DNA of 64,000 nt from Terrimicrobiaceae bacterium (lineage in GTDB: Bacteria; Verrucomicrobiota; Verrucomicrobiia; Chthoniobacterales; Terrimicrobiaceae), in the NCBI GenBank assembly GCA_044342325.1, contig JBIIPZ010000011.1:1-64000 (forward strand). The letters run 5' to 3'. This document shows, piece by piece, positions 1 to 64,000 of this stretch. Position 1 is the stretch's first letter. Each line of letters opens with the position of its first letter. The notes under the pieces are model-generated. The model did not search any database. It was not told the origin of the DNA and saw only the letters and a list, made by a program, of their open reading frames with translations. The position numbers were made by a program, and so were the translations under genes.

Positions 1-3000
1 GACTGCTATGATTTCGCGATTGTAGGTTCCACTTGTGATTTGAAATGCGTTTGCAATGAAGCTGCTTTGCTCGATGCCGCTATAGAAGTGGATTTGTTGC
101 AGTTGAGAGGTGCTGAGAGCGGTGGTGGTTGCGTTTCCGATGACCACCTGATCCAAGCCACCGCCGGGGTTGCCGCTGTATTCCGTGTTGCCGGTCCAGT
201 TGTAGATGGAGAGGAGCGCGTTAGGATTGTTCCAGTTGATGTTTGTGAAGCGGAGGAGCACGCCATTGCTGCTTGTGCCGAGGTCGATGGTTGAATTGGC
301 GCTGAGGGTGAGCGCTCCCACGTGGCCGTCGTATCCTGCCGCGCCGAAGGCCAGGGTTCCGCCGTTGAGCTCGATGTCGGTATTGGTTCCGATGGCGTCA
401 TCCGCCGTGACCAAGAAAGAGCCGCCGCTGTTCATGACGACTTGAGAGGTGTTGGCGAGTGCGCCAGTGGCGGCGGCTTGGAGGGTGCCGCTATTGACCG
501 TTGTGGTGCCGTTGAATGTTGTCGCTCCGGCGAGTGTTTGAGTGCCGCTGCCGTTTTTCACGAGGTTGCCAGTGCCGGAAATACCGCCGCTATAGGTAGT
601 GGTTGAGCTTCCGTTGATCGTGAGCGTATTGGCGTTGAGGTTTACCGAGGCTGCGCTTGTGCCGCTGAGGGATGCGATGGATTGGTTGGCGCCGAGAGCG
701 AGCGTGGAGCCTGTGCCGTTAATTGTCACGGCGCTGAGCGTGCTGGTTGGCAGGGCTCCCGCGACGCTGGCGTTCAGGGTGGCTCCATTGATGATAAATG
801 TTGGGCCGTTGTATGAATTCGCGCTGGCGAGCGTTGTAGTGCCACCATCGATGACGAGGTCGGAGTTGTTGGCGGAGCCGCTGATGACTCCGCTCACCGT
901 GATGCCGTTGCTGCCGCCTGCGAGGGTGAGTGTGGTGCCATTTTTGCTGAGGGCACCGGAGAGGGTGAGTGCGCCGCCAGTGTTGCGGATTGTGCCTGTG
1001 CCGCTCGTGACGGTGATGTTGGCTCCCAGGGAGGCAGGGCCGCCTGTGTAGAGGAGCGCGGTGGCGTTGGCGAGGTTGATGCCGGAGGTGGAGCCGACGG
1101 CGGTTGTGGCGTTGATCGAGAGGTTGCCGGCACTGATCGTCGTGAGGCCGGTGTATGAGTTGGTGCCACCAAGGAACAGCGTGCCGCTACCGGCCTGAGT
1201 GAGGTTTCCCGTGCCGCTGATGCTGTTGGCGAAGTTTGTGCCTTGAGTTATTGTTCCAGAGCGGTTGAAGACCAGCGTGCCGTTGTTTGTGATGGTGCTG
1301 CTAATGGAGAGGTTGCCGCTTGTGCCTCCTGCACCGATTTGGAGTGTGCCTGCATTGACAACCGTGGTGCCATTGTAGCCGTTGTTTCCTGTAAGAACAA
1401 GTGTGCCTGCGCCTGCTTGGGTCAGGTTGCCAATTCCAGATATGGCATTGGAAACAGTGAGGCTATCCGAGCGGTTGAAGACGAGATTGGCATTATTGGT
1501 GATCGAAGTGGAGGATGAAAGGCTGCCACTTGTCCCTCCCGCACCGATTTGCAGGGTGCCGGCGTTGATGATCGTTGCTCCGGTGTAGGTGTTGTTTCCA
1601 GATAGTATTACTATAGGCTTTCCGGAGCCTGCGGTGCTCAAAGTTACAGCTCCCGATGCCCCGCTGATAACCCCCGATATATTGGTGGTGCCATTGCCTT
1701 GAAGGAGCGTGGTGTAGCCGGCCGTGCTAATGTTGCCGCTGATCGTCAGCAAGCTTTCTGCATCGGCTTGGATGCGGGTATTATTGGCTTGGGTGGTAAT
1801 GTCACCCGTCCAAGTGTTATTGCCGCTTATGTTGCGAAGTGCGCCGTCATTGTTAAAGCCGCCCCCTGTAAGCGAGAGAGTTTCACCAGTGATCGTGATG
1901 TTTCCTTGAAGTTGGAGAGCGGCTCCGCTGGCAACGGTCGTGCCGCCAACGGCGGTTCCAAGGGCATTGTTGTGCCGGATGTTCAGAACACCGGCGTTGA
2001 TGGTGGTGACGCCGTCGTAACTGTTGCTGCCAGTAAGAGTCAGTGTGCTGGAGCCGTTTTTGGTCAGGGCACCACCACCTGAGACTATGCCTGCGAAGGT
2101 GCCGGTTGCTGTTTGGTTCACCGTGAGAGCCTGAGAAGCGGCGATACTGATATCGCCGCCGTTTGAGCCGCCACCGCTGAGGGTGCCGATTGTTTCGCTG
2201 GCGGCAACATGAAGATTCGCACCCGTGGCGTTTCCAAGCGTGACCACTCCGCTGTCCGAGATTGCCGATCCGCCAGAGATGGTGAGGTTGCCGGCGCTGA
2301 TGGTCGTGGTGCCGGTGTAAGAGTTCGCGCCGGAAAGAACGAGCGTGCCAGCGCCATCTTTTGTCAGCGTGCCAGTAGTGGTGGCGATTGCGTTGCTCAC
2401 GGTTGTATTGCCAGCGCCGCCGATGGTGAGGTTTTGAGTGCCACTGATGCCTCCCGAGAGGGTGAGCAGGTCGGCATCGGAGTTGATGCGGGTGGCGCCG
2501 GCGAGGGTGATCGCCCCGCCGTAGGTGTTGCTGCCGGAGATGTTTCGCAGGGCGCCATCGGTGCTCACACCGTTGCCTGTGAGGGAGAGGGCTTCGGCGC
2601 CCACTGTGATGCCACCTTGCAGTTGCAGGGCCGCCCCGGAAGAGACAGTGGTGCCATTGGCCGTGGTGCCAAGCCCATTGGCGTGCTGGATATTTATAAC
2701 ACCTGCGCTGACTGCCGTGGAACCGGAGTAGGTATTGTTACCGGAAAGAGTCAGTGTGCCGGTGTCGCTTTTCGCGAGCGCGCCGTTGCCAGAAATGATG
2801 CCGGAGAGGGTTTGGGCAGCGGTGGTATTCAGCGTGAATGTGCCGCTATTCGAAATGTTGCCCGAGTAGGCTCCGCCGCCTAGCAACCCACTGCCACCGA
2901 GAGCCAATGTGCCGGCGCTGATCATGGTATCGCCTGAGTAGGTATTGCTGCCAGTGAGCGTGAGGGTGTTGTTGCCAAGTTTCGTGAGGGCTCGGGAGGC

Positions 3001-4653
3001 CGTGAGGGCGATGGATTGCGTAAAGTTGCCGGCGGTTGTGTCGAGAGCGACCCCTGAGGCGGCGTTAAGCGTAAATGTGCCATTGCCATTATTATTAAAA
3101 ATATCCGCCACATTGTTGCTGTAATCTATAGAGGCGTTTCCCACACCAAGGCCTAAAGTGCCTGCAGCCGCTACTGTAACAGCCGTGTTTGCGCTTCTGG
3201 CGGAGGTCTTCTGGAAAACCAAGGTGCCATTGTTAATGCTCGTGGCGCCGCTGTAGGTATTAGCACCAGAGAGCACCCAGGTGCCGGCGTCAGCCTTGAT
3301 AAGGCCGACAAGACCGGTGGAGGCCGTGTTATCTACGATAGCACCTTGAATAGTGTTGAGGTCGGTATTGGTGCCCCCAAGAGTGAGAGTGCGGTTTGCG
3401 GTCGTGCTAGCGGTTGCTTGGTTGAATGTCCCACTACTGAATACCAGGGCGCCGCTGCCATCGTTTCGAATGATGGCGTTGCCGGTATCGGTCACGGCAT
3501 TCGCGACTCGTATCCTGCGGTCGGTTGTGACTCCGGCGCCGGTGTATTGCAGGGTGGCATTGGTAGTGGCAGCTCCTAAGTATATTTGCGCAGTGTTATT
3601 GCCAAAGACACCACTCGTGCTTTGGTTGTTCATCGAGCTCACGGAAAGCGTGCCGGCACTGACCAATGTGCCACCAGCATAGGCATTGTTTCCAGACAAG
3701 GTAAGCACGCCCGACATCCCAGCACCCATGGTGAAATTTTGTGCACCGCTGACGACACCGGTGATGCTGATATTCCCTGCACCCTGAAAGATCGGAGCTG
3801 AAGTCATCGTGATATTGCCACCGATGGTCAGCAGGCCAGCAGCACTTTCAATACGGCTGTTCCCTGCCCCAACGGTGATATCACCGTTCCAAGTATTGTT
3901 GCCGCTGACACTGCGGAGGAAGCCGGCGGTTCCGCCATTGTGAGTGAGAACCTCTGCACCGACATTGATATCGCCCTGCAGATTCAGGGATGCCCCCGAT
4001 GCGATAGTGGTCCCGCCCACCGTGCTGCCGAGCGAGGTGTTGTTGCTGATTGTTAGAGTGCCGGCGTTGATGGTGGTGGCACCGTCGTAGGTGTTGGCTC
4101 CCGAAAGGGCGAGCACGCCCGTGCCATTTTTGGAAATGCCAAAGGTCGAGGGTCCATCGGAGATCGCACTGGACACATTGAGGGTGGCGGTGCCTGTGTT
4201 ATTGGTGACAGACCAGGTTTGGTTGCCGCCAAGGATGAGATTGTTCTCGCTGATCGTGTGCGTGCGGGCCGTGGTATTGGGGAGAGTGACCGTGATGCCG
4301 CCCGTGCCGACAGTCAGGTTCCCGCCGCCGTCTGCAATCGTAAAGTTTGCGTCACGGTTAATCCCAAGGCCCAAGGCATTGACATTCGTATTGATCGTCG
4401 CCGTGCTGCCGCCGGTGCCGAAGGTGAGGGTCTGCGTGCCGTCGGTGAGTGAAGAGGGAAGTGCGTTGAAATCCCAGTTGTCTGCGGTGTTGATGTTGGT
4501 GTTTCCACCACCGCCATCCCAAGTCGTGCCGGCATGAGCGACCGGCGATGCGAGCGGAATGCAGAAAACCAGAAAGGCGCTCCAGCAAAGGAGGCGCGCG
4601 GTTTGCTTGGTAAGAAAGTGACCCGGGGATTTTGCGAATGACTGGGGAAACAT
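1..4653 (-). CDS. Large secreted surface protein with autotransporter-associated beta-strand (PATR) repeats, 3'-truncated by window edge; probably PEP-CTERM anchored
   Basis: Absent from the ORF track because there is no stop in the window. Hand translation from ATG 4653 gives signal-like MFPQSFAKSPGHFLTKQTARLLCWSAFLVFCIPLASPVAHA, then GTTWDGGGGNTNINTADNW, and about a dozen GxNTYxGxTTINAGTL repeats. It ends ...LLSIYNWTG...GTYNREIIAV at base 1. Spot-checked lines have no in-frame stop. Confidence 0.9.
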   Translation of the reverse strand, partial: MFPQSFAKSPGHFLTKQTARLLCWSAFLVFCIPLASPVAHAGTTWDGGGGNTNINTADNWDFNALPSSLTDGTQTLTFGTGGSTATINTNVNALGLGINRDANFTIADGGGNLTVGTGGITVTLPNTTARTHTISENNLILGGNQTWSVTNNTGTATLNVSSAISDGPSTFGISKNGTGVLALSGANTYDGATTINAGTLTISNNTSLGSTVGGTTIASGASLNLQGDINVGAEVLTHNGGTAGFLRSVSGNNTWNGDITVGAGNSRIESAAGLLTIGGNITMTSAPIFQGAGNISITGVVSGAQNFTMGAGMSGVLTLSGNNAYAGGTLVSAGTLSVSSMNNQSTSGVFGNNTAQIYLGAATTNATLQYTGAGVTTDRRIRVANAVTDTGNAIIRNDGSGALVFSSGTFNQATASTTANRTLTLGGTNTDLNTIQGAIVDNTASTGLVGLIKADAGTWVLSGANTYSGATSINNGTLVFQKTSARSANTAVTVAAAGTLGLGVGNASIDYSNNVADIFNNNGNGTFTLNAASGVALDTTAGNFTQSIALTASRALTKLGNNTLTLTGSNTYSGDTMISAGTLALGGSGLLGGGAYSGNISNSGTFTLNTTAAQTLSGIISGNGALAKSDTGTLTLSGNNTYSGSTAVSAGVINIQHANGLGTTANGTTVSSGAALQLQGGITVGAEALSLTGNGVSTDGALRNISGSNTYGGAITLAGATRINSDADLLTLSGGISGTQNLTIGGAGNTTVSNAIATTTGTLTKDGAGTLVLSGANSYTGTTTISAGNLTISGGSAISDSGVVTLGNATGANLHVAASETIGTLSGGGSNGGDISIAASQALTVNQTATGTFAGIVSGGGALTKNGSSTLTLTGSNSYDGVTTINAGVLNIRHNNALGTAVGGTTVASGAALQLQGNITITGETLSLTGGGFNNDGALRNISGNNTWTGDITTQANNTRIQADAESLLTISGNISTAGYTTLLQGNGTTNISGVISGASGAVTLSTAGSGKPIVILSGNNTYTGATIINAGTLQIGAGGTSGSLSSSTSITNNANLVFNRSDSLTVSNAISGIGNLTQAGAGTLVLTGNNGYNGTTVVNAGTLQIGAGGTSGNLSISSTITNNGTLVFNRSGTITQGTNFANSISGTGNLTQAGSGTLFLGGTNSYTGLTTISAGNLSINATTAVGSTSGINLANATALLYTGGPASLGANITVTSGTGTIRNTGGALTLSGALSKNGTTLTLAGGSNGITVSGVISGSANNSDLVIDGGTTTLASANSYNGPTFIINGATLNASVAGALPTSTLSAVTINGTGSTLALGANQSIASLSGTSAASVNLNANTLTINGSSTTTYSGGISGTGNLVKNGSGTQTLAGATTFNGTTTVNSGTLQAAATGALANTSQVVMNSGGSFLVTADDAIGTNTDIELNGGTLAFGAAGYDGHVGALTLSANSTIDLGTSSNGVLLRFTNINWNNPNALLSIYNWTGNTEYSGNPGGGLDQVVIGNATTTALSTSQLQQIHFYSGIEQSSFIANAFQITSGTYNREIIAV

Positions 4654-4697
4654 GAATGAAATTTTCGCTTACCTCAGAAATCGATCCAGTGAATTGA

Positions 4698-4737
4698 GTT
4701 TAAAGAAACGGACATCTGTTTAAAAAAATGGACATTT
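4698..4737 (-). promoter_or_regulatory. Tandem 20-bp direct-repeat operator, copy 1 (putative AraC-family site)
   Basis: + strand GTTTAAAGAAACGGACATCT GTTTAAAAAAATGGACATTT, about 45 nt upstream of ATG 4653; near-identical copies at 10553 and 24496. Confidence 0.75.
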
Positions 4738-4820
4738 TTTGGAAAAACGGAAAAGCGGGGCTGTGTTATTCGAGGAGTTAGGACTCTGAAAACGCATCTG
4801 CGAGCGGCTGGGAGGTTCGA

Positions 4821-5035
4821 CAGAATGATGGATGGCAGAATTATCTTTTGGGGGGGTGAGTGGCGCGCTGTCGCGCGATTGCTGTGGCGGCGTCTCTGTG
4901 AGCGACGCGGGATGGTCGTCCGATTCGGCAGTCATAGACAGCCGCTACAGAGGCGTCATTCAAGGTCCTCTTCAATGATTCTGACATCCATGATTCTGCC
5001 CGCCCTACCCCCGGCGCTCATAGAGACGACGCTAC
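4821..5035. repeat. Composite REP-like inverted-repeat cluster
   Basis: CAGAATGATGGATGGCAGAATTAT (4821) pairs with ATGATTCTGACATCCATGATTCTG (4975). GTGGCGGCGTCTCTGTGAGCGACG (4884) pairs with CGGCAGTCATAGACAGCCGCTAC (4926) and CGGCGCTCATAGAGACGACGCTAC (5012). Confidence 0.65.
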
Positions 5036-5058
5036 CGTGCTGCGCGGCAGGACGCCTC

Positions 5059-6417
5059 TTAAAACTCCCCTTCGTGGCGTGATGGGGTGTTTGCGGACAA
5101 CTCCCAAGGCAACAATCTGCCGATAGCCCACAGGGCGTAGAGTGGAAGGTTGAGAATTTTGCCGTCCCTGCGGAGGTTCAACAGAGTGCTGCGCAGCAGT
5201 TGATCGGGACCGAATTTTTCATCGTAGGTTCGCAGGCTTTTGCTTTTGGAATTGATGCCGGCTTTGACCTCGAGCGGCAGGATGTCTCCAGGGGCAGACT
5301 GCCAGAGAAAGTCGACCTCGGCCGTGGCGGATTCATTTTTCCAGTAGTAAAGGCCGCCGCTTGCGATCGTGCGCAGTGTTTGAGCGGCATAATTTTCAAT
5401 GAAGGCACCCTTGAATTCCTGAAAGAGGTCATGACCGCGCACCAGAATGTCGGGCAAAATGTTGGCCATCGCTCCAAGGAGTCCGATATCCAAGGCATAT
5501 ACCTTGAACGCACTCCGGTCCGCATAGGCCGAGAGCGGCTGCCCCGGCTTAGTGACAAGGAAGCACCTCAATATGAGCCCGGCGTTTTCAAGCCAGAGAA
5601 TGGCATTTTCATAATCCCGGGCCCGTGCGGTTTTTTTGAGTGCGGTAAACTGGAATTTCCGGTTCTCGCGCGCCAACTGCGCAGGAATGGAATCCCATAC
5701 TTGCATGAGCTTAGGGATGTCGGTCGTCGGCGCATGCTTGGCAAAATCGAGCACATAGGCGTTCAGGATTTCTTTTTGAATCACCCGGACTTCGGAAAAG
5801 TCGCGAGATCTCGCGTAGCAAGCCACCGCTTCCGGCATTCCTCCCACAAAATAGTAGCGCTTCAACAAATCAACCAGATCCTCGTGGAAGGGCTGTGCAA
5901 AAGGCTCTGCATCCTTTTTTTCCTCCACGAGTTTCCGGTAGCGCGACTCGCCAACCGCATCCAAAAACTCGGGAAACGACATCGGCCTCAGGTCCAAAAA
6001 ATTCACTTTGCCCACTGGAAACGACATAGGTTGCGATAGTTTGACCCCAAGCAGGGAACCCGCAGCGGCGATGTGAAATTCGTTGACCTGCTCCTGAAAA
6101 TACTTCAGCGAGTTTAATGCCTCGTTGCAGGCTTGGATTTCATCAAAAATAATCAGGTCGCTTCCCGGCTTGATTGCTTCTTTGCGGTAAATGCCCAAGG
6201 CCTCGATCAGATCGGCCGGTTTCAGTCTGCCTTGGAAAAAATCTTTCAGCCCCGGGTCCTCCTCAAAATTGAAATACGCGACACCCTCGTATTCGTTCGC
6301 CCCAAACTCGCGGAGCAAATGGGTCTTACCCGCCTGCCTTGCCCCGCGTATTATCAAAGGTTTGCGACGCTCTGCGGTTTTCCATTCACACAATTCCCGA
6401 TAAAGATCGCGTTTCAT
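5059..6417 (-). CDS. AAA_14 ATPase with DUF4143 / C-terminal PD-(D/E)XK-like domain
   Basis: Walker A GARQAGKT, Walker B IIFDEIQ, YYFVGGMPE, C-terminal EVDF...PLEVKAG. Confidence 0.88.
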   Translation of the reverse strand: MKRDLYRELCEWKTAERRKPLIIRGARQAGKTHLLREFGANEYEGVAYFNFEEDPGLKDFFQGRLKPADLIEALGIYRKEAIKPGSDLIIFDEIQACNEALNSLKYFQEQVNEFHIAAAGSLLGVKLSQPMSFPVGKVNFLDLRPMSFPEFLDAVGESRYRKLVEEKKDAEPFAQPFHEDLVDLLKRYYFVGGMPEAVACYARSRDFSEVRVIQKEILNAYVLDFAKHAPTTDIPKLMQVWDSIPAQLARENRKFQFTALKKTARARDYENAILWLENAGLILRCFLVTKPGQPLSAYADRSAFKVYALDIGLLGAMANILPDILVRGHDLFQEFKGAFIENYAAQTLRTIASGGLYYWKNESATAEVDFLWQSAPGDILPLEVKAGINSKSKSLRTYDEKFGPDQLLRSTLLNLRRDGKILNLPLYALWAIGRLLPWELSANTPSRHEGEF

Positions 6418-6864
6418 GACAGAAATTGTTGCGATTCGTGATGCAATGTCAATTATTCATTTGAATAATGTGAAAAATTACACAATTTTTAAATTTATCA
6501 AGCAACGAAAAACTGAAAATGCAGTGCTTCTGCCCAGTCATACAAGCCGAGGATTCCCCGACTACCGAGGTCCGGTAATCGCCACAACGGGAAACACCTT
6601 AGCGAAACACTCTAGAGTTTTTTTGTGAGCGCCTAAGAAACATCTGGCAAATTTCTTACAATCTGACGATGAGTTCCTCAATCTGTAACTTTATGCAAAG
6701 GGATGCGTTTGGAATGATTGAACAGAATAAGAGCAGAGGCGTGGTTCAGACGGGTTTGTGTCGGTGGTTTCTTGAGAATGGTTCTGTGTAATGAATGGGA
6801 GATATTTGAGCTACGCGAGCCGATGACCTTACAGGGGACACAGGGCGTCACAGGGCAGAAGATA

Positions 6865-7569
6865 TCACCGATACCACACCGCAGCATTGGTAACTGGCCC
6901 GGAAACCGATCCGTCAAAAAAAAGCCAGAGACGCTTTCCGCGAAGAGAGCCTTTTGCAGGAAGCAAGCTCATTGCAGCACTGCCACTGTTCCAAGATGCT
7001 TGATCTGCCATGGTGATAATCGCTGCGCGACGAGCCGAGTTCCACACTGTAGCCTCTGAAAGTGATTGAAGCCTCTTGGGGCGGACAGCAGCTGCCGCAG
7101 AGGCTTGCATTGTGGTGCCACCGGACAAATCCCCCCAAATTCTATAATCTGGGGCTGTAGATGGCATTTCACATCTGATGAACTGCGCAGCGTTGGATGT
7201 AGTCTGGGCTTTCGAGGACAATGTCGGATTTTGCAGAACCTTCACAAAACCTGCTTTCCCGTTTGCTGGAGCGCCAAGGTAGGGAGCAAGAAACTGACCA
7301 AGATGCGGCAAGTCATTTGAAGCAACGGGATTTCTCGCATATCCAAAAATCGCAACTGTCGAGGGACCTGGTAATTGACCATCATTCTCCCCCGCATAGA
7401 GCTGGATCGCCGCGCCGATCTGCTTTAGCGAACTCGTCGCCTTCGCTTGATTACCGCTCATGATTGCCGATGAGATTGCCGGAATCGCCAATGCGGCAAG
7501 AACGGCAATGATTGCTACAACCACCAACAATTCGACTAATGTGAAGGCTTGTTTATTGGTTTTAAACAT
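6865..7569 (-). CDS. Prepilin-type N-terminal cleavage/methylation domain protein (PVC-type pseudopilin)
   Basis: KQAFTLVELLVVVAIIAVLAALAIP, SSLKQIGAAIQLYAGENDGQLP, C-terminal LFFDGSV; start reassigned to ATG 7569 (7587 possible). Confidence 0.88.
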   Translation of the reverse strand: MFKTNKQAFTLVELLVVVAIIAVLAALAIPAISSAIMSGNQAKATSSLKQIGAAIQLYAGENDGQLPGPSTVAIFGYARNPVASNDLPHLGQFLAPYLGAPANGKAGFVKVLQNPTLSSKAQTTSNAAQFIRCEMPSTAPDYRIWGDLSGGTTMQASAAAAVRPKRLQSLSEATVWNSARRAAIITMADQASWNSGSAAMSLLPAKGSLRGKRLWLFFDGSVSGPVTNAAVWYR

Positions 7570-7591
7570 TATGCCGCTCCATTTCATATAA

Positions 7592-9625
7592 CTATTTTCC
7601 GCTCGAGAGGATGTCGGAGCAAATGTCTTGGCCGGTGAATCGGTATTTATTCTCACCGATGGCTACTGTTTTTCCATTACTGGATGTGAGCGGCATGGGG
7701 GCGGTGGTGGTGATGACCGCCTGGCTTTCGCCTGGGCCGACTCCGGCGATGAGGAGGCGGACATTGCCCTCCGCGTCGCGGAACTCGCAGGCTACGACCT
7801 CACCTTTCTCGACTTCCAATTTCACCTCGGGAGCGGGCTTGTCGGCGAGGAGGAATGGCTCCAATCCGCGAAGGACACCGCCTACGCGAGAAAGCTCGGC
7901 CCAGCGGCGAGCGAAGTCGGCTTCATTCTGCGGAGCGGGGGCGTCTTTGATGCGGTTGCGATTGGGAGCGTAGAAGACCTCTTCGGTCATGGCGAGCAGG
8001 TTACCCGCATAGAAGATGAAGCCCTTGGCGCCACGGGCGGCCATGTAGAGCGACATGCTCAGCATCTGGTCTTCGGTGGGGTCAAGGAAGCGCTTGGCAT
8101 CCTCGGCGTCCTTGGCTTCGAATGTGCCCATATTGTGGGCCTGTGGAACCACCCAAGTGGGCAGGCCAGTGAGGTCCACGGCATTCATTTGCTTGGCAAC
8201 AATCTTCATCTGCACATTATCGGCAAACTTCACGGGGTAATTGTCCACGCCGATGACATCCTGGCCACCGCCATAGAATGGCAGGTCGTCATTTTGATAA
8301 AAAACAGACCAGGTGGGATGGAAGGGGTCAAGGCGGTTGACAAGAGCGCGGCGTTTTTCCAACCGATCCTTCATGCTCACGGGCAACTCATCGCAGAGAT
8401 ACCAAGCGAGCAATGCGGGGTGGTCTTTAAAGGTCTCCACCACCTTTGTGATCACAGCCGTATCGCCTTGGGCACCCATCCAGTATGTTAATGCATTTCT
8501 GATGCCTTCGTGCGCCCATTGGGTTCCAAAGAGAACCTTGAGACCCTTTTCATTGCTGTAATCGAGGCACTCGCGGATCGACTCGATCGTCGGTTGTTGA
8601 GTTTTATCAAAACGACCGACCATCACATGGTAAGGCATGATGCAATTGAACGGGCTTGCGCCGATACGATCGAGATCGTCTTTGATAAAGTTGTCGATGT
8701 AGAGACCAACTGGCAGGTAGGGCTTGCCGTTTACGATAGCACGGCCCTGGGCGTCGATGAGACAGGCATTGGCAGGAACAGGGCGATCGGCAGGCACCAC
8801 AGTGAGCGGAACGGTTTTTTCCGAGAGGGTATGATTGTTTTTTGGATCAAGAAGCGTGAGCCTCACCTCGGCTTCACCAAGCGGAAGACCAGAAAGATCG
8901 GCCTCAGCTCGCAGGGCGCTCACAGGAGATGTAACCGTCTTGAGCGTATTGCCACCCGAGACGACTTCTGCGCGAAGGGTGAGTTCATCCGAGCGCTTCC
9001 GGAGAGCCGAGTCTTCACAATAGACATTGAAACGCACGAGACCACTCTCCGGAGTGATGGTAGAAATCGCGGGCGAGATCAGGTTAAGCTGAATCACTGG
9101 TTCGTCCAATTTGAGTTCGACATCCTCGAACCAAGCCTCGCCGATTTGCTCCTTGCGAATCATCAGCACAAAGCGGGCGGATGTCGCATTATCGGGAACC
9201 ACTGCGCTGCCTTCGACTTTTGTCCAATCCTGGGCCGAGATGAGACCCGGAGGGTAAGTGGCTTTGATAAATTTGCCGGTCTCGTCATAGAACTCCATAC
9301 CCAGCGTGGCACCCTTGGAGTCTCCTTCGGGACGGACATATCGCATCCAGGCGCTAAACTTGTATTTGGCACCGGGGACGACATTGATTTTTTGATAAGT
9401 GAAAGCCTTGTCCGCCTTGTCCGTGCGCTCGAAAAACAGGGCGCGGGTGCTGCTGCGCCCCCCACCCTGCTCGATCACATAGCCCTTGCCCAATTTCCAA
9501 CCCTCTTCACCCAGCTCAAAGTTGCCGTTTTTCAGCAAAGGAGCAGAGGTTATGTCTTGGGCACGGATTCCAGGCGAGGCGAGAAAGAAGGAACCAAGAA
9601 GGCAGGTGACTATGAATCGAGACAT
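7592..9625 (-). CDS. Secreted CBM4/9-like domain + putative TIM-barrel glycoside hydrolase
   Basis: Signal peptide; LLKNGNFELGEEGW...PGAKYKFSAWMR...GEAWFEDVEL (CBM-like); IVNGKPYLPVGLY; FKDHPALLAWYLCDELP; DVIGVDNYP. Confidence 0.75.
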   Translation of the reverse strand: MSRFIVTCLLGSFFLASPGIRAQDITSAPLLKNGNFELGEEGWKLGKGYVIEQGGGRSSTRALFFERTDKADKAFTYQKINVVPGAKYKFSAWMRYVRPEGDSKGATLGMEFYDETGKFIKATYPPGLISAQDWTKVEGSAVVPDNATSARFVLMIRKEQIGEAWFEDVELKLDEPVIQLNLISPAISTITPESGLVRFNVYCEDSALRKRSDELTLRAEVVSGGNTLKTVTSPVSALRAEADLSGLPLGEAEVRLTLLDPKNNHTLSEKTVPLTVVPADRPVPANACLIDAQGRAIVNGKPYLPVGLYIDNFIKDDLDRIGASPFNCIMPYHVMVGRFDKTQQPTIESIRECLDYSNEKGLKVLFGTQWAHEGIRNALTYWMGAQGDTAVITKVVETFKDHPALLAWYLCDELPVSMKDRLEKRRALVNRLDPFHPTWSVFYQNDDLPFYGGGQDVIGVDNYPVKFADNVQMKIVAKQMNAVDLTGLPTWVVPQAHNMGTFEAKDAEDAKRFLDPTEDQMLSMSLYMAARGAKGFIFYAGNLLAMTEEVFYAPNRNRIKDAPAPQNEADFARRWAELSRVGGVLRGLEPFLLADKPAPEVKLEVEKGEVVACEFRDAEGNVRLLIAGVGPGESQAVITTTAPMPLTSSNGKTVAIGENKYRFTGQDICSDILSSGK

Positions 9626-9677
9626 GGCAGGTCGTTTTCTAATGGAATTTCTGATTAATCACCTGAGAGCGGATGCC

Positions 9678-10457
9678 TCAATTCGCTGCCGGGGCCACCG
9701 TGGCAGAAATATTGTCAATCCATCCCGAGCCTTCCGAGTCTTGCTCGCCCGTGCGAACGAAGACCTCATCCCAAGTCGTGGGGTCGGTGGCAAAGAAGCC
9801 GGCGAGATTGCGGGCGGTTCCCTCTTTGCCAATGAAGAGCGGCTGGAACTCGGTGTCGCTGATTTTAGAATCCCCTTGGCTCAAATCTTTCGCTGACACG
9901 CCAACGAGTTCTTTTGTGGCAAGATTAATGTCCACTTTGATTCGATACCAGTTTGTGGCAGTGGCGAAGAAACCCGCATTTGGAGCAGTAAAAATCCAAT
10001 GCGTCGCGCCGTAGTCCTCCAAGCGGAGAAAGAACGCGCCTTTGTTGATTCCAACATGGGCCGCGCCTTTGGAGGCGGATGCGCCAAATCCCACAGCGGC
10101 GGTGCAGGAACTACCAGTATCGCGCTGGGTATCGAACTCGTAGGAGAAAATGCCAGATGCCGGAAGTTTAAAAGGGTCCCTCTTGAGCTCGGCGGCCGTT
10201 GCGTCTTTGGTGGCTAAGAGATTCTTCGCCACGGCAGGAGTGGTGTTGATGCCTTTGGGGAGCGTGGAAATAGAAGGAGAATTCGGAACTCCCGCGCGGG
10301 CCCAACCCTCCTGACCGATTAAATTGGCATCGGTATTGTAAGAGTTGAAGTCTTCGGAGTAGACCGGAGTGGACGCCATGACCTGCGAGGCAACAGCAAT
10401 TGTTGCCACTGCAGCAAGGGCACAAACGGGGAGTATATTGGGGCTGTATGTGATCAT
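9678..10457 (-). CDS. Secreted hypothetical protein (beta-sandwich/lectin-like)
   Basis: Start reassigned to ATG 10457: signal peptide MITYSPNILPVCALAAVATIAVASQVMA, then VYSEDFNSY...LIGQEGW and C-terminal GWIDNISAT. Confidence 0.7.
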   Translation of the reverse strand: MITYSPNILPVCALAAVATIAVASQVMASTPVYSEDFNSYNTDANLIGQEGWARAGVPNSPSISTLPKGINTTPAVAKNLLATKDATAAELKRDPFKLPASGIFSYEFDTQRDTGSSCTAAVGFGASASKGAAHVGINKGAFFLRLEDYGATHWIFTAPNAGFFATATNWYRIKVDINLATKELVGVSAKDLSQGDSKISDTEFQPLFIGKEGTARNLAGFFATDPTTWDEVFVRTGEQDSEGSGWIDNISATVAPAAN

Positions 10458-10552
10458 ATTGTATAGAGGTTTTTTTGATTTTGTTGAAAGCGGCGATGAG
10501 CGCCACAGTGAAAGAGATTCAATACCCGCGCCCGTGCAAACAAGGGTGAACT

Positions 10553-10592
10553 GTTTAAAAAAACGGACATCTGTTAAATAAAATGGACATTT
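10553..10592 (-). promoter_or_regulatory. Tandem 20-bp direct-repeat operator, copy 2
   Basis: + strand GTTTAAAAAAACGGACATCT GTTAAATAAAATGGACATTT upstream of ATG 10457. Confidence 0.75.
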
Positions 10593-10688
10593 CACGAGAA
10601 GAAGTGCGGATTGCGGAATTTCGACAAAATCACGGATAGCAAAATCATTTTTTAGATGGAGTGGAGCGCTGCCGCGCGATCCGGGATC

Positions 10689-10730
10689 CGGGGAGGGTTC
10701 ATCGTCCTCGTATGACCCATTTTTCAGCCG
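10689..10730. repeat. Partial copy of the repeat at 25981/26248
   Basis: GGGAGGGTTCATCGTCCTCGTATGACCCATTTTTCAGCCG versus GGGAGGGGCATCGTCCTCGCATGACCCATTTTCAACCACG near 26249. Confidence 0.7.
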
Positions 10731-10926
10731 CAATGCGGCGTCCAGGGGGACATGGCCATCATGGCTGCGCAGGCGCAAGGCGAGGTTTGATCATCGGCGG
10801 GGGTGCCACGCGGGTGTCTTTCACGGTCGGCGCCTCCAGCTCGTAGAGCCTGCGGGTCGGAGAGACGACCGTGCTCCCCTCTGGAGAGTAATGAAGTTTC
10901 GTTTATTTTAAAAAACGATTTATTGC

Positions 10927-10954
10927 TATATTGTTTACCTTGGGAAACAATATA
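10927..10954. promoter_or_regulatory. Palindromic operator-like site directly upstream of second AAA ATPase
   Basis: TATATTGTTT-accttggg-AAACAATATA, ending 3 nt before ATG 10958. Confidence 0.5.
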
Positions 10955-10957
10955 CTC

Positions 10958-12241
10958 ATGTCTGAAGCTGCCAAAGCGATCGTTGGGGAATGGTTGGAGC
11001 AGTTTTCCTTGCCGGAACTGGTGATCCGGGATGCCGAGCATCCCGACATCTCGAAGTTATCAGAAATCCTTGCTGTGGTCGGCCCCAGGCGCTCAGGAAA
11101 GACGTTTTTCTTTTTCCAACTGATTCGCGAACTGACCGAAAAACAAGGCATCCCGAGGGATCGGATTTTGTTTGTGGATTTTGAGGACTACCGGATGGCG
11201 TATTTGGGCGAGGATCCCGCCGGTGAGTTACTTTCGGCCTTTGAGCAACTGACAGGGCATGGGCCAGAGTATCTTTTTTTGGATGAGGTGCAGCAATTGC
11301 CGAATTGGAGCCGTGTGGTCCGCACGCTTCACAATCGGCGGGCCTTTAAAATCCTGATCAGCGGCAGCAATTCGGAGTTGCTGAGTCGCGAAGTTTCCAC
11401 CGAGTTGCGCGGTCGCTGTTTTGAGGTGGCGATGTTTCCGTTTTCCTTTTCGGAATTTCTACGCTTCAGAGAGATCGAGGTGAACCCAAGCATGATCCAC
11501 ACATCCGCCAAGGGTCGTATTCTCGGGGCCTTCGAGGACTACCTGAGCAGAGGCGGATTTCCCGGCGTGGCGGCGTGCGATTCCGCGATGGAGCGGCGGC
11601 GAATGCTGCAGGTATATTACCAGACGACCTACTACAAAGACATCTTGGAGCGCTATGATATTCGGGCCAAGGAGACGCTCTCCGCAATGATGCGCCATGC
11701 GGTGGATCAGGCCGGCGAGATGTTTTCCATCTCGGCTTTCACAAAGACACTCACGCAGCGCGGCATCGAGTGCAGCAAGCGCACGGTCGCGAATTACCTG
11801 ACTTATCTGGAGGAGGCGTTTTTTGTGATCCTGACGGAAAAGTTCGCCTACTCGCAGCGCCAGCGGACGGCGAATCAAGTGAAGTGCTATCTCTTCGACA
11901 CAGGCTTCAAACAACTGGCGGTGAATTTCTCGCCCAACAAAGGGAAGTTGCTCGAGAACCTTATCGCTATCGAACTGAGACGGCGGGGGAAGGAGTTTTT
12001 TTACTTTCGAGGCCGGGGAGAGTGCGACTTCATCGTCATGAACGGCGAGCGCCCGGACTCAGCAATTCAGGTGTGTTGGGAAATCCACGAGAGGAACCGC
12101 CAAAGGGAAGCGGGAGGTTTGCGCGAGGCCCTGAAAGAATTGAATTTGAGTGAGGGGTTGATCCTGAGCCATGAGGGAGGGAACGAGGTCGATGGAATCC
12201 CGCAGGCACCCGTGTGGCGCTGGCTGTTGGGATTTGAGTGA
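10958..12241 (+). CDS. AAA_14 ATPase with DUF4143 domain
   Basis: GPRRSGKT, LFLDEVQ, YLSRGGFP, KCYLFDTG, LLENLIAIEL, ECDFIV...AIQVCW. Confidence 0.88.
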   Translation: MSEAAKAIVGEWLEQFSLPELVIRDAEHPDISKLSEILAVVGPRRSGKTFFFFQLIRELTEKQGIPRDRILFVDFEDYRMAYLGEDPAGELLSAFEQLTGHGPEYLFLDEVQQLPNWSRVVRTLHNRRAFKILISGSNSELLSREVSTELRGRCFEVAMFPFSFSEFLRFREIEVNPSMIHTSAKGRILGAFEDYLSRGGFPGVAACDSAMERRRMLQVYYQTTYYKDILERYDIRAKETLSAMMRHAVDQAGEMFSISAFTKTLTQRGIECSKRTVANYLTYLEEAFFVILTEKFAYSQRQRTANQVKCYLFDTGFKQLAVNFSPNKGKLLENLIAIELRRRGKEFFYFRGRGECDFIVMNGERPDSAIQVCWEIHERNRQREAGGLREALKELNLSEGLILSHEGGNEVDGIPQAPVWRWLLGFE

Positions 12242-12353
12242 GGGTTCGGGGAAGTGTCGTTGAGTTTGGGACAGAGCGGCAGCAGGAGGTGATGTGATGT
12301 TTTGTGAGCTCCAGCATGATTTCTACAGTCACCAAGTTAGTCCGAGATCAACC

Positions 12354-12431
12354 CTACGAGGTCAGCTTTTTCAAATCTTGATACAACCACCAGAGGAAGA
12401 AGAGCGCGATGGCCGACCAGATGATGCTCAG
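12354..12431 (-). pseudogene. Possible C-terminal remnant of a deleted membrane protein
   Basis: Start-less frame LSIIWSAIALFFLWWLYQDLKKLTS-stop abutting the araD stop codon. Confidence 0.4.
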
Positions 12432-13129
12432 GATTTTTTCTGACCGTAGGTGGCGGTGGCGCCGTGCTTGCGTAGGAAATGTTTTTCCGAAAGGGCAAGT
12501 GCGGGCGGGGCGGCATCGGGGGCCAGCGTCAGGGCGTGGAATGCCATGTCGGCGACGATTTCGAGGGCGAGCGCGTTTTCAACGGCCTTTGCGGCCGAAG
12601 GTCCCCAAGCGAAAGGGCCGTGGTTGCGGACCAGCACGGCCGGGATGTCGTTTGGGTTGCTGTTTGCGAAGCGTTCGACAATCACCTTGCCGGTTTCCCA
12701 TTCATAGGCCGAAGCGATTTCCTCGGGTGTGAGGGCTCGGGTGAGCGGGACGGGTCCCCGGAAATAATCCGCATGCGTCGTGCCGAGCAAAGGAATCTCC
12801 CGCGCCGCCTGCGCGAAGGCCACAGCCTTGCGCGAGTGGGTGTGCACGACCGAGCGGATGTCGGAAAATGCCAAAAACAAACACCGGTGCGTGGGAGTGT
12901 CGGAGGAAGGGTTGAGTGTGCCTTCCACGACCTTGCCGTCAAAGTCAACGATCACCATGTCATCCGGCGTGAGAGCGGAGTAATCAACCCCGCTGGGTTT
13001 GATGGCCAGCACGCCGGTCTGCCTGTCGCAGACGCTCACATTGCCGAAGGTGAGGTCGACAAGGCCGCTTGTCGGCAGGCTTTTGTTGGCGGCGCAGCAT
13101 TCTTCGCGGATGTCTGAAAATCGTTGCAT
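12428..13129 (-). CDS. araD: L-ribulose-5-phosphate 4-epimerase (class II aldolase family)
   Basis: LVDLTFGNVS, IKPSGVDY, PSSDTPTH, VVHTHS, GTTHADYF, NHGPFAWG, KHFLRKHGATATYGQ. Confidence 0.9.
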   Translation of the reverse strand: MQRFSDIREECCAANKSLPTSGLVDLTFGNVSVCDRQTGVLAIKPSGVDYSALTPDDMVIVDFDGKVVEGTLNPSSDTPTHRCLFLAFSDIRSVVHTHSRKAVAFAQAAREIPLLGTTHADYFRGPVPLTRALTPEEIASAYEWETGKVIVERFANSNPNDIPAVLVRNHGPFAWGPSAAKAVENALALEIVADMAFHALTLAPDAAPPALALSEKHFLRKHGATATYGQKKS

Positions 13130-13140
13130 GGAGTTTGATT

Positions 13141-14184
13141 TTACAGGCCCAGCAAGCGCACGGCGTTTTGATGGAGGATCTTGGCGGCGATGTCCTCGGG
13201 CAGGCCGAGACCGTGGATTTCAAATGGCGCGATGATGCGTTTGAAGGGCGGCGATGTTTGGATTTTCGACGAGGTGATGAAATCGATGTTGGAGATGTTG
13301 AATGCTGCGGTCGTCTCGATGTAGCGCTCCCTCGGGTCGGCGCCATTGAGCGGAATTTCGCCCGGTTGATAGAGAATCTGAGCCTGCTGGCCGGTCGGGA
13401 CATTGGTGTCGTCAAAGATCACATCGGTGCCGAAAAAAATGCGGTCGGCGTAGGTCGTGAAAAACTCGCGCGTGTGGGCGGCGCGGCGGGCGCTGCGGGC
13501 GAGTTCCGGGACGCGTGCCGAGAAATCATAGACGATGTTCGGGTGCGCATCGAGGTCCTCGGCGGCGCAGTCAAGGGAGTAGGCTTTTTCGGCGCAATGC
13601 GGGAAAATGAAGGTCGTGCTGCGATGGCGCGCCACCATTGCAATGCGGTCGCCGAGCAACTCGTTGGCTGAAGGCTGACCCGTGTTGTAATAGGTCCACC
13701 AGGCGTATTCGCCGTAGAGGACGCCATTCCAGAAATTGAATTCATTCACCGGTTCCCAAAAGTTTGGCGGGTCGGCGCTGTGGATGAGCACCGGGATTCC
13801 CAATTCCCCGGCTTTCGCCCAGATGGGATCGAGTTCCGAATCGCTTGGGCGCCAGTAGCGGCCATCGGGGCGGCGGTAGCCGAGGCCAAGAGCCTTGAAA
13901 ACCTTCAGCCCGCGCATGCCTGCGGCATAATCGCGTTCCATCTGCGCTGCGGCGGTCTTGCCGAAATCTGGCTCATTGATGCGGCTGAAGTCGACATTGC
14001 CAAAGGTGATGAAGCGCCCCGGGTATTTTGCAAAAGCATCGATGTGGCGTTGCAGTCCCTCACCGAAGCCATCATGCCACGCCAGCACGACGGAGAGTTC
14101 GATCCCGCTGCGGTCCATCGCCGCGACGGCGAGGTCGGCATAGTGCGGGAACACATGGGTGTGAATGTCGATGACGCGTGGCAT
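13141..14184 (-). CDS. Amidohydrolase family (Amidohydro_2) protein, possible sugar lactonase
   Basis: VIDIHTHV, GMRGLK, PVLIHSADP, FIFPH, RIFFGTD, ILHQNAVRLL; start reassigned to ATG 14184. Confidence 0.85.
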   Translation of the reverse strand: MPRVIDIHTHVFPHYADLAVAAMDRSGIELSVVLAWHDGFGEGLQRHIDAFAKYPGRFITFGNVDFSRINEPDFGKTAAAQMERDYAAGMRGLKVFKALGLGYRRPDGRYWRPSDSELDPIWAKAGELGIPVLIHSADPPNFWEPVNEFNFWNGVLYGEYAWWTYYNTGQPSANELLGDRIAMVARHRSTTFIFPHCAEKAYSLDCAAEDLDAHPNIVYDFSARVPELARSARRAAHTREFFTTYADRIFFGTDVIFDDTNVPTGQQAQILYQPGEIPLNGADPRERYIETTAAFNISNIDFITSSKIQTSPPFKRIIAPFEIHGLGLPEDIAAKILHQNAVRLLGL

Positions 14185-14188
14185 GGAT

Positions 14189-14500
14189 TCAGTAGTTGAG
14201 GTTTTCGTAGAACTCGATTTTGACGGATTTGAAAAATTCCGACTGTTTGGCGAAGAGTTCCTCGTGCGTGTCGTCGGCGGCAAAGGCATCGAGCGCCTTG
14301 CGGGCCTCGTCGAGGCTGGCGAACTCGCCTTGCCACACGAGCGTGTTGCAGGGCTCGCTGCTGGAGATAGGCTTCATGCGTTTACCTTGCGGAAGGTCGG
14401 GGCGGGAATGTTCGAGGGCGGCGAAGCGGCGTTCGAGTTCAAGGAATTCCTTTTCCTTACGGACATCGAACTGCTGGAGGATGCGCATGGTGACAGACAT
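14189..14500 (-). CDS. Small hypothetical protein (NIPSNAP-like dimeric alpha/beta barrel)
   Basis: 103-aa ORF packed in the operon with 4-15 nt gaps; NTLVWQGEFASLDEARKA pattern. Confidence 0.7.
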   Translation of the reverse strand: MSVTMRILQQFDVRKEKEFLELERRFAALEHSRPDLPQGKRMKPISSSEPCNTLVWQGEFASLDEARKALDAFAADDTHEELFAKQSEFFKSVKIEFYENLNY

Positions 14501-14515
14501 GGTGGTGTGTTGGGT

Positions 14516-15535
14516 TTATTGGAGAAATTGTTGAACGGCGGCAGGCACGCTGAGGCCGTGGCTGGCAGCAAAGTCGCGCAACGCGTGGCGATCGATATCC
14601 GGGTGGATCGTGTGGGCGCTGGTGACCGACATGGCTCCGGCGAGAATGCCGATCCATTGCGCATCGGCGAGGGCAAGTCCTGCGGCGAGACCCGCGAGAA
14701 TGCCGGAGAAGTGAGCGTCGCCCGCGCCAGCGGCACTTTGGACCTCGACCTTCGGCGTGGTGATGAAATGGAGGGCACAACCATCGAAAGTCCAACTGCC
14801 CGTTGCTCCGGCGGTGATCGAGAGTTTCAGTTGCGGGAATTGAGGCCCGAGACGGGAGGCGATTTTTTCAACGATGGTCGCAGGATCCCCTTAGGCACTG
14901 GTTTGCGCGAGGCTGGCGGCTTCATCGAGATTGATGGCCAGGAGGTCCACCCGCGAGAGCAGCGAGGACTCGCGCACCGTCGACATTTCTTCGGAGGAAA
15001 ACGACGACGCCCGCAGGAAGCCATGTTGATGCGCGAGGTCGAGAAGTTCCAGACGCGCGGCGAGCGGAACCTCCGGCACTGCCAGCGCGATGCCTCGCCC
15101 GGCGTATTGGGCAAAGTGCGGCGCGGCTTTTTGAATATCCGCCGGAGTCACGCGTCCGCTGGCGGAGTCGGTGACGGTGAGATTCCCGCCCGAGCCATCG
15201 GGATAGAGGAGGCAAATGCAATCGAGCGTTTGCTCGCCGGGCATGATGGCGGCGTGCGAGACATCGAGGCCCTCGGCGCGCATTTCCTCCACCAGCCTGC
15301 GTCCGGCGGCATCATCCCCTACTCTGCCCACCGGCAGGGTTTTGAAATCCCCGCCCACCAGGCGTTGCACATAATGGCTGATGATATGCAGCTTGCAGTA
15401 GTCGCGGCGGTCGAGAAATTGCCCTCCCCGACTCTCCTCGCGGCCGAGCGTGTGGTTTCCACTCAACGCGAAAAATGTTCCGGTGCCGATACCTCCGGTG
15501 CCGATCATGGCATCGTATTTTCGAGTTGGGTTCAT
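14516..15535 (-). pseudogene. PfkB/ribokinase-family sugar kinase interrupted by in-frame TAA at 14891-14893
   Basis: N-part has VGRVGDDAAG and LLAINLDEA; the same frame continues after TAA with SITAGATGSW...VQSAAGAGDAHFSG to a stop at 14516. Confidence 0.85.
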
Positions 15536-15549
15536 GGTGCCCGTATCGA

Positions 15550-16440
15550 TTAAAGTCCCAAGTCCCACTCGGGATGGATGCTCACGGGATGTGTGGCGGT
15601 TTCCAAAGTGGCCGTGACGAGGGCGTCGGGATGCTCTTGCAACAGGGTCATCGGATACTCCGGCGTCGGTTCACTGAAGAGGGCCACGCGCAGCGCGGTT
15701 TGTTTCCAAGCCCCGGTGTCGCTGAAGAGACGCACTTTTTTTGCCGAGAGGCATTCCTTGAGGCCAAGGGTCACGCTCATCGGCGGCACAAACTGGTAGG
15801 CGCAGCCGAAGGTGCGCTGGGCGAGCGCGATGATAGTATCGAGGTTATTGTCCTGAACACGCACGCTGCAATTGCGAAGGTCGTCGAGCGAAAGCGAACT
15901 GAAGGGATGACGCCGCGCCTGGTTGTAGGCGATGTGGCCGTCCTGCCCCCAACCGCCGTAGGTGATGTCGATCGGCGCACGGGCGATCTCATCGGCGATT
16001 TGCTGAAAGTTCGTCGCATTCGGCCACCAGCGGTTTTCCTCGGGCGTGAGCAAGGCGGGCTGGATCGGCCCGTAGAACTCGCGCTCCATGAATCCGCGAA
16101 AACTGTAGGGATGATTGCGCGGCAACTCGCGGCCCTGCCAGTCGAGGCATTCGTCCATGTGGAACACCGTGACATTGCGCAGGCTGATCTGCTCGCGGTT
16201 CACGACTTCGGCAAAAGGCTTATACCAGCAGGCCGGACCACAGGGAATGATCGCGCGGGTCGGCAGGTTTTTTGCGTTGTTGCCCGCGATGAGGTCCGCA
16301 AGCTCGCGGGCCATGAGGGCACCCATCGCCGCCGAATCGGCAGCAATGCGGAAAGGCACTTTGCGGGCCGCATGTTTTTCAAGTTCGCTGGCTGGAATGC
16401 GGCACCAGCCGTGGAGTTGTTTGGCAGTGACGGTGTTCAT
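15550..16440 (-). CDS. NagB/glucosamine-6-phosphate isomerase-like protein
   Basis: IIPCGP, TVFHMDE, HPYSFRGFM, GGWGQDGHIAYN, SVTLGLKE, YPMTLLQEHPDA. Confidence 0.82.
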   Translation of the reverse strand: MNTVTAKQLHGWCRIPASELEKHAARKVPFRIAADSAAMGALMARELADLIAGNNAKNLPTRAIIPCGPACWYKPFAEVVNREQISLRNVTVFHMDECLDWQGRELPRNHPYSFRGFMEREFYGPIQPALLTPEENRWWPNATNFQQIADEIARAPIDITYGGWGQDGHIAYNQARRHPFSSLSLDDLRNCSVRVQDNNLDTIIALAQRTFGCAYQFVPPMSVTLGLKECLSAKKVRLFSDTGAWKQTALRVALFSEPTPEYPMTLLQEHPDALVTATLETATHPVSIHPEWDLGL

Positions 16441-16529
16441 TAATAACGAGGTTTTTTAGACAGAATTTATAGAATTAACGGGAACGGACGCGGCACCTGT
16501 GAAGAATCTTGCGATTATCATCCTTGACG
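16438..16529. repeat. About 90-bp direct repeat A (downstream side of SGNH gene)
   Basis: CATTAATAACGAGGTTTTTTAGACAGAATTTATAGAATTAACGGGAACGGACGCGG...TCATCCTTGACG; matches 17262-17351. Confidence 0.85.
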
Positions 16530-17264
16530 AAAATCGGGGCCTGAAATTCTTGCCGAGCGCCAGTCGATTTCCGAGAGCTTGGCAAACCAGCTCGCGGCCA
16601 GACGGCGGGTGCCCGCCTCGGTGAGGTGGACGCCATCCTCGACATGCGTGTCCGGCGTTTGACCGGCAGGAGTGTGATCGGCATACGCACAAGCGAAGCC
16701 CTCCGCTGCCCGGCGGGTAGCGGCTTCGCGGAGGAGCGCATTGTAGGCATTCACCCGATCCGTGATGTCATCCGGAACCAAAGTTCCCCAGGGCTTCAAA
16801 CCTGGCAGAATCGGCATGATGCCACCGACCAACAAGGCAGGCTTCGTCGCGGATTGAAGGATGAGGTCCATCAGTTCCTCGGTGAGTGTTGCACAAGCCG
16901 AAGGATCGCCCAGATACATGTCATTGGTGCCGATGAGCAACAAGACAAGGTCCGGACGATGACGCTCGAGCGTTTCCGGCAAAGGGCTGTTTTCGGAGTT
17001 CTCCGTTTTGGCTCCATCGCGGATCATTTGAATTCGGAATCCGGAGTGCCCTTCGTGAAACGGTTGCTGCATGCCCTCGGAATTGAGCTGCGAACCACCG
17101 ACAAACAAAAACTCCCAACCCGCATCGCGCAGATGCGCCTGCAGCGGCCTGCGATAACCACCGGGGAAGCCCCCTCCATTGGTGATCGAGTCGCCGATGC
17201 AGAGGATGCGCACGGGAGCTTGGTCGGGTGTGGCGGATGCGGACATGAGATGAGATGCAGACAT
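16518..17264 (-). CDS. SGNH/GDSL hydrolase (carbohydrate esterase CE3-like)
   Basis: ILCIGDSIT, FHEGHSG, LLIGTND, DGVHL. Confidence 0.9.
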   Translation of the reverse strand: MSASHLMSASATPDQAPVRILCIGDSITNGGGFPGGYRRPLQAHLRDAGWEFLFVGGSQLNSEGMQQPFHEGHSGFRIQMIRDGAKTENSENSPLPETLERHRPDLVLLLIGTNDMYLGDPSACATLTEELMDLILQSATKPALLVGGIMPILPGLKPWGTLVPDDITDRVNAYNALLREAATRRAAEGFACAYADHTPAGQTPDTHVEDGVHLTEAGTRRLAASWFAKLSEIDWRSARISGPDFRQG

Positions 17265-17351
17265 GAATAACGGGTTTTTGGACAGAATTTACAGGATTAA
17301 CGGCAACGGACGCGGGAACAGCAAGCGATCTCGCGCTTGTCATCCTTGCCG
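17262..17351. repeat. About 90-bp direct repeat B (upstream side of SGNH gene)
   Basis: CATGAATAACGGGTTTTTGGACAGAATTTACAGGATTAACGGCAACGGACGCGG...TCATCCTTGCCG. Confidence 0.85.
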
Positions 17352-17386
17352 CCGAGCAGTGAGTTAAAGTTTATGGAAATAGACTA

Positions 17387-18346
17387 TCAACCCTTCGGGT
17401 AATTCACGGGATTGAGTGGCGGGCGGCCTTGCAGGACTTCGGCGACATTGCGGGCGCAGGTTAGGCGCGCTTGCTTGCGGCTTTCGACCGTGCCGCCGCC
17501 GATGTGCGGACTGAAGACGACATTTTTTTGTGCAAGGAGACCGGGATGAATTTGCGGCTCGTTCTCGGCGACATCCATGCCGGCGCCGCCGAGATGGCCG
17601 CTGGCCAGGGCCGCAGCGAGCGCGTTTTCATCGATCACCGGACCGCGTGCCATGTTGAGCACGAACGCTCCGCGTTTCATAAGAGCGATGCTTTGCGCAT
17701 TGAGAAGGTGACGCGTTGCGGGCACCAAGGGGCAATTCAGGCTCACCACATCGGATTCGGCGAGCAAGGCCTCGAGCGTGCGATAGCGGGGATCATTTTG
17801 TCCGCTGGTGTTGTGGAAAATGACGCGCATGCCGAAAGCTTCGGCGCGCTTGGCCACTCCACGGCCGATTTGGCCGAAGCCAACGATGCCGATGGTTTTG
17901 CCGCCGAGAAGCATGCCATCCCACGGACCGGGTTGGAATCCATCCTTGGCCCATTGGCCTGAGCGCACATAGGCATCGGCTTCGGGCACACGGCGGGCGA
18001 CTGCGAGCAGCAGCGCGATGGTATGATCGGCTGCTGGCTCGCTGAAGGGATCGGGGCAGTTGCTGGCCCAAACCCCCGCTTCATCGAGTGCGGCGATGTC
18101 GAGGTTGTTGTAGCCGATGGCCACATTCGCAACGATGCGCAGCTTCGGTGCTGCAGCGAGGAGTTCCCGGTTCACCGCGAGTTCGTGCTGGTTGATGATG
18201 CCGACAAGCTCGGGCGCGAGGGCGAGAACCTCCTCGCGAGTGCACATCGGCCCACCGGAGGGGCCTTTGATGATTTCCGCCAACCCGAGCAACGGCTCCA
18301 GATGGTCGTCGGGGACATGGTTTGTGATGAGAACCTTTGGTTTCAT
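17387..18346 (-). CDS. D-isomer-specific 2-hydroxyacid dehydrogenase (GhrB/glyoxylate reductase-like)
   Basis: VAIGYNNLD, GIVGFGQIG, SDVVSLNCPL, NMARGPVIDE, SPHIGG. Confidence 0.92.
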   Translation of the reverse strand: MKPKVLITNHVPDDHLEPLLGLAEIIKGPSGGPMCTREEVLALAPELVGIINQHELAVNRELLAAAPKLRIVANVAIGYNNLDIAALDEAGVWASNCPDPFSEPAADHTIALLLAVARRVPEADAYVRSGQWAKDGFQPGPWDGMLLGGKTIGIVGFGQIGRGVAKRAEAFGMRVIFHNTSGQNDPRYRTLEALLAESDVVSLNCPLVPATRHLLNAQSIALMKRGAFVLNMARGPVIDENALAAALASGHLGGAGMDVAENEPQIHPGLLAQKNVVFSPHIGGGTVESRKQARLTCARNVAEVLQGRPPLNPVNYPKG

Positions 18347-18360
18347 GGCTGGATGAGAAA

Positions 18361-19221
18361 TCAGGCGCGTTGTTCGAGGATTTTTCGCTGCCCACGCACG
18401 GCAAGGATTGCAGCTTCATGATCCGAGATGATGTGGCTTCGTGCATCAAGACCCAGCGCGCGGAAGGCGATTCGATAAGGATTGGCGATCGCACCGGCGG
18501 CAGCCAAGACCAGAGGAACATCTTTCGGCAGCGCCGAGAGTTCGGAACCTATGAGCAGACCGCTGAGAAATGAGCTATTCGACTCCGGGCATTTTCCATG
18601 GAGCAGGGCGCGGGTGCGCACCTTGAAAAGCGAAGAGGTCAGCGAGCCATGAGTTGACTCATTGATGCCCTCTAGAAAAGCCGCCTCGTCCCAACCGGGA
18701 GCCATCGATTGACGAAGAATCCCATGCGCGCTGAGGAGGGCGTGGAGTTCGCCGCTCATGAATGTGCGAAAGGCGACCATAGCGCCGTTTTTCAAAACAC
18801 AGTGCTTGGAATGCGTGCCGGGAAGAATCACCACCGCATCCTCCCGCCCGACCTCCAGGCCAAGAAGTTCGGTCTCCTCGCCACGCATGACATCGTCCTC
18901 CGAACGGACGCCTGAGATTAAAAAAATGCCCGACTCGATCTCGTCCACTACGGCAGCGCTTCCATCCAAGAGGAACGGGAGACGCGCATACGGCAATTCC
19001 TTCCAACCGATGCTTGAGCCGGCCATGCCGGAAATCACGACCGGGCCAGTGGCTCCGAGGGAATCCATCGCCGCGCCAAGAGCCATACGAAATTCCTGCG
19101 GGGATTTCAGGGTGCCGGCTCCTTGAGGCGTGCGAACTTCCTTCACGACGGAATCGCCACGGACTATTCGGACACGCAGATTTGTCGTGCCCCAATCGCA
19201 ACTGGTGAAGTCAGGCGTCAT
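18361..19221 (-). CDS. dgoK: 2-dehydro-3-deoxygalactonokinase
   Basis: CDWGTTNLR, SGMAGSSIGW, DVMRGEETEL, LPGTHSKH, FRTFMSGEL, LSGLLIGSE. Confidence 0.9.
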   Translation of the reverse strand: MTPDFTSCDWGTTNLRVRIVRGDSVVKEVRTPQGAGTLKSPQEFRMALGAAMDSLGATGPVVISGMAGSSIGWKELPYARLPFLLDGSAAVVDEIESGIFLISGVRSEDDVMRGEETELLGLEVGREDAVVILPGTHSKHCVLKNGAMVAFRTFMSGELHALLSAHGILRQSMAPGWDEAAFLEGINESTHGSLTSSLFKVRTRALLHGKCPESNSSFLSGLLIGSELSALPKDVPLVLAAAGAIANPYRIAFRALGLDARSHIISDHEAAILAVRGQRKILEQRA

Positions 19222-19667
19222 ACAGCAACCTTCACCACGATTTTCGTGAAAGGCTGGCCTTCGTTGGCTGTGGGAGCATGGACATCAGTGGGGAAAAAGA
19301 CCGTGAATTGTCCCTGTCGAACATTCAGCCAACAGGCCGGGCGGTCCTTGTAAAACTCCACCTCCTTTTTTTCATCGTAGCCGAGTGGAGCGCGGCTCTC
19401 GGCGAGCGGCATCCAGCCCATGAGGTCCTCGCCTTCGACGATGTATTGAATGTCGATGTAGCGGCGATGCGTCTCCATGCGGGCATCCTCTCTCGGTTTG
19501 CCGAGACCTTTCATCACGACGGCAAAAAGAGACTCGCCCTGGATTTCAATTTTCCTTTCGGGCAATTCGCTGCGCGCCGCCAACTCGCGCAGATGCGAAA
19601 AGGCGACTGGGAAAAGCGGGTGCAGGCCCTCGTAGGCTGCGGAATGATTGAGTGAATCGAGAATCAT
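19218..19667 (-). CDS. YhcH/YjgK/YiaL (NanQ/EbgC-like) protein
   Basis: ETHRRYIDIQY, FTVFFPTDVHAP, KIVVKV. Confidence 0.92.
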   Translation of the reverse strand: MILDSLNHSAAYEGLHPLFPVAFSHLRELAARSELPERKIEIQGESLFAVVMKGLGKPREDARMETHRRYIDIQYIVEGEDLMGWMPLAESRAPLGYDEKKEVEFYKDRPACWLNVRQGQFTVFFPTDVHAPTANEGQPFTKIVVKVAV

Positions 19668-19689
19668 AGTTTTTGAGTGGTTGATTAGA

Positions 19690-20808
19690 TCACCATTCCG
19701 TCACGGATCCATCCTTACGAGTGAATTGTGGCGTCTCCCAGAGACCGTCGAAGACAAGTTTCGCAAGCTTCTCCTCGTCGATCTCGACTCCGAGTCCGGG
19801 TTTGTCGGGGATCAAGGCGTAGCCGTTCTCGACTTGGATCGGTTCCTTGAGAATCCCCTCGCCCAGCGTGAGGTGCTCCTGGCAGAGGAAATTCGGTGTG
19901 CAGGCATCGAGTTGCAGGCATGAGGCCAAAGCCACTGGTCCAAGCGGGCAATGCGGCGCGATCACGATGTCGTGAATCTCCGCCATCGCAGCAATTTTGC
20001 GCGCCTCGAAGATGCCGCCGACATGCGAGAGGTCAGGCTGAATGATCGACACCGATTGGCTGTGCAGCAGATCGCTGAAGTCCCAGCGCGTGAACAGACG
20101 CTCGCCGGCAGCAATCGGAATGGTCGTGCTCTCCTTGATTTCCCGCATCGCCCGAGGATTGATCGGTAGCACGGGTTCCTCGATGAACATCGGGCGAAAC
20201 GGCTCAAGCGCGCGGCAAAGCTGCTTTGCCACCGCCGGAGTGCAGCGTCCGTGAAAATCGAGCGCCATGTCGATGTCATTGCCCAGCGTCTTGCGAAGAT
20301 TCGCCACAGTCTCGACAACCTCGTCGATGAAACGCGGTGTCTCGATCGGCTCGCAGGCAGACACGGGCACGAATTTGTAGGCCGTAAAATCCCGGTCGCC
20401 CACAGCTTTGGCCACCTCGGAAACATAGTCACCAGTGCCCGCGATGTTGAGCCAGCCGTAGAGGCGAATCCTGTCGCGCACGCAACCACCAAGCATCTCG
20501 TGCACAGGCAATCCCGCCGCCTTGCCCTTGATGTCCCAAAGCGCCTGCTCGATGCCCGAAAGAGCCGATGTCATGATCGGCCCGCCGCGATAAAAACCAC
20601 CTCGATAGCATCGCTGCCAAAGGTGCTCGATGCGCGTCGGATCCTCGCCGATGAGGATACGGCCAAGTTCGTGCACCGCCGTCTCCACAGTGAGAGCTCG
20701 TCCCTCAAGCACCGGCTCACCCCAGCCGACTATGCCGGCATCGGTGTGAATTTTCAGAAACAACCAACGCGGCCGGATGTGGAAGGTCTCGAACTTGGTG
20801 ATTTTCAT
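19690..20808 (-). CDS. dgoD: Galactonate dehydratase-like enolase-superfamily enzyme
   Basis: PRWLFLKIHTDAGIVGWGEP, FYRGGPI, DFHGR, FIEEP, IAAGER, IIQPDLSH, APHCPLGP. Confidence 0.88.
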   Translation of the reverse strand: MKITKFETFHIRPRWLFLKIHTDAGIVGWGEPVLEGRALTVETAVHELGRILIGEDPTRIEHLWQRCYRGGFYRGGPIMTSALSGIEQALWDIKGKAAGLPVHEMLGGCVRDRIRLYGWLNIAGTGDYVSEVAKAVGDRDFTAYKFVPVSACEPIETPRFIDEVVETVANLRKTLGNDIDMALDFHGRCTPAVAKQLCRALEPFRPMFIEEPVLPINPRAMREIKESTTIPIAAGERLFTRWDFSDLLHSQSVSIIQPDLSHVGGIFEARKIAAMAEIHDIVIAPHCPLGPVALASCLQLDACTPNFLCQEHLTLGEGILKEPIQVENGYALIPDKPGLGVEIDEEKLAKLVFDGLWETPQFTRKDGSVTEW

Positions 20809-21827
20809 CGCACATTCAAGCGATCGAGATTGGCACGGAGGCGTTGCAAGGCTCCTACATATTTCTGTGGGATAAGGCCATGCTTGTCGGGGCCGACATC
20901 GAGGAGGAGGTTCGTGCCGCGGCTAATGCACAGCAGATACATTCCAAGGAGTTCTTCGTCGCTGCGGGGCTGATCTTCCTCGGTGAAGAACCACTCGCGG
21001 CCGATGGGATCGCAGACCTCGCCTGGCATGTAATACTTTTTGCCCTCGATCTCGCGCCATTTAACATGGCCGGTGTGGCTGTTGGGAAGGAAGCGTTCGA
21101 TAGCGATGATATCTGCCGGCCATGCGTCAAAGCCGACACAAGGCACCCCGTATTGGTTGATCACGGGATAGTTTGAGCCATCGCCGATGCCATTGTTGTT
21201 CATGACAACCGTTTCGGGCTGCCATGTGGTGATATTGCGGTAAAGCTCCTCGCGATAGCAGCGCGGCAGCATGCCGGGAATATCGATCCACACCTCGGCG
21301 ACTTTACCGTAACCGGTAAGCAGTTCCTCGAGCTGCGCGGTCTGAAAATCCTGATACGCGCGGGTGGTGAAGGCGTGCAAATTTCCGGGCTTCTTGTCTG
21401 CCGTCATGTCCGAATAAGTGCGGGAGCCGAAGCGGTTGTGATTGTCCCACGAGCAGTAATAGAAGCCGGGCAGCACGCCGCGTTTTTCGCAGGCATTCAC
21501 AAATGCCTCGACGACATCGGTTTTGTTGCTGCTGGTTCCGACATGGTAGTCATTGTGCTTGGTCGGCCAGAGGCAGTGACCGGCGACATGCTTGGTGGTG
21601 AGCACGGCATACTTCATTCCGGCGTCGCGCGCCACGGAGACCCACTGGTCCACATCGAGCTTGTCGGGCGCGTAGAGAGTGGAGGGATGGCTGCCATCGG
21701 GCAGTTCCGATCCAGTGTAGGTGCTCATGCCGTAGTGGATGAACATGCCGTATTTGAGGGCTTCCCATTCCTGGAGTTGCTCGAGGCTCAGGCGCTGGGC
21801 TCCGCGTTCGTTGGTCGTGGTTCCCAT
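20805..21827 (-). CDS. Alpha-L-fucosidase family GH29, no signal peptide
   Basis: KYGMFIHYG, DAGMKYAVLTTKHVAGHCLWPT, LLTGYGKVAEVWID, NLLLDVGPDKHG; start reassigned to ATG 21827. Confidence 0.88.
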   Translation of the reverse strand: MGTTTNERGAQRLSLEQLQEWEALKYGMFIHYGMSTYTGSELPDGSHPSTLYAPDKLDVDQWVSVARDAGMKYAVLTTKHVAGHCLWPTKHNDYHVGTSSNKTDVVEAFVNACEKRGVLPGFYYCSWDNHNRFGSRTYSDMTADKKPGNLHAFTTRAYQDFQTAQLEELLTGYGKVAEVWIDIPGMLPRCYREELYRNITTWQPETVVMNNNGIGDGSNYPVINQYGVPCVGFDAWPADIIAIERFLPNSHTGHVKWREIEGKKYYMPGEVCDPIGREWFFTEEDQPRSDEELLGMYLLCISRGTNLLLDVGPDKHGLIPQKYVGALQRLRANLDRLNVR

Positions 21828-21834
21828 GAGATCC

Positions 21835-22560
21835 CTATTGCTCCCGGCTCTCCAATGCCTTTGGGTATTCCTGACAGAGGTAGAATTCTCGAGGCTCATC
21901 CTCGACGATCTGAGGAAAACGAATCGCCCATTCCTCGAAGAAGACATTGTCATTCCAATCGTCGCAGACGCTCGAGATTTCGCTGCTCAACGAGTAGCGA
22001 CCGCCTTCGAATTCCCATCCGGTTCCCTCCTCCGCCCAGAACTGGTGAATTGTTCCCGGCGGGATGGTCAGGCTCTCGCCGGGCGTGAGGCGCACGATCT
22101 CGCGGGGTCCGAGGATTCGCATGCAGGCGTTGACTTGGATTGCAAATTTCTCATCCGACCATCCTCCTTCGGGCGTGGCCTTGGTGAGTTGAACAAGAAT
22201 GTTACCGCCATGGCGGCAGATGATGTCCTCGCGCTTCGAGCGGTGGAAGTGTGCCGGAGCGCGCTGGTTCTCGGGATCGATGAGAAGCTTCTCGGCGTAA
22301 GCCTTAGGATAGCGAGGATCGTTGGAGCGACCGTTGCGAAGCGTAAAAAGAACGCGGCCGATGTTTTCAAAATCCCCGCTGCCAAAGTCGGTGACATCCC
22401 AACCGAGCATGCAGTCGCGAACCTCATTGTGCTCTGCGCCTGCCTTCTTCCATTGATCAAGCGACCAATGGCCATAAGTCGGTAGGGCGAAGTGGAAGTG
22501 TTCCGCAACCTTGATGGCTGTGCGGAGGCTTTTGTTAATGGTGGAGCGTTTGAGTGGCAT
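21835..22560 (-). CDS. D-lyxose/D-mannose family sugar isomerase (cupin)
   Basis: LGWDVTDFG, LFTLRNG, YAEKLL, PAHFHRSKREDII, EISSVCDDWNDNVF. Confidence 0.88.
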   Translation of the reverse strand: MPLKRSTINKSLRTAIKVAEHFHFALPTYGHWSLDQWKKAGAEHNEVRDCMLGWDVTDFGSGDFENIGRVLFTLRNGRSNDPRYPKAYAEKLLIDPENQRAPAHFHRSKREDIICRHGGNILVQLTKATPEGGWSDEKFAIQVNACMRILGPREIVRLTPGESLTIPPGTIHQFWAEEGTGWEFEGGRYSLSSEISSVCDDWNDNVFFEEWAIRFPQIVEDEPREFYLCQEYPKALESREQ

Positions 22561-22608
22561 GGATTGGTGTTAGTTTTATTTTTTAAGGGAGAGGGGTTAT
22601 GGCGTCTG

Positions 22609-24450
22609 TTAAACTACTGCGGAGTTTTTACTCGCACACGCGTTCACGAGCAGGGCGCGGGTGTGAATCGCGACTTCGCTCACGCATGCCGACACAGCGG
22701 CTTCCGAAGCGCCATTGATGTCACGCAGGGCCGGATTGTAGCGCCCCCAACCGAACTGGCGCTCGTCGCCGCCGTCGCAGAGCACTCCATTGATCACAAA
22801 CAGAATCAACTTCGGTCCACCGTCGATGATCACGCTGACATGATTCGTCTCGACGGGGTCGAGAGAATCGGAGTCACTCGCCCATGAGCTAACAGTGCGT
22901 CCATCCGAGAGCATGACTTCGATCCGGCCGTTTGATATGGCCCGCAAGAAAATCCCCGAGCCCTCTGCATTGCGGCTGTCGAAAAGGACTTCCCCTTCAT
23001 CAGGAAGTCCGTCGATGGAGAACTCCAAGGTGACACCGGCACGGGGGTCTTTTGTTCCGCAAGTGAAAGACTGAATATCACGCTCAAGTAGGTTGGGCAC
23101 CGGATTGAGAGGCATGTGCCAGGCGTCGTTCGCATGGCGCGAGGCATGCTGCGCCGGCTCAGATTTGCGGGCGGCAACACCATCGAACTGACTGAAAATC
23201 TGTTCCAGGAAATCCGGATCCAGAGCATGGATGCGGGCATTCATTTTATCCGTCTCGGTAAACCACACCTTTCCGTCCTGTTCGAGAAGGTCCGGATAAC
23301 TCATGCGAACCATGTGATCGTCGTCGTAGAGCAGGATTTCTGGTTGCGTCCATTCGAGCTCCTTGCCATTTGGCCCGTCGATTTCGCGGCCAGCGCTGAT
23401 CCAAACCGGATTGCGGTCGTCGTAGGGCGAGCGACCATTTACTGGCGAGAGGCCATTCGGGAGGGAGGAATGACCACCCAAAGCACGAATGAAGGCCCCA
23501 CCGTGATTGTGAAACCAGTAAAGGTAGCGACCACCCGAAAGCTTCCAGACAAAGTTGGCGGCGCGGGGATTTTTCATGCGGCGACCGCCGGGAGTGTAGG
23601 TCTTGTATTGTGGCGGCTCCCATGTGCGCCCGCCATCGCGGCTGTGCGTGTGGACCGGCCAACCATCCACGCTGCGGTAAACAGAATAAAGCGAACCATC
23701 GCTCAACTCGACCACACTGTGTTCCTCGGCAATTCGCCCACCTCCCGGCGGCGTGGTCAATCCGTGATCGCCATCCGGCAGCGTCTCGAAGCGGATTTTT
23801 TCGGGATCGGATTCTGTAAGGATGTTCGACGAGCAAATAAATGCCCCCTCGCTTTGAGCGAAGAAGCCGGCCCCCATCGCACCGACCTTGTGCAGTGGGA
23901 TGACAACTTCGCCATTCGCTCGAACACAGGGACGGCCGACATTCCAAAAAAACCGGACTTTGCCACCGTAAACATTGTTGCGGTCGCAAGCGAACTCGCG
24001 CACGGGAATCGTATGGCGCTTGGCCGACCAAGTCAGGCCGCCATCATCCGAGTATCGGAACACATAGTCGCCGAGCGAATCCACTCGCTGGAAGGCATCG
24101 CCATCCTCGGTCTGCACCTCGCGCACATTGTCCGTGTTGAAATTGTAGAAACAATAAACCCGCCCGCCCGGCGTCACGAGTGCCACGGCGAAGGAGTTCT
24201 CAGGCGACCTGGCCGACTCCAACTTCACCGGCGCACTCCAGGTTTCCCCCTGATCCGACGAGCGCATGGCAAAAACGCCCTGCGAGGAATCCCCCTCATG
24301 CCCATCCGCGCTTGTCACCACGCACAACCAAGATCCATCTTTGAGGATAACAACATAAGGCTGGTCCGCATAACCAGGCTGGAGTGGCAATCGGACTCCC
24401 TGCGCAGCATGACGGCTATCGATATTTTTGAGACGTAAGGAAACTTTCAC
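22609..24450 (-). CDS. Sialidase-like BNR/Asp-box beta-propeller with C-terminal LamG-like domain
   Basis: Asp-boxes SSDQGETW, SDDGGLTW, SRDGGRTW; RMSYPD; C-terminal NHVSVIIDGGPKLILFVING. Confidence 0.8.
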   Translation of the reverse strand: MKVSLRLKNIDSRHAAQGVRLPLQPGYADQPYVVILKDGSWLCVVTSADGHEGDSSQGVFAMRSSDQGETWSAPVKLESARSPENSFAVALVTPGGRVYCFYNFNTDNVREVQTEDGDAFQRVDSLGDYVFRYSDDGGLTWSAKRHTIPVREFACDRNNVYGGKVRFFWNVGRPCVRANGEVVIPLHKVGAMGAGFFAQSEGAFICSSNILTESDPEKIRFETLPDGDHGLTTPPGGGRIAEEHSVVELSDGSLYSVYRSVDGWPVHTHSRDGGRTWEPPQYKTYTPGGRRMKNPRAANFVWKLSGGRYLYWFHNHGGAFIRALGGHSSLPNGLSPVNGRSPYDDRNPVWISAGREIDGPNGKELEWTQPEILLYDDDHMVRMSYPDLLEQDGKVWFTETDKMNARIHALDPDFLEQIFSQFDGVAARKSEPAQHASRHANDAWHMPLNPVPNLLERDIQSFTCGTKDPRAGVTLEFSIDGLPDEGEVLFDSRNAEGSGIFLRAISNGRIEVMLSDGRTVSSWASDSDSLDPVETNHVSVIIDGGPKLILFVINGVLCDGGDERQFGWGRYNPALRDINGASEAAVSACVSEVAIHTRALLVNACASKNSAVV

Positions 24451-24495
24451 AGGGCCTATTTTCTTAGGCCCAATTCCTCAAACAAAGCCCAACCC

Positions 24496-24535
24496 GTTTA
24501 AGAAAATGGACATCTGTTTAAGAAAATGGACATTT
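24496..24535 (-). promoter_or_regulatory. Tandem 20-bp direct-repeat operator, copy 3
   Basis: + strand GTTTAAGAAAATGGACATCT GTTTAAGAAAATGGACATTT, about 46 nt upstream of GTG 24450. Confidence 0.78.
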
Positions 24536-24710
24536 CAGCCAAGAATGGCGGAATGCGGAATTTTGCGAGTGTGTGCAGAGGCGTCTGGCAGCGGTTTCAC
24601 GCTTTTCTTGACGAAATTTGGACCATGCGAGGACGATGGCGCTCCAAGGGGCGAAGCGCCCCGAACTGAAAACTTAAGACTTACAAACTTAAAACTCCCC
24701 TAACCCGCTT

Positions 24711-25655
24711 CTATTTTGTAAAGCCCAGAGCAAAGGCAGTCGGTGTGATCTGAAACTCTTTTTTAAAGGCCATGGTGAGATGCGAGGAGGCGGAGAATCC
24801 GGATTCAATGGCTATGCTTTTTATGGAGCGGCCAGGATTTTCGACGATGAGGCGTTTGGAGTGCTCTAACCGGAGGCGCAAGATATGCCGGTGCGGGGTC
24901 TCTCCACAGTGTTGGAGAAAAAGACGCGTGAGATGCCGAAAGGTCACGCCAGCCAAGGATTCCAACTCACCAGCATCCAACTCGTGGACGAGGTTGTTTT
25001 GAATGAATGACTGCACACGCTCGAAGACCACGCGTCCTCGAAGCTGCAAATTTTCCTCGGTGTTCATTCCTTGGGGAAAGTTGCAGACAGGATCCAGCAC
25101 ACCAGTGACGAGCGCAGTGAGCAATGCGGTTGTGTGCGTCTGCGCGAAACCAAGATTCCGTGCGGATACTGCAATGTCGATAAGTTGGCGGGCTAACCAG
25201 GAGATCGTCTCGGACCGTGCAACGAGCGGTTTTTTTTGAACGCAGAAAGGCAGAGGCGTTTCCTCACCCTGTTCGTTGGTGACGCTCACATGGATGCCCA
25301 GCATGAATCCGCCAGTGGGACTCCGCCAACTGTGCGGAACCAGGGCGGGAATCACAAGCGCTTGGCCAGACTTGAGAGTAGTCTTTGTTTTTTCGAACCC
25401 AAACTGAAAGCTTCCGAGCAACGGGATTTCGATTTGAATCTCGGCATGTTTGTGCGAACCAAATCCAGCACCCTTGCGGTAAAGCCCGCTTGCAATGTGG
25501 CATTGGGAGCAGCGCAGATGCAGTTCACCAACCTTGAACTCCCTCGCATTGAGAAAAGAGGACATGAGCATTCCATTCGTCCGCGCGACCCCAGCAGTCT
25601 TCCACAAGACGGCGTGCTTCCGTTTTGAAATAATGTCCATCGGCATTTGGTGCAT
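24711..25655 (-). CDS. AraC/XylS family transcriptional regulator
   Basis: Cupin motif HKHAEIQI...VPHSW; C-terminal RHLTRLF...RLEHSKRLI...SIKSIAIESGFSASSHLTMAFKKEFQITP. Confidence 0.92.
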   Translation of the reverse strand: MHQMPMDIISKRKHAVLWKTAGVARTNGMLMSSFLNAREFKVGELHLRCSQCHIASGLYRKGAGFGSHKHAEIQIEIPLLGSFQFGFEKTKTTLKSGQALVIPALVPHSWRSPTGGFMLGIHVSVTNEQGEETPLPFCVQKKPLVARSETISWLARQLIDIAVSARNLGFAQTHTTALLTALVTGVLDPVCNFPQGMNTEENLQLRGRVVFERVQSFIQNNLVHELDAGELESLAGVTFRHLTRLFLQHCGETPHRHILRLRLEHSKRLIVENPGRSIKSIAIESGFSASSHLTMAFKKEFQITPTAFALGFTK

Positions 25656-25980
25656 GAGAGGAGAAAAAATTACCGCTACAAGGAAAAATCAGAGGATTCA
25701 CGATGTTTTTTGGAAACTTCTTCCTTCCGAGCTGAAAATCAGGCCATTTGACTCAACGAAGACCCTCTTTTGTAGGCCTAAAGAAGTTGCCCCATTCTGA
25801 AAGGGAATCAAAAAAGTAGCCTTAATGTTAAACCCTTCATCATGAATTACCTCTACACTTTTAACATCACTCATTTCTTTGTTTTAAAAACAGCTATCCC
25901 GATTTACATGACAGATGTTCATTTAAAGCAAACACGTGTAGCAATTTTCAAAACCGCTGTTCCCTCGGAGACAACTCCAT

Positions 25981-26430
25981 TCCTCGCATGACCCATTTTC
26001 AACCACGAATTGCTGGCAAATTTTACGAATAGGGAGCGGCTTCGCAGCAGATTCTCCGTGTCGGTATTATTCGTGTTCAGTCGGGCTATTCGTGGTTCAA
26101 GGACATCCGGGCAGGATGAGCGGCAGGCGTGGTTTGGTTATCGAGGAGCTGGGAACGCGTGGCGTGGTAGCCGAGCGGTTCAGTCTTGGGTCAAGCCGGA
26201 GGTTGACCCTCCAAGGGTTTGTGCGCCGCCGCTCGGGTCGTGAAATTCGGGAGGGGCATCGTCCTCGCATGACCCATTTTCAACCACGAATTGCTGGCAA
26301 ATTTTACGAATAGGGAGCGGCTTCGCCAAAAATTCTCCGTGTCGGTATTATTCGTGTTTATTCGGGCTATTCGTGGTTCAAGGACATCCGGGCGTCAACG
26401 GGAGGAATGGTTTGGTTATCGAGGAGCTGG
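25981..26430. repeat. Duplication of an about 170-bp unit containing a REP-like hairpin (copies 25981-26152 and 26262-26430)
   Basis: Near-identical copies offset by 281 bp; each has AACCACGAAT...ATTCGTGGTT arms. Confidence 0.92.
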
Positions 26431-27018
26431 AGGGGCGCTCCAGACTTTGAGGACCGGGGTTTCATGTTCGTAGCCTAGGAGGCTCCATCGACCGGTTTCG
26501 AGATTGAAGAAGCGGGCGGACTCGGGATTGAGGCCAAGCCAACGGGCGGTGAGCACGCGGAGGCAGTGGGCGTGGGCGACGAGGAGGGTGTCGCCACCGA
26601 ATTCATGAACTTGCGCGATGACGCGGTCCACGCGCGCGGCGACATCCTGAGCGGTTTCCCCGCCGGGGCAAGGTTGTGTGAAAACAGTCCACCCCGGCAC
26701 GGATTGGCGAATTTCCGCAGTGGTGAGGCCTTCGTATTTTCCGTAATTCCACTCACAGAGTTCGTCGGTCTGGATGGCTGCCCCACCCCAGCCGACAAGA
26801 TCGCAAGTCCGACGGGCTCGAAGGCGGGGACTGCATAGGACGAGTCCGAAGTTCCAATTTTTCAGAAATGGGGCGAGGGCGGCGGCGCTGCGCTCGCCTT
26901 CGGGCGTGAGAGGGAGATCCGTGACCGAGGTGTGACGACCAGTGAGGCTCCACTCCGTTTCGCCATGGCGGATGAGCATGATGCGCTGACTGGTTTTTTT
27001 GGGAAATGATTCGGACAT
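26416..27018 (-). CDS. Histidine phosphatase (phosphoglycerate mutase-like) family protein
   Basis: LIRHGETEWS, SPRLRARRT, EWNYGKYEG, LLVAHAH. Confidence 0.92.
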   Translation of the reverse strand: MSESFPKKTSQRIMLIRHGETEWSLTGRHTSVTDLPLTPEGERSAAALAPFLKNWNFGLVLCSPRLRARRTCDLVGWGGAAIQTDELCEWNYGKYEGLTTAEIRQSVPGWTVFTQPCPGGETAQDVAARVDRVIAQVHEFGGDTLLVAHAHCLRVLTARWLGLNPESARFFNLETGRWSLLGYEHETPVLKVWSAPPAPR

Positions 27019-27026
27019 GGAAGGAT

Positions 27027-28019
27027 TCAGGAGGTTTGAAGAGCGGTGAGGTCGCCGTCGATCCAGCGCGAGACAGCTGCGGTGATATCATCCGGCGATT
27101 CCATGGGAGCAAATGCCGATGCTTCGGGCAAAATCTCCATGCTCGCGCGTGGAAGATGGCGGCAGAGGTTCACAGCATCACTCGGGTGGAATCCAGCAGC
27201 CCTTGCGGGCCAGAGGATATGCACCGGTGCGAGAACGGATGAAAGGTGGCTGGACACATCAAAGCCGTGGCGTTTTTTGAAGAAATGAAAGATAGCGTGT
27301 TCGGCGCCATATTGTTGCGCACAGTTGACGAGAACGCTGAGGGTTTCGGGGGTTATTTTATCAGGATTGGCAAATCCGTAGGATTCCAGCCATGAGCGTA
27401 TGAATGGCGCTTGGGCGATATGGCGACGGTAGATGAGCTGACTAACCCCAGGGACGCGGCTTCTGCGAACGAGCCCCATAGTGCGACACTTCTTTGAGTC
27501 ACGGAGGTCGGTGGGGAGAAAGAGAACCATTCTGGAGACCAACTCGGGATGTCGTGCGGCGAGAAGAAGCGAAAGATTGGCACTCACGCCGCTGGCAATG
27601 AGAACCGCAGGTCTTTGAGGCACGACTTCTCGCAAAAACTCTGCGAGATACTCCACATGATCGGCGGCATCGACAGGCTTGGAAGGCCGCTCGGATTCTC
27701 CAAATCCGATGAGGTCGGGAGCAATGACTTCATGGTTGATGGCAGCTCTGGAGTAAACTTTCGACCACTCGTAGGAGGATGCTCCCAGAAAAAAACCATG
27801 AAGGAAGACAAGCGGCTCACCAGACCCGCTGACATGATAGACGAGCTCGCCTTGGGAAGTGGAAACGGACCGCGTCGCAAAGATTGCGGGGGAGATTTCA
27901 TCTGGTATGACGCCGCGCGCCGTGCGCTGGCGGTGCTTCAAGGCGAGTGCCAAAGCCCCGAGAACGCCCATTCCGATTCCGAAACCGACAAAGGGGTTTC
28001 TCTTCCAGAGTGGGGACAT
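27027..28019 (-). CDS. Membrane-anchored alpha/beta fold hydrolase-like protein
   Basis: N-terminal hydrophobic segment, PLVFLHGF, APDLIGFGES. Confidence 0.85.
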   Translation of the reverse strand: MSPLWKRNPFVGFGIGMGVLGALALALKHRQRTARGVIPDEISPAIFATRSVSTSQGELVYHVSGSGEPLVFLHGFFLGASSYEWSKVYSRAAINHEVIAPDLIGFGESERPSKPVDAADHVEYLAEFLREVVPQRPAVLIASGVSANLSLLLAARHPELVSRMVLFLPTDLRDSKKCRTMGLVRRSRVPGVSQLIYRRHIAQAPFIRSWLESYGFANPDKITPETLSVLVNCAQQYGAEHAIFHFFKKRHGFDVSSHLSSVLAPVHILWPARAAGFHPSDAVNLCRHLPRASMEILPEASAFAPMESPDDITAAVSRWIDGDLTALQTS

Positions 28020-28078
28020 GGAACCGGAGTAGGTTGCCCGCCCGCGCTGCCGGGAGTGGCAGCGGGCGGACTAGGAAA

Positions 28079-28348
28079 CTACCAACTCGATTTCGTTACG
28101 CCGGGGATGAGACCGGAGGAAGCGAGTTCGCGGAAAGTGATACGAGAAATCTGAAACCGGCGAAGGAACGCGCGGCGGCGTCCGGAGATGCGGCAGCGGT
28201 TGACGAGCCGTGTTGGGCTTGCGTCGCGAGGAAGCTGAGTGAGAGAAGCGTAGTCTTTTTTAGCCTTCAATTCCGCGCGGAGAGCCGCATATTTTTCAAC
28301 TGTTTTCTGTTTGCGCTTATTGCGCTCGAGCCATGCTGTTTTTGCCAT
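28079..28348 (-). CDS. rpsN: 30S ribosomal protein S14 (89 aa, Zn-independent type)
   Basis: [13 protein letters not shown]...[19 protein letters not shown]...[18 protein letters not shown]. Confidence 0.96.
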
Positions 28349-28519
28349 AAAGGACGCGAAGAATATGATAAGATCGGAGCATTGCAAGTTTTTAAGCGGC
28401 AAATTTGCAAAAAATAAAAAATCGGCATCCAGGGACTTCGCGCATGCATCCGCCACTGGCGATCTCTCAGAAAACGAGGCAGGGCTTGGCAAACGCGTGA
28501 CGGTTGTTAGCCTACCACG

Positions 28520-29158
28520 ATGAAAAACCGCGCACTTTCCGAAGCCACATGGATTCTGGGGGCACTGGCAGCTGGATGGCTGATTTCGCTGGCCCTGCTG
28601 CCAGTGTTGTCGATCCTTTTTGCGGGATTGCTTTTGTTCACATTGTATTTTTTCCGCGACCCGGAGCGCGTGCCTGCGGGGGATGAGAATACGGCGGTGT
28701 CTGCAGCGGATGGAGTTGTCACGACGATTGACGAAGTGGAGGAGGGGGAATTCCTGAAAACCAAAGTGCGCCGCATCGGCATTTTTCTTTCGGTATTTGA
28801 TGTGCATGTGAATCGGACTCCCATCGCTGGCGAAATCACGCACTCGGAGCCGAAGCCCGGCGGGTTTCTTGATGCACGCGATCCGCAGTCCTCGATTCTC
28901 AACCAGAGCCGCTCGTGGGTTATTTCAGGCCCGGCGGGCAAAGTCATGGTCAAGCAGATCACTGGCGCCATCGCGCGGCGCATCTGCCCGTGGGCTGTGG
29001 TCGGCGACAAATTGCAACGCGGCGAGAGATTCGGCATGATTCGTTTCGGGTCGCGAACCGAGATTTTCCTGCCAATGAACGCAGAGGTGTTGGTAAAGAT
29101 CGGCGATCGTGTGCGCGGGGGAGAGACGCCTGTTGCGAGACTCCAAGCGCAAAGCTGA
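28520..29158 (+). CDS. psd: Phosphatidylserine decarboxylase (short type)
   Basis: [33 protein letters not shown]. Confidence 0.92.
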
Positions 29159-29167
29159 AGCCATCCC

Positions 29168-29980
29168 ATGCCATCTCCGAACGAGCCTAAAATCTACCTC
29201 TTGCCGAATCTCATGACGGCGGGAAACCTGTTCTGCGGGTTTGCGGCGACATTGCGCATCATCGAGGCGGCGACTCTGGTAGCCAACGGGCACTCGGCCG
29301 GAACTCTCTACCACGAGGCCATTGCCTTCATTTTGGGGGCCTGTGTCTTTGACCTGCTCGATGGACGCCTCGCCCGACTCGGCGGGCATGAAAGCCCATT
29401 CGGACGCGAGTTCGACTCGCTTGCCGACACGATTTCCTTCGGCATCGCTCCCGCGCTTCTTGTTTATCAGATCGTGCTGCGTGATTTTCAGCGGACAGGT
29501 TGGCTCATTGCTTTTTTCTTCCTGCTCTGCGGCACACTGCGCTTGGCGCGCTTCAATTGTGTCGCCGCAGCAAACGCCGATAAACCCGAGAAGGATTTCA
29601 GCGGCTTCCCTATACCAGCCGCGGCAGGCCTCATTGCATCTCTCACCCTTTTCATGCTCTGGCTGCAGGCGGATGATCGCACCATCGGACCGTGGAAAAA
29701 CGCGCTGCCACCCTTGTTGATTTTTCTCTCCTTCATGATGTTCAGCCATGTGAAGTATCCGAGTTTCAAAAGTGTGAACTGGCGCACCCAGCGCTCGATC
29801 CCCGCCTTTCTGGGGCTCATTTTTCTGTTGGCATTCACCGCGATGAATTACCAGTGGATGCCGGCCGTTCTCTTTGTTTCGTTCCTCATTTACGGCTTCG
29901 TGCGTCCATTCATCTCGAAAGCCATTCGCAAGGAAATCGAAGAGGACGGAGCCGACGAACCAGAGACTCCCATCGTTTGA
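29168..29980 (+). CDS. pssA: CDP-diacylglycerol--serine O-phosphatidyltransferase
   Basis: LPNLMTAGNL, DLLDGRLAR, FGREFDSLADTISFG, LRLARFN. Confidence 0.93.
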   Translation: MPSPNEPKIYLLPNLMTAGNLFCGFAATLRIIEAATLVANGHSAGTLYHEAIAFILGACVFDLLDGRLARLGGHESPFGREFDSLADTISFGIAPALLVYQIVLRDFQRTGWLIAFFFLLCGTLRLARFNCVAAANADKPEKDFSGFPIPAAAGLIASLTLFMLWLQADDRTIGPWKNALPPLLIFLSFMMFSHVKYPSFKSVNWRTQRSIPAFLGLIFLLAFTAMNYQWMPAVLFVSFLIYGFVRPFISKAIRKEIEEDGADEPETPIV

Positions 29981-29994
29981 AGTTTTCCTCTCTT

Positions 29995-32397
29995 TTAAGG
30001 AAAGTTTCCCCGCTTGGTCTCGCGGAGATAGGCATCCATCGCAGACCACGCTGCAGCGGCATCCCCCGCTTGGAGAGCGAGGATGCATCGCAACCTCAGG
30101 CCTTCCGGTTGGTTTGATTGAGCCGATTCCGCGACTTCCCGGCGCGCGGTCACAGTGTTTCCCCTGGCGACGAAATAAGCGACACGGGCAGCGAGATCGA
30201 GTGGGGGCTGGTCCGATTGAAGGACCTCCGAAGAGAGGACAGGCAGCGAGAGATCGATCTTGTAGCGAGCCGCTACGGCGGCGATGGCAGCGGAGTATTC
30301 CTTCTGCGCCACCATGCGACGCACACGAACAGGCCAGGCAGCGTCCTCCCAATCCGGATTCGCACGCAGGAACTCCTCCAATTCAGACTTCGCACCGCGA
30401 TTGAACCAGGAAATCAAAAATTCCCTGCGCTGCTCTGGAGTGAGCATTTTTAAAAATGTGGGATCTTTAATGGCGTCCTCCATGCGGGCGTTTGGTGAAC
30501 TCGCCATCCAGACGATCTGCAAGTCTGGCGAAAGAGTCGCATACTGGCCGAGGGCCTCAAAAAGCGGCGGATGCGACCGTGATTGGGAAAGAAGGGTGCG
30601 GTAGTATTCGACAAGATTGGCATATCCCCCGCCCTGCTCGATGCGGGCGTGCTTCTTCAAGGCCTCGCGCCAGAGAGGCGCTGTGCGAGCGGGGTCGTTG
30701 CGGATCCAGAGGATTCCTTGGTCGTAGGGAATCTTGGCGCTGACAGGATTCAGTGCCCGCTCGGCTGCGAAAGCGGCATCGACGACTTGGGGGTCGCCAT
30801 TGCCCGTGATTTCGCTGTAGCCGAGTTCCCTGTAGAGACCGCGCTCCATCGGGCTGAGGCTAAGCTCCGAGTGACCCAGCGCGGCTGCCTCCTGAAAGCG
30901 TCCCTCCGCATTCAGTTTTCGAATTTCCCCCACGACAATCTTGCCCCGGTAGGGCGGGAAGGGATGTTCGTGGAACCACTGGGAGCGGATGAGGATCGAC
31001 CCGCCAGCGAGAAGAACCGCACCGCCGATGCCGAAAACCAAACGCTGCACAAGCCATGCACTACTTTTCTCGGTCTGAGTCGGCGAGGGATTTCCAAACG
31101 CCAACCCTGCCAGCACAAGAACCCACCATCCCAGCTCAATACGGTGAAGGGGGACATCCACAAAACCATGCAACATCGCCGCCAGCGCAGCGGCGACGAC
31201 CCCCCAACGCAAAGGCCAGGAACCACCTTCTCGCAGGCGAAAAATATCCCTGATCAACAAAGCCAGCAGTGCCAGGGCAAAGAGGAGCGCGGGAATTCCC
31301 GCCTCGGCAGCCAACATGAGCCAGTCGCTCTCAGGATGAATCGGCATAGCCTCGTCGATGCTCGCCTGCATATAGAAAGGAAACACATAGCCAAATGTCC
31401 CAAGCCCAGTTCCTGTCAGCGGGTAGTCCCGAATGATATGCAGGGTATCCAGAAAAATTTTGGACCGCAGATCACCCGCGAAAAGCCCCGCTTTGGTGCT
31501 GTCCTCCAAGCCCAAGAATTCCAGAGTGCGATTGCGCGCCTGGCCCTCGGATATTAGAAAAATCCACACCAGCGTGCCGGCGATGGCCAATGACGAAACC
31601 AAGAGTGGAAGCGATCTGTGGGTCCTACCAAGAGCCACCAACCACAATAGAACGCCAATCACTAAAAAAATAACCCCGCCCCGCGAGATGGAGTAGAACA
31701 GGAGCGAATAAACGCACAGCCCCAGCGAACCCACCGCCAAGAGGAAGACGACTGGACGGCGACTGGACCAGGCCTCGCGAATGATCCCCAGTGCCAGCAC
31801 GCTCCCTGTCACCAGCAATGCCGCCGTGTGGTTTCGATTGGGGAAAAAGCCAAATTCCGGCGGCGACCATCCACGCTTGTCGAAAAACGGATACTCCCAA
31901 CCCGTCGTCTTGGCGTAGATGGCAAGAGCGGCATATCCCGCGCAGGCCAGCAAGCCCAGGAGAGCGACATACACCTTCACGCCGGAGCGGACAGGATGCC
32001 CCAGCGAAAACAAGCCTGTGAGCAACGCCCCAAGCAGAAGCGCCATCCAGTAAATCGTCTCACGCGGGGCCAAGCTGATCCACGGCAAGGACGGAAAAGC
32101 CTGATACTGCAACAAGGCAAGCCTCCACTCCGGCGTTGGAAACCAAGACTGCGGCAGCAGGCTTAACGCCGAAGCTCCAAGGATCCCCGCGCAAAGCATC
32201 CAATACCGCAAAGGAACAATGCGGTTCGGCGCGAAGACAATCATGGCCAATCCCGAGCACACGAAAAAAATCCCCGTCGCGCCCTGTCTGGCACTCCCCG
32301 CCAGAAAAACGGCCGCCATCGCTCCCAGCACGAGCAACACCTGAACCAGCGCCGAGCGAAAGGGAGGATAGGGTGTGTTTTTTTGTCCGCTGGCCAT
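29995..32397 (-). CDS. O-antigen ligase family membrane protein with helical C-terminal domain
   Basis: Many TM segments, GFFPNRNHTA, SISRGG, PLTGTGLGTF, HPESDWL. Confidence 0.85.
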   Translation of the reverse strand: MASGQKNTPYPPFRSALVQVLLVLGAMAAVFLAGSARQGATGIFFVCSGLAMIVFAPNRIVPLRYWMLCAGILGASALSLLPQSWFPTPEWRLALLQYQAFPSLPWISLAPRETIYWMALLLGALLTGLFSLGHPVRSGVKVYVALLGLLACAGYAALAIYAKTTGWEYPFFDKRGWSPPEFGFFPNRNHTAALLVTGSVLALGIIREAWSSRRPVVFLLAVGSLGLCVYSLLFYSISRGGVIFLVIGVLLWLVALGRTHRSLPLLVSSLAIAGTLVWIFLISEGQARNRTLEFLGLEDSTKAGLFAGDLRSKIFLDTLHIIRDYPLTGTGLGTFGYVFPFYMQASIDEAMPIHPESDWLMLAAEAGIPALLFALALLALLIRDIFRLREGGSWPLRWGVVAAALAAMLHGFVDVPLHRIELGWWVLVLAGLAFGNPSPTQTEKSSAWLVQRLVFGIGGAVLLAGGSILIRSQWFHEHPFPPYRGKIVVGEIRKLNAEGRFQEAAALGHSELSLSPMERGLYRELGYSEITGNGDPQVVDAAFAAERALNPVSAKIPYDQGILWIRNDPARTAPLWREALKKHARIEQGGGYANLVEYYRTLLSQSRSHPPLFEALGQYATLSPDLQIVWMASSPNARMEDAIKDPTFLKMLTPEQRREFLISWFNRGAKSELEEFLRANPDWEDAAWPVRVRRMVAQKEYSAAIAAVAARYKIDLSLPVLSSEVLQSDQPPLDLAARVAYFVARGNTVTARREVAESAQSNQPEGLRLRCILALQAGDAAAAWSAMDAYLRETKRGNFP

Positions 32398-32467
32398 GAA
32401 ATGCGGTCAGACCGCTGAGTTGCGCATACATCACACCCGCAGGGGCATTTGCTCAAGCGGGAAAAAA

Positions 32468-32532
32468 TGTGAATAACTTGGGAAAAACTCACCCCCTCCC
32501 CACAGGGTTGTTCACATCCTCTTTGTGAATGA
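32468..32532. promoter_or_regulatory. DnaA-box cluster 1
   Basis: TGTGAATAA (32468, perfect), TGGGAAAAA (32479), CTCCCCACA (32496), TTGTTCACA (32508), TGTGAATGA (32524). Confidence 0.65.
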
Positions 32533-32557
32533 ACGGGAAAAAGGTTATCAAGGCGCC

Positions 32558-33880
32558 ATGACATTGAGCGACATCCAGCGATTGCTTGCGGAATTGGAAA
32601 CCCACCCCACCCGCAGCCTTGGTCAGAACTTTCTGCACGACCAGAATCTGGCCCGCTCGACCGTCGCCCTTCTCGACATTCAGCCCGGCGATCACATCGT
32701 GGAAATCGGTCCCGGACTTGGCGCGCTCACGGAGTTTCTCGTGACTCCCGAAACACGCCTCACACTCATCGAAAAAGACAGCCGCCTGATCTCGCATCTG
32801 AAGGCGAAATTCGAGCATGGAACAAACCGGGTGTTCCACGCCGATGCGTTGGAATTCGACCTTCGAGAACTCTGGGGCCACGGCCCGGTGAAGATCATCG
32901 GCAACCTGCCCTACTACATTTCCACACCCCTCATTGCAAAATACGCATCCGCCCTCTCACCCGCATCAGCACTTGTTCTCACGCTCCAGCTCGAGTTGGC
33001 ACAACGACTCGGTGCGGCACACGATACGAGTGATTACGGCGCCATGACACTCTGCACAGGGCGCCGCTGGGATATCCGACTCGAACGCAAACTCCCGGCA
33101 TCCGTTTTCTTTCCAAGGCCCAAAGTGGACTCTGCCGTCATCACCCTCCGCCGCAAGCCGAGAGCGAGGGTCCGCGCTATCGATGATTCGATTTTTGAAA
33201 CCCTCGTGAGACGCGGATTTTCCGAACGCCGCAAGCAACTCCGCAACCTGCTTCCTGAGTTCAAAAACGACTGGGAAAAAATCACAGCCGCACTTGGCAT
33301 GCCGCCCACCGTTCGCGCCGAGCAACTCAGCCCCGCTCAATGGGAGTCCCTCGCCTTCACCGCCGCACCCGCCACCGCCCAGCACGGTAACGAGTGGTTC
33401 GATGTCGTGGATGAGCAGGACCGCGTGCTGCGATCCGAGTTCCGTGATGTCATTCATGTGAATAACTTGCTGCACCGCGCCGTCCACATGCTCCTTTTCA
33501 ACGCCTCCGGAGAGCTTTACCTCCAAAAACGCTCCATCTGGAAAGACCGCAACCCCGGGCTCTGGGACTCCTCCGCCGCCGGACATGTCGATTCCGGCGA
33601 GGACTACCTCACCGCTGCCCGCCGCGAACTCCAAGAAGAACTCGGCATCGAAGCCCCTGCCCTGACTCCCCTCACCCGCCTCACGCCGAATGAATCCAAC
33701 GGCTGGGAATTCATCCAAGCCTACCAAGGCCACCACGAAGGCCCTTTTGAACCGGCACCAATGGAAGTCGAAACCGGTGCCTTCTTCCCAATGGAAAAAA
33801 TCCGCGACTGGGCCCAAAAAAGCCAAACCGACTTCAGCCCAGTCTTTCTCGAAATCCTAAAAACCCTGTCCCCTCGCTGA
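32558..33880 (+). CDS. rsmA: 16S rRNA dimethyltransferase RsmA/KsgA fused to a Nudix hydrolase
   Basis: SLGQNFL, VEIGPGLG, GNLPYYIS, FFPRPKVDS; C-terminal GHVDSGEDYLTAARRELQEELG. Confidence 0.92.
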   Translation: MTLSDIQRLLAELETHPTRSLGQNFLHDQNLARSTVALLDIQPGDHIVEIGPGLGALTEFLVTPETRLTLIEKDSRLISHLKAKFEHGTNRVFHADALEFDLRELWGHGPVKIIGNLPYYISTPLIAKYASALSPASALVLTLQLELAQRLGAAHDTSDYGAMTLCTGRRWDIRLERKLPASVFFPRPKVDSAVITLRRKPRARVRAIDDSIFETLVRRGFSERRKQLRNLLPEFKNDWEKITAALGMPPTVRAEQLSPAQWESLAFTAAPATAQHGNEWFDVVDEQDRVLRSEFRDVIHVNNLLHRAVHMLLFNASGELYLQKRSIWKDRNPGLWDSSAAGHVDSGEDYLTAARRELQEELGIEAPALTPLTRLTPNESNGWEFIQAYQGHHEGPFEPAPMEVETGAFFPMEKIRDWAQKSQTDFSPVFLEILKTLSPR

Positions 33881-33887
33881 ACCCAAA

Positions 33888-33925
33888 CGACCAAAAATTT
33901 GGACGATCGTCCAAATTTTTGGTCG
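33888..33925. repeat. Perfect 38-bp palindrome, copy 1
   Basis: CGACCAAAAATTTGGACGA|TCGTCCAAATTTTTGGTCG. Confidence 0.97.
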
Positions 33926-34076
33926 CTATTTAGAACCAACACAGTTGCGTTTTTTTTCGTTTAAATAGGACTGGAAAAGCAGACCCAGACTAGTTTGCAT
34001 GGTTTTTAGACACACAGCCCGAAACTTTCAGCTGCGCCAGCAGATTTGATTTTTTCACCTTGAGCCCAAAGCGGGT

Positions 34077-34114
34077 GAACCAAAAATTTGGACGATCGTC
34101 CAAATTTTTGGTTC
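34077..34114. repeat. Perfect 38-bp palindrome, copy 2
   Basis: GAACCAAAAATTTGGACGA|TCGTCCAAATTTTTGGTTC. Confidence 0.97.
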
Positions 34115-34144
34115 GCATAATGCGACGGCGGGGATGTGGGGGTT

Positions 34145-35239
34145 TTAGGATCTGGCGGCGAAGCTGAGGGCGTTGCCGAGGCGGGCGCGCCAGGAGAGGG
34201 GGGTGTGGCCGGCGCCGGGGATGCGTTGGATTTGGAATTCGCGGCCTTCGACCAGGCCTTTGGAGCGGAGCGAGGAGGCGAGGAGACTGTGGTAGCCTTC
34301 GTAGCATTCGTCGATCTCCTGGTCGCCGTAGTCGAAGTGCATGCGGAGGTTTCTATCGAGGGTCGGCGTTTCTTCGAGTAGACGCAGGGCGGCGCAGTTG
34401 GACGGCAGGGCTTGTGAGATGTCCTCGAAGGAGGTGGAGAGGCAGGCGAGGCCTCCGAAAATGCCGGGATGGCGCAGTGCCGTGTGAAAGGCATGGAGCG
34501 CGCCGAGCCCCACCCCGCCAAGGATACGGGATGAGGGCGAGGCGATTGTGCGGTAGTGTTGATCCATGTGGGCAACCAGTTCTTGCGCGATGAATCGGGC
34601 ATAGCCCTCGCCTCCAAGCTCAGGGGAGAGTTCGTAATCCCTGAGCGTGATGTCTTCGGGGGAAAACCCCTCGGGATGCCTCACGCCAACAATGATGGAC
34701 TCCGGCATCATGCCCCGACGGGAGAGCATGGAAACCCACTCGTCGGCCGCCAGATCGATGCCTGAGGGCTGGCTGAGGGCGGGATCGAAGATGGCGTCGC
34801 CATCGTGGAGAATGATGAGCGGGAAGCGGTGCCCGGAATCGCGCGAATAGGCAGGGGGCAGCCAGATGAGGAGTTCACGGTCTTGAGCCAGAAGCCGCGA
34901 CCCCATGACATCACGCGTCAGCCTGCCGCTGAAGCGGTCCTTCCAGTCTGCGACCGTGTGTTGAAGCGTGGCGTCGAGCCATACCTCGTGAGAAGAATTG
35001 CCGGGCACATTGCCGTGGGCATCCACCGCCTCGCGCTCCCAGGATCCGCGTGTGATTTTATATTCGAAGTGTGAGCCTGTTGGCGCCTCGATTTCCCCGG
35101 TGTGGAAAGGTGACTGCCACGACAGGCGTAGCGCACGGGCGGGATCCCAGCATCCCAGCGCCTCGCTGCTGCCGGAAATGAAAACGCCCTCGGAGGAACG
35201 GTCGACCGGGGGAACAATGCGAAAGCGAATCCTGCTCAT
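34145..35239 (-). CDS. CBM20 starch-binding domain + esterase-like alpha/beta hydrolase
   Basis: VFISGSSEALGCWDP, FEYKITRGSW, LLIWLPPAY, ILHDG, GAGHTPLSWRAR; start reassigned to ATG 35239. Confidence 0.82.
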   Translation of the reverse strand: MSRIRFRIVPPVDRSSEGVFISGSSEALGCWDPARALRLSWQSPFHTGEIEAPTGSHFEYKITRGSWEREAVDAHGNVPGNSSHEVWLDATLQHTVADWKDRFSGRLTRDVMGSRLLAQDRELLIWLPPAYSRDSGHRFPLIILHDGDAIFDPALSQPSGIDLAADEWVSMLSRRGMMPESIIVGVRHPEGFSPEDITLRDYELSPELGGEGYARFIAQELVAHMDQHYRTIASPSSRILGGVGLGALHAFHTALRHPGIFGGLACLSTSFEDISQALPSNCAALRLLEETPTLDRNLRMHFDYGDQEIDECYEGYHSLLASSLRSKGLVEGREFQIQRIPGAGHTPLSWRARLGNALSFAARS

Positions 35240-35351
35240 AGAAGAAACAATAACCGTCTGCTTGCACATGGCAAAGGGCCTGTTTGATCGAGATTGGAAT
35301 TGATCAAAAAACGCATGGACGCGGGGCATGGATTTGGCCGAGAGTGCTTAG

Positions 35352-36350
35352 ATGTCGAGTTCAGCATCCATCGAAGCGGCTGATGTCGCCGAGACGCCGG
35401 AGATGCCCATCGCCAAGGCGGGCGGCATGCGGAGTTACTACCGCGTGGCGGAAGACGCCGGCACTGTCGTGCGCTGTGAACCCCAGGATGCGCAGATCAT
35501 TGTCTTCAACAGCCCGACCATCGAGGACGAGGCCGATTTGCTGGAATTCTACAATATCGATTACCACACGCTCCACTCGTCCCTGGACCCTGATGAGCTT
35601 TCGCGTCTGGAATTTGAAACCGACCACGCGGCGATCATCTTCAAACGCCCGAAGAGCTTCTCGGCCGATGACAATTTTTTGCTCAAGCTCACCTCGACTG
35701 GTGTGTTCGTCTACGAGGACCGCATCGTGGTGGTCATGCCCGACGATGCCCCGCTTTTCGAGGGCCGCGCCCCGCTGCGGATTTTCTCGGTCCAGGATGT
35801 GATCCTCCGTCTTCTCTACCAAAGCATCAGCCATTTCGAGGGGCACCTGAAGGCTATCAACATGCTCTCCGACTCGCTCGAGCGGCGCATCATCAGCTCG
35901 ATGGAGACGCGGTATTTGCTGAACATGTTCGCGCTGGAAAAAAGCCTCGTTTACATCCTGAACGCGATACACTCGAACGCCGCGCTGTTCGACAAAATGA
36001 AGGCATCCAGCCGCCTCGGGCTTGACCACGAACAGATGCGGATTCTTGAGGACATCATTATTGAAAACCAGCAGTGTCTGCGTCGCTCGGAAATTTACTC
36101 AGAAGTTATCGCCGGCCTCATGGACGCCCGAGCCTCCATCGTGAGCCACAATCTCAACATCCTCATCAAGCAATTCACCATCTGGACGATCGCGATCATG
36201 CTCGCCAACTTGGTAATAGGAATTTTTTCGATGAATGTGAAACTGCCTTTGCCCATGGACGAGGCCATGTGGCCATTTTTTGTCATTAATTTCCTGGCGG
36301 TGGCATCAGGGGTTGCGATTTTCTGGATTTCAAAGATTCGAAAATGGTGA
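35352..36350 (+). CDS. CorA family divalent cation transporter
   Basis: SSLDPDELSRLE, LEKSLVY, ASIVSHNLNILIKQFT, two C-terminal TMs with FSMNV. Confidence 0.88.
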   Translation: MSSSASIEAADVAETPEMPIAKAGGMRSYYRVAEDAGTVVRCEPQDAQIIVFNSPTIEDEADLLEFYNIDYHTLHSSLDPDELSRLEFETDHAAIIFKRPKSFSADDNFLLKLTSTGVFVYEDRIVVVMPDDAPLFEGRAPLRIFSVQDVILRLLYQSISHFEGHLKAINMLSDSLERRIISSMETRYLLNMFALEKSLVYILNAIHSNAALFDKMKASSRLGLDHEQMRILEDIIIENQQCLRRSEIYSEVIAGLMDARASIVSHNLNILIKQFTIWTIAIMLANLVIGIFSMNVKLPLPMDEAMWPFFVINFLAVASGVAIFWISKIRKW

Positions 36351-37414
36351 CACGCCTCCCCCTCTTTGCCGTGCTGGCACTCCTTCACTTCACGACCTCT
36401 CTTTTCGCGGCCCAACAAAATTTACGCGTCGGAGTCGCTGGGCAACCGCCGTTTATCAATGCGGAAAGCACTCCAACTGGAGCAGCGGTGGATATCTGGG
36501 AGAAGATCGCGGCGGCAAATGGCTGGGGCTTCGACTACACCCGCTTCGATAGTATAGAAAGTGGACTCCAAGCTATTACGGACGGATCGGTCGATATTCT
36601 TGTCGGAAATGCTCCAATCAACAAGGACAACCTCGCCCGCGTTGAGTTTTCCCAGCCCTTCTTCCACTCCGGCCTTCAAATCCTCACCACCGACAACCAG
36701 AAAACCATTCAATCCCGGCTATTTAGCGACATCAAAGACCTGATGAAGCTGGAAATCTTCTGGGTGATTCTGGGCGGCATAATCATACTTACAACGGCTG
36801 TTTTTTTCTTTGAACGAAAACATAATGCAGATTTTCCAAAGGGACGCAAGGAAGGGATTGCGGAGGCTTTTTACTATGTCATGACCTTGGCTTTGACGGG
36901 AAAATCGGTTTACAAGGGATTCCCAGGTGTTTTGGGCAGGATGGTGCTGCTGCTGTGGGTTTTGCTCGGAATCATCTCGGTCGCCTATGTCACATCCAGC
37001 ATCACCAGCGCTATGACGGTCGAGAAGTTATCAAACACGATCGAGAACCCGCGCGACCTCCAGCGCAAGACTGTGGCTGTGTTAGCCGATTCGCCGGCGG
37101 AAGTTTTTGTCAAAAATGCGGGTATCGATGAAATTCCAGTAAATAATATCCAGGACGCTGTAAAAGAGTTACTTGCAAAGCATGCGAACGCAGTCGTGGC
37201 GGATGCCGCCGTGCTGCAATCCTTCGACTTCAATAACCCAAGACTTCCTCTGCGCGTTGTGGGCCGGGTTTTCCAAGTCGAGAACTACGGCTTCGCCATG
37301 CCGATCGGTAGCCCGCTGAGAATGCCGCTGAATCGTGAACTGGCAAAGATGCAGGAATCCCAACAAATTCATACGATCCTCGCCGGATACTTCGGCGAGG
37401 CCAATGTGCAATAA
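36344..37414 (+). CDS. GluR0-like protein: split amino-acid-binding domain with ion-channel segment
   Basis: Signal peptide, S1 (QPPF...VEFSQPFFHSGLQI), TM1, pore helix EAFYYVMTLALTG, TM2 ending YVTSSITSAMTV, S2 (ENYGFAMPIGSPLR). Confidence 0.82.
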   Translation: MVTRLPLFAVLALLHFTTSLFAAQQNLRVGVAGQPPFINAESTPTGAAVDIWEKIAAANGWGFDYTRFDSIESGLQAITDGSVDILVGNAPINKDNLARVEFSQPFFHSGLQILTTDNQKTIQSRLFSDIKDLMKLEIFWVILGGIIILTTAVFFFERKHNADFPKGRKEGIAEAFYYVMTLALTGKSVYKGFPGVLGRMVLLLWVLLGIISVAYVTSSITSAMTVEKLSNTIENPRDLQRKTVAVLADSPAEVFVKNAGIDEIPVNNIQDAVKELLAKHANAVVADAAVLQSFDFNNPRLPLRVVGRVFQVENYGFAMPIGSPLRMPLNRELAKMQESQQIHTILAGYFGEANVQ

Positions 37415-37439
37415 CATTGCCCCCAGACGGAGCAGTCTC

Positions 37440-37979
37440 TCAGAGGATTCCGAGCTTCATTTTACCCGCTTCACTGATCATGGACTGGTTCCATGCGGGA
37501 TCCCAAACGAGCTCGACATCGGCCTCGTCGATTCCTTCAAGGGCGAGGATTTTGCTGCGCGCATCGGCTGCGATCGTCGGGCCCATGCCGCAACCTGGAG
37601 CAGTGAGAGTCATTTTCACAAGAACGGATGTGGTTCCATTTTCTTGCGTCCGGACATCGCAATCGTAGATGAGGCCGAGGTCCACGACATTGACGGGAAT
37701 CTCGGGATCGAAAACCAATTTGAGCTGATTCCAAACCGCCTCTTGCTTGCTGCCTTCCACCTTCACCTTTTCGATACCCTTGGCTGGATCCAGCCCGAGC
37801 GCATCGGCATCCTTTAGATCAATACGGGCCAAGCCACCGGGAGTCGCCACAGTGAATGTGCCGCCCAGAGATTGAGTGATGACCACCTCCATGCCCGCAG
37901 GCAGAACGATGGGATGACCGCTTGGAATTTGCACCGCGTCGCAATCGCGGCTGAGTGTGATTTCGCCTTGTGTGTCCAT
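37440..37979 (-). CDS. sufT: Fe-S cluster assembly protein SufT
   Basis: ITQSLGGTFTV, VFDPEIPVNVVDLGLIY, MTLTAPGCGMG, VWDPAW. Confidence 0.92.
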   Translation of the reverse strand: MDTQGEITLSRDCDAVQIPSGHPIVLPAGMEVVITQSLGGTFTVATPGGLARIDLKDADALGLDPAKGIEKVKVEGSKQEAVWNQLKLVFDPEIPVNVVDLGLIYDCDVRTQENGTTSVLVKMTLTAPGCGMGPTIAADARSKILALEGIDEADVELVWDPAWNQSMISEAGKMKLGIL

Positions 37980-38075
37980 TGCCGATGACTCGTATTTGCC
38001 CGCGAAGCCCGTGTCGAGGGGATTTTCCGCTTGATCACGCGGCTTGTGGCACCGATGATTCAGGCTCTGCGCACC

Positions 38076-38157
38076 GCTCGGGTGGCGAAATTGGCAGACG
38101 CGCCAGACTTAGGATCTGGTTCCGCAAGGAATGTGGGTTCGAGTCCCACCCCGAGCA
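38076..38157 (+). tRNA. tRNA-Leu(TAG), CCA not encoded
   Basis: Acceptor GCTCGGG/CCCGAGC, anticodon arm CCAGA-CTTAGGA-TCTGG, long variable arm, T-arm GTGGGTTCGAGTCCCAC. Confidence 0.96.
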
Positions 38158-38329
38158 CTCCCCGCCCCCTTCCATTGGCGAGTCCGATGGATTCAGCGTT
38201 CGCGGGTGGGTCAAGATTTTATTTGTGACAGATGAAACTTTTTTCCACCTTCAAAGGTGACTTTTTTCTTGAGGGGGGTGGGATGGAATTTTATTCTCAG
38301 GCCGCTGGCAAGGACAACAACTGCCAGTC

Positions 38330-38349
38330 TGTGTATAACTTGTGAATAA
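38330..38349. promoter_or_regulatory. Tandem DnaA boxes upstream of dnaA
   Basis: TGTGTATAA-CT-TGTGAATAA, both matching the TTWTNCACA consensus on the minus strand. Confidence 0.8.
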
Positions 38350-38588
38350 CTCGACCTCGTCTATGGAAACCCTTGAGCGCTATCCAGCGTGCGCTGATGC
38401 AGGGGCATCGGGGAGGTTTGTGGCCGGAAAAATTCACATTATCGCAAGTTGCCTTTACTCAGTATTTAATTCTTCAGAAAAACGGACTCTCTCTACCTCC
38501 AATAACGAATGGTCGAGCCGATTGACCAGATTTTTTGCAACCTTCAGCCCAGCTATTGCCAATTTTGCCTTTGGCGAATAAGACACCC

Positions 38589-39932
38589 ATGATGACATTA
38601 GATTCCACCCTCTGGACACGGATTTCCAAGCGGATCAGGGAGCGCGTGAGCGCCGATGGATTTGAGCGCTGGTTCTCCGGCATTCAAATTGCCTCTTTCG
38701 CCGACAATGTCCTGACGCTTTCGGTTCCGAATCCGATCCACCAATTTTTTATCGAGAGCAATTATCTCCCGATTGTAAAAGAGGCAGTGCTTGAAGAAAT
38801 GCCCGGGATGACTTCGATACAGCTCCAAAGCGCGGGAGAGGCCGAGATGCCCGCCCGCCCAGCACCTGCTGCCGCAAAGCCCGCCAAGGAAAAGCCCGCT
38901 GGAGCGCAGTTGCAGGGCCTGAACCCTCGCAACCGGTTCGATTCTTTTGTCGTCGGCACGAACAACGAGTTCGCGCACTCGGCCGCCCTCGCGGTAGCCA
39001 ATTCTCCGGCCATTACCTATAATCCGCTCTTCGTTTACGGCGTGAGCGGTCTGGGAAAAACCCACCTCCTGCACGCCATCGGCCACCATGTGCTCGCCAA
39101 GGGCAAGGCGTCGAAGATCGTTTATCTCTCGAGCGAGCAGTTCACGAACGAGTTCATCGATGCGATTCAGCACGGGACGCTGGTGAAATTCCGCAAAAAA
39201 TACCGTCAGGCGGATGTTCTATTGATCGACGACATTCAATTTTTTGCCGGCAAAGAACGCAGCCAGGAGGAATTTTTCCATACCTTCAACGCGCTTCACG
39301 ACGCCCACAAACAAATCGTCCTCTCGAGCGACCGCCCGGCCAGCGAAATCGAAAAGCTCGAGCAACGCCTTGTTTCCCGCTTCGAGTGGGGCATGACGGC
39401 GGAAATCCAGCCGCCTGACACCGAGACACGTATCGCGATCCTTCGCAGCAAGGCGGCAAGCCTGAACCTCACCCTCGAGCCATGGATCATGGAATTTCTG
39501 GCCGACAAGATTCGTAACAATGTGCGGCGCCTCGAAGGAGCCCTCATGCGCGTAGCATCCTACAAATCATTGAGCGATCGAGAGATCACGCGCGACGTCA
39601 TCGAGAATCTTCTGCGCGATATTTTCCAAGAGCAGGCCAAGAAAGCGGTCACGATCGACCAAATCCAGCGCTGTGTGGCCGAGCATTTCGATGTGCGCAT
39701 TGCGGACATGAGCAGCAAACGCCGCCCCGCCAACATCGCTCTGGCCCGTCAATATGCCATGTATCTGAGCCGCCAGCACACCAGCATGCCGCTCACGGAC
39801 ATCGGAGATGCCTTCGGCGGCCGGGATCACGGCACCGTCATTCATGCCTGCAAATTGATCAAGCAGCGCATGGAGGACGATGAAAAGACACGTCAGATCG
39901 TCAGCCTGCTAGACAGCAAGCTGCAGCGCTGA
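38589..39932 (+). CDS. dnaA: Chromosomal replication initiator DnaA
   Basis: YNPLFVYGVSGLGKTHL, LLIDDIQF, QEEFFHTFN, NVRRLEGAL, FGGRDHGTVIHA. Confidence 0.97.
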   Translation: MMTLDSTLWTRISKRIRERVSADGFERWFSGIQIASFADNVLTLSVPNPIHQFFIESNYLPIVKEAVLEEMPGMTSIQLQSAGEAEMPARPAPAAAKPAKEKPAGAQLQGLNPRNRFDSFVVGTNNEFAHSAALAVANSPAITYNPLFVYGVSGLGKTHLLHAIGHHVLAKGKASKIVYLSSEQFTNEFIDAIQHGTLVKFRKKYRQADVLLIDDIQFFAGKERSQEEFFHTFNALHDAHKQIVLSSDRPASEIEKLEQRLVSRFEWGMTAEIQPPDTETRIAILRSKAASLNLTLEPWIMEFLADKIRNNVRRLEGALMRVASYKSLSDREITRDVIENLLRDIFQEQAKKAVTIDQIQRCVAEHFDVRIADMSSKRRPANIALARQYAMYLSRQHTSMPLTDIGDAFGGRDHGTVIHACKLIKQRMEDDEKTRQIVSLLDSKLQR

Positions 39933-39986
39933 TTTGCGCCCATCGGAGCTGGATTTTCCAAGCAGACCCAAGGCCTGAAACATCGC

Positions 39987-40526
39987 ATGGATATTGTTTA
40001 TTTCGACCTTGAGACCCAGCGGACGGCGAACGATGTCGGGGGCTGGGATAAAAAGCACGAAATGGGGATGTCACTCGGCGTGACCTACAGCTCGCGGGAC
40101 AATTGCTACGAGATTTTCGGCGAGGACCGCGCCGAGCATCTGGTAAAGCGCCTGCAGAGGGCAGACCTCGTCGTGGGCTTCAACCATGTGCGCTTTGATT
40201 ACGATGTGCTCATGGCCTACACGATCCTCGACCTGCGGGAGAACCTTGTTTCCTTCGACATCCTGCAAGATGTTGAGCGCATCGCAGGCCACCGCCTCAA
40301 GCTTGAAGACATCGCCCAAGCCACACTCGGCGTCGGGAAGACAGCCGACGGCCTCGACGCGATCCGCTGGTGGCGCGAAGGCAAGATTCTCGAGATCGCG
40401 AAATACTGCTGCTTCGATGTGAAGGTGACCCGCCTTGTCCATGAATACGGGGCCGCGAACAAAAAAATCTTTTTCAACGACCGCTTCGGCCGCAAGAACT
40501 GCCTCGAGGTGGATTGGAGCCTATGA
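39987..40526 (+). CDS. RNase H-like (YprB/RNase_H_2) DEDD exonuclease domain protein
   Basis: VYFDLETQ, VVGFNHVRFD, LKLEDIAQATLG, YCCFDV. Confidence 0.85.
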   Translation: MDIVYFDLETQRTANDVGGWDKKHEMGMSLGVTYSSRDNCYEIFGEDRAEHLVKRLQRADLVVGFNHVRFDYDVLMAYTILDLRENLVSFDILQDVERIAGHRLKLEDIAQATLGVGKTADGLDAIRWWREGKILEIAKYCCFDVKVTRLVHEYGAANKKIFFNDRFGRKNCLEVDWSL

Positions 40527-41791
40527 TCCAGGCCCTCAAAACACCGCGCAACACCTGGCATCTGCACTGGCTGGATCTCGAAGAGCCCGTTCCAAGCGGA
40601 GCAGACTGGTTTTTGCCCACGCTGGTTGTCATCTGCGACCGCACCGGGGCACCGATCGCACCGCCTGAGCTGATGGAGGAACTCGACCAGGCGCGCATTG
40701 AAAATCTTCTTTATCGAATTCTAGATAAAACTCCCCCACCCGATCAGCTCCTGATTCCGCAGAACCCGGATTGGGAGGAGGAGGACTGGCGAGCCTTCTC
40801 GGCGGAGTCGAAAATCAACATCCGCTTCACGCCGGCGACGAAGGCTATTTCGGAAGAACTCCAAGCCGTCACCAGCCTGCTCGTGCTGCGAAACGGCCGC
40901 CCGGAACAAGCCCTGCCCGCGCCGCGCGATGTCGCTGCAGGCCTCGTCCGCACCGCCCTGCGCCTGCGTTCCCAGTCAAAGAAGCAAGCGCTCCTGCGCC
41001 TCGCCTTGGAGCGGGATCCAGACTGCTCCCCAGCGCGCATCGAGTTGGCGGATGTGGAATTCAGCGCCGGAAACTGGAAGGCTTGCGGCGATGCCTACGA
41101 CGAGATCATCCGACGCGATGCAGACCTCCGAAACCATCCGAAGACAATCTGGTGGAAAGACCACGCGACCCGTCCCTACTTGCGCGCCATCTATGGCCGG
41201 GCCATGACGAACTGGCATCTCGGTCATTTCACCGAAGCCAGCGCCGGGCTCGAGGATCTCCTGGCTTGCAATCCCGCCGACAACCAAGGCACCCGGTTTT
41301 TTATCCCCATGCTCCACCTGCTGGCAGAAGCTCCAGACAAAGCGGCGAAATTTTTTGCACGCTACGAGCAGGACTATCCGTCCGACTTCAAGGAACCGTC
41401 TTTCATTTTCGGGTGGGCACTCAGTTGCTCGCTGGAGAGCCGCGAGAGCGAGGCGAGAGAGAAATACATTGAGGCCATGCTGCGAAACATCTACATCGCC
41501 CCGATGCTGCTCGAAACTCCGGAGCCGCCGAAAAACTTGTGGTTCGCCAACGACCGTGCCGAACCCACCTATGCTGCCGATTTTATCCAGAGCTACGCCG
41601 TGCTCTGGGACCGTGAACCCGGAGCACTCCGTCTCCTGCGCGAGGTCTGGCAGGAAATTCAGCCGCGCATCGAAAAAATCATTCGCCAACGCGAGAACAT
41701 GCTCGACCTACAAGACCAGCGCTACGATCCGGATTTCAAAACCAAATGGCAGAACCTCGCCAACGACGAGGAGAAGCTCACGACGCCGTGA
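40523..41791 (+). CDS. TPR-containing hypothetical protein
   Basis: TRPYLRAIYG, LLACNPADNQGTRF helical repeats; ATGA overlap with upstream gene. Confidence 0.75.
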   Translation: MIQALKTPRNTWHLHWLDLEEPVPSGADWFLPTLVVICDRTGAPIAPPELMEELDQARIENLLYRILDKTPPPDQLLIPQNPDWEEEDWRAFSAESKINIRFTPATKAISEELQAVTSLLVLRNGRPEQALPAPRDVAAGLVRTALRLRSQSKKQALLRLALERDPDCSPARIELADVEFSAGNWKACGDAYDEIIRRDADLRNHPKTIWWKDHATRPYLRAIYGRAMTNWHLGHFTEASAGLEDLLACNPADNQGTRFFIPMLHLLAEAPDKAAKFFARYEQDYPSDFKEPSFIFGWALSCSLESRESEAREKYIEAMLRNIYIAPMLLETPEPPKNLWFANDRAEPTYAADFIQSYAVLWDREPGALRLLREVWQEIQPRIEKIIRQRENMLDLQDQRYDPDFKTKWQNLANDEEKLTTP

Positions 41792-42762
41792 TCACGGCGG
41801 GAGCCTTCCTGCGCGACCTCCAGAACGAACTGGGCGGCTCAATCCCCTTTGAGCGCTTCATGCAAGCGGCACTCTACCATCCCGCCTTCGGCTACTACTC
41901 CGCGCGCATACACACCGTAGGACGGCGGGGAGACTTCTCGACCATGGCCACGCTCGACCGCTCGCTGGCGCAGGGAATCGCCTCGTGGATTGAAAAACAC
42001 AGCGCCCGCGATGTCATTGAAATCGGTGCCGGCAGTGGGCAACTCGCCCACGACATCCTAACCTCCCTCGGGTGGTGGAAACGCCTCCGCCTCCGCTACC
42101 ACATTGTCGAAGTTTCCACACCGCTCCGCGAGGCACAGAAAAAATTCCTGCGAGGCCGGCGTGTCACATGGCACGAGAGTCTTCCGACCGCTCTGGATCA
42201 ACTCGGCGGGTGCGCCCACATTTTTTCCAATGAACTTGTGGACGCTTTTCCCTGCCGGGTTTTCGAGCGCACCGAGACGGACTGGCAGGAACTCCATGTG
42301 CGCATCGAGGGCGGGAGGTGCAACGAAATCCTACGCCCCTGCACAATCCCGGAGTCCACGGTTTTCCATCAACCCTTCCAAGCTGGCCAGCGTGTGGAGG
42401 TGCATGAGTCCTACCGCGACTGGCTTCGGGACTGGGCCCCGAAATGGAAATCCGGCGCCATGCTCACAATCGACTACGGAGACACCATGCCGGCGCTCTA
42501 TCACAGACGACCGGCAGGCAGCCTGCGCGGCTACGCGGCCCATCAAGTCCTCACAGGCACAGACATCTACCAAGCGCCCGGTCGTTGCGATCTCACGGCA
42601 GATGTGAATTTTTCCGACCTCGAAACCCGGGGCGATCAACAGGGGTGGCACCGCCTCTCGCATTCGACTCTTGCCGATTTCCTCGCACCGAACCTCCCCA
42701 CCCGCTTCCAAGCTGCGGCAGAGGCATTCCGCGTGCTCGAGCAGTCGCTCGGCCGTGCCTGA
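41788..42762 (+). CDS. SAM-dependent methyltransferase, MidA/NDUFAF7 family
   Basis: FERFMQAALYHPAFGYY, GDFST, EIGAGSG, SNELVDAFP, TIDYG, DLTADVNF. Confidence 0.9.
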   Translation: MITAGAFLRDLQNELGGSIPFERFMQAALYHPAFGYYSARIHTVGRRGDFSTMATLDRSLAQGIASWIEKHSARDVIEIGAGSGQLAHDILTSLGWWKRLRLRYHIVEVSTPLREAQKKFLRGRRVTWHESLPTALDQLGGCAHIFSNELVDAFPCRVFERTETDWQELHVRIEGGRCNEILRPCTIPESTVFHQPFQAGQRVEVHESYRDWLRDWAPKWKSGAMLTIDYGDTMPALYHRRPAGSLRGYAAHQVLTGTDIYQAPGRCDLTADVNFSDLETRGDQQGWHRLSHSTLADFLAPNLPTRFQAAAEAFRVLEQSLGRA

Positions 42763-42913
42763 CTGAAAAAAATCAGCGCACACGCCTCTTTTGGGTTGCC
42801 TCGTTTCGAGCGTCTGATAGAACAACCGCTCTTCGAAATCGGGAAGGCGCACTGCCGAGTGATCGGTCCCGCCATCGCACTCCTGAATTCGAAGCCGACT
42901 TGCTCGAAGAACC

Positions 42914-43774
42914 ATGCCGTTTTCTACTATTTTAGCAGCCGCAATCACACTTGATGCACCGACAATTTTCCCGTCATCGCAGGGAGAACCATTCATTGAG
43001 TGGCTGTCGAATTCCATTTTCGTTAGTGCCGTCGTAGCGACCTTCATCATCTGGTTCGCACGCAAAGCAACCAAAAATATGACCGTCGTTCCGGGGCCGA
43101 CGCAGAATTTTTTTGAAGGGGTCGTTCAGGGTCTCTACGACCTCATCGAAAGCATCGTGGGCGGGCATATGGTGGCGCGGGTTTTTTCCCTGCTGGCAAC
43201 ATTGTTCATCTTCATCATTGTCTCAAACTGGTTCGCGCTCATGCCTGGAGTGGGCTCCATAGGCTGGGGCCAACCAAGTAACTATGGCTTCGAGGTTACA
43301 GCACCTCTTCTGCGGCCGACGACTGCGGATATGAACATGACTTTGGCCATGGCAGTCGTATTCATGTTTTTCTGGCTCTACTGGTCCATTGGTGAAGTCG
43401 GGTTAAAAGGTTTTCTCAGCCACATCTTCGGCGTCAAAGGAGGCCTCACTGGATTCATGGCTATTGCTTTGATTCCGATTTTCCTCTTCGTCGGCCTGAT
43501 AGAAGTTGTGTCCATGGCCTTTCGCCCCGTCTCGCTTTCGTTGCGACTGTTCGGAAACGTCTTTGCGGGCGAAAACCTGCTGACGACCATGATCACTCTT
43601 GGCAAGAGCCTAGGCTTGCCGGAGTGGATGGCCTACGTCAGCTCGATAACGGTTCCCATTCCGTTTTATTTCTTGGAAATTTTGATTGGGCTCTTACAGG
43701 CGACAGTCTTTATGCTCCTCTGCTCCGTTTACATCCAACTTTCCACTTCGCATGACGAAGAGGAGGGGCACTGA
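42914..43774 (+). CDS. atpB: F0F1 ATP synthase subunit a
   Basis: RPTTADMN, FRPVSLSLRLFGNVFAGE, GLLQATVF. Confidence 0.96.
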   Translation: MPFSTILAAAITLDAPTIFPSSQGEPFIEWLSNSIFVSAVVATFIIWFARKATKNMTVVPGPTQNFFEGVVQGLYDLIESIVGGHMVARVFSLLATLFIFIIVSNWFALMPGVGSIGWGQPSNYGFEVTAPLLRPTTADMNMTLAMAVVFMFFWLYWSIGEVGLKGFLSHIFGVKGGLTGFMAIALIPIFLFVGLIEVVSMAFRPVSLSLRLFGNVFAGENLLTTMITLGKSLGLPEWMAYVSSITVPIPFYFLEILIGLLQATVFMLLCSVYIQLSTSHDEEEGH

Positions 43775-43849
43775 TTTTTAACACTTTTTCCACCGGGACC
43801 GTGGCAAAGACTGCGGGCGGCGGAGAAAAAACCAATAGGAAACAATAAA

Positions 43850-44092
43850 ATGATACCACAACTCATCGCAGAAGCGGCTGCTACAGCCGGAGGAATCACA
43901 GGCAGCTTCACCCTCGCCATCGCTGGCTCGGCAGCAGCCATCGGCATCGGAATGATCGGCTCCAAAGCCGTTGAAGCCGTCGGACGCAACCCAAATGCTT
44001 CCGGAAAAGTTCTGACTCTGAGCATTATCGGAATGGCTCTCGCAGAGGCCATCGCGATTTACGCTCTCATCCTCGCCTTCCAAGGCCGCTAA
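43850..44092 (+). CDS. atpE: F0F1 ATP synthase subunit c
   Basis: AIGIGMIG, VGRNP, ALAEAIAIY. Confidence 0.96.
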   Translation: MIPQLIAEAAATAGGITGSFTLAIAGSAAAIGIGMIGSKAVEAVGRNPNASGKVLTLSIIGMALAEAIAIYALILAFQGR

Positions 44093-44100
44093 TGTTTCAC

Positions 44101-44131
44101 CCGGAACCGTCCGTCAGTCGGGCGGTTCCGG
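44101..44131 (+). other. Intra-operon stem-loop after atpE
   Basis: CCGGAACCGTCCG-tcagt-CGGGCGGTTCCGG. Confidence 0.65.
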
Positions 44132-44168
44132 AAAACCATTTTTAAACCAAAAACCAGCCCTTTTTTTA

Positions 44169-44669
44169 ATGGATCAGCTCCTCACTCAGTTCGGTATTGC
44201 TTGGCCTAAGTTCCTCGCGCAAGTCATTTTGTTTTTGATTGTGTATGCGATCCTCAGGAAGTTCGCCTTCGGACCGATCATCGCCATTTTCGAGCAGCGC
44301 CGCCGCACGATCGAAGAGGGACAGTCGAACGCCGAGAAAATCAAGAAACAACTCGCCGAATCCGAAATCCGCTGCCAGGAAATCCTCCGCAAAGCGAACA
44401 GCGACGCCCAGCGCATCATCGACGAAGCCCGTGCATCGAGCGAAGCCTCGACTCAGAAACACATCCAGCAAGCTGTCAAAGACGCCGAGAATATCATCGT
44501 CAAAGCCAACGAGAGCGTTTCTCTGGAGCGCGCCCGCATGGTAGCCGAGGTCAAATCAGAAATGGTTCATCTCGTTGTAGACACCACAGCCAAAGTCGTC
44601 GGTAAAGTCCTGACCGAAGCCGACCAAGAGCGCCTCGCCAGCGAGACCTCGAAACAACTCGCCGCCTGA
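44169..44669 (+). CDS. atpF: F0F1 ATP synthase subunit b
   Basis: N-terminal TM, FAFGPII...RRRTI, coiled coil; operon position. Confidence 0.95.
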   Translation: MDQLLTQFGIAWPKFLAQVILFLIVYAILRKFAFGPIIAIFEQRRRTIEEGQSNAEKIKKQLAESEIRCQEILRKANSDAQRIIDEARASSEASTQKHIQQAVKDAENIIVKANESVSLERARMVAEVKSEMVHLVVDTTAKVVGKVLTEADQERLASETSKQLAA

Positions 44670-44679
44670 TCCTCTCGCC

Positions 44680-45066
44680 ATGAAACTCAGCCGGGAAGCA
44701 CGCCGCCAATCCAAGGAACTTTTCGACCTGTCCATCGTGGACGGCCGACTCGATGAAAACCGCTTGCGCACGATCGCCACGGAAATCGTCGAGAAAAAGC
44801 CTCGCCACTATGTGCAGATGCTGAAATTCATAACCCACCTCACCCGCCTGGAAGTCGCACGCCACCATGCTGTTGTTGAGAGCGCAACACAACTCTCGGA
44901 TGAAAAACGCAGCGAGATTTCATCCAATCTCGCCACTAAATTCGGCAAAATCACAACAGAGTTCCGCCACGCACCCAGCCTAATCGGCGGCCTTCGCGTG
45001 AAACTCGGTAGCAATGTCTGGGATGGCAGCATCCAATCCCGCCTCGAAACACTTAAACAATCCTGA
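44680..45066 (+). CDS. atpH: F0F1 ATP synthase subunit delta (short form)
   Basis: [30 protein letters not shown]. Confidence 0.9.
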
Positions 45067-45079
45067 TCCAACCACTCAC

Positions 45080-46618
45080 ATGAGCAACATCGTCCTCGAA
45101 CTCGAAGAAAAAATCAGCGCGGTCAAAAGCAATGCCGCCCGCCAAACAAACGTGGGAACCGTCCGTGAAATCGGCGACGGTATCGCCCGCGTCGAAGGCC
45201 TCAGCGCAGTTAAACTCAATGAAATGGTTGAGTTTCCGAATGGAATCACAGGAATTGCCCTGAACCTCGAGGAAACAGAAGTCGGCGTCATCGTGCTCGG
45301 CGACTACACAAAGGTCAGCGAAGGTGCCGAAGTCAAGACCACCGGCAAGCTCCTCTCCGTTCCCGTAGGAAAAGGCCTCCTCGGCCGCGTGGTGGACGCC
45401 CTCGGACGCCCGATCGACGGCAAGGGCCCGATCCCGCACGACACCTCCTACCCTGTTGAAAAAATCGCCCCGGGCATCATCAAACGCCGCTCGGTCAGCC
45501 AACCCGTGCAAACAGGCATCATGAGCGTTGACGCTATGATTCCCGTCGGTCGCGGTCAGCGCGAACTCATCATCGGCGATCGCGCCACCGGAAAAACGAC
45601 GATTGCGATTGATACAATTATCAATCAGGCAAAAATCAACCGCGCCGCCGAAGAAAGCGGTGACCCGAATTTCCGCCCTCTCTATTCCATCTATGTTGGA
45701 ATCGGACAGAAAAATGCGAATATCGCCCGTGTTGTCAGCACATTAGAAGCGAACGACGCGTTGAAATACACCATCATCGTCGCTGCTACTGCATCTGACC
45801 CAGCTGCCGACCTCTACATCGCTCCGTTCTCAGGCGCAGCCATGGGTGAGTGGTTCATGGACAATGGCATGGACGCTCTCATTGTTTTTGACGACCTCAC
45901 AAAGCACGCGAACGCCTACCGTCAGATCTCCCTTCTCCTCAAACGCCCATCCGGCCGCGAAGCCTATCCCGGCGATGTGTTCTATCTCCACAGCCGTCTG
46001 CTCGAGCGCTCGGCTCGTCTTTCCGAGGAGGCCGGCGATGGATCCCTCACTGCTCTTCCGATCATCGAGACCCAAGCAGGTGACGTTTCGGCCTACATTC
46101 CGACGAACGTCATTTCGATCACGGACGGTCAGATTTACCTCGAGACCGACCTTTTCTATCAAGGCATCCGCCCAGCCATCTCAGTCGGTCTCTCGGTGTC
46201 CCGCGTGGGATCCGCAGCACAGATCAAGGCGATGAAGCAAGTTGCCGGTAAGATTAAGGGTGACCTCGCCCAATATCGTGAACTCGCCGCTTTTGCGCAG
46301 TTCGGATCCGATTTGGACGCTAAAACAAAGTCCACCCTCGAGCGTGGCGCCCGCATCGTCGAATTGTTCAAGCAGTCGCAATACAATCCGATCTCCGTTG
46401 AAATGCAGGCCATCATCCTCTGGTCCATGCAGAAAGGACTCTTCGACCCCGTTGCCGTCGATAAAGTCAAAGCCACGCAGAACAAGTTTGTCGAGTTCAT
46501 CGAAACACGCAAAGCGTCTCTTCTTGAGAAAGTTGGCAAGAAGCGCATGTTCGACGAAGAGGTCGAGAAGGAACTCAAGGCCGCCCTTGAGGAATTCAAG
46601 TCCTTCAACACCCTGTAA
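45080..46618 (+). CDS. atpA: F0F1 ATP synthase subunit alpha
   Basis: [52 protein letters not shown]. Confidence 0.98.
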
Positions 46619-46624
46619 AAAACC

Positions 46625-47491
46625 ATGGCCAACCTTCGCGACATCCGCCGACGCATCAAGTCGGTCAAAAACACCGCGCAGATCACCAAGGCCATGCAGA
46701 TGGTCGCGGCATCCAAGATGCGCAAAGCTCAGCAAGCCGCGCTCAGTGGCCGCGACTACGCCCAACTCCTCAACCGAGTCATCGTATCAGTCCGCGACGC
46801 TGTAGAGCATTCCCTGCACCCGCTCCTTCAAAAAAGAGATGGCAACAAGGAACTTGTCATTCTCATGACCACGGACAAAGGCCTCTGCGGAGCCCTGAAT
46901 ACAAACGTTCTCCGTGAAGCCATGGCATTTGATCCCGCTGTGACACAGTTCGTGAGCATTGGTCGAAAAGGCACGCAATTCCTCGCCCGCACCAAGCGCA
47001 ACATGGTCGCCGACTTTCCCCTCGCCGAGCGCCCAACCTTCGCCCAATGCAAACAAATCTCGAAATTCTGCATCGAGAAGTTTCTCGACGGCACGGTGGA
47101 CAAAGTGACGATTCTTTACCCGCGCTTCGTCAATACCCTCTCGCAGGTTCCGACGGCGCTGCCCATTCTGCCGATCACCAGCCTCGATGAAGCGGGCCTG
47201 AAGAGCACCTACGAACCCCTTCCGGCAATCGAGGGCGGCATGACATTCGAGCCAGACGCCACGTCGGTCCTCAATGCCATCCTGCCAGCTTACATTCACT
47301 TCATCGTTTACCAAACGCAACTCGGCACCCGCGCCTCAGAGCAGAGCGCCCGCATGGTCGCCATGAAAAGCGCCACCGACAACGCCAAGAGCCTCGTCAA
47401 GGATCTCACCCTCGAATACAACAAAGCCCGTCAGGCCAGTATCACGAACGAGATTCTCGAAATCGCCACGGCCCAGTTGGCTCTCGGGTAA
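46625..47491 (+). CDS. atpG: F0F1 ATP synthase subunit gamma
   Basis: ITKAMQMVAASK, DKGLCG, SARMVAMKSATDNA, RQASITNEI. Confidence 0.98.
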   Translation: MANLRDIRRRIKSVKNTAQITKAMQMVAASKMRKAQQAALSGRDYAQLLNRVIVSVRDAVEHSLHPLLQKRDGNKELVILMTTDKGLCGALNTNVLREAMAFDPAVTQFVSIGRKGTQFLARTKRNMVADFPLAERPTFAQCKQISKFCIEKFLDGTVDKVTILYPRFVNTLSQVPTALPILPITSLDEAGLKSTYEPLPAIEGGMTFEPDATSVLNAILPAYIHFIVYQTQLGTRASEQSARMVAMKSATDNAKSLVKDLTLEYNKARQASITNEILEIATAQLALG

Positions 47492-47504
47492 AAATCCATC
47501 AAAC

Positions 47505-47548
47505 AGAGGCTGCCCGTTCTCTTACAGGAATCGGCAGCCTCTTTTTTT
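47505..47548 (+). terminator. Intrinsic terminator after atpG
   Basis: AGAGGCTGCC...GGCAGCCTCT followed by a T run. Confidence 0.85.
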
Positions 47549-47610
47549 ACACCGCTCCGGTAGTGGCATTGCAGTTCAGCGACCCACAGGGACAGGACGT
47601 TTGCGCCCTC

Positions 47611-49749
47611 TTATCCGAGTCGTTTTTCCAGTGCCGTATAGCGTCTCACAGCGCTCACATTACGAACGGCAGTTTGCAGGGCTTTTTTTTGACCTACGAG
47701 CACGACGAGACGGCGACCGCGAGTGATTCCCGTGTAAACTAGGTTGCGCTGAAGCAGGAGGTATTGCTGCATCGCAAGCGGCATGACGACGACGGGAAAC
47801 TCCGAGCCCTGGCTTTTGTGGATCGTGATGGCGTAGGCCAGCGAGACTTCATCGAGTTCATTGAAGTCGTAAACGACCTCGCGGCCATCGAAGGTGATAA
47901 GGACTTCGCGCTCGAAGTCGTCAATCTTCAGGATTTCACCGATGTCCCCATTGAACACCTCCTTGTCGTAGTTATTCCGCGTTTGAATGACCTTGTCGCG
48001 AACTCGGAATTCCCAGCCGAATTTCTCCACCGAAGGATCGCCAATCCGCTTGGGGTTGAGACGTTCCTGCAGTGTGCGGTTCATCTGGGCGGTGCCGAGT
48101 GAACCTCTATTCATCGGGCAGAGCACCTGGATGTCGCGGCGAGGGTCGAGCTTCCATTTTTTCGGAATACGCTCAGCGACGAGTTCGAGAATGGTTGCAG
48201 GAACGGACTCTGGTTCTTCGCGCTCGATGAAGAAAAAGTCGGAGTCTTTTTCCGATTCCGGCATGGCCCCGCTATTGATGCGGTGGGCATTGACGATGAT
48301 GCGACTGCTCGAAGCCTGACGGAAAATTTCCGTGAGCCGCACAACTGGCACAGCGCCGCTGCGGATAATGTCGCCCAAGACAGCGCCGGGGCCGACACTC
48401 GGCAATTGATCCACATCGCCCACCAAAACCAAATGCGCGCGGGCCGGCAGGGCTTGGAGGAGCTTGGACATCAACTGCACATCCATCATGGATGTTTCGT
48501 CCGCCACCAAGAGATCGCAATCGAGCGGGTTCGAGGCATTCCTGGAAAAACCGGAATTCTGGTATTCGAGAAGGCGGTGGATGGTTTTGGCCTCGAGACC
48601 AGTGCTTTCGGAGAGGCGCTTCGCCGCGCGGCCCGTTGGGGCGCAGAGGAGGCACTTGACCTGTTTGGCACGAAGCAGAGTGAGGATGGAATTCACCAAA
48701 GTCGTTTTGCCGACGCCCGGGCCGCCTGTGATCACCAAGACGCGCGAGCAAAGAGCCCGGCGCAGAGCCTCGGCTTGGCTGGGAGCCAGATCGATGGATT
48801 TTTTCTCCTTCAACCAAGCGATGGCCTTGTCGGCATCGATCTCGGGATATTCCGCATTGCCGCGCGCCAATCGGGCGAGGCGGGATGCGACCTCGACTTC
48901 GGCACGCCGGATCGGCGGGAGAAAAATCAAATCCTCACCGGTTATGCCATCTTCCTCCAATTCGCCCTCGGCAAGCATCTCCGACAAGGCGCGCTGTAAA
49001 ATGAGGGGATCCATCGCCAAGAGGTCTGACGCATTTTTGAGGAGAACATCCTTTGGCAGCGCACAGTGGCCGTTACCCCCGGCCTCCGAGAGCGTGTGGG
49101 ACAGGCCCGCTCGGGCCCGCAGGATCGAGTCTTCGGGAATGCCGAGCTTGCGGGCGATGTCATCGGCGGTCTTGAAGCCGATGCCGGAAATATCACGCGC
49201 AAGGAGATAGGGATTGGCGCGCACTTTCTCTACCGCCTCGTCGCCGTAGGTCTTGTAAATCCTCACAGCGCGGCTGGTGCTGACGCCATTTGAGTGGAGG
49301 AAAACCATGATCTCCCGCACGATTTTTTGTTCGGCCCAAGCTGTGCGGATCGTGCGCCGTCTCTCAGCACCGATTCCCCTCACCTGCTCCAACCGCACGG
49401 ATTCGCGGTCGATGATGTCGAACACACCCTCGCCGAATTTCTCGACTAGCTTCTTGGCATAGACGGGCCCGATGCCTTTGATGAGACCACTTGCGAGGTA
49501 TTTTTCGATTCCCTCCCGCGAGGTAGGCGCGCTCGTTTGGAGAAGGTCTGCCTTGAGCTGCGTGCCATGGTCGCGATCCTGAATCCAAGCCCCCTCGGCG
49601 GTGAGCCATTCCCCCGCATTGATGCTCGAGGCGCGGCCGACGACAGTGACCAGGTCGCGGTGTCCATCGACTTTCACCCTCACAACGCAAAATCCCGTTT
49701 CCTCGTTGTGAAAAGTGACCCGCTCGATCAATCCGGTCACGCTGCTCAT
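47611..49749 (-). CDS. recD2: ATP-dependent RecD2-like DNA helicase
   Basis: IKGIGP HhH, GIGFKTAD, TGGPGVGKT, DETSM, LVGDVDQLPSVG, AITIHKSQGSEF, YTGITR. Confidence 0.92.
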   Translation of the reverse strand: MSSVTGLIERVTFHNEETGFCVVRVKVDGHRDLVTVVGRASSINAGEWLTAEGAWIQDRDHGTQLKADLLQTSAPTSREGIEKYLASGLIKGIGPVYAKKLVEKFGEGVFDIIDRESVRLEQVRGIGAERRRTIRTAWAEQKIVREIMVFLHSNGVSTSRAVRIYKTYGDEAVEKVRANPYLLARDISGIGFKTADDIARKLGIPEDSILRARAGLSHTLSEAGGNGHCALPKDVLLKNASDLLAMDPLILQRALSEMLAEGELEEDGITGEDLIFLPPIRRAEVEVASRLARLARGNAEYPEIDADKAIAWLKEKKSIDLAPSQAEALRRALCSRVLVITGGPGVGKTTLVNSILTLLRAKQVKCLLCAPTGRAAKRLSESTGLEAKTIHRLLEYQNSGFSRNASNPLDCDLLVADETSMMDVQLMSKLLQALPARAHLVLVGDVDQLPSVGPGAVLGDIIRSGAVPVVRLTEIFRQASSSRIIVNAHRINSGAMPESEKDSDFFFIEREEPESVPATILELVAERIPKKWKLDPRRDIQVLCPMNRGSLGTAQMNRTLQERLNPKRIGDPSVEKFGWEFRVRDKVIQTRNNYDKEVFNGDIGEILKIDDFEREVLITFDGREVVYDFNELDEVSLAYAITIHKSQGSEFPVVVMPLAMQQYLLLQRNLVYTGITRGRRLVVLVGQKKALQTAVRNVSAVRRYTALEKRLG

Positions 49750-50312
49750 GGGGCGCGGCGTTTTTTGAGATACCCGCGCCAGATGTAGAGCAGGACACCA
49801 AGCGGCATGAGAGCCACCACCGGCCACCATGTGAGCATGGGTGGAAGGGCGCGATCGACTGCAAGCTCGAAGGACACAATATCCGTCTTGCCCCCGCGTG
49901 AAATGGAGACGCCCAATTCCCAGAGGCCCGGTTCGGGAATTCCAAGCATCGCGGAATACAGAAGCCCATTGCCGGCATGCCCCTTACTCGCAGGAACAGC
50001 CTGCCCAGGCGTCACGCAACCGGCTCCCTTCCACGCCAATTCGGGAGTGGGACGACTGAGCTTGTTGAGGCGGAAACTGACGATGGCATCAAGGACAGGC
50101 CCGCTCTTTTCCGCCTGCTCGAGGAACAGGCTCAAATCCACCAGCCCAGCACGCAGCGGCGAGGGATTCCCAAACAGAACCACGCGATAGACGCCCGCCT
50201 GCTTTTCAGCAAGCACACGCCCGCCATCAGCATGCATGACGCCTGCACAGAGGAGCCAAATGGCCACACAAAGGAGGCTCTGACGGAGTTTGGTGGCGGA
50301 CGATGAGATCAC
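49746..50312 (-). CDS. Exported hypothetical protein with C-terminal membrane anchor
   Basis: Signal peptide ending MHA-DGG, C-terminal TM plus KKRR; overlaps the recD2 start. Confidence 0.7.
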   Translation of the reverse strand: MISSSATKLRQSLLCVAIWLLCAGVMHADGGRVLAEKQAGVYRVVLFGNPSPLRAGLVDLSLFLEQAEKSGPVLDAIVSFRLNKLSRPTPELAWKGAGCVTPGQAVPASKGHAGNGLLYSAMLGIPEPGLWELGVSISRGGKTDIVSFELAVDRALPPMLTWWPVVALMPLGVLLYIWRGYLKKRRAP

Positions 50313-50422
50313 CTCGCCAGTTTAAGATGCAGGCGCGTCGGTTAAAGCCCCGAAATGCAGGGCTGCATTGAATATTGTGAAAAACTCCACCGGCGGCATA
50401 TTGGCAGCCATTCCATTCTCAC

Positions 50423-52498
50423 ATGCGAGTCGCCCGCTGGTTCATTTACGGATTTCCTATTTTTCTTCTGCTGCTCATCGCTGTGTCGTTCTGGAATTCC
50501 GCGAGCCTGACCTCGGACAAGAAAAACGAGATGTCGCTTGGCGTTCTTGGGGAGCCATCGACACTCAACCCGATCCAGCAAGCCGACGGCGCCGCGTCGC
50601 AAGTGGCGGGATCCATTTTCAACGGCCTCCTGAAATACAACCAGGATCTCGAAATCATCGGAGACCTAGCCGAATCATGGTCACTCGACCAGACCACGAC
50701 TCTGGTTTTCCGAAACGAAGACTCCGCCATTGCGGCGAAAAGCCAGCTCGAGTCGCTCCGTGCGGAGTGGAGCGGCTGGACACTGGATGCCGTGAAACAA
50801 AGCGGGCGCGAGCTCCTTCTGCATTTCACCGAACCCGGCCTGGAATCCTCTGAAAAAATCGTCTCCCTCCTGCCTGCGAATGCCTTGGCACCACTGGCCA
50901 CGCTGCGCGTGGAGGTGAAGGAAAACGCCGCCGACACACTGCAGCGCCTCAGCAAGGCCCTGCCAGACGGATCACTGCTCCGCGTGTGGGTGGAAAGCGG
51001 CGCGGAGTTTGAAATCAGCGCCGACCCGGCGCTCAAGGCGAATATCGAAAAATGGCTCACAGCCAACGAAGGCGGGACGGTTCAAATCGGCGATCCGATT
51101 TCCTTTTTCGCCGAACCTCAGGTGGTCTTCAAACTGCGACAAAATGTCCGCTGGCACGACGGGGCACCGTTCACCTCGCGCGATGCTGCCTTCACCTACC
51201 GGGCGATCATGGACGATGCCACCGCCTCTCCGCGCAAGCCGGACTTTGATTTGATCCTGAAAGTTGAAACGCCGGACGAGCACACCTTCCGCGTGACCTA
51301 CCGCAAGCCCTACTCGCCTGCGCTGGAGAGTTGGATGATCTCACTCCTCCCCGCACATTTACTGGAGGGAAAGCCCACGACCTGGTGGACGCAGAATTTC
51401 AATCGCACACCGGTGGGAACCGGCGCCTTTCGTTTCGCCGAGTGGAAGACGAATGAATTCATTCGCGTGGAACGGAATCCCGATTACTTCGACGCCCCTG
51501 GGCCTTGGCTCGATGGAATCGTCTATCGCTTTATGCCTGACCAACTCACCCTGCGTCTCGCATTTGAGACACGGCAGGTGGATTTCTGGGGCGCGGAGCC
51601 ATGGACGGTTAACGCCTTTGTGAATGACCCGCGCTTCCAAGTCTTCACAAGCCCGACGAGCAGCTACACCTACATCGGCTGGAATCTCAAACGCCCGCTC
51701 TTCCAGGATCCGCTCGTGCGCCGCGCACTCGCGCATGCGGTCGATGTGCCATCCATGGTTCGCTTCATCCTCTATGGCCACGGCCTCCAGAGCACGGGAC
51801 TCTTCACCCCGCAGATGTGGTTTTTTAACCCGGATATCAAACCCTTCGCCTATGACCCGGAGAAGGCCCGTGCGCTCCTCGCCGAGGCGGGATGGAAGCC
51901 GGGGCCGGATGGAATCCTTCAAAAGAATGGCGAGAGGTTTTCCTTCACCCTCATCACGAACAATGGAAATGAAGTCCGCCGCGACATCGCCACACTCACG
52001 CAGGATGGCCTCAAGCAGCTGGGCATTGAAGTGAAGGTGGAACTCTACGAGTGGGCTGTGTTTTTAAAAAACCACATCAACAAAGGCGACTTTGACGCCA
52101 TGGTGCTCGGATGGTCGCTCGGCAATGGCTACGACCAATTCCAGATCTGGCATTCCTCACAGGCAAATCCCGAGCAGCTCAATGTCGTGGGCTACAAAAG
52201 CGAAAAGGCCGACCGCCTCCTCGATGACATCCGGCAGGAATACAACCGCGAGAAAATCATCCGCATGGCGGGCGACCTGCAGCGGACCATCTATGAGGAC
52301 CAACCCTACCTCTTCCTCTATGTTCCGGAAGGCACCAGCGTGATGTGGAAGGACGCCTACCGCATCCGCCGTCCGGATGGCAAGGGCGGCTGGATCGATT
52401 CCCCTGTCGAAATGACCAAGGCGGGTTGGGCTTACTGGTCCGAGTGGTTCTACAGGCCGGAATTCGCAGATCGCCTTCCCCCTACTCCACAACCTTAA
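50423..52498 (+). CDS. Peptide/nickel ABC transporter substrate-binding protein (SBP family 5)
   Basis: EPSTLNP, GDLAESW, VRWHDGAPFT, PVGTGAF, YTYIGWN, IYEDQPYLFL. Confidence 0.92.
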   Translation: MRVARWFIYGFPIFLLLLIAVSFWNSASLTSDKKNEMSLGVLGEPSTLNPIQQADGAASQVAGSIFNGLLKYNQDLEIIGDLAESWSLDQTTTLVFRNEDSAIAAKSQLESLRAEWSGWTLDAVKQSGRELLLHFTEPGLESSEKIVSLLPANALAPLATLRVEVKENAADTLQRLSKALPDGSLLRVWVESGAEFEISADPALKANIEKWLTANEGGTVQIGDPISFFAEPQVVFKLRQNVRWHDGAPFTSRDAAFTYRAIMDDATASPRKPDFDLILKVETPDEHTFRVTYRKPYSPALESWMISLLPAHLLEGKPTTWWTQNFNRTPVGTGAFRFAEWKTNEFIRVERNPDYFDAPGPWLDGIVYRFMPDQLTLRLAFETRQVDFWGAEPWTVNAFVNDPRFQVFTSPTSSYTYIGWNLKRPLFQDPLVRRALAHAVDVPSMVRFILYGHGLQSTGLFTPQMWFFNPDIKPFAYDPEKARALLAEAGWKPGPDGILQKNGERFSFTLITNNGNEVRRDIATLTQDGLKQLGIEVKVELYEWAVFLKNHINKGDFDAMVLGWSLGNGYDQFQIWHSSQANPEQLNVVGYKSEKADRLLDDIRQEYNREKIIRMAGDLQRTIYEDQPYLFLYVPEGTSVMWKDAYRIRRPDGKGGWIDSPVEMTKAGWAYWSEWFYRPEFADRLPPTPQP

Positions 52499-53603
52499 AA
52501 AGGGTGGTGAAGAAATACAAGTAGGCGAAAACAAGCAGGCCTAGAATCACGGCCAAGGGAAAAAGAAGGGAGATCCAGCGCATTTCTTTTCCCTCGACTT
52601 CGAGGCTGCGCAGTTCACTCGTGCGAGCAGCGGAGGGGTTTGCCAACGCTTCATTGGCCTTGCTCAAGGCAAAGCGCAGGTGCTCGATCAATTCGTCGTA
52701 GGATTGATAACGCTTCGAAGGCATTTTTGACATCATGCGATTGACGACATACGCCGTCTCATTGCACACATCGGGAGCGAAGGCTTGGAGGCTCACCGGG
52801 CGGCTTTTGAGTTGTTTCAGTGCGACGAGGGATGCGTTATCGGCCTCATAGGGTGGACGGCCTGCCATGGCATGAAACAGCGTGCCGCCGAGGCTGTAGA
52901 TATCGCTTCGAAAATCCTCCGGCAGTTCATCAAGCTTCTCCGGCGCGACATAGTAGGGAGTTCCCCATATTTCCGTCGGAGATGTCGCTGTATCACTCGC
53001 GACCACGGCCAATCCAAAGTCCACGATCTTCACCGTGCCACGATCTGCGAAGAGAATATTCGCCGGCTTGATATCGCGGTGGATGAGACCGATTTCCATC
53101 GCCGCCTTGAGGCCCTGCGCGACCTGGATTCCAGCCTCAAGCGCGATGATTTCGGGAACCACGCCCCGCTCCTGCATGAGATCGTCGAGAGAACCACCAC
53201 CAATCAACTCCATGGCGATGTAAAATTGGGAGCGACATTCCCCGAAATCAATAATCCGAACGACATTGGGATGGTTGATTTGAGCGGTCGTGCGGGCCTC
53301 ATCGGCCAATTTTTTCGACTCTTCCTGAATGCCAGTAGCCTGCATTTTCAGAACCTTCAAAGCGACCTCGCGTCCGAGAGAGACATCAATCGCACGATAA
53401 GCTGAGCCCATCCCGCCCTCTCCAAGGAGGGAGGTGATCTGAAATTGGTTGAAAATCGTGCATGCCTTGAAGAAATGTCCGCAAGTTGGACAGTTGGCGT
53501 CGGAAAAAGCAGGCCAACCCGTCATATCGAGAGGGGCCTGACAATGAGGGCAAGTCTCGATGCAAGAGGGAGAGATTTCGACGATTTGTTCTGTGCTATT
53601 CAT
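52482..53603 (-). CDS. Hanks-type Ser/Thr protein kinase with N-terminal Zn ribbon and C-terminal TM
   Basis: CPHC..CPTC, LGEGGMG, VALK, HRDIKPANI, DFG, GTPYYVAPE. Confidence 0.93.
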   Translation of the reverse strand: MNSTEQIVEISPSCIETCPHCQAPLDMTGWPAFSDANCPTCGHFFKACTIFNQFQITSLLGEGGMGSAYRAIDVSLGREVALKVLKMQATGIQEESKKLADEARTTAQINHPNVVRIIDFGECRSQFYIAMELIGGGSLDDLMQERGVVPEIIALEAGIQVAQGLKAAMEIGLIHRDIKPANILFADRGTVKIVDFGLAVVASDTATSPTEIWGTPYYVAPEKLDELPEDFRSDIYSLGGTLFHAMAGRPPYEADNASLVALKQLKSRPVSLQAFAPDVCNETAYVVNRMMSKMPSKRYQSYDELIEHLRFALSKANEALANPSAARTSELRSLEVEGKEMRWISLLFPLAVILGLLVFAYLYFFTTLFKVVE

Positions 53604-53736
53604 GGGAACGAGCAGGAGGCTGAACTTGTAGAAAAATAGCGCTTATTTCAAGCCACGCGCAAACTGAAACTCAAAGCAGTGCGAGGCGAAATCAGAGTTG
53701 CCGCACCTCGCGCCGAGGATTTAGCTTCTCACACCT

Positions 53737-54468
53737 ATGGGAAGACAATGGCTCCACGCCAAGCGAGAAGTCGCAAATCTGAAAAAAGGCCAAGTCGTTG
53801 GCAAACTGGTGAAAGAAATGATGGTCGCCGCGAAACTCGGCGGTCCTGACATCGAGGGCAATGCCCGCCTTTATGCCGCCGTCGAAAAGGCCCGCAAAGC
53901 CTCTGTGACGCGCGATGCCATCGAACGCGCCATCAAGAAAGGCGCTGGAATTGGCGATGAGAAGCTCACCTTGGAGCACCTCGTCTTCGAGGGTTATGCC
54001 CCGCACAAAGTGCCGGTAATCGTGGAGGCTCTCACAGACAATGTGAACCGCACGGCTCCCGAAATGCGCGTGCTTTTCAAAAAAGGACAACTCGGCACGG
54101 CAGGCAGCAACAAATTTCTCTTCGATAATGTCGGCATCGTGGAAGCCCACCATGCGGATTTGTCGATCGACCCCGAGGAGGCTGCCATCGAAGCCGGAGC
54201 GAATGATTTTGTCGCGTTGGAGGAAGGCGAGAATGACGACATTCCCACTGGCACCAAAGGCGTGAAATTTTTGACCGAACGCACAGCCACAGGCGCCGTC
54301 TCGAAATGGCTCGCCGAGCACGGATGGTCGGTTGTCACCAGTGAACTCGGCTACATTGCCAAGCAGTTCCCCACCCTCAGCGATGAACAACGCAACGAAG
54401 TCGGCGAGTTTTTACAGGCCCTCGAAGACAATGATGATGTCCACCGTGTCTGGGCGGCTTTGAAGTAA
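53737..54468 (+). CDS. yebC: YebC/PmpR family protein
   Basis: GGPDIEGNARL, IERAIKKG, FEGYAP, TDNVNRT, LEDNDDVHRVW. Confidence 0.92.
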   Translation: MGRQWLHAKREVANLKKGQVVGKLVKEMMVAAKLGGPDIEGNARLYAAVEKARKASVTRDAIERAIKKGAGIGDEKLTLEHLVFEGYAPHKVPVIVEALTDNVNRTAPEMRVLFKKGQLGTAGSNKFLFDNVGIVEAHHADLSIDPEEAAIEAGANDFVALEEGENDDIPTGTKGVKFLTERTATGAVSKWLAEHGWSVVTSELGYIAKQFPTLSDEQRNEVGEFLQALEDNDDVHRVWAALK

Positions 54469-54474
54469 TCCACG

Positions 54475-55791
54475 ATGGAAGCCACTGCCACGCGCCTGGT
54501 CGAGCGCTTGAGAGCGGCCGGGCACGAGGCGTTCTTCGCCGGTGGCTGCGTTCGCGACATGCTTCTCGGCAAGGAAGCTCACGACATCGACATCGCCACC
54601 AGTGCCAAGCCCGAGGAGGTGCAACGCCTCTTCCCCCGCACAGTGGCGGTGGGGGCCGCATTCGGCGTGATTGTCGTGCTTGAGGACGACTTCGAATTTC
54701 AAGTAGCCACCTTCCGCTCGGACGGCGCTTACAAGGACGGCCGACACCCAGAGTCGGTTTCCTTCACAACAGCCGAAGGCGATGCCAAGCGGCGCGACTT
54801 CACAGTCAACGGCCTTTTCTACGATCCCATAGAAAAAAGGATCATCGACCATGTTGGTGGCGAAGCAGATTTGAAGGCAGGCATCCTCCGCAGCATCGGG
54901 AACGCGGAGGAGCGTTTTTCCGAAGACAAACTGCGCCTCATCCGCTGCGTTCGCTTCGGCGCATCCCTCGGTTTCCAGATCGAAGAGGAAACTTGGAAGG
55001 CCGTCTGCCACATGGCGCCACAAATCACCGTCGTCAGCGCGGAACGCCTTCGCGACGAACTGGTGAAAATTTTCACCCATCCCTCGCGCGTCAGGGGATT
55101 TGATTTGCTCGACGCCTGCGGCCTGCTGGAAATTTTGCTGCCCGAGGTGACGCGCATGAAAGGCTGCGAACAACCGCCGGACTTTCACCCCGAAGGGGAT
55201 GTATTCGTCCACACCCGCCTCATGCTATCGCTCCTGCCGCCCGAGGTGTCCGTTCCTCTTGTCTTCTCCGTCCTTCTCCACGACACAGGAAAACCCGGCA
55301 CATTCCGGCGCGATGAGACCGGGCGAATTCGCTTCAATGGACATGAGAGCGTGAGCGCGGAGATCACCACGGCCATCTTCGAGCGGCTCCGGTTTTCAAA
55401 TGCCGAGACAGATGCGACGGTCGTCGGCGTGAAAAACCACATGTCCTTCAAGGATGTGAAAAACATGCGCGTGGCAACCCTCAAGCGATTTCTGGCGCGT
55501 CCTACCATCGAGGACGAAATGGAGCTTCACCGCGTGGACTGCCTGGGCTCTCACGGTCTGCTCGACAACCATGAGTTCCTGCGCACCAAGCAGGTGGAGT
55601 TTTCCAACGCACCGCTCATTCCGCCACCGCTCATCACCGGCCGGAACCTTATTGCCAGCGGATACAAGCCCAGCCCTCTCTTTAAAAAAATCCTCGATGC
55701 CATAGAGGCCATGCAACTCGAGGGGACGATAACTACACCCGAGGAGGCTCTGGCGTGGGTGAAGGCTCAGAGCGAATTCCAAGCCTCATAA
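54475..55791 (+). CDS. cca: tRNA nucleotidyltransferase (CCA-adding family) with HD domain
   Basis: GGCVRD, DIDIAT, DAKRRDFTVN, EDKLRLIR, HPEGDVFVH, LLHDTGK. Confidence 0.88.
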   Translation: MEATATRLVERLRAAGHEAFFAGGCVRDMLLGKEAHDIDIATSAKPEEVQRLFPRTVAVGAAFGVIVVLEDDFEFQVATFRSDGAYKDGRHPESVSFTTAEGDAKRRDFTVNGLFYDPIEKRIIDHVGGEADLKAGILRSIGNAEERFSEDKLRLIRCVRFGASLGFQIEEETWKAVCHMAPQITVVSAERLRDELVKIFTHPSRVRGFDLLDACGLLEILLPEVTRMKGCEQPPDFHPEGDVFVHTRLMLSLLPPEVSVPLVFSVLLHDTGKPGTFRRDETGRIRFNGHESVSAEITTAIFERLRFSNAETDATVVGVKNHMSFKDVKNMRVATLKRFLARPTIEDEMELHRVDCLGSHGLLDNHEFLRTKQVEFSNAPLIPPPLITGRNLIASGYKPSPLFKKILDAIEAMQLEGTITTPEEALAWVKAQSEFQAS

Positions 55792-56410
55792 ACCGCACGA
55801 CAAACCATGCGGTCAGGAAAGCCAAAGTGATGGAGACCGCCACATCCGAGGGATGGTGAGCTCCGATGGCAATGCTCGACCAAGCCACGCCAACTGCACC
55901 GATGAGGGCCAGCAAACCCCAAGCGGGGGCTGCAAAAACAACCGCTGCGGCGAATCCAAACGCCGTGGCCGTGTGACCAGAGGGAAAGGAGTTGTAGGCC
56001 GGCACGCCGACAAGAATCCTCCCATTGTGGTATGGGCCATAGAAACCATGCTCTATCTTCGGAATCTCACGAGGACGCGGACGGCCTGTGGTGAGCCGCG
56101 AGGCATTTGCAATGATCCCGGCTAGAGTCGAAGCAATCATGGCCGCTAAAATAATGCGGCTCCAACGCCGGTTCCCACGCGCTTTGAAGATGAGAAAGCC
56201 GATGGCCGCCGCGACCATGATTGGTGGCCAGTCACCCCAGACTCGAATCTTGCCGTAAATTTTTGCCTCCGTGGTTTTTTGCCATTTTGGCCCCTGCGCC
56301 GCGACCAGATCTTGCCGGATCGGAAGATCCCACTTGAAGGCCAGGACGGAAAAAAAACCTCCCACCAAAAGGATGATCAAGGGAGTTCGATAGACCCGGA
56401 GAAAATTCAT
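55733..56410 (-). CDS. PAP2 family phosphatase
   Basis: GRPRP, SFPSGH, GAHHPSDV. Confidence 0.88.
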   Translation of the reverse strand: MNFLRVYRTPLIILLVGGFFSVLAFKWDLPIRQDLVAAQGPKWQKTTEAKIYGKIRVWGDWPPIMVAAAIGFLIFKARGNRRWSRIILAAMIASTLAGIIANASRLTTGRPRPREIPKIEHGFYGPYHNGRILVGVPAYNSFPSGHTATAFGFAAAVVFAAPAWGLLALIGAVGVAWSSIAIGAHHPSDVAVSITLAFLTAWFVVRFMRLGIRSEPSPTPEPPRV

Positions 56411-57396
56411 CGCATTTCAGCAGCCACCTCCGCTGCGAAGTAAGTGAGAATCATATCCGCGCCAGCCCGCTTGATGGCCACGAGCGACTCGTCCCGGGTG
56501 CGCTTGTAGTCGAGCCAACCCAGGCGTGCCGCCGCATGAATTTGAGAAAATTCTCCACTCACTTGGTAAGCGGCGATCGGCGCGTCGCAGCTTTCCCGAA
56601 CAGAGCGGATGATGTCCAGATACGCTCCGGCTGGTTTGACCATGACGATGTCGGCTCCCTCCTCCAGATCAAGACGAACCTCGCGGAGGGCTTCCCGGGA
56701 GTTGGCCGGATCCATCTGGTAGGTCGATTTGCTGATCGCATCCTTGCCGATCTTGCTGCCCACAGCGTCGCGAAATGGCCCGTAGTAGGCCGAGGCATAC
56801 TTGGCGGCGTAGGACATGATGCCGGTCTGCGAAAAGCCTGCGGCATCCAGCGCACGGCGCACTGCGGCGATGCGGCCGTCCATCATATCCGAGGGAGCCA
56901 CAATATCGGCACCAGCCTGCGCTTCCATGACGGCCAAGCGGCAGAGCACCTCTACCGTGCTGTCGTTTTCAACGGATGAGCCATCCACCGAGAGCAGGCC
57001 GTCATGGCCATGATCAGTGTAGGGATCAAGCGCCACATCAGTGATGACAACCAGATTGGGAAACCTCTTTTTAACCTCTGAAACCGAGCGATAGAGAAGG
57101 TTCGCAGCATCGAAGGCATGCGAGCCGACATCATTTTTCAGCGAGGGATTAATGCTTGGAAAAATAGCCACCGCAGGAATGCGCAACTCCAGCGCGCGCT
57201 CGCAAGCGTGCAGCAGCGAGTCCTCACCAAGCCGCGAAACCCCAGGCATGGACTCGATCGCCAAGTCATCCTTCGATTCATGAATGAAAAGCGGCCAGAT
57301 CAAATCCTCCGGACGCAGGATCGTCTCACGGACAAGCCGACGAATGTTTTCAGAGCGCCTGTTGCGTCGGGGACGCTGGAGAATTTCAAGTGGCAT
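56407..57396 (-). CDS. hemB: Porphobilinogen synthase
   Basis: RPRRNR, DVALDPYTDHGHDG, APSDMMDGR, YYGPFRDA, VMVKPA, AYQVSGE. Confidence 0.96.
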   Translation of the reverse strand: MPLEILQRPRRNRRSENIRRLVRETILRPEDLIWPLFIHESKDDLAIESMPGVSRLGEDSLLHACERALELRIPAVAIFPSINPSLKNDVGSHAFDAANLLYRSVSEVKKRFPNLVVITDVALDPYTDHGHDGLLSVDGSSVENDSTVEVLCRLAVMEAQAGADIVAPSDMMDGRIAAVRRALDAAGFSQTGIMSYAAKYASAYYGPFRDAVGSKIGKDAISKSTYQMDPANSREALREVRLDLEEGADIVMVKPAGAYLDIIRSVRESCDAPIAAYQVSGEFSQIHAAARLGWLDYKRTRDESLVAIKRAGADMILTYFAAEVAAEMR

Positions 57397-57492
57397 GCGC
57401 GGAGGGTGCAACTCCGCCGGTGGATCGTCAAGACGACTGCTTGCGGGCTGAAATCCCTTCCCTCCCCTGCGTCGAAGGTTCATCCTCGCGGC

Positions 57493-58014
57493 ATGGACGA
57501 GCATTTTCCGAAGGACACCATCGAGTCGCTCTGGGCACCGTGGCGGGTTGAATATTTCCAGGCCGAACACCGCAGCGGGGTTGATTTCCTTTCCGAAGCT
57601 GCTGCCGCGAGTGATGACGCTGCGCACCTCGTGGTGGCGAGGCGCCCCACCGCTTTTCTGGTGATGAACAAATACCCCTACTCTGCCGGGCATCTCATGG
57701 CCGTTCCGTGCCGGAAGGTCTGCAAAATGTCGGAGGTCACCGAGGATGAAATCCTCGATCTCTGGCGATTGAGTGTCCACGCGCAGAGGTTGCTTGAGAT
57801 CGCGGTGAAGGCCCAAGGATTCAATGTCGGCTGGAATCTCGGCAAGGTCTCTGGAGCTGGCGTGGAAGACCACCTGCACATCCATATCGTTCCCCGCTGG
57901 GTGGGCGACTCGAATTTCATCGCCGTGGTCGGCGGAACACGCATCATCCCGGAAGGCCTGATGCCACTTTACGAGCGACTGGTAGCCATCGACAAAGAAC
58001 TCAACATTTCATGA
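57493..58014 (+). CDS. HIT family hydrolase
   Basis: LWAPWR, NKYPYSAGH, HLHIHIVPRW. Confidence 0.92.
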   Translation: MDEHFPKDTIESLWAPWRVEYFQAEHRSGVDFLSEAAAASDDAAHLVVARRPTAFLVMNKYPYSAGHLMAVPCRKVCKMSEVTEDEILDLWRLSVHAQRLLEIAVKAQGFNVGWNLGKVSGAGVEDHLHIHIVPRWVGDSNFIAVVGGTRIIPEGLMPLYERLVAIDKELNIS

Positions 58015-59186
58015 AACCAACCACACTCGGTCCTGTCACAGAAGGGATTCCTAAAAAACTGCGCCGCGTCAGCGAACCAGCCATCTCGAAGGTCGCCGTC
58101 CGTCGGAAGCCAGCGCCCTCGCAGGATTTTTCCTTCAGCCTGAAACCGGCAGATATCGCCCGGCATCTGAACCGCTTTGTCATTGGCCAAAACGAGGCCA
58201 AGAAAGTCCTCGGAGTTGCTCTCTGCGATCACTTCCAGCATGTGCGCCTTACGCTGGAGGGTCAGGAAGCTCCCTTTTATCAAAAGCAGAATGTCCTCCT
58301 GCTAGGCCCCACCGGAGTTGGAAAAACCCACCTCATCCGCTCGGCGGCTGATCTTATCGGAGTTCCCTTCGTAAAAGCAGATGCCACCAAGTTCAGCGAA
58401 ACCGGCTATGTAGGCGGCGATGTGGACGACCTCGTGCGCGACCTCATCCGCCGCGCTGGTGGTGATATCAAACGCGCCTCCCACGGCATTATCTACCTCG
58501 ATGAAGTGGACAAGCTCGCTGGGTCAACTGAGGGCGGTGGACGCGATGTCTCTGGGCGCGGCGTTCAAACAAACCTTCTCAAACTCATGGAGGACGGCGA
58601 TGTGCCGGTGCTGTCGCCAAATGATGTGACCGGCCAACTCCAGTCCGCCATGAGTGCCGCCCGTGGCAACACGCCAGGAATGCCCGACACCATCTCGACC
58701 CGCCACATCCTCTTTATCGCCAGTGGAGCCTTTGTCGGCCTGGATGGAATTATCCGCTCCCGCCTCGGTCAAAACTCGATGTCACCCGCGAAGGCTCTGG
58801 CTCAGGCTGGCACGAGCGACTTCATTCGCTTTGGGCTCGAACCGGAATTCATCGGGCGCCTCCCCGTGCGTGTCGCCTGCCATGCGCTCGACGAGGACGA
58901 CCTTTTCAAGGTTTTGGAAAAAAGCGAAAGCAGCTTGATCCACCAATACAAACGATCTTTCGCCGCCTACGGCATCAATCTCCGCTTCGAGCCTTGCGCG
59001 CTGCGCAAGCTCGCCGCGCTGGCCCGCACCGAGGAAACCGGTGCCCGAGGTCTCATGACCGTTCTCGAGCGCACCTTCCGAGACCTCAAGTTCCGCCTGC
59101 CCTCAACCCGCCTGCGCGCGCTGACTATTACCGAGCAAACGGTGGAAAATCCCGCCGCCGCGCTGGCGAAGCTCTTGAAAAAATGA
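58011..59186 (+). CDS. ClpX-like AAA+ ATPase
   Basis: GPTGVGKT, DATKFSETGYVG, IIYLDEVDK, RDVSGRGVQ, PEFIGRLP, TGARGL. Confidence 0.88.
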   Translation: MKPTTLGPVTEGIPKKLRRVSEPAISKVAVRRKPAPSQDFSFSLKPADIARHLNRFVIGQNEAKKVLGVALCDHFQHVRLTLEGQEAPFYQKQNVLLLGPTGVGKTHLIRSAADLIGVPFVKADATKFSETGYVGGDVDDLVRDLIRRAGGDIKRASHGIIYLDEVDKLAGSTEGGGRDVSGRGVQTNLLKLMEDGDVPVLSPNDVTGQLQSAMSAARGNTPGMPDTISTRHILFIASGAFVGLDGIIRSRLGQNSMSPAKALAQAGTSDFIRFGLEPEFIGRLPVRVACHALDEDDLFKVLEKSESSLIHQYKRSFAAYGINLRFEPCALRKLAALARTEETGARGLMTVLERTFRDLKFRLPSTRLRALTITEQTVENPAAALAKLLKK

Positions 59187-60976
59187 CGCGTCCGCTGGTC
59201 GTCTTCGACGGTGCCTGCGGATTCTGCCGGCAGTGGATCGAACGCTGGCGGGAAATGACGGGAGACGCCGTGGACTACCGCCCCTCCTCGGAGGCAGTAG
59301 CGGATTATCCAGAGATCCCGCAGGAGGAATTCGACCGGGCGGTGCAGTTGATTCGCCCGGATAGAACCCGCTCGTCCGGCGCCGCAGCCGTATTGGAACT
59401 CACCGCCCCCCACAGCACCGCCGCGAGGGCAGGATTTTTCCTTAACAACCGGCTTCCGGTTTTTGCGCAGATGCTCGAGTCCGCCTATGGATTCGTGGCG
59501 GCAAACCGGGTTGTTTTTTCAAAGCTCACAAAACTCCTCTGGGGCTCATCCGCCCGACGTCCGACCTTTGCGATCGCCAACGCCGTCTTCCTTCGAGCGC
59601 TGGCGCTGATTTTTCTCATGGCACTGGTTTCGTATTGGCATCAGGCCGCCGGCTTGAATGCGATCCTTCCGGTCGCACCGTTTTTCGAAGCTGCCCGCAA
59701 TCAACTCGGCGCAGAGGCGTATTGGGCACTGCCATCACTCGCCTGGCTATCACCCGGACTGGAGATTTTAAACACTCTCGTCGGAATCGGTTTTGCCGCT
59801 TCAATACTGGCTTTGCTGGGAGTCTTGCAGCCGCTCTGCTTTCTGACCCTCTGGGCCGTCATGCTGTCCCTCTGTGTCGCCGGGCGGGATTTCTACAGCT
59901 TCCAGTGGGACGCGCTACTCATCGAGGTCGGCTTCCTCACGGTATTTCTCTCGCCATGGCGATTGCGCCCGAATCTCTCTGCGTGCGAGCCTCCCCGACT
60001 GGCGCGGTTTCTGGCTGTGGCGCTTTTATTCCGCCTCATGTTCAGCTCCGGGGTGGTGAAGCTCACCAGCGGCGATCCGAGTTGGCGCAGCCTCACAGCG
60101 CTCGAGTTCCATTTTTTCACCCAGCCCCTGCCAAACCCGCTCGCCTGGTTCGCCCAGCAGCTTCCAGCGGAAATTCTCGTGGCCAGTTGCGCGCTCATGT
60201 TTATCATCGAACTCCTCCTTCCCTTCGCTTTTTTCCTACCGAGGAATCCCAGACTGCTTGCCGCATGGTCCACCATCGCGCTGCAGGCAGGAATCGCGCT
60301 CACAGGCAATTTCGCCTTCTTCAACTTCCTCTCCACCGCCTTGTGCCTTTTCCTTCTCGATGACCGCTGCTGGCCTGCATTTCTTCAGAAAAAACCGGCG
60401 CCCGCCGTGTTTGTGACGCGATGGATGCGAATCCCGGTTCTCGCTTCAATCCTTTTGCTCTCACTCATCCCCCTCGCCTCGGCGTTCCGAGCGATTCCAA
60501 GTTTTCTCGCGCCTCTCGCCGGAGTCCATTCGCTCCTTGCGCCGTTTCGAACCATCAACGGCTACGGACTTTTCGCCGTCATGACCACGCAGCGTCGCGA
60601 AATCATCGTCCAAGGCAGCAACGACGGCCACGAGTGGAAGACCTACGAATTCCGCTACAAGCCAGGGGCTCCCGACCACGCTCTCCCTGCCGTCGCCCCA
60701 CACCAACCGCGACTCGACTGGCAAATGTGGTTCGCCGCGCTCGGCCTCGTGGAGACGACTCCGTGGTTTCAATCCTTCCTCGCCCGCCTGCTTGAAGGCT
60801 CCCCCGAAGTTCTGGCCCTGCTCGAAAACAACCCCTTCCCCGAGGAACCTCCCAAATACATCCGCGCCGTTCTCGACAACTACACCTTCACACCCCCCGA
60901 AGAACGCGAGCACAGCGGTGCAGTCTGGAATCGGGAACCCCTCGCGATCTACTGCCCTCCAGCATCCCTGCGCTAA
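59183..60976 (+). CDS. DCC1-like thiol-disulfide domain fused to lipase maturation factor (LMF) domain
   Basis: FDGACGFC; FQWDALLIEVGF, FSSGVVKL, YGLFAVMT, PHQPRLDWQMWFA. Confidence 0.9.
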   Translation: MTRPLVVFDGACGFCRQWIERWREMTGDAVDYRPSSEAVADYPEIPQEEFDRAVQLIRPDRTRSSGAAAVLELTAPHSTAARAGFFLNNRLPVFAQMLESAYGFVAANRVVFSKLTKLLWGSSARRPTFAIANAVFLRALALIFLMALVSYWHQAAGLNAILPVAPFFEAARNQLGAEAYWALPSLAWLSPGLEILNTLVGIGFAASILALLGVLQPLCFLTLWAVMLSLCVAGRDFYSFQWDALLIEVGFLTVFLSPWRLRPNLSACEPPRLARFLAVALLFRLMFSSGVVKLTSGDPSWRSLTALEFHFFTQPLPNPLAWFAQQLPAEILVASCALMFIIELLLPFAFFLPRNPRLLAAWSTIALQAGIALTGNFAFFNFLSTALCLFLLDDRCWPAFLQKKPAPAVFVTRWMRIPVLASILLLSLIPLASAFRAIPSFLAPLAGVHSLLAPFRTINGYGLFAVMTTQRREIIVQGSNDGHEWKTYEFRYKPGAPDHALPAVAPHQPRLDWQMWFAALGLVETTPWFQSFLARLLEGSPEVLALLENNPFPEEPPKYIRAVLDNYTFTPPEEREHSGAVWNREPLAIYCPPASLR

Positions 60977-61046
60977 TTCAGAACCGCCCGATAGTCCGAC
61001 GGCCCGGAGACATTGCTTCACCGCTCGAGGGGTGTATATTCCTTGT

Positions 61047-61289
61047 ATGACTTTGAGCCTGCCAGATATTCCGAGCACAGCTCGGATGGACGAGTTCGAG
61101 TTGCGTCTTGAACTCGCCTGCGCTTTGTATGCGCGGGGAAGAATCTCTGCAGTTGCCGGCTCGCACTTGGCAGGAATCGATCTCGTCACCTTTCAGGGAG
61201 CCTTGGCAGATCGCGACATTCCACGGAGCTATTCTGTCAGTGACCTACACAGCGATCTCGCAGCCATGGATCGCATACTCGGCGTGTGA
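61047..61289 (+). CDS. UPF0175 family putative antitoxin
   Basis: LRLELACALYARGRIS, FQGALADRDIP; GTGA overlap with the PIN gene. Confidence 0.82.
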   Translation: MTLSLPDIPSTARMDEFELRLELACALYARGRISAVAGSHLAGIDLVTFQGALADRDIPRSYSVSDLHSDLAAMDRILGV

Positions 61290-61771
61290 TTGTTGTCGCA
61301 GACACCTCTGTCATTCTCAATCTCGCGCTGGTCGGACACGAGAATCTGCTCGATACCATTTTTCATGAGGTTGTGGTTCCTCCCGCCGTTCAGGCCGAGT
61401 TTGTCCGTCTTGCAGCCTCCTCTGGACGCTTCGCCGGTCTGACTCTTCCCAATTGGATTCGGGTTCAAGCGCCAAAAACCATCCCAACTTTAATCGCAGG
61501 CGATGCGGATCTCGATCCTGGTGAATCCCAGGCTCTCGCCCTCGCTCTGGAAATCTGCGCTGACGGAGTTCTCATCGATGAGGCGCATGGACGCTTCATT
61601 GCTATTGAGCTTGGTCTCACCCCGATCGGTGTCTTGGGCATTCTTGTTCGCGCAAAGCGCGATGGACTTCTACCAACCATGGCACCTGTCATAAAGGCCC
61701 TCTTGGCGAAGGCCCGTTTCCGAGTCTCCGATGCTCTCATCCTCGAAGCGCTTCGACTTGCAGGCGAATAA
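61286..61771 (+). CDS. DUF3368 PIN-domain putative toxin
   Basis: VVADTS, LDPGESQAL, LIDE, GVLGILVRAK, LRLAGE. Confidence 0.88.
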   Translation: MIVVADTSVILNLALVGHENLLDTIFHEVVVPPAVQAEFVRLAASSGRFAGLTLPNWIRVQAPKTIPTLIAGDADLDPGESQALALALEICADGVLIDEAHGRFIAIELGLTPIGVLGILVRAKRDGLLPTMAPVIKALLAKARFRVSDALILEALRLAGE

Positions 61772-61861
61772 AACAGCATTAGGAACGCCTTTTACCAAAG
61801 TCACTTTGCTTTTGGACTTTGAAATGTAGCGCGTGCCTCCTCACAAAATCCAAAAAAATGA

Positions 61862-61883
61862 TTTTGCTGTCCATGATTTTGCC
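61862..61883. repeat. REP-like half element
   Basis: Part of ATGATTTTGCTGTCCATGATTTTGCC, which resembles ATGATTCTGACATCCATGATTCTGCC at 4975. Confidence 0.45.
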
Positions 61884-61937
61884 AATTTTCCCCCAACCGC
61901 AGTAGCGAGGAACACGCGATTAGCTTGTCAAAACGCG

Positions 61938-61956
61938 ATTGAGATGCGATCTCAAT
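61938..61956. promoter_or_regulatory. 19-bp palindromic operator (Fur-family-like)
   Basis: ATTGAGAT-GCG-ATCTCAAT ending 4 nt before ATG 61961. Confidence 0.55.
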
Positions 61957-61960
61957 AAGG

Positions 61961-62848
61961 ATGCGCGTGGCTTCTTTTTTCAAAACATTTCTCTCGTTGG
62001 CATTTGTGCTGTTTGCCGTGATCTCGCCAGCCTTTTCAGAGGAATTGGCACCCGAGGTCGTGGTAGCTTTGAAGCCCGACAAGGATCCGGACAGAATGTT
62101 TTCCGAGCGCACGGCCCTCGCAGAAGCTCTTGGAGCAGCCATCGGGCGTCCGGTGAAAGTGATTATCCCCCTCTCCTCGGCGGTGATTGTCGAGGGCCTT
62201 TCAAACGGGTCCATCGACCTTGGCTACCTGAGCGCGACAGACATGGTGAACGCCCGCAAAACCAATGCCGCCGATGTCCTTCTGGTGGGCGAAATCGACG
62301 GTGAGCGTCATTACGAGAGCCTGTGGATTGCCCTTGCCGACAAGCCCTACAAATCGATTGCCGATCTGCGGGGCAAGCCGATCGCCTTCGCCAGCCGCAC
62401 GAGCACATCCGGATACCTCATTCCACTTCTGGATTTGAAAAATGCCGGTCTCATTTCGACAAAACCCGAGGATTTATTCGGACAAGGGAATGTCTGGTAT
62501 GGAACAGGATACATGAGCGCCATCGAGCGGGTTCTGGCCGGCGAGGCCGAGGCGGCGGCTGTGAGTGATTATGTGTTTGAAAAAGACAAACACCTCACGC
62601 CAGATCAAAAAGCTCGGCTCAGAGTAGTCGATACGCAGGGACCGGTGCCCACGCATGTGCTCGCGATCTCGAAACGCCTTTCGCCAGATGCCCGCCAGCA
62701 GCTTCTCAAAGCCGTCCAGGATTTTTCAGACAAAAACCCGACCTTGAGAGATGCCGTGTTCACCTCCCGCTTGGTGGAGTGCGATGCGGATGCCCACCTG
62801 CTGCCAGTAGTGAACGCCTTGGACTTTGTGCACGGTCAACAGAACTGA
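61961..62848 (+). CDS. phnD: Phosphate/phosphite/phosphonate ABC substrate-binding protein
   Basis: Signal peptide, DLRGKPIAFASRTSTSGYLIP. Confidence 0.85.
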   Translation: MRVASFFKTFLSLAFVLFAVISPAFSEELAPEVVVALKPDKDPDRMFSERTALAEALGAAIGRPVKVIIPLSSAVIVEGLSNGSIDLGYLSATDMVNARKTNAADVLLVGEIDGERHYESLWIALADKPYKSIADLRGKPIAFASRTSTSGYLIPLLDLKNAGLISTKPEDLFGQGNVWYGTGYMSAIERVLAGEAEAAAVSDYVFEKDKHLTPDQKARLRVVDTQGPVPTHVLAISKRLSPDARQQLLKAVQDFSDKNPTLRDAVFTSRLVECDADAHLLPVVNALDFVHGQQN

Positions 62849-62851
62849 GCG

Positions 62852-63556
62852 ATGACCCGCAACGGAACGAATCAAATTCATATCGAAGATCTCACGGTCT
62901 CGCGCGGTGGTCGTCCCGTTCTGGAAAAACTCAATCTCTCCGTGCGGCGAGGCAGTTTTGTCTCGATCGAGGGCCACTCGGGCGTCGGGAAGAGCAGCCT
63001 CTTGAGCTGCCTCGCGGGCCTGCTGAAGCCATCCAGCGGCGCGATCACCTACCATTGCCGCAAAGGCTGCGCCCACACGCCAAACCAGTTCCAGGAACGC
63101 TTGGGTTTGGTTTTTCAACACCTGCGCCTGACGGCAAATGCCACTGCCGAGGTGAATGTGCTTTGCGGCCTGCTCGGAACGCGCCCGGGCTGGAGAACGC
63201 TTTTTGGCTTTCCAAGTTCCGACCGCTCCCAAGCCAACCGGCTTCTCGCTCAACTGGGGCTGAAATCCCTCGCCTACAAGCCTGTTTCGCAACTCTCGGG
63301 AGGTGAGCGCCAACGCGTTGCCGTGGCCCGAGCGCTTATTTCCGAGCCAGAGTGCCTTCTGGCCGACGAACCCGTTTCAAACCTCGATCCCGCGACCGCA
63401 CGCAGCGTTCTCGGTCTCCTGAAATCCGAGTGCACAAGAAATGGCTGCACCGTTTTCTGCGCCCTGCACGACCGCGCGCTCGCAGAGGAATTTGCAGACG
63501 CCACCCTGCGTCTCAACGCGGGAAATTGGGAATTATCGGGGGGAGGCGCCTGTTGA
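62852..63556 (+). CDS. phnC: Phosphonate-type ABC transporter ATPase
   Basis: GHSGVGKS, LSGGERQRVAVAR, LLADEPVSNLDP. Confidence 0.85.
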   Translation: MTRNGTNQIHIEDLTVSRGGRPVLEKLNLSVRRGSFVSIEGHSGVGKSSLLSCLAGLLKPSSGAITYHCRKGCAHTPNQFQERLGLVFQHLRLTANATAEVNVLCGLLGTRPGWRTLFGFPSSDRSQANRLLAQLGLKSLAYKPVSQLSGGERQRVAVARALISEPECLLADEPVSNLDPATARSVLGLLKSECTRNGCTVFCALHDRALAEEFADATLRLNAGNWELSGGGAC

Positions 63557-64000
63557 GGCCCCGGCTTGATGCGCCCCGTGTGGCGTTTTTGCTTCTTCTT
63601 TTGGCTGTCCTCTTCTCCCTGCCAGTCATCGCCCCCTCCGGCCGCACGCTCGACTATGCGGCAAATCTCACGCGCTTTCTTTCACGATTCTGGCCGCCGG
63701 ATTTTTCCATCCTACCCCAGATCCTGCCCTCGCTGTGGGAGACATTTCAAATGGCCGTTCTAGCGACAACAGCTGCCGCGATCCTCTCGATACCGGTGGC
63801 TGCCGCAGCCTCCAAAACCACCGCGCCGACGCCCGTCGTCGCGCTGATGCGATTTTTACTCAATGCCATCCGCGCCATTCCCGGACTCGTCTGGGCCCTC
63901 CTCACCGTTGCCGTCCTGGGAGCGAATCCCGGCGCCGGCGTTCTCGCCCTCTCGATCTACTCGATCGGCTACCTCGGGAAATTTTTCAGCGATGCCTTCG
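63553..64000 (+). CDS. phnE: Phosphonate-type ABC permease (truncated by window edge)
   Basis: Hand translation from TTG 63553: ...FLSRFWPPDFS...LWETFQMAV...NAIRAIPGLVWAL...GYLGKFFSDAF. Confidence 0.85.
   Translation, partial: MRPRLDAPRVAFLLLLLAVLFSLPVIAPSGRTLDYAANLTRFLSRFWPPDFSILPQILPSLWETFQMAVLATTAAAILSIPVAAAASKTTAPTPVVALMRFLLNAIRAIPGLVWALLTVAVLGANPGAGVLALSIYSIGYLGKFFSDAF

Follow-up and report, generated by a model that had tools for sequence, protein, structure and literature searches.

A tandem 20-bp repeat upstream of a giant surface protein gene, a pilin/CBM-GH operon and a sugar catabolic operon: a candidate AraC glycan-capture regulon in Terrimicrobiaceae

Local AraC regulons, and SusCD-free loci in Verrucomicrobiota, are already known. 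AraC-type sugar regulators that control local regulons through 21-bp direct repeats have been described (PMC3870299); there, the RhaR groups of Bacillales, Bacteroides and Enterococcus resemble the locus studied here in having an AraC gene inside a sugar catabolic locus and, ahead of one or more operons, a tandem direct-repeat site. The present locus differs from these RhaR-type regulons in its repeat period, which is 20 bp rather than 21 bp, in its AraC, which belongs to another subfamily (the best curated models score far under their cut-offs), and in its targets, which include PEP-CTERM-like, pilin and secreted proteins.

Absence of SusCD has been reported for Verrucomicrobiota generally (PMC8857213), and the available text of that source poses polysaccharide uptake without SusCD as a question and describes PUL-like loci with clustered glycoside hydrolases, esterase, monosaccharide enzymes and a regulator, as found here. 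Like a Bacteroidota PUL, the present locus has co-located CAZymes, a transporter and a regulator, with the susC/susD pair absent; in line with the preliminary description, which called the system SusCD-free, SusD has no match in this 86%-complete genome. The freshwater-MAG CUT loci are TonB-dependent as far as the available text of PMC5615132 goes, whereas no TonB-dependent receptor is found in the locus here and two lie on other contigs. Moreover, a shared cis-element is defined here, while AraC and pili go unmentioned for the PMC8857213 and PMC5615132 loci in the available portions of both sources.

The Akkermansia MUL2 type IV-like pilus locus (PMC13174399), from the same phylum, is alike by its proposed role, a pilin-like gene serving glycan attachment. 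However, that paper describes MUL2 as a four-gene locus that is conserved, though less so in Chthoniobacterales, whereas the pilin here is of the N-methylation-motif type and sits inside a putatively inducible accessory locus. In the PEP-CTERM/exosortase PrsK-PrsR-PrsT system, too, a conserved activator site precedes a PEP-CTERM-like gene, but in the available text of PMC1569441 that site is sigma-54-type and confined to Proteobacteria, unlike the candidate site here, an AraC-type direct repeat before a sigma-70-like promoter that is common to catabolic genes. The Verru_Chthon cassette A-D (TIGR02600, 02599, 02596) is led by the repeat core with full promoter geometry in G495 and follows an operator-led CBM-GH gene in G365, both genomes of other families, whereas the locus here has one stand-alone pilin. 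Among titles, abstract openings and main texts, no published cis-regulatory link of an AraC operator to PEP-CTERM or pilin genes came to light; a similar regulon could still be contained in RegPrecise-type tables or fucoidan proteomics.

The tandem repeat and its predicted promoters

Within the 64,000-nt stretch of DNA analysed (hereafter the window), the 40-bp element described in preliminary form at 4698, 10553 and 24496 in one orientation is recovered without mismatch at all three positions, the pattern as given lying on the + strand each time, and no match with up to three mismatches arises in 100 shuffles. Copy 1 (4698..4737, minus strand) comprises two 20-bp half-sites with the TGTCC core on the transcribed strand, followed in phase by a degenerate third half-site reaching approximately 4754; copy 2 (10553..10592, minus strand) and copy 3 (24496..24535, minus strand) match the pattern exactly. 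A PWM built from the six half-sites finds just these three tandem pairs in the whole genome (2.93 Mb, 78 contigs), with half-site scores of 31-34 bits and a runner-up at 21 bits. As originally described, each copy lies 5' of the gene that opens a minus-strand unit (start codons ATG 4653, ATG 10457 and GTG 24450), and the element is not a dispersed repeat. Sequence identity between the copies stops sharply at the element on the gene side. Copies 2 and 3 do share additional sequence, yet this extends over 28-29 bp, not the 35 bp first given, and holds no in-phase third half-site. Taken by itself, the short core shows no genome-wide enrichment here (14 matches at spacer 15 versus 11-44 at other spacers). 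An RNA hairpin was rejected as a reading of the element, which has no stable fold (z -0.6 to +0.6); REP, mobile repeat, iteron and attC-like readings were likewise rejected on the absence of a stable fold and the occurrence of only three copies, all at promoters.

A sigma-70-like promoter is predicted between each copy and its unit, all on the minus strand. Specifically, promoter 1 (4661..4689) has -35 CTGGAT (4689-4684) and -10 GAAAAT (4666-4661), promoter 2 (10515..10543) has -35 TTGTTT (10543-10538) and -10 GAATCT (10520-10515), and promoter 3 (24458..24485) has -35 TTGTTT (24485-24480) and -10 GAAAAT (24463-24458). Promoters 1 and 2 are absent from a standard promoter scan because they fall below its threshold. 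With the offset picked by eye and the -10 weights taken from general background, a sigma-70-like -10 (nAnnnT) stands at +44/45 behind the element in 14 of 16 sites, a score reached by none of 2,000 shuffles. The predicted +1 coincides with ATG 4653 in unit 1 and with GTG 24450 in unit 3, suggesting that both units are leaderless, and relatives have ATG where unit 3 has GTG; unit 2 has a leader of approximately 50 nt between the predicted start of promoter 2 and ATG 10457. The core-to-start-codon distance is 57 and 58 nt here, and falls at 56-58 nt in 5 of 14 core matches, versus 3 of 43 at 52-62 nt.

Genes of the three units

Unit 1 opens with a signal-peptide protein carrying 11 PATR/TIGR02601 repeats (1..4653, minus strand), whose gene is cut by the contig end. 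Contig C26 overlaps the end of this gene by 127 nt and supplies a VPET-transmembrane-basic tail, giving a giant protein of approximately 1,590 aa in total; the tail is PEP-CTERM-like with PET in place of PEP, a pattern judged by eye. This C-terminus has no beta-barrel, which rules out a classical (type V) autotransporter. On C26, an MFS transporter gene lies downstream of the PATR gene, and an exosortase-family gene is present (Exosortase_EpsH, 141 bits).

For unit 2, the preliminary description spoke of a pilin/GH operon; both genes are present, although neither comes first. The gene directly behind copy 2 encodes a 259-aa secreted protein (9678..10457, minus strand) of no Pfam or NCBIfam family, for which a PDB sequence search returned nothing useful and which is 27% identical along its full length to a PEP-CTERM protein of the related locus G341. 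It is followed by a secreted CBM4/9 plus GH-like protein (7592..9625, minus strand) of putative activity, with weak DUF4434, GH158 and GH42-like domain matches and weak CBM and GH158 matches in the PDB, and then by a pilin-like protein assigned by its N-methylation motif (6865..7569, minus strand). This pilin stands alone and scores 33 bits with TIGR02596, under the 70-bit cut-off; its orthologue in G047 is 58% identical and led by its own copy of the element.

Unit 3 begins with a BNR/sialidase-like propeller plus LamG protein without a signal peptide (22609..24450, minus strand), for which a PDB sequence search gave only weak sialidase matches. GH33 sialidases are marked by Asp boxes, an arginine triad with the RIP motif, and catalytic Glu and Tyr residues. 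In the BNR protein, Asp boxes are present, a Glu and an Arg align to those of sialidases, an invariant Arg and Tyr lie further on, and the RIP position reads DQP. By domain matches, the genes at 15550..22560 (minus strand) encode a D-lyxose isomerase family protein, GH29, a galactonate dehydratase that exceeds its curated cut-off, a YhcH/NanQ-like protein, DgoK, a 2-hydroxyacid dehydrogenase, a GDSL esterase and a NagB-like protein, and those at 12428..15568 (minus strand) a PfkB kinase, a small ORF, an amidohydrolase and an AraD-type epimerase. The PfkB gene carries a nonsense codon near 14891-14893, whereas its G046 counterpart is intact (339 aa), and a search of this genome did not recover the HpcH aldolase that relatives have; therefore, the pathway may be partly decayed here.

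The AraC regulator and conservation of the repeat

Adjoining copy 3, as had been noted, is an AraC-family regulator with a cupin and a double HTH (24711..25655, minus strand; HTH_18 73 bits against a cut-off of 33.6, weak Cupin_2), whose cupin part has invariant His/Glu residues. It is the sole member of its subfamily in this genome, scoring 352 bits versus at most 77 for the other AraCs with a profile that includes the protein itself. The subfamily occurs in 6 of 301 genomes of the order. The gene upstream of this AraC varies (fucI, xylose genes or a phosphatase), with the BNR unit constantly downstream. In G365, the AraC is 45% identical and retains the recognition helix FR[H/Q]LTR.

Within the genus, 16 copies of the element occur in 6 of 40 other genomes, leading PATR, 259-aa, BNR, 1140-aa GH42-like or pilin genes in the loci examined, and despite shuffled gene order they stay before the leading gene of the unit. 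The motif and the AraC occur together in five genomes, with two having only the motif and two only the AraC; in G061 and G024, which have the AraC and no copy, contigs end just behind the AraC gene. The motif and the MFS gene occur together in seven genomes, with none having only the motif and two only the MFS, and in most relatives the MFS gene is located away from the locus. Because the motif tracks this distant gene as well as it tracks the AraC, co-occurrence within the genus is confounded by descent, and MFS co-occurrence was rejected as support, the gene being a clade marker. Of the 8 loci examined in close relatives, 7 do not keep the MFS gene adjacent, and in G047 another gene lies upstream; the family nevertheless recurs in distant loci (36% and 41%).

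Beyond the genus, G365 has the same enzymes and two variant sites in which TGTCC is retained at the 20-bp period with different spacers. In loci across the order Chthoniobacterales, spacers have diverged while the TGTC[C/A/T] pair is kept, mostly next to AraCs of the subfamily described above. Across 17 loci (296.5 kb, 9 genomes), TGTC[CAT]-N15-TGTC[CAT], a pattern written after the G365 sites and one G341 site had been seen, gives 14 matches versus 0-6 (mean 2.7) for 16 other spacings. Combining the core with the -10 yields 15 distinct sites in five distant genomes, eight of them in the AraC-BNR loci used for derivation and seven elsewhere (three of the seven inspected), versus two in the reversed control. 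In keeping with the linkage, G654 and G649 have the BNR gene but neither AraC nor core within the surrounding 30-36 kb, and their whole genomes give no match to core plus -10. Against it, the locus of G525 has the subfamily AraC and no site with promoter geometry. Among members of other classes, G736 and G730, in which a 27%-identical AraC and the BNR gene are linked, lack the core in approximately 40 kb each, and G786 shows one core.

The regulatory reading and its alternatives

The element is very likely an activator operator, because exact copies stand at unit starts, the 20-bp core is shared across families, the distance to the -10 is fixed and an AraC gene is linked; it probably belongs to the adjacent AraC. 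We consider it likely that the half-site pair before the predicted weak sigma-70 promoters of the three units is the operator of this AraC, which would activate all three. The 20-bp period of the half-sites is close to two turns of the helix, as in AraC/XylS direct-repeat regulons. An AraC dimer on the two half-sites (about -82 to -43) would recruit polymerase to promoters in which the -10 is missing its first T, and binding of a sugar or sugar acid effector would switch on the three units. The exports of units 1 and 2 (the PEP-CTERM-like PATR protein, small secreted protein, CBM-GH and pilin) may hold and cut extracellular glycan at the cell surface, and the fragments may enter via the MFS transporter of the family recurring in these loci. 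The cytoplasmic unit 3 enzymes (BNR sialidase-like, GH29 and esterase) would then complete the breakdown of the fragments and supply a keto-deoxy acid route of the galactonate type. The substrate is probably a glycan containing residues of the galactose and ulosonic-acid types. The operator-promoter block is portable, copied before different genes during locus reshuffling. Position, cross-family footprinting, promoter geometry and subfamily linkage give good support to the candidate operator and local AraC regulon of the preliminary description, whereas its adhesin and glycan-capture roles for the PATR protein stay putative.

It is improbable that a true operator of the three promoters is bound by another regulator, the adjacent AraC serving, for example, a fucose operon. 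The genome has 22 AraC-type ORFs, a factor could be missing from the assembly, the 85%-complete genome of G048 carries three copies but gives no AraC match at E 1e-20, and at least four relatives have the AraC immediately behind fucP-aldolase-fucI; here, however, fucI sits on a different contig, and the genes ahead of the AraC in G061 are xylose genes. The RhaS-like AraC and LacI of relatives' clusters find best matches here of only 39% and 27%, and the subfamily AraC lies beside the BNR family in all six order genomes that have it. The G587 locus shows a core-like site beside a non-subfamily AraC, and TGTCC may therefore be a wider AraC preference. Far less probable still is a non-regulatory repeat, the trace of a duplicated promoter block or of a recombination or gene-conversion site that shuffles modules. 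Upstream flanks in relatives are mosaic, the same flank preceding different genes, the pilin promoter of G047 and the PATR promoter are homologous, and within the clade even the spacer is nearly identical from copy to copy. Yet duplication accounts for the spread of the copies and not for retention of the core: other genera and families keep only the two cores, the 20-bp spacing and the -10 distance, and within this genome the sharp gene-side boundary and the lack of dispersal or folding also argue against it.

A third reading keeps operator and AraC as proposed and takes the PATR protein and pilin as general surface proteins behind a strong inducible promoter, which we regard as possible, if somewhat on the unlikely side. 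In line with it, six other PATR ORFs and 16 other pilin-motif ORFs of this genome have no operator, the PATR body behind this one promoter varies widely from relative to relative (in G047, overall identity is 34%), and domain profile searches found no sugar-binding domain in the PATR protein. On the other hand, loci of this kind in several families repeatedly contain PATR/PEP-CTERM genes and pilin cassettes, which are core-led in G341, G587 and G495; dextran-binding pili-like fibres are described in planctomycetes in the available text of PMC5394234, and in Akkermansiaceae a role in glycan attachment has been proposed for a type IV-like pilus (PMC13174399).

If the adjacent AraC is the activator, one regulator, one 40-mer and three promoters would join a PATR protein, a pilin and a sugar-acid pathway, and the operator would tie surface proteins that lack an assigned function to glycan feeding. 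Verrucomicrobiota genomes hold many PATR/PEP-CTERM proteins and pilin cassettes without assigned function, and promoters offer a route to match such surface paralogues with substrates. More tentatively, and in our judgement rather doubtfully, the Chthoniobacterales substitute for SusCD could be a per-glycan PEP-CTERM/PATR protein plus a pilin or Verru_Chthon cassette, deployed via a portable leaderless AraC operator-promoter block; pilin cassettes would then be glycan-capture or import devices, and operators could show which substrate each paralogue serves. The core enzyme of the locus is indicated to be a member of a large, uncharacterised sialidase-like family, the BNR protein family, with 3,680 matches among 8,000 candidates scored.

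The tandem element and its promoter geometry

The 40-bp element, composed of two 20-bp half-sites, is a real feature of the window: exact matches occur at 4698-4737, 10553-10592 and 24496-24535, the three positions reported in the preliminary description, and none of 100 shuffled windows contains a match. The near-identical ATGTCCRTTTYHTTWAACAG occurs twice per copy on the transcribed strand, and folding of the element is no better than that of shuffles. The flank common to copies 2 and 3 measures 28-29 bp rather than the roughly 35 bp originally described. The genome scan proposed at that stage, using a matrix from the six half-sites, recovers only these three tandem copies in the 2.93-Mb genome (86% complete), their half-sites scoring 31-34 bits versus 21 for the next site.

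The promoter set comprises 16 sites: three from this genome, two from close relatives and 11 of 14 distant matches, the three inside reading frames being excluded. Specifically, 14 of the 16 have a -10-like nAnnnT at +44/45 relative to the proximal core, and seven have TTG at +22/23. At the -10-like offset the mean sigma-70 score, with E. coli weights, is 3.5, and none of the other 53 offsets exceeds 0.8; 2,000 shuffles never reach the score at this offset, which was first spotted by eye. With this fixed offset the half-sites would cover about -82 to -43 and abut the -35 on its upstream side, and units 1 and 3 would each have their start codon at the predicted +1. Additionally, in a crude genome-wide count of unit-leading ORFs, TAnnnT is mildly enriched 12-15 nt ahead of start codons and Shine-Dalgarno sequences form no peak, a pattern suggesting that transcripts without leaders may be widespread in the lineage; Shine-Dalgarno sequences are listed as scarce in some Verrucomicrobia (PMC10783764).

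Genes led by the three copies

Each copy leads a minus-strand unit. Unit 1 opens with a signal-peptide protein of 11 PATR repeats, truncated at the contig end. Contig C26 shares 127 bases with the start of the window and, read alone, carries this frame on to VPET, then a hydrophobic segment and a cluster of basic residues; the protein is thus about 1,590 aa long, PEP-CTERM-like and not an autotransporter. On C26 an MFS transporter gene comes next after the PATR gene; a second partial copy of it, 98% identical, lies on another contig (G000:C77:29841-31028). C26 also carries an exosortase-family gene adjoining a bacterial sugar transferase (L078:7104-8711 and 5595-7103); the exosortase is likely the enzyme that sorts this genome's VPET/VPEP-tailed PATR proteins. 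The genome holds seven PATR ORFs and 17 pilin-motif ORFs, only one of each in an operator-led unit.

Unit 2 encodes a 259-aa secreted protein matching no family, a secreted CBM4/9 plus GH-like protein and an N-methylation pilin. Unit 3 encodes a BNR/LamG protein, a lyxose-isomerase family protein, GH29, galactonate dehydratase (499 bits versus a cut-off of 311), YhcH and DgoK, together with 2-hydroxyacid dehydrogenase, GDSL, NagB-like, PfkB, amidohydrolase and AraD-type epimerase proteins; none of five unit 3 proteins checked has a signal peptide. The PfkB gene contains a nonsense codon near 14891-14893, either real decay or an assembly variant, and its counterpart in genome G046 is intact (339 aa, 95% identical). 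The BNR family keeps the Glu and Arg aligned to sialidases and lacks the RIP motif; one 889-aa homologue, P0167, carries an N-methylation motif and is apparently a pilin-BNR fusion. Two AAA_14 plus DUF4143 ATPase genes (5059-6417 and 10931-12241) stand between the three units; in several relatives the first of them is flanked by AraC and the BNR unit, indicating that these genes move within the locus. No SusD match was found in the 86%-complete genome, in keeping with the SusCD-free system first envisaged; other contigs encode two TonB receptors together with seven ATPases of secretion or pilus type.

The stretch at 25840-26430, upstream of the AraC gene (24711-25655), has been duplicated in tandem over about 280 bp, of which 132 nt are 95% identical; it includes palindromic repeats, and each copy has one isolated ATGTCC. 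A single half-site-like TTTAAATGAACATCTG at about 25890-25910 on the AraC strand, present also in metagenome locus L076, is a possible autoregulatory site.

Conservation in close and distant relatives

Among 41 genus genomes, the element occurs in seven including this one (19 copies in all, against zero for the reversed control), and AraC at 86% identity or more in seven; five have both, two the motif only and two AraC only. AraC is 86-93% identical on six contigs, from MAGs labelled Terrimicrobiaceae (four), Verrucomicrobiia (one) and Spartobacteria (one); in G061 and G024 the contigs end directly behind it. Gene order differs among the fetched loci, yet the element invariably stands before a gene that leads a unit, namely PATR, 259-aa, BNR and a 1,140-aa GH42-like gene absent from this genome, and in G047 a pilin orthologue (58%). 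G047 has four copies, with a 43% AraC paralogue between two of them. The MFS gene, which has a different location in most of these genomes, follows the motif's distribution as closely as AraC does; the AraC-motif co-occurrence is therefore not independent evidence, and the nine genomes are probably a single clade. Because element flanks are mosaic between copies, the block may have spread by duplication or recombination. In G047 (L037:15010-15340) and G061 (L055:769-1098), a variant of the 20-bp tandem, its cores reading GACAT, sits between the AraC paralogue and its divergent BNR paralogue and is oriented towards the AraC.

Beyond the genus, all BNR-family loci detected in 301 order genomes were fetched (nine genomes with a match), and 17 loci (296,515 bases) from eight of these plus a paralogous G046 locus entered a spacing test. 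TGTC[CAT]-N15-TGTC[CAT], a pattern defined once the sites of G365 and one of those in G341 had been seen, gives 14 matches versus 0-6 at each of 16 other spacings; ATG or GTG follows the core by 56-58 nt in 5/14, versus 3/43 within 52-62 nt for other spacings. G365 belongs to another family and shares the enzyme set; its AraC is 45% identical and retains the helix FR[H/Q]LTR, and its two sites conserve nothing beyond TGTCC-N-TTT and the 20-bp period. What the cores lead varies: BNR genes in G051, G495, G587 and G365, PATR/PEP-CTERM genes in G341 and G587, and a Verru_Chthon cassette in G495 and, there without the promoter geometry, in G525. In G654 and G649, BNR is present, neither AraC nor core was found nearby, and the core-plus--10 match is absent genome-wide. 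A subfamily profile, built including these AraC proteins and scored on seven candidates per genome, matches in 6/301 order genomes, with AraC beside BNR in all six. Two observations speak against the AraC-core link. In other classes, a 27% AraC member occurs in 3/400 genomes, two without a core in about 40 kb and one with one, giving no overall enrichment; and in G587 a core-like site adjoins a different AraC.

Other sugar loci with core-plus-promoter sites are L135:4723 in G051 and L136:4628 in G587; the neighbouring regulator is a LacI at one and a different AraC at the other, and these sites may be distal targets or reflect a shared AraC preference.

A candidate glycan-capture regulon

Building on the directly observed repeat, its position, linkage and gene families, we consider the element very probably an operator and the adjoining AraC probably its binder, the three units forming a probable local regulon; the odds that the PATR protein and pilin serve in capture are about even. 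On sensing a sugar, AraC bound to the half-sites would activate three weak promoters, exported proteins of units 1-2 would hold and cut glycan outside the cell, the MFS transporter would import the fragments, and cytoplasmic enzymes would complete their breakdown via a galactonate-type route.

AraC sugar regulons with direct repeats (PMC3870299) and PUL-like loci without SusCD in the same phylum (PMC8857213; PMC5615132) are known, and so are PEP-CTERM proteins of Akkermansia that depend on carbon source (PMC4960237). Glycan attachment by pili is described or proposed (PMC13174399; PMC5394234; PMC11131199). For PEP-CTERM genes, a common upstream site of sigma-54 type is described in Proteobacteria only (PMC1569441). 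A full-text literature search limited to open-access main texts returned no paper that treats this operator or has an AraC controlling PATR/PEP-CTERM or Verru_Chthon genes.

Members of the MFS family turn up again in distant loci, with matches of 36% and 41%. The BNR Glu and Arg without RIP, YhcH and an HpcH aldolase of relatives weakly hint at an ulosonic acid.
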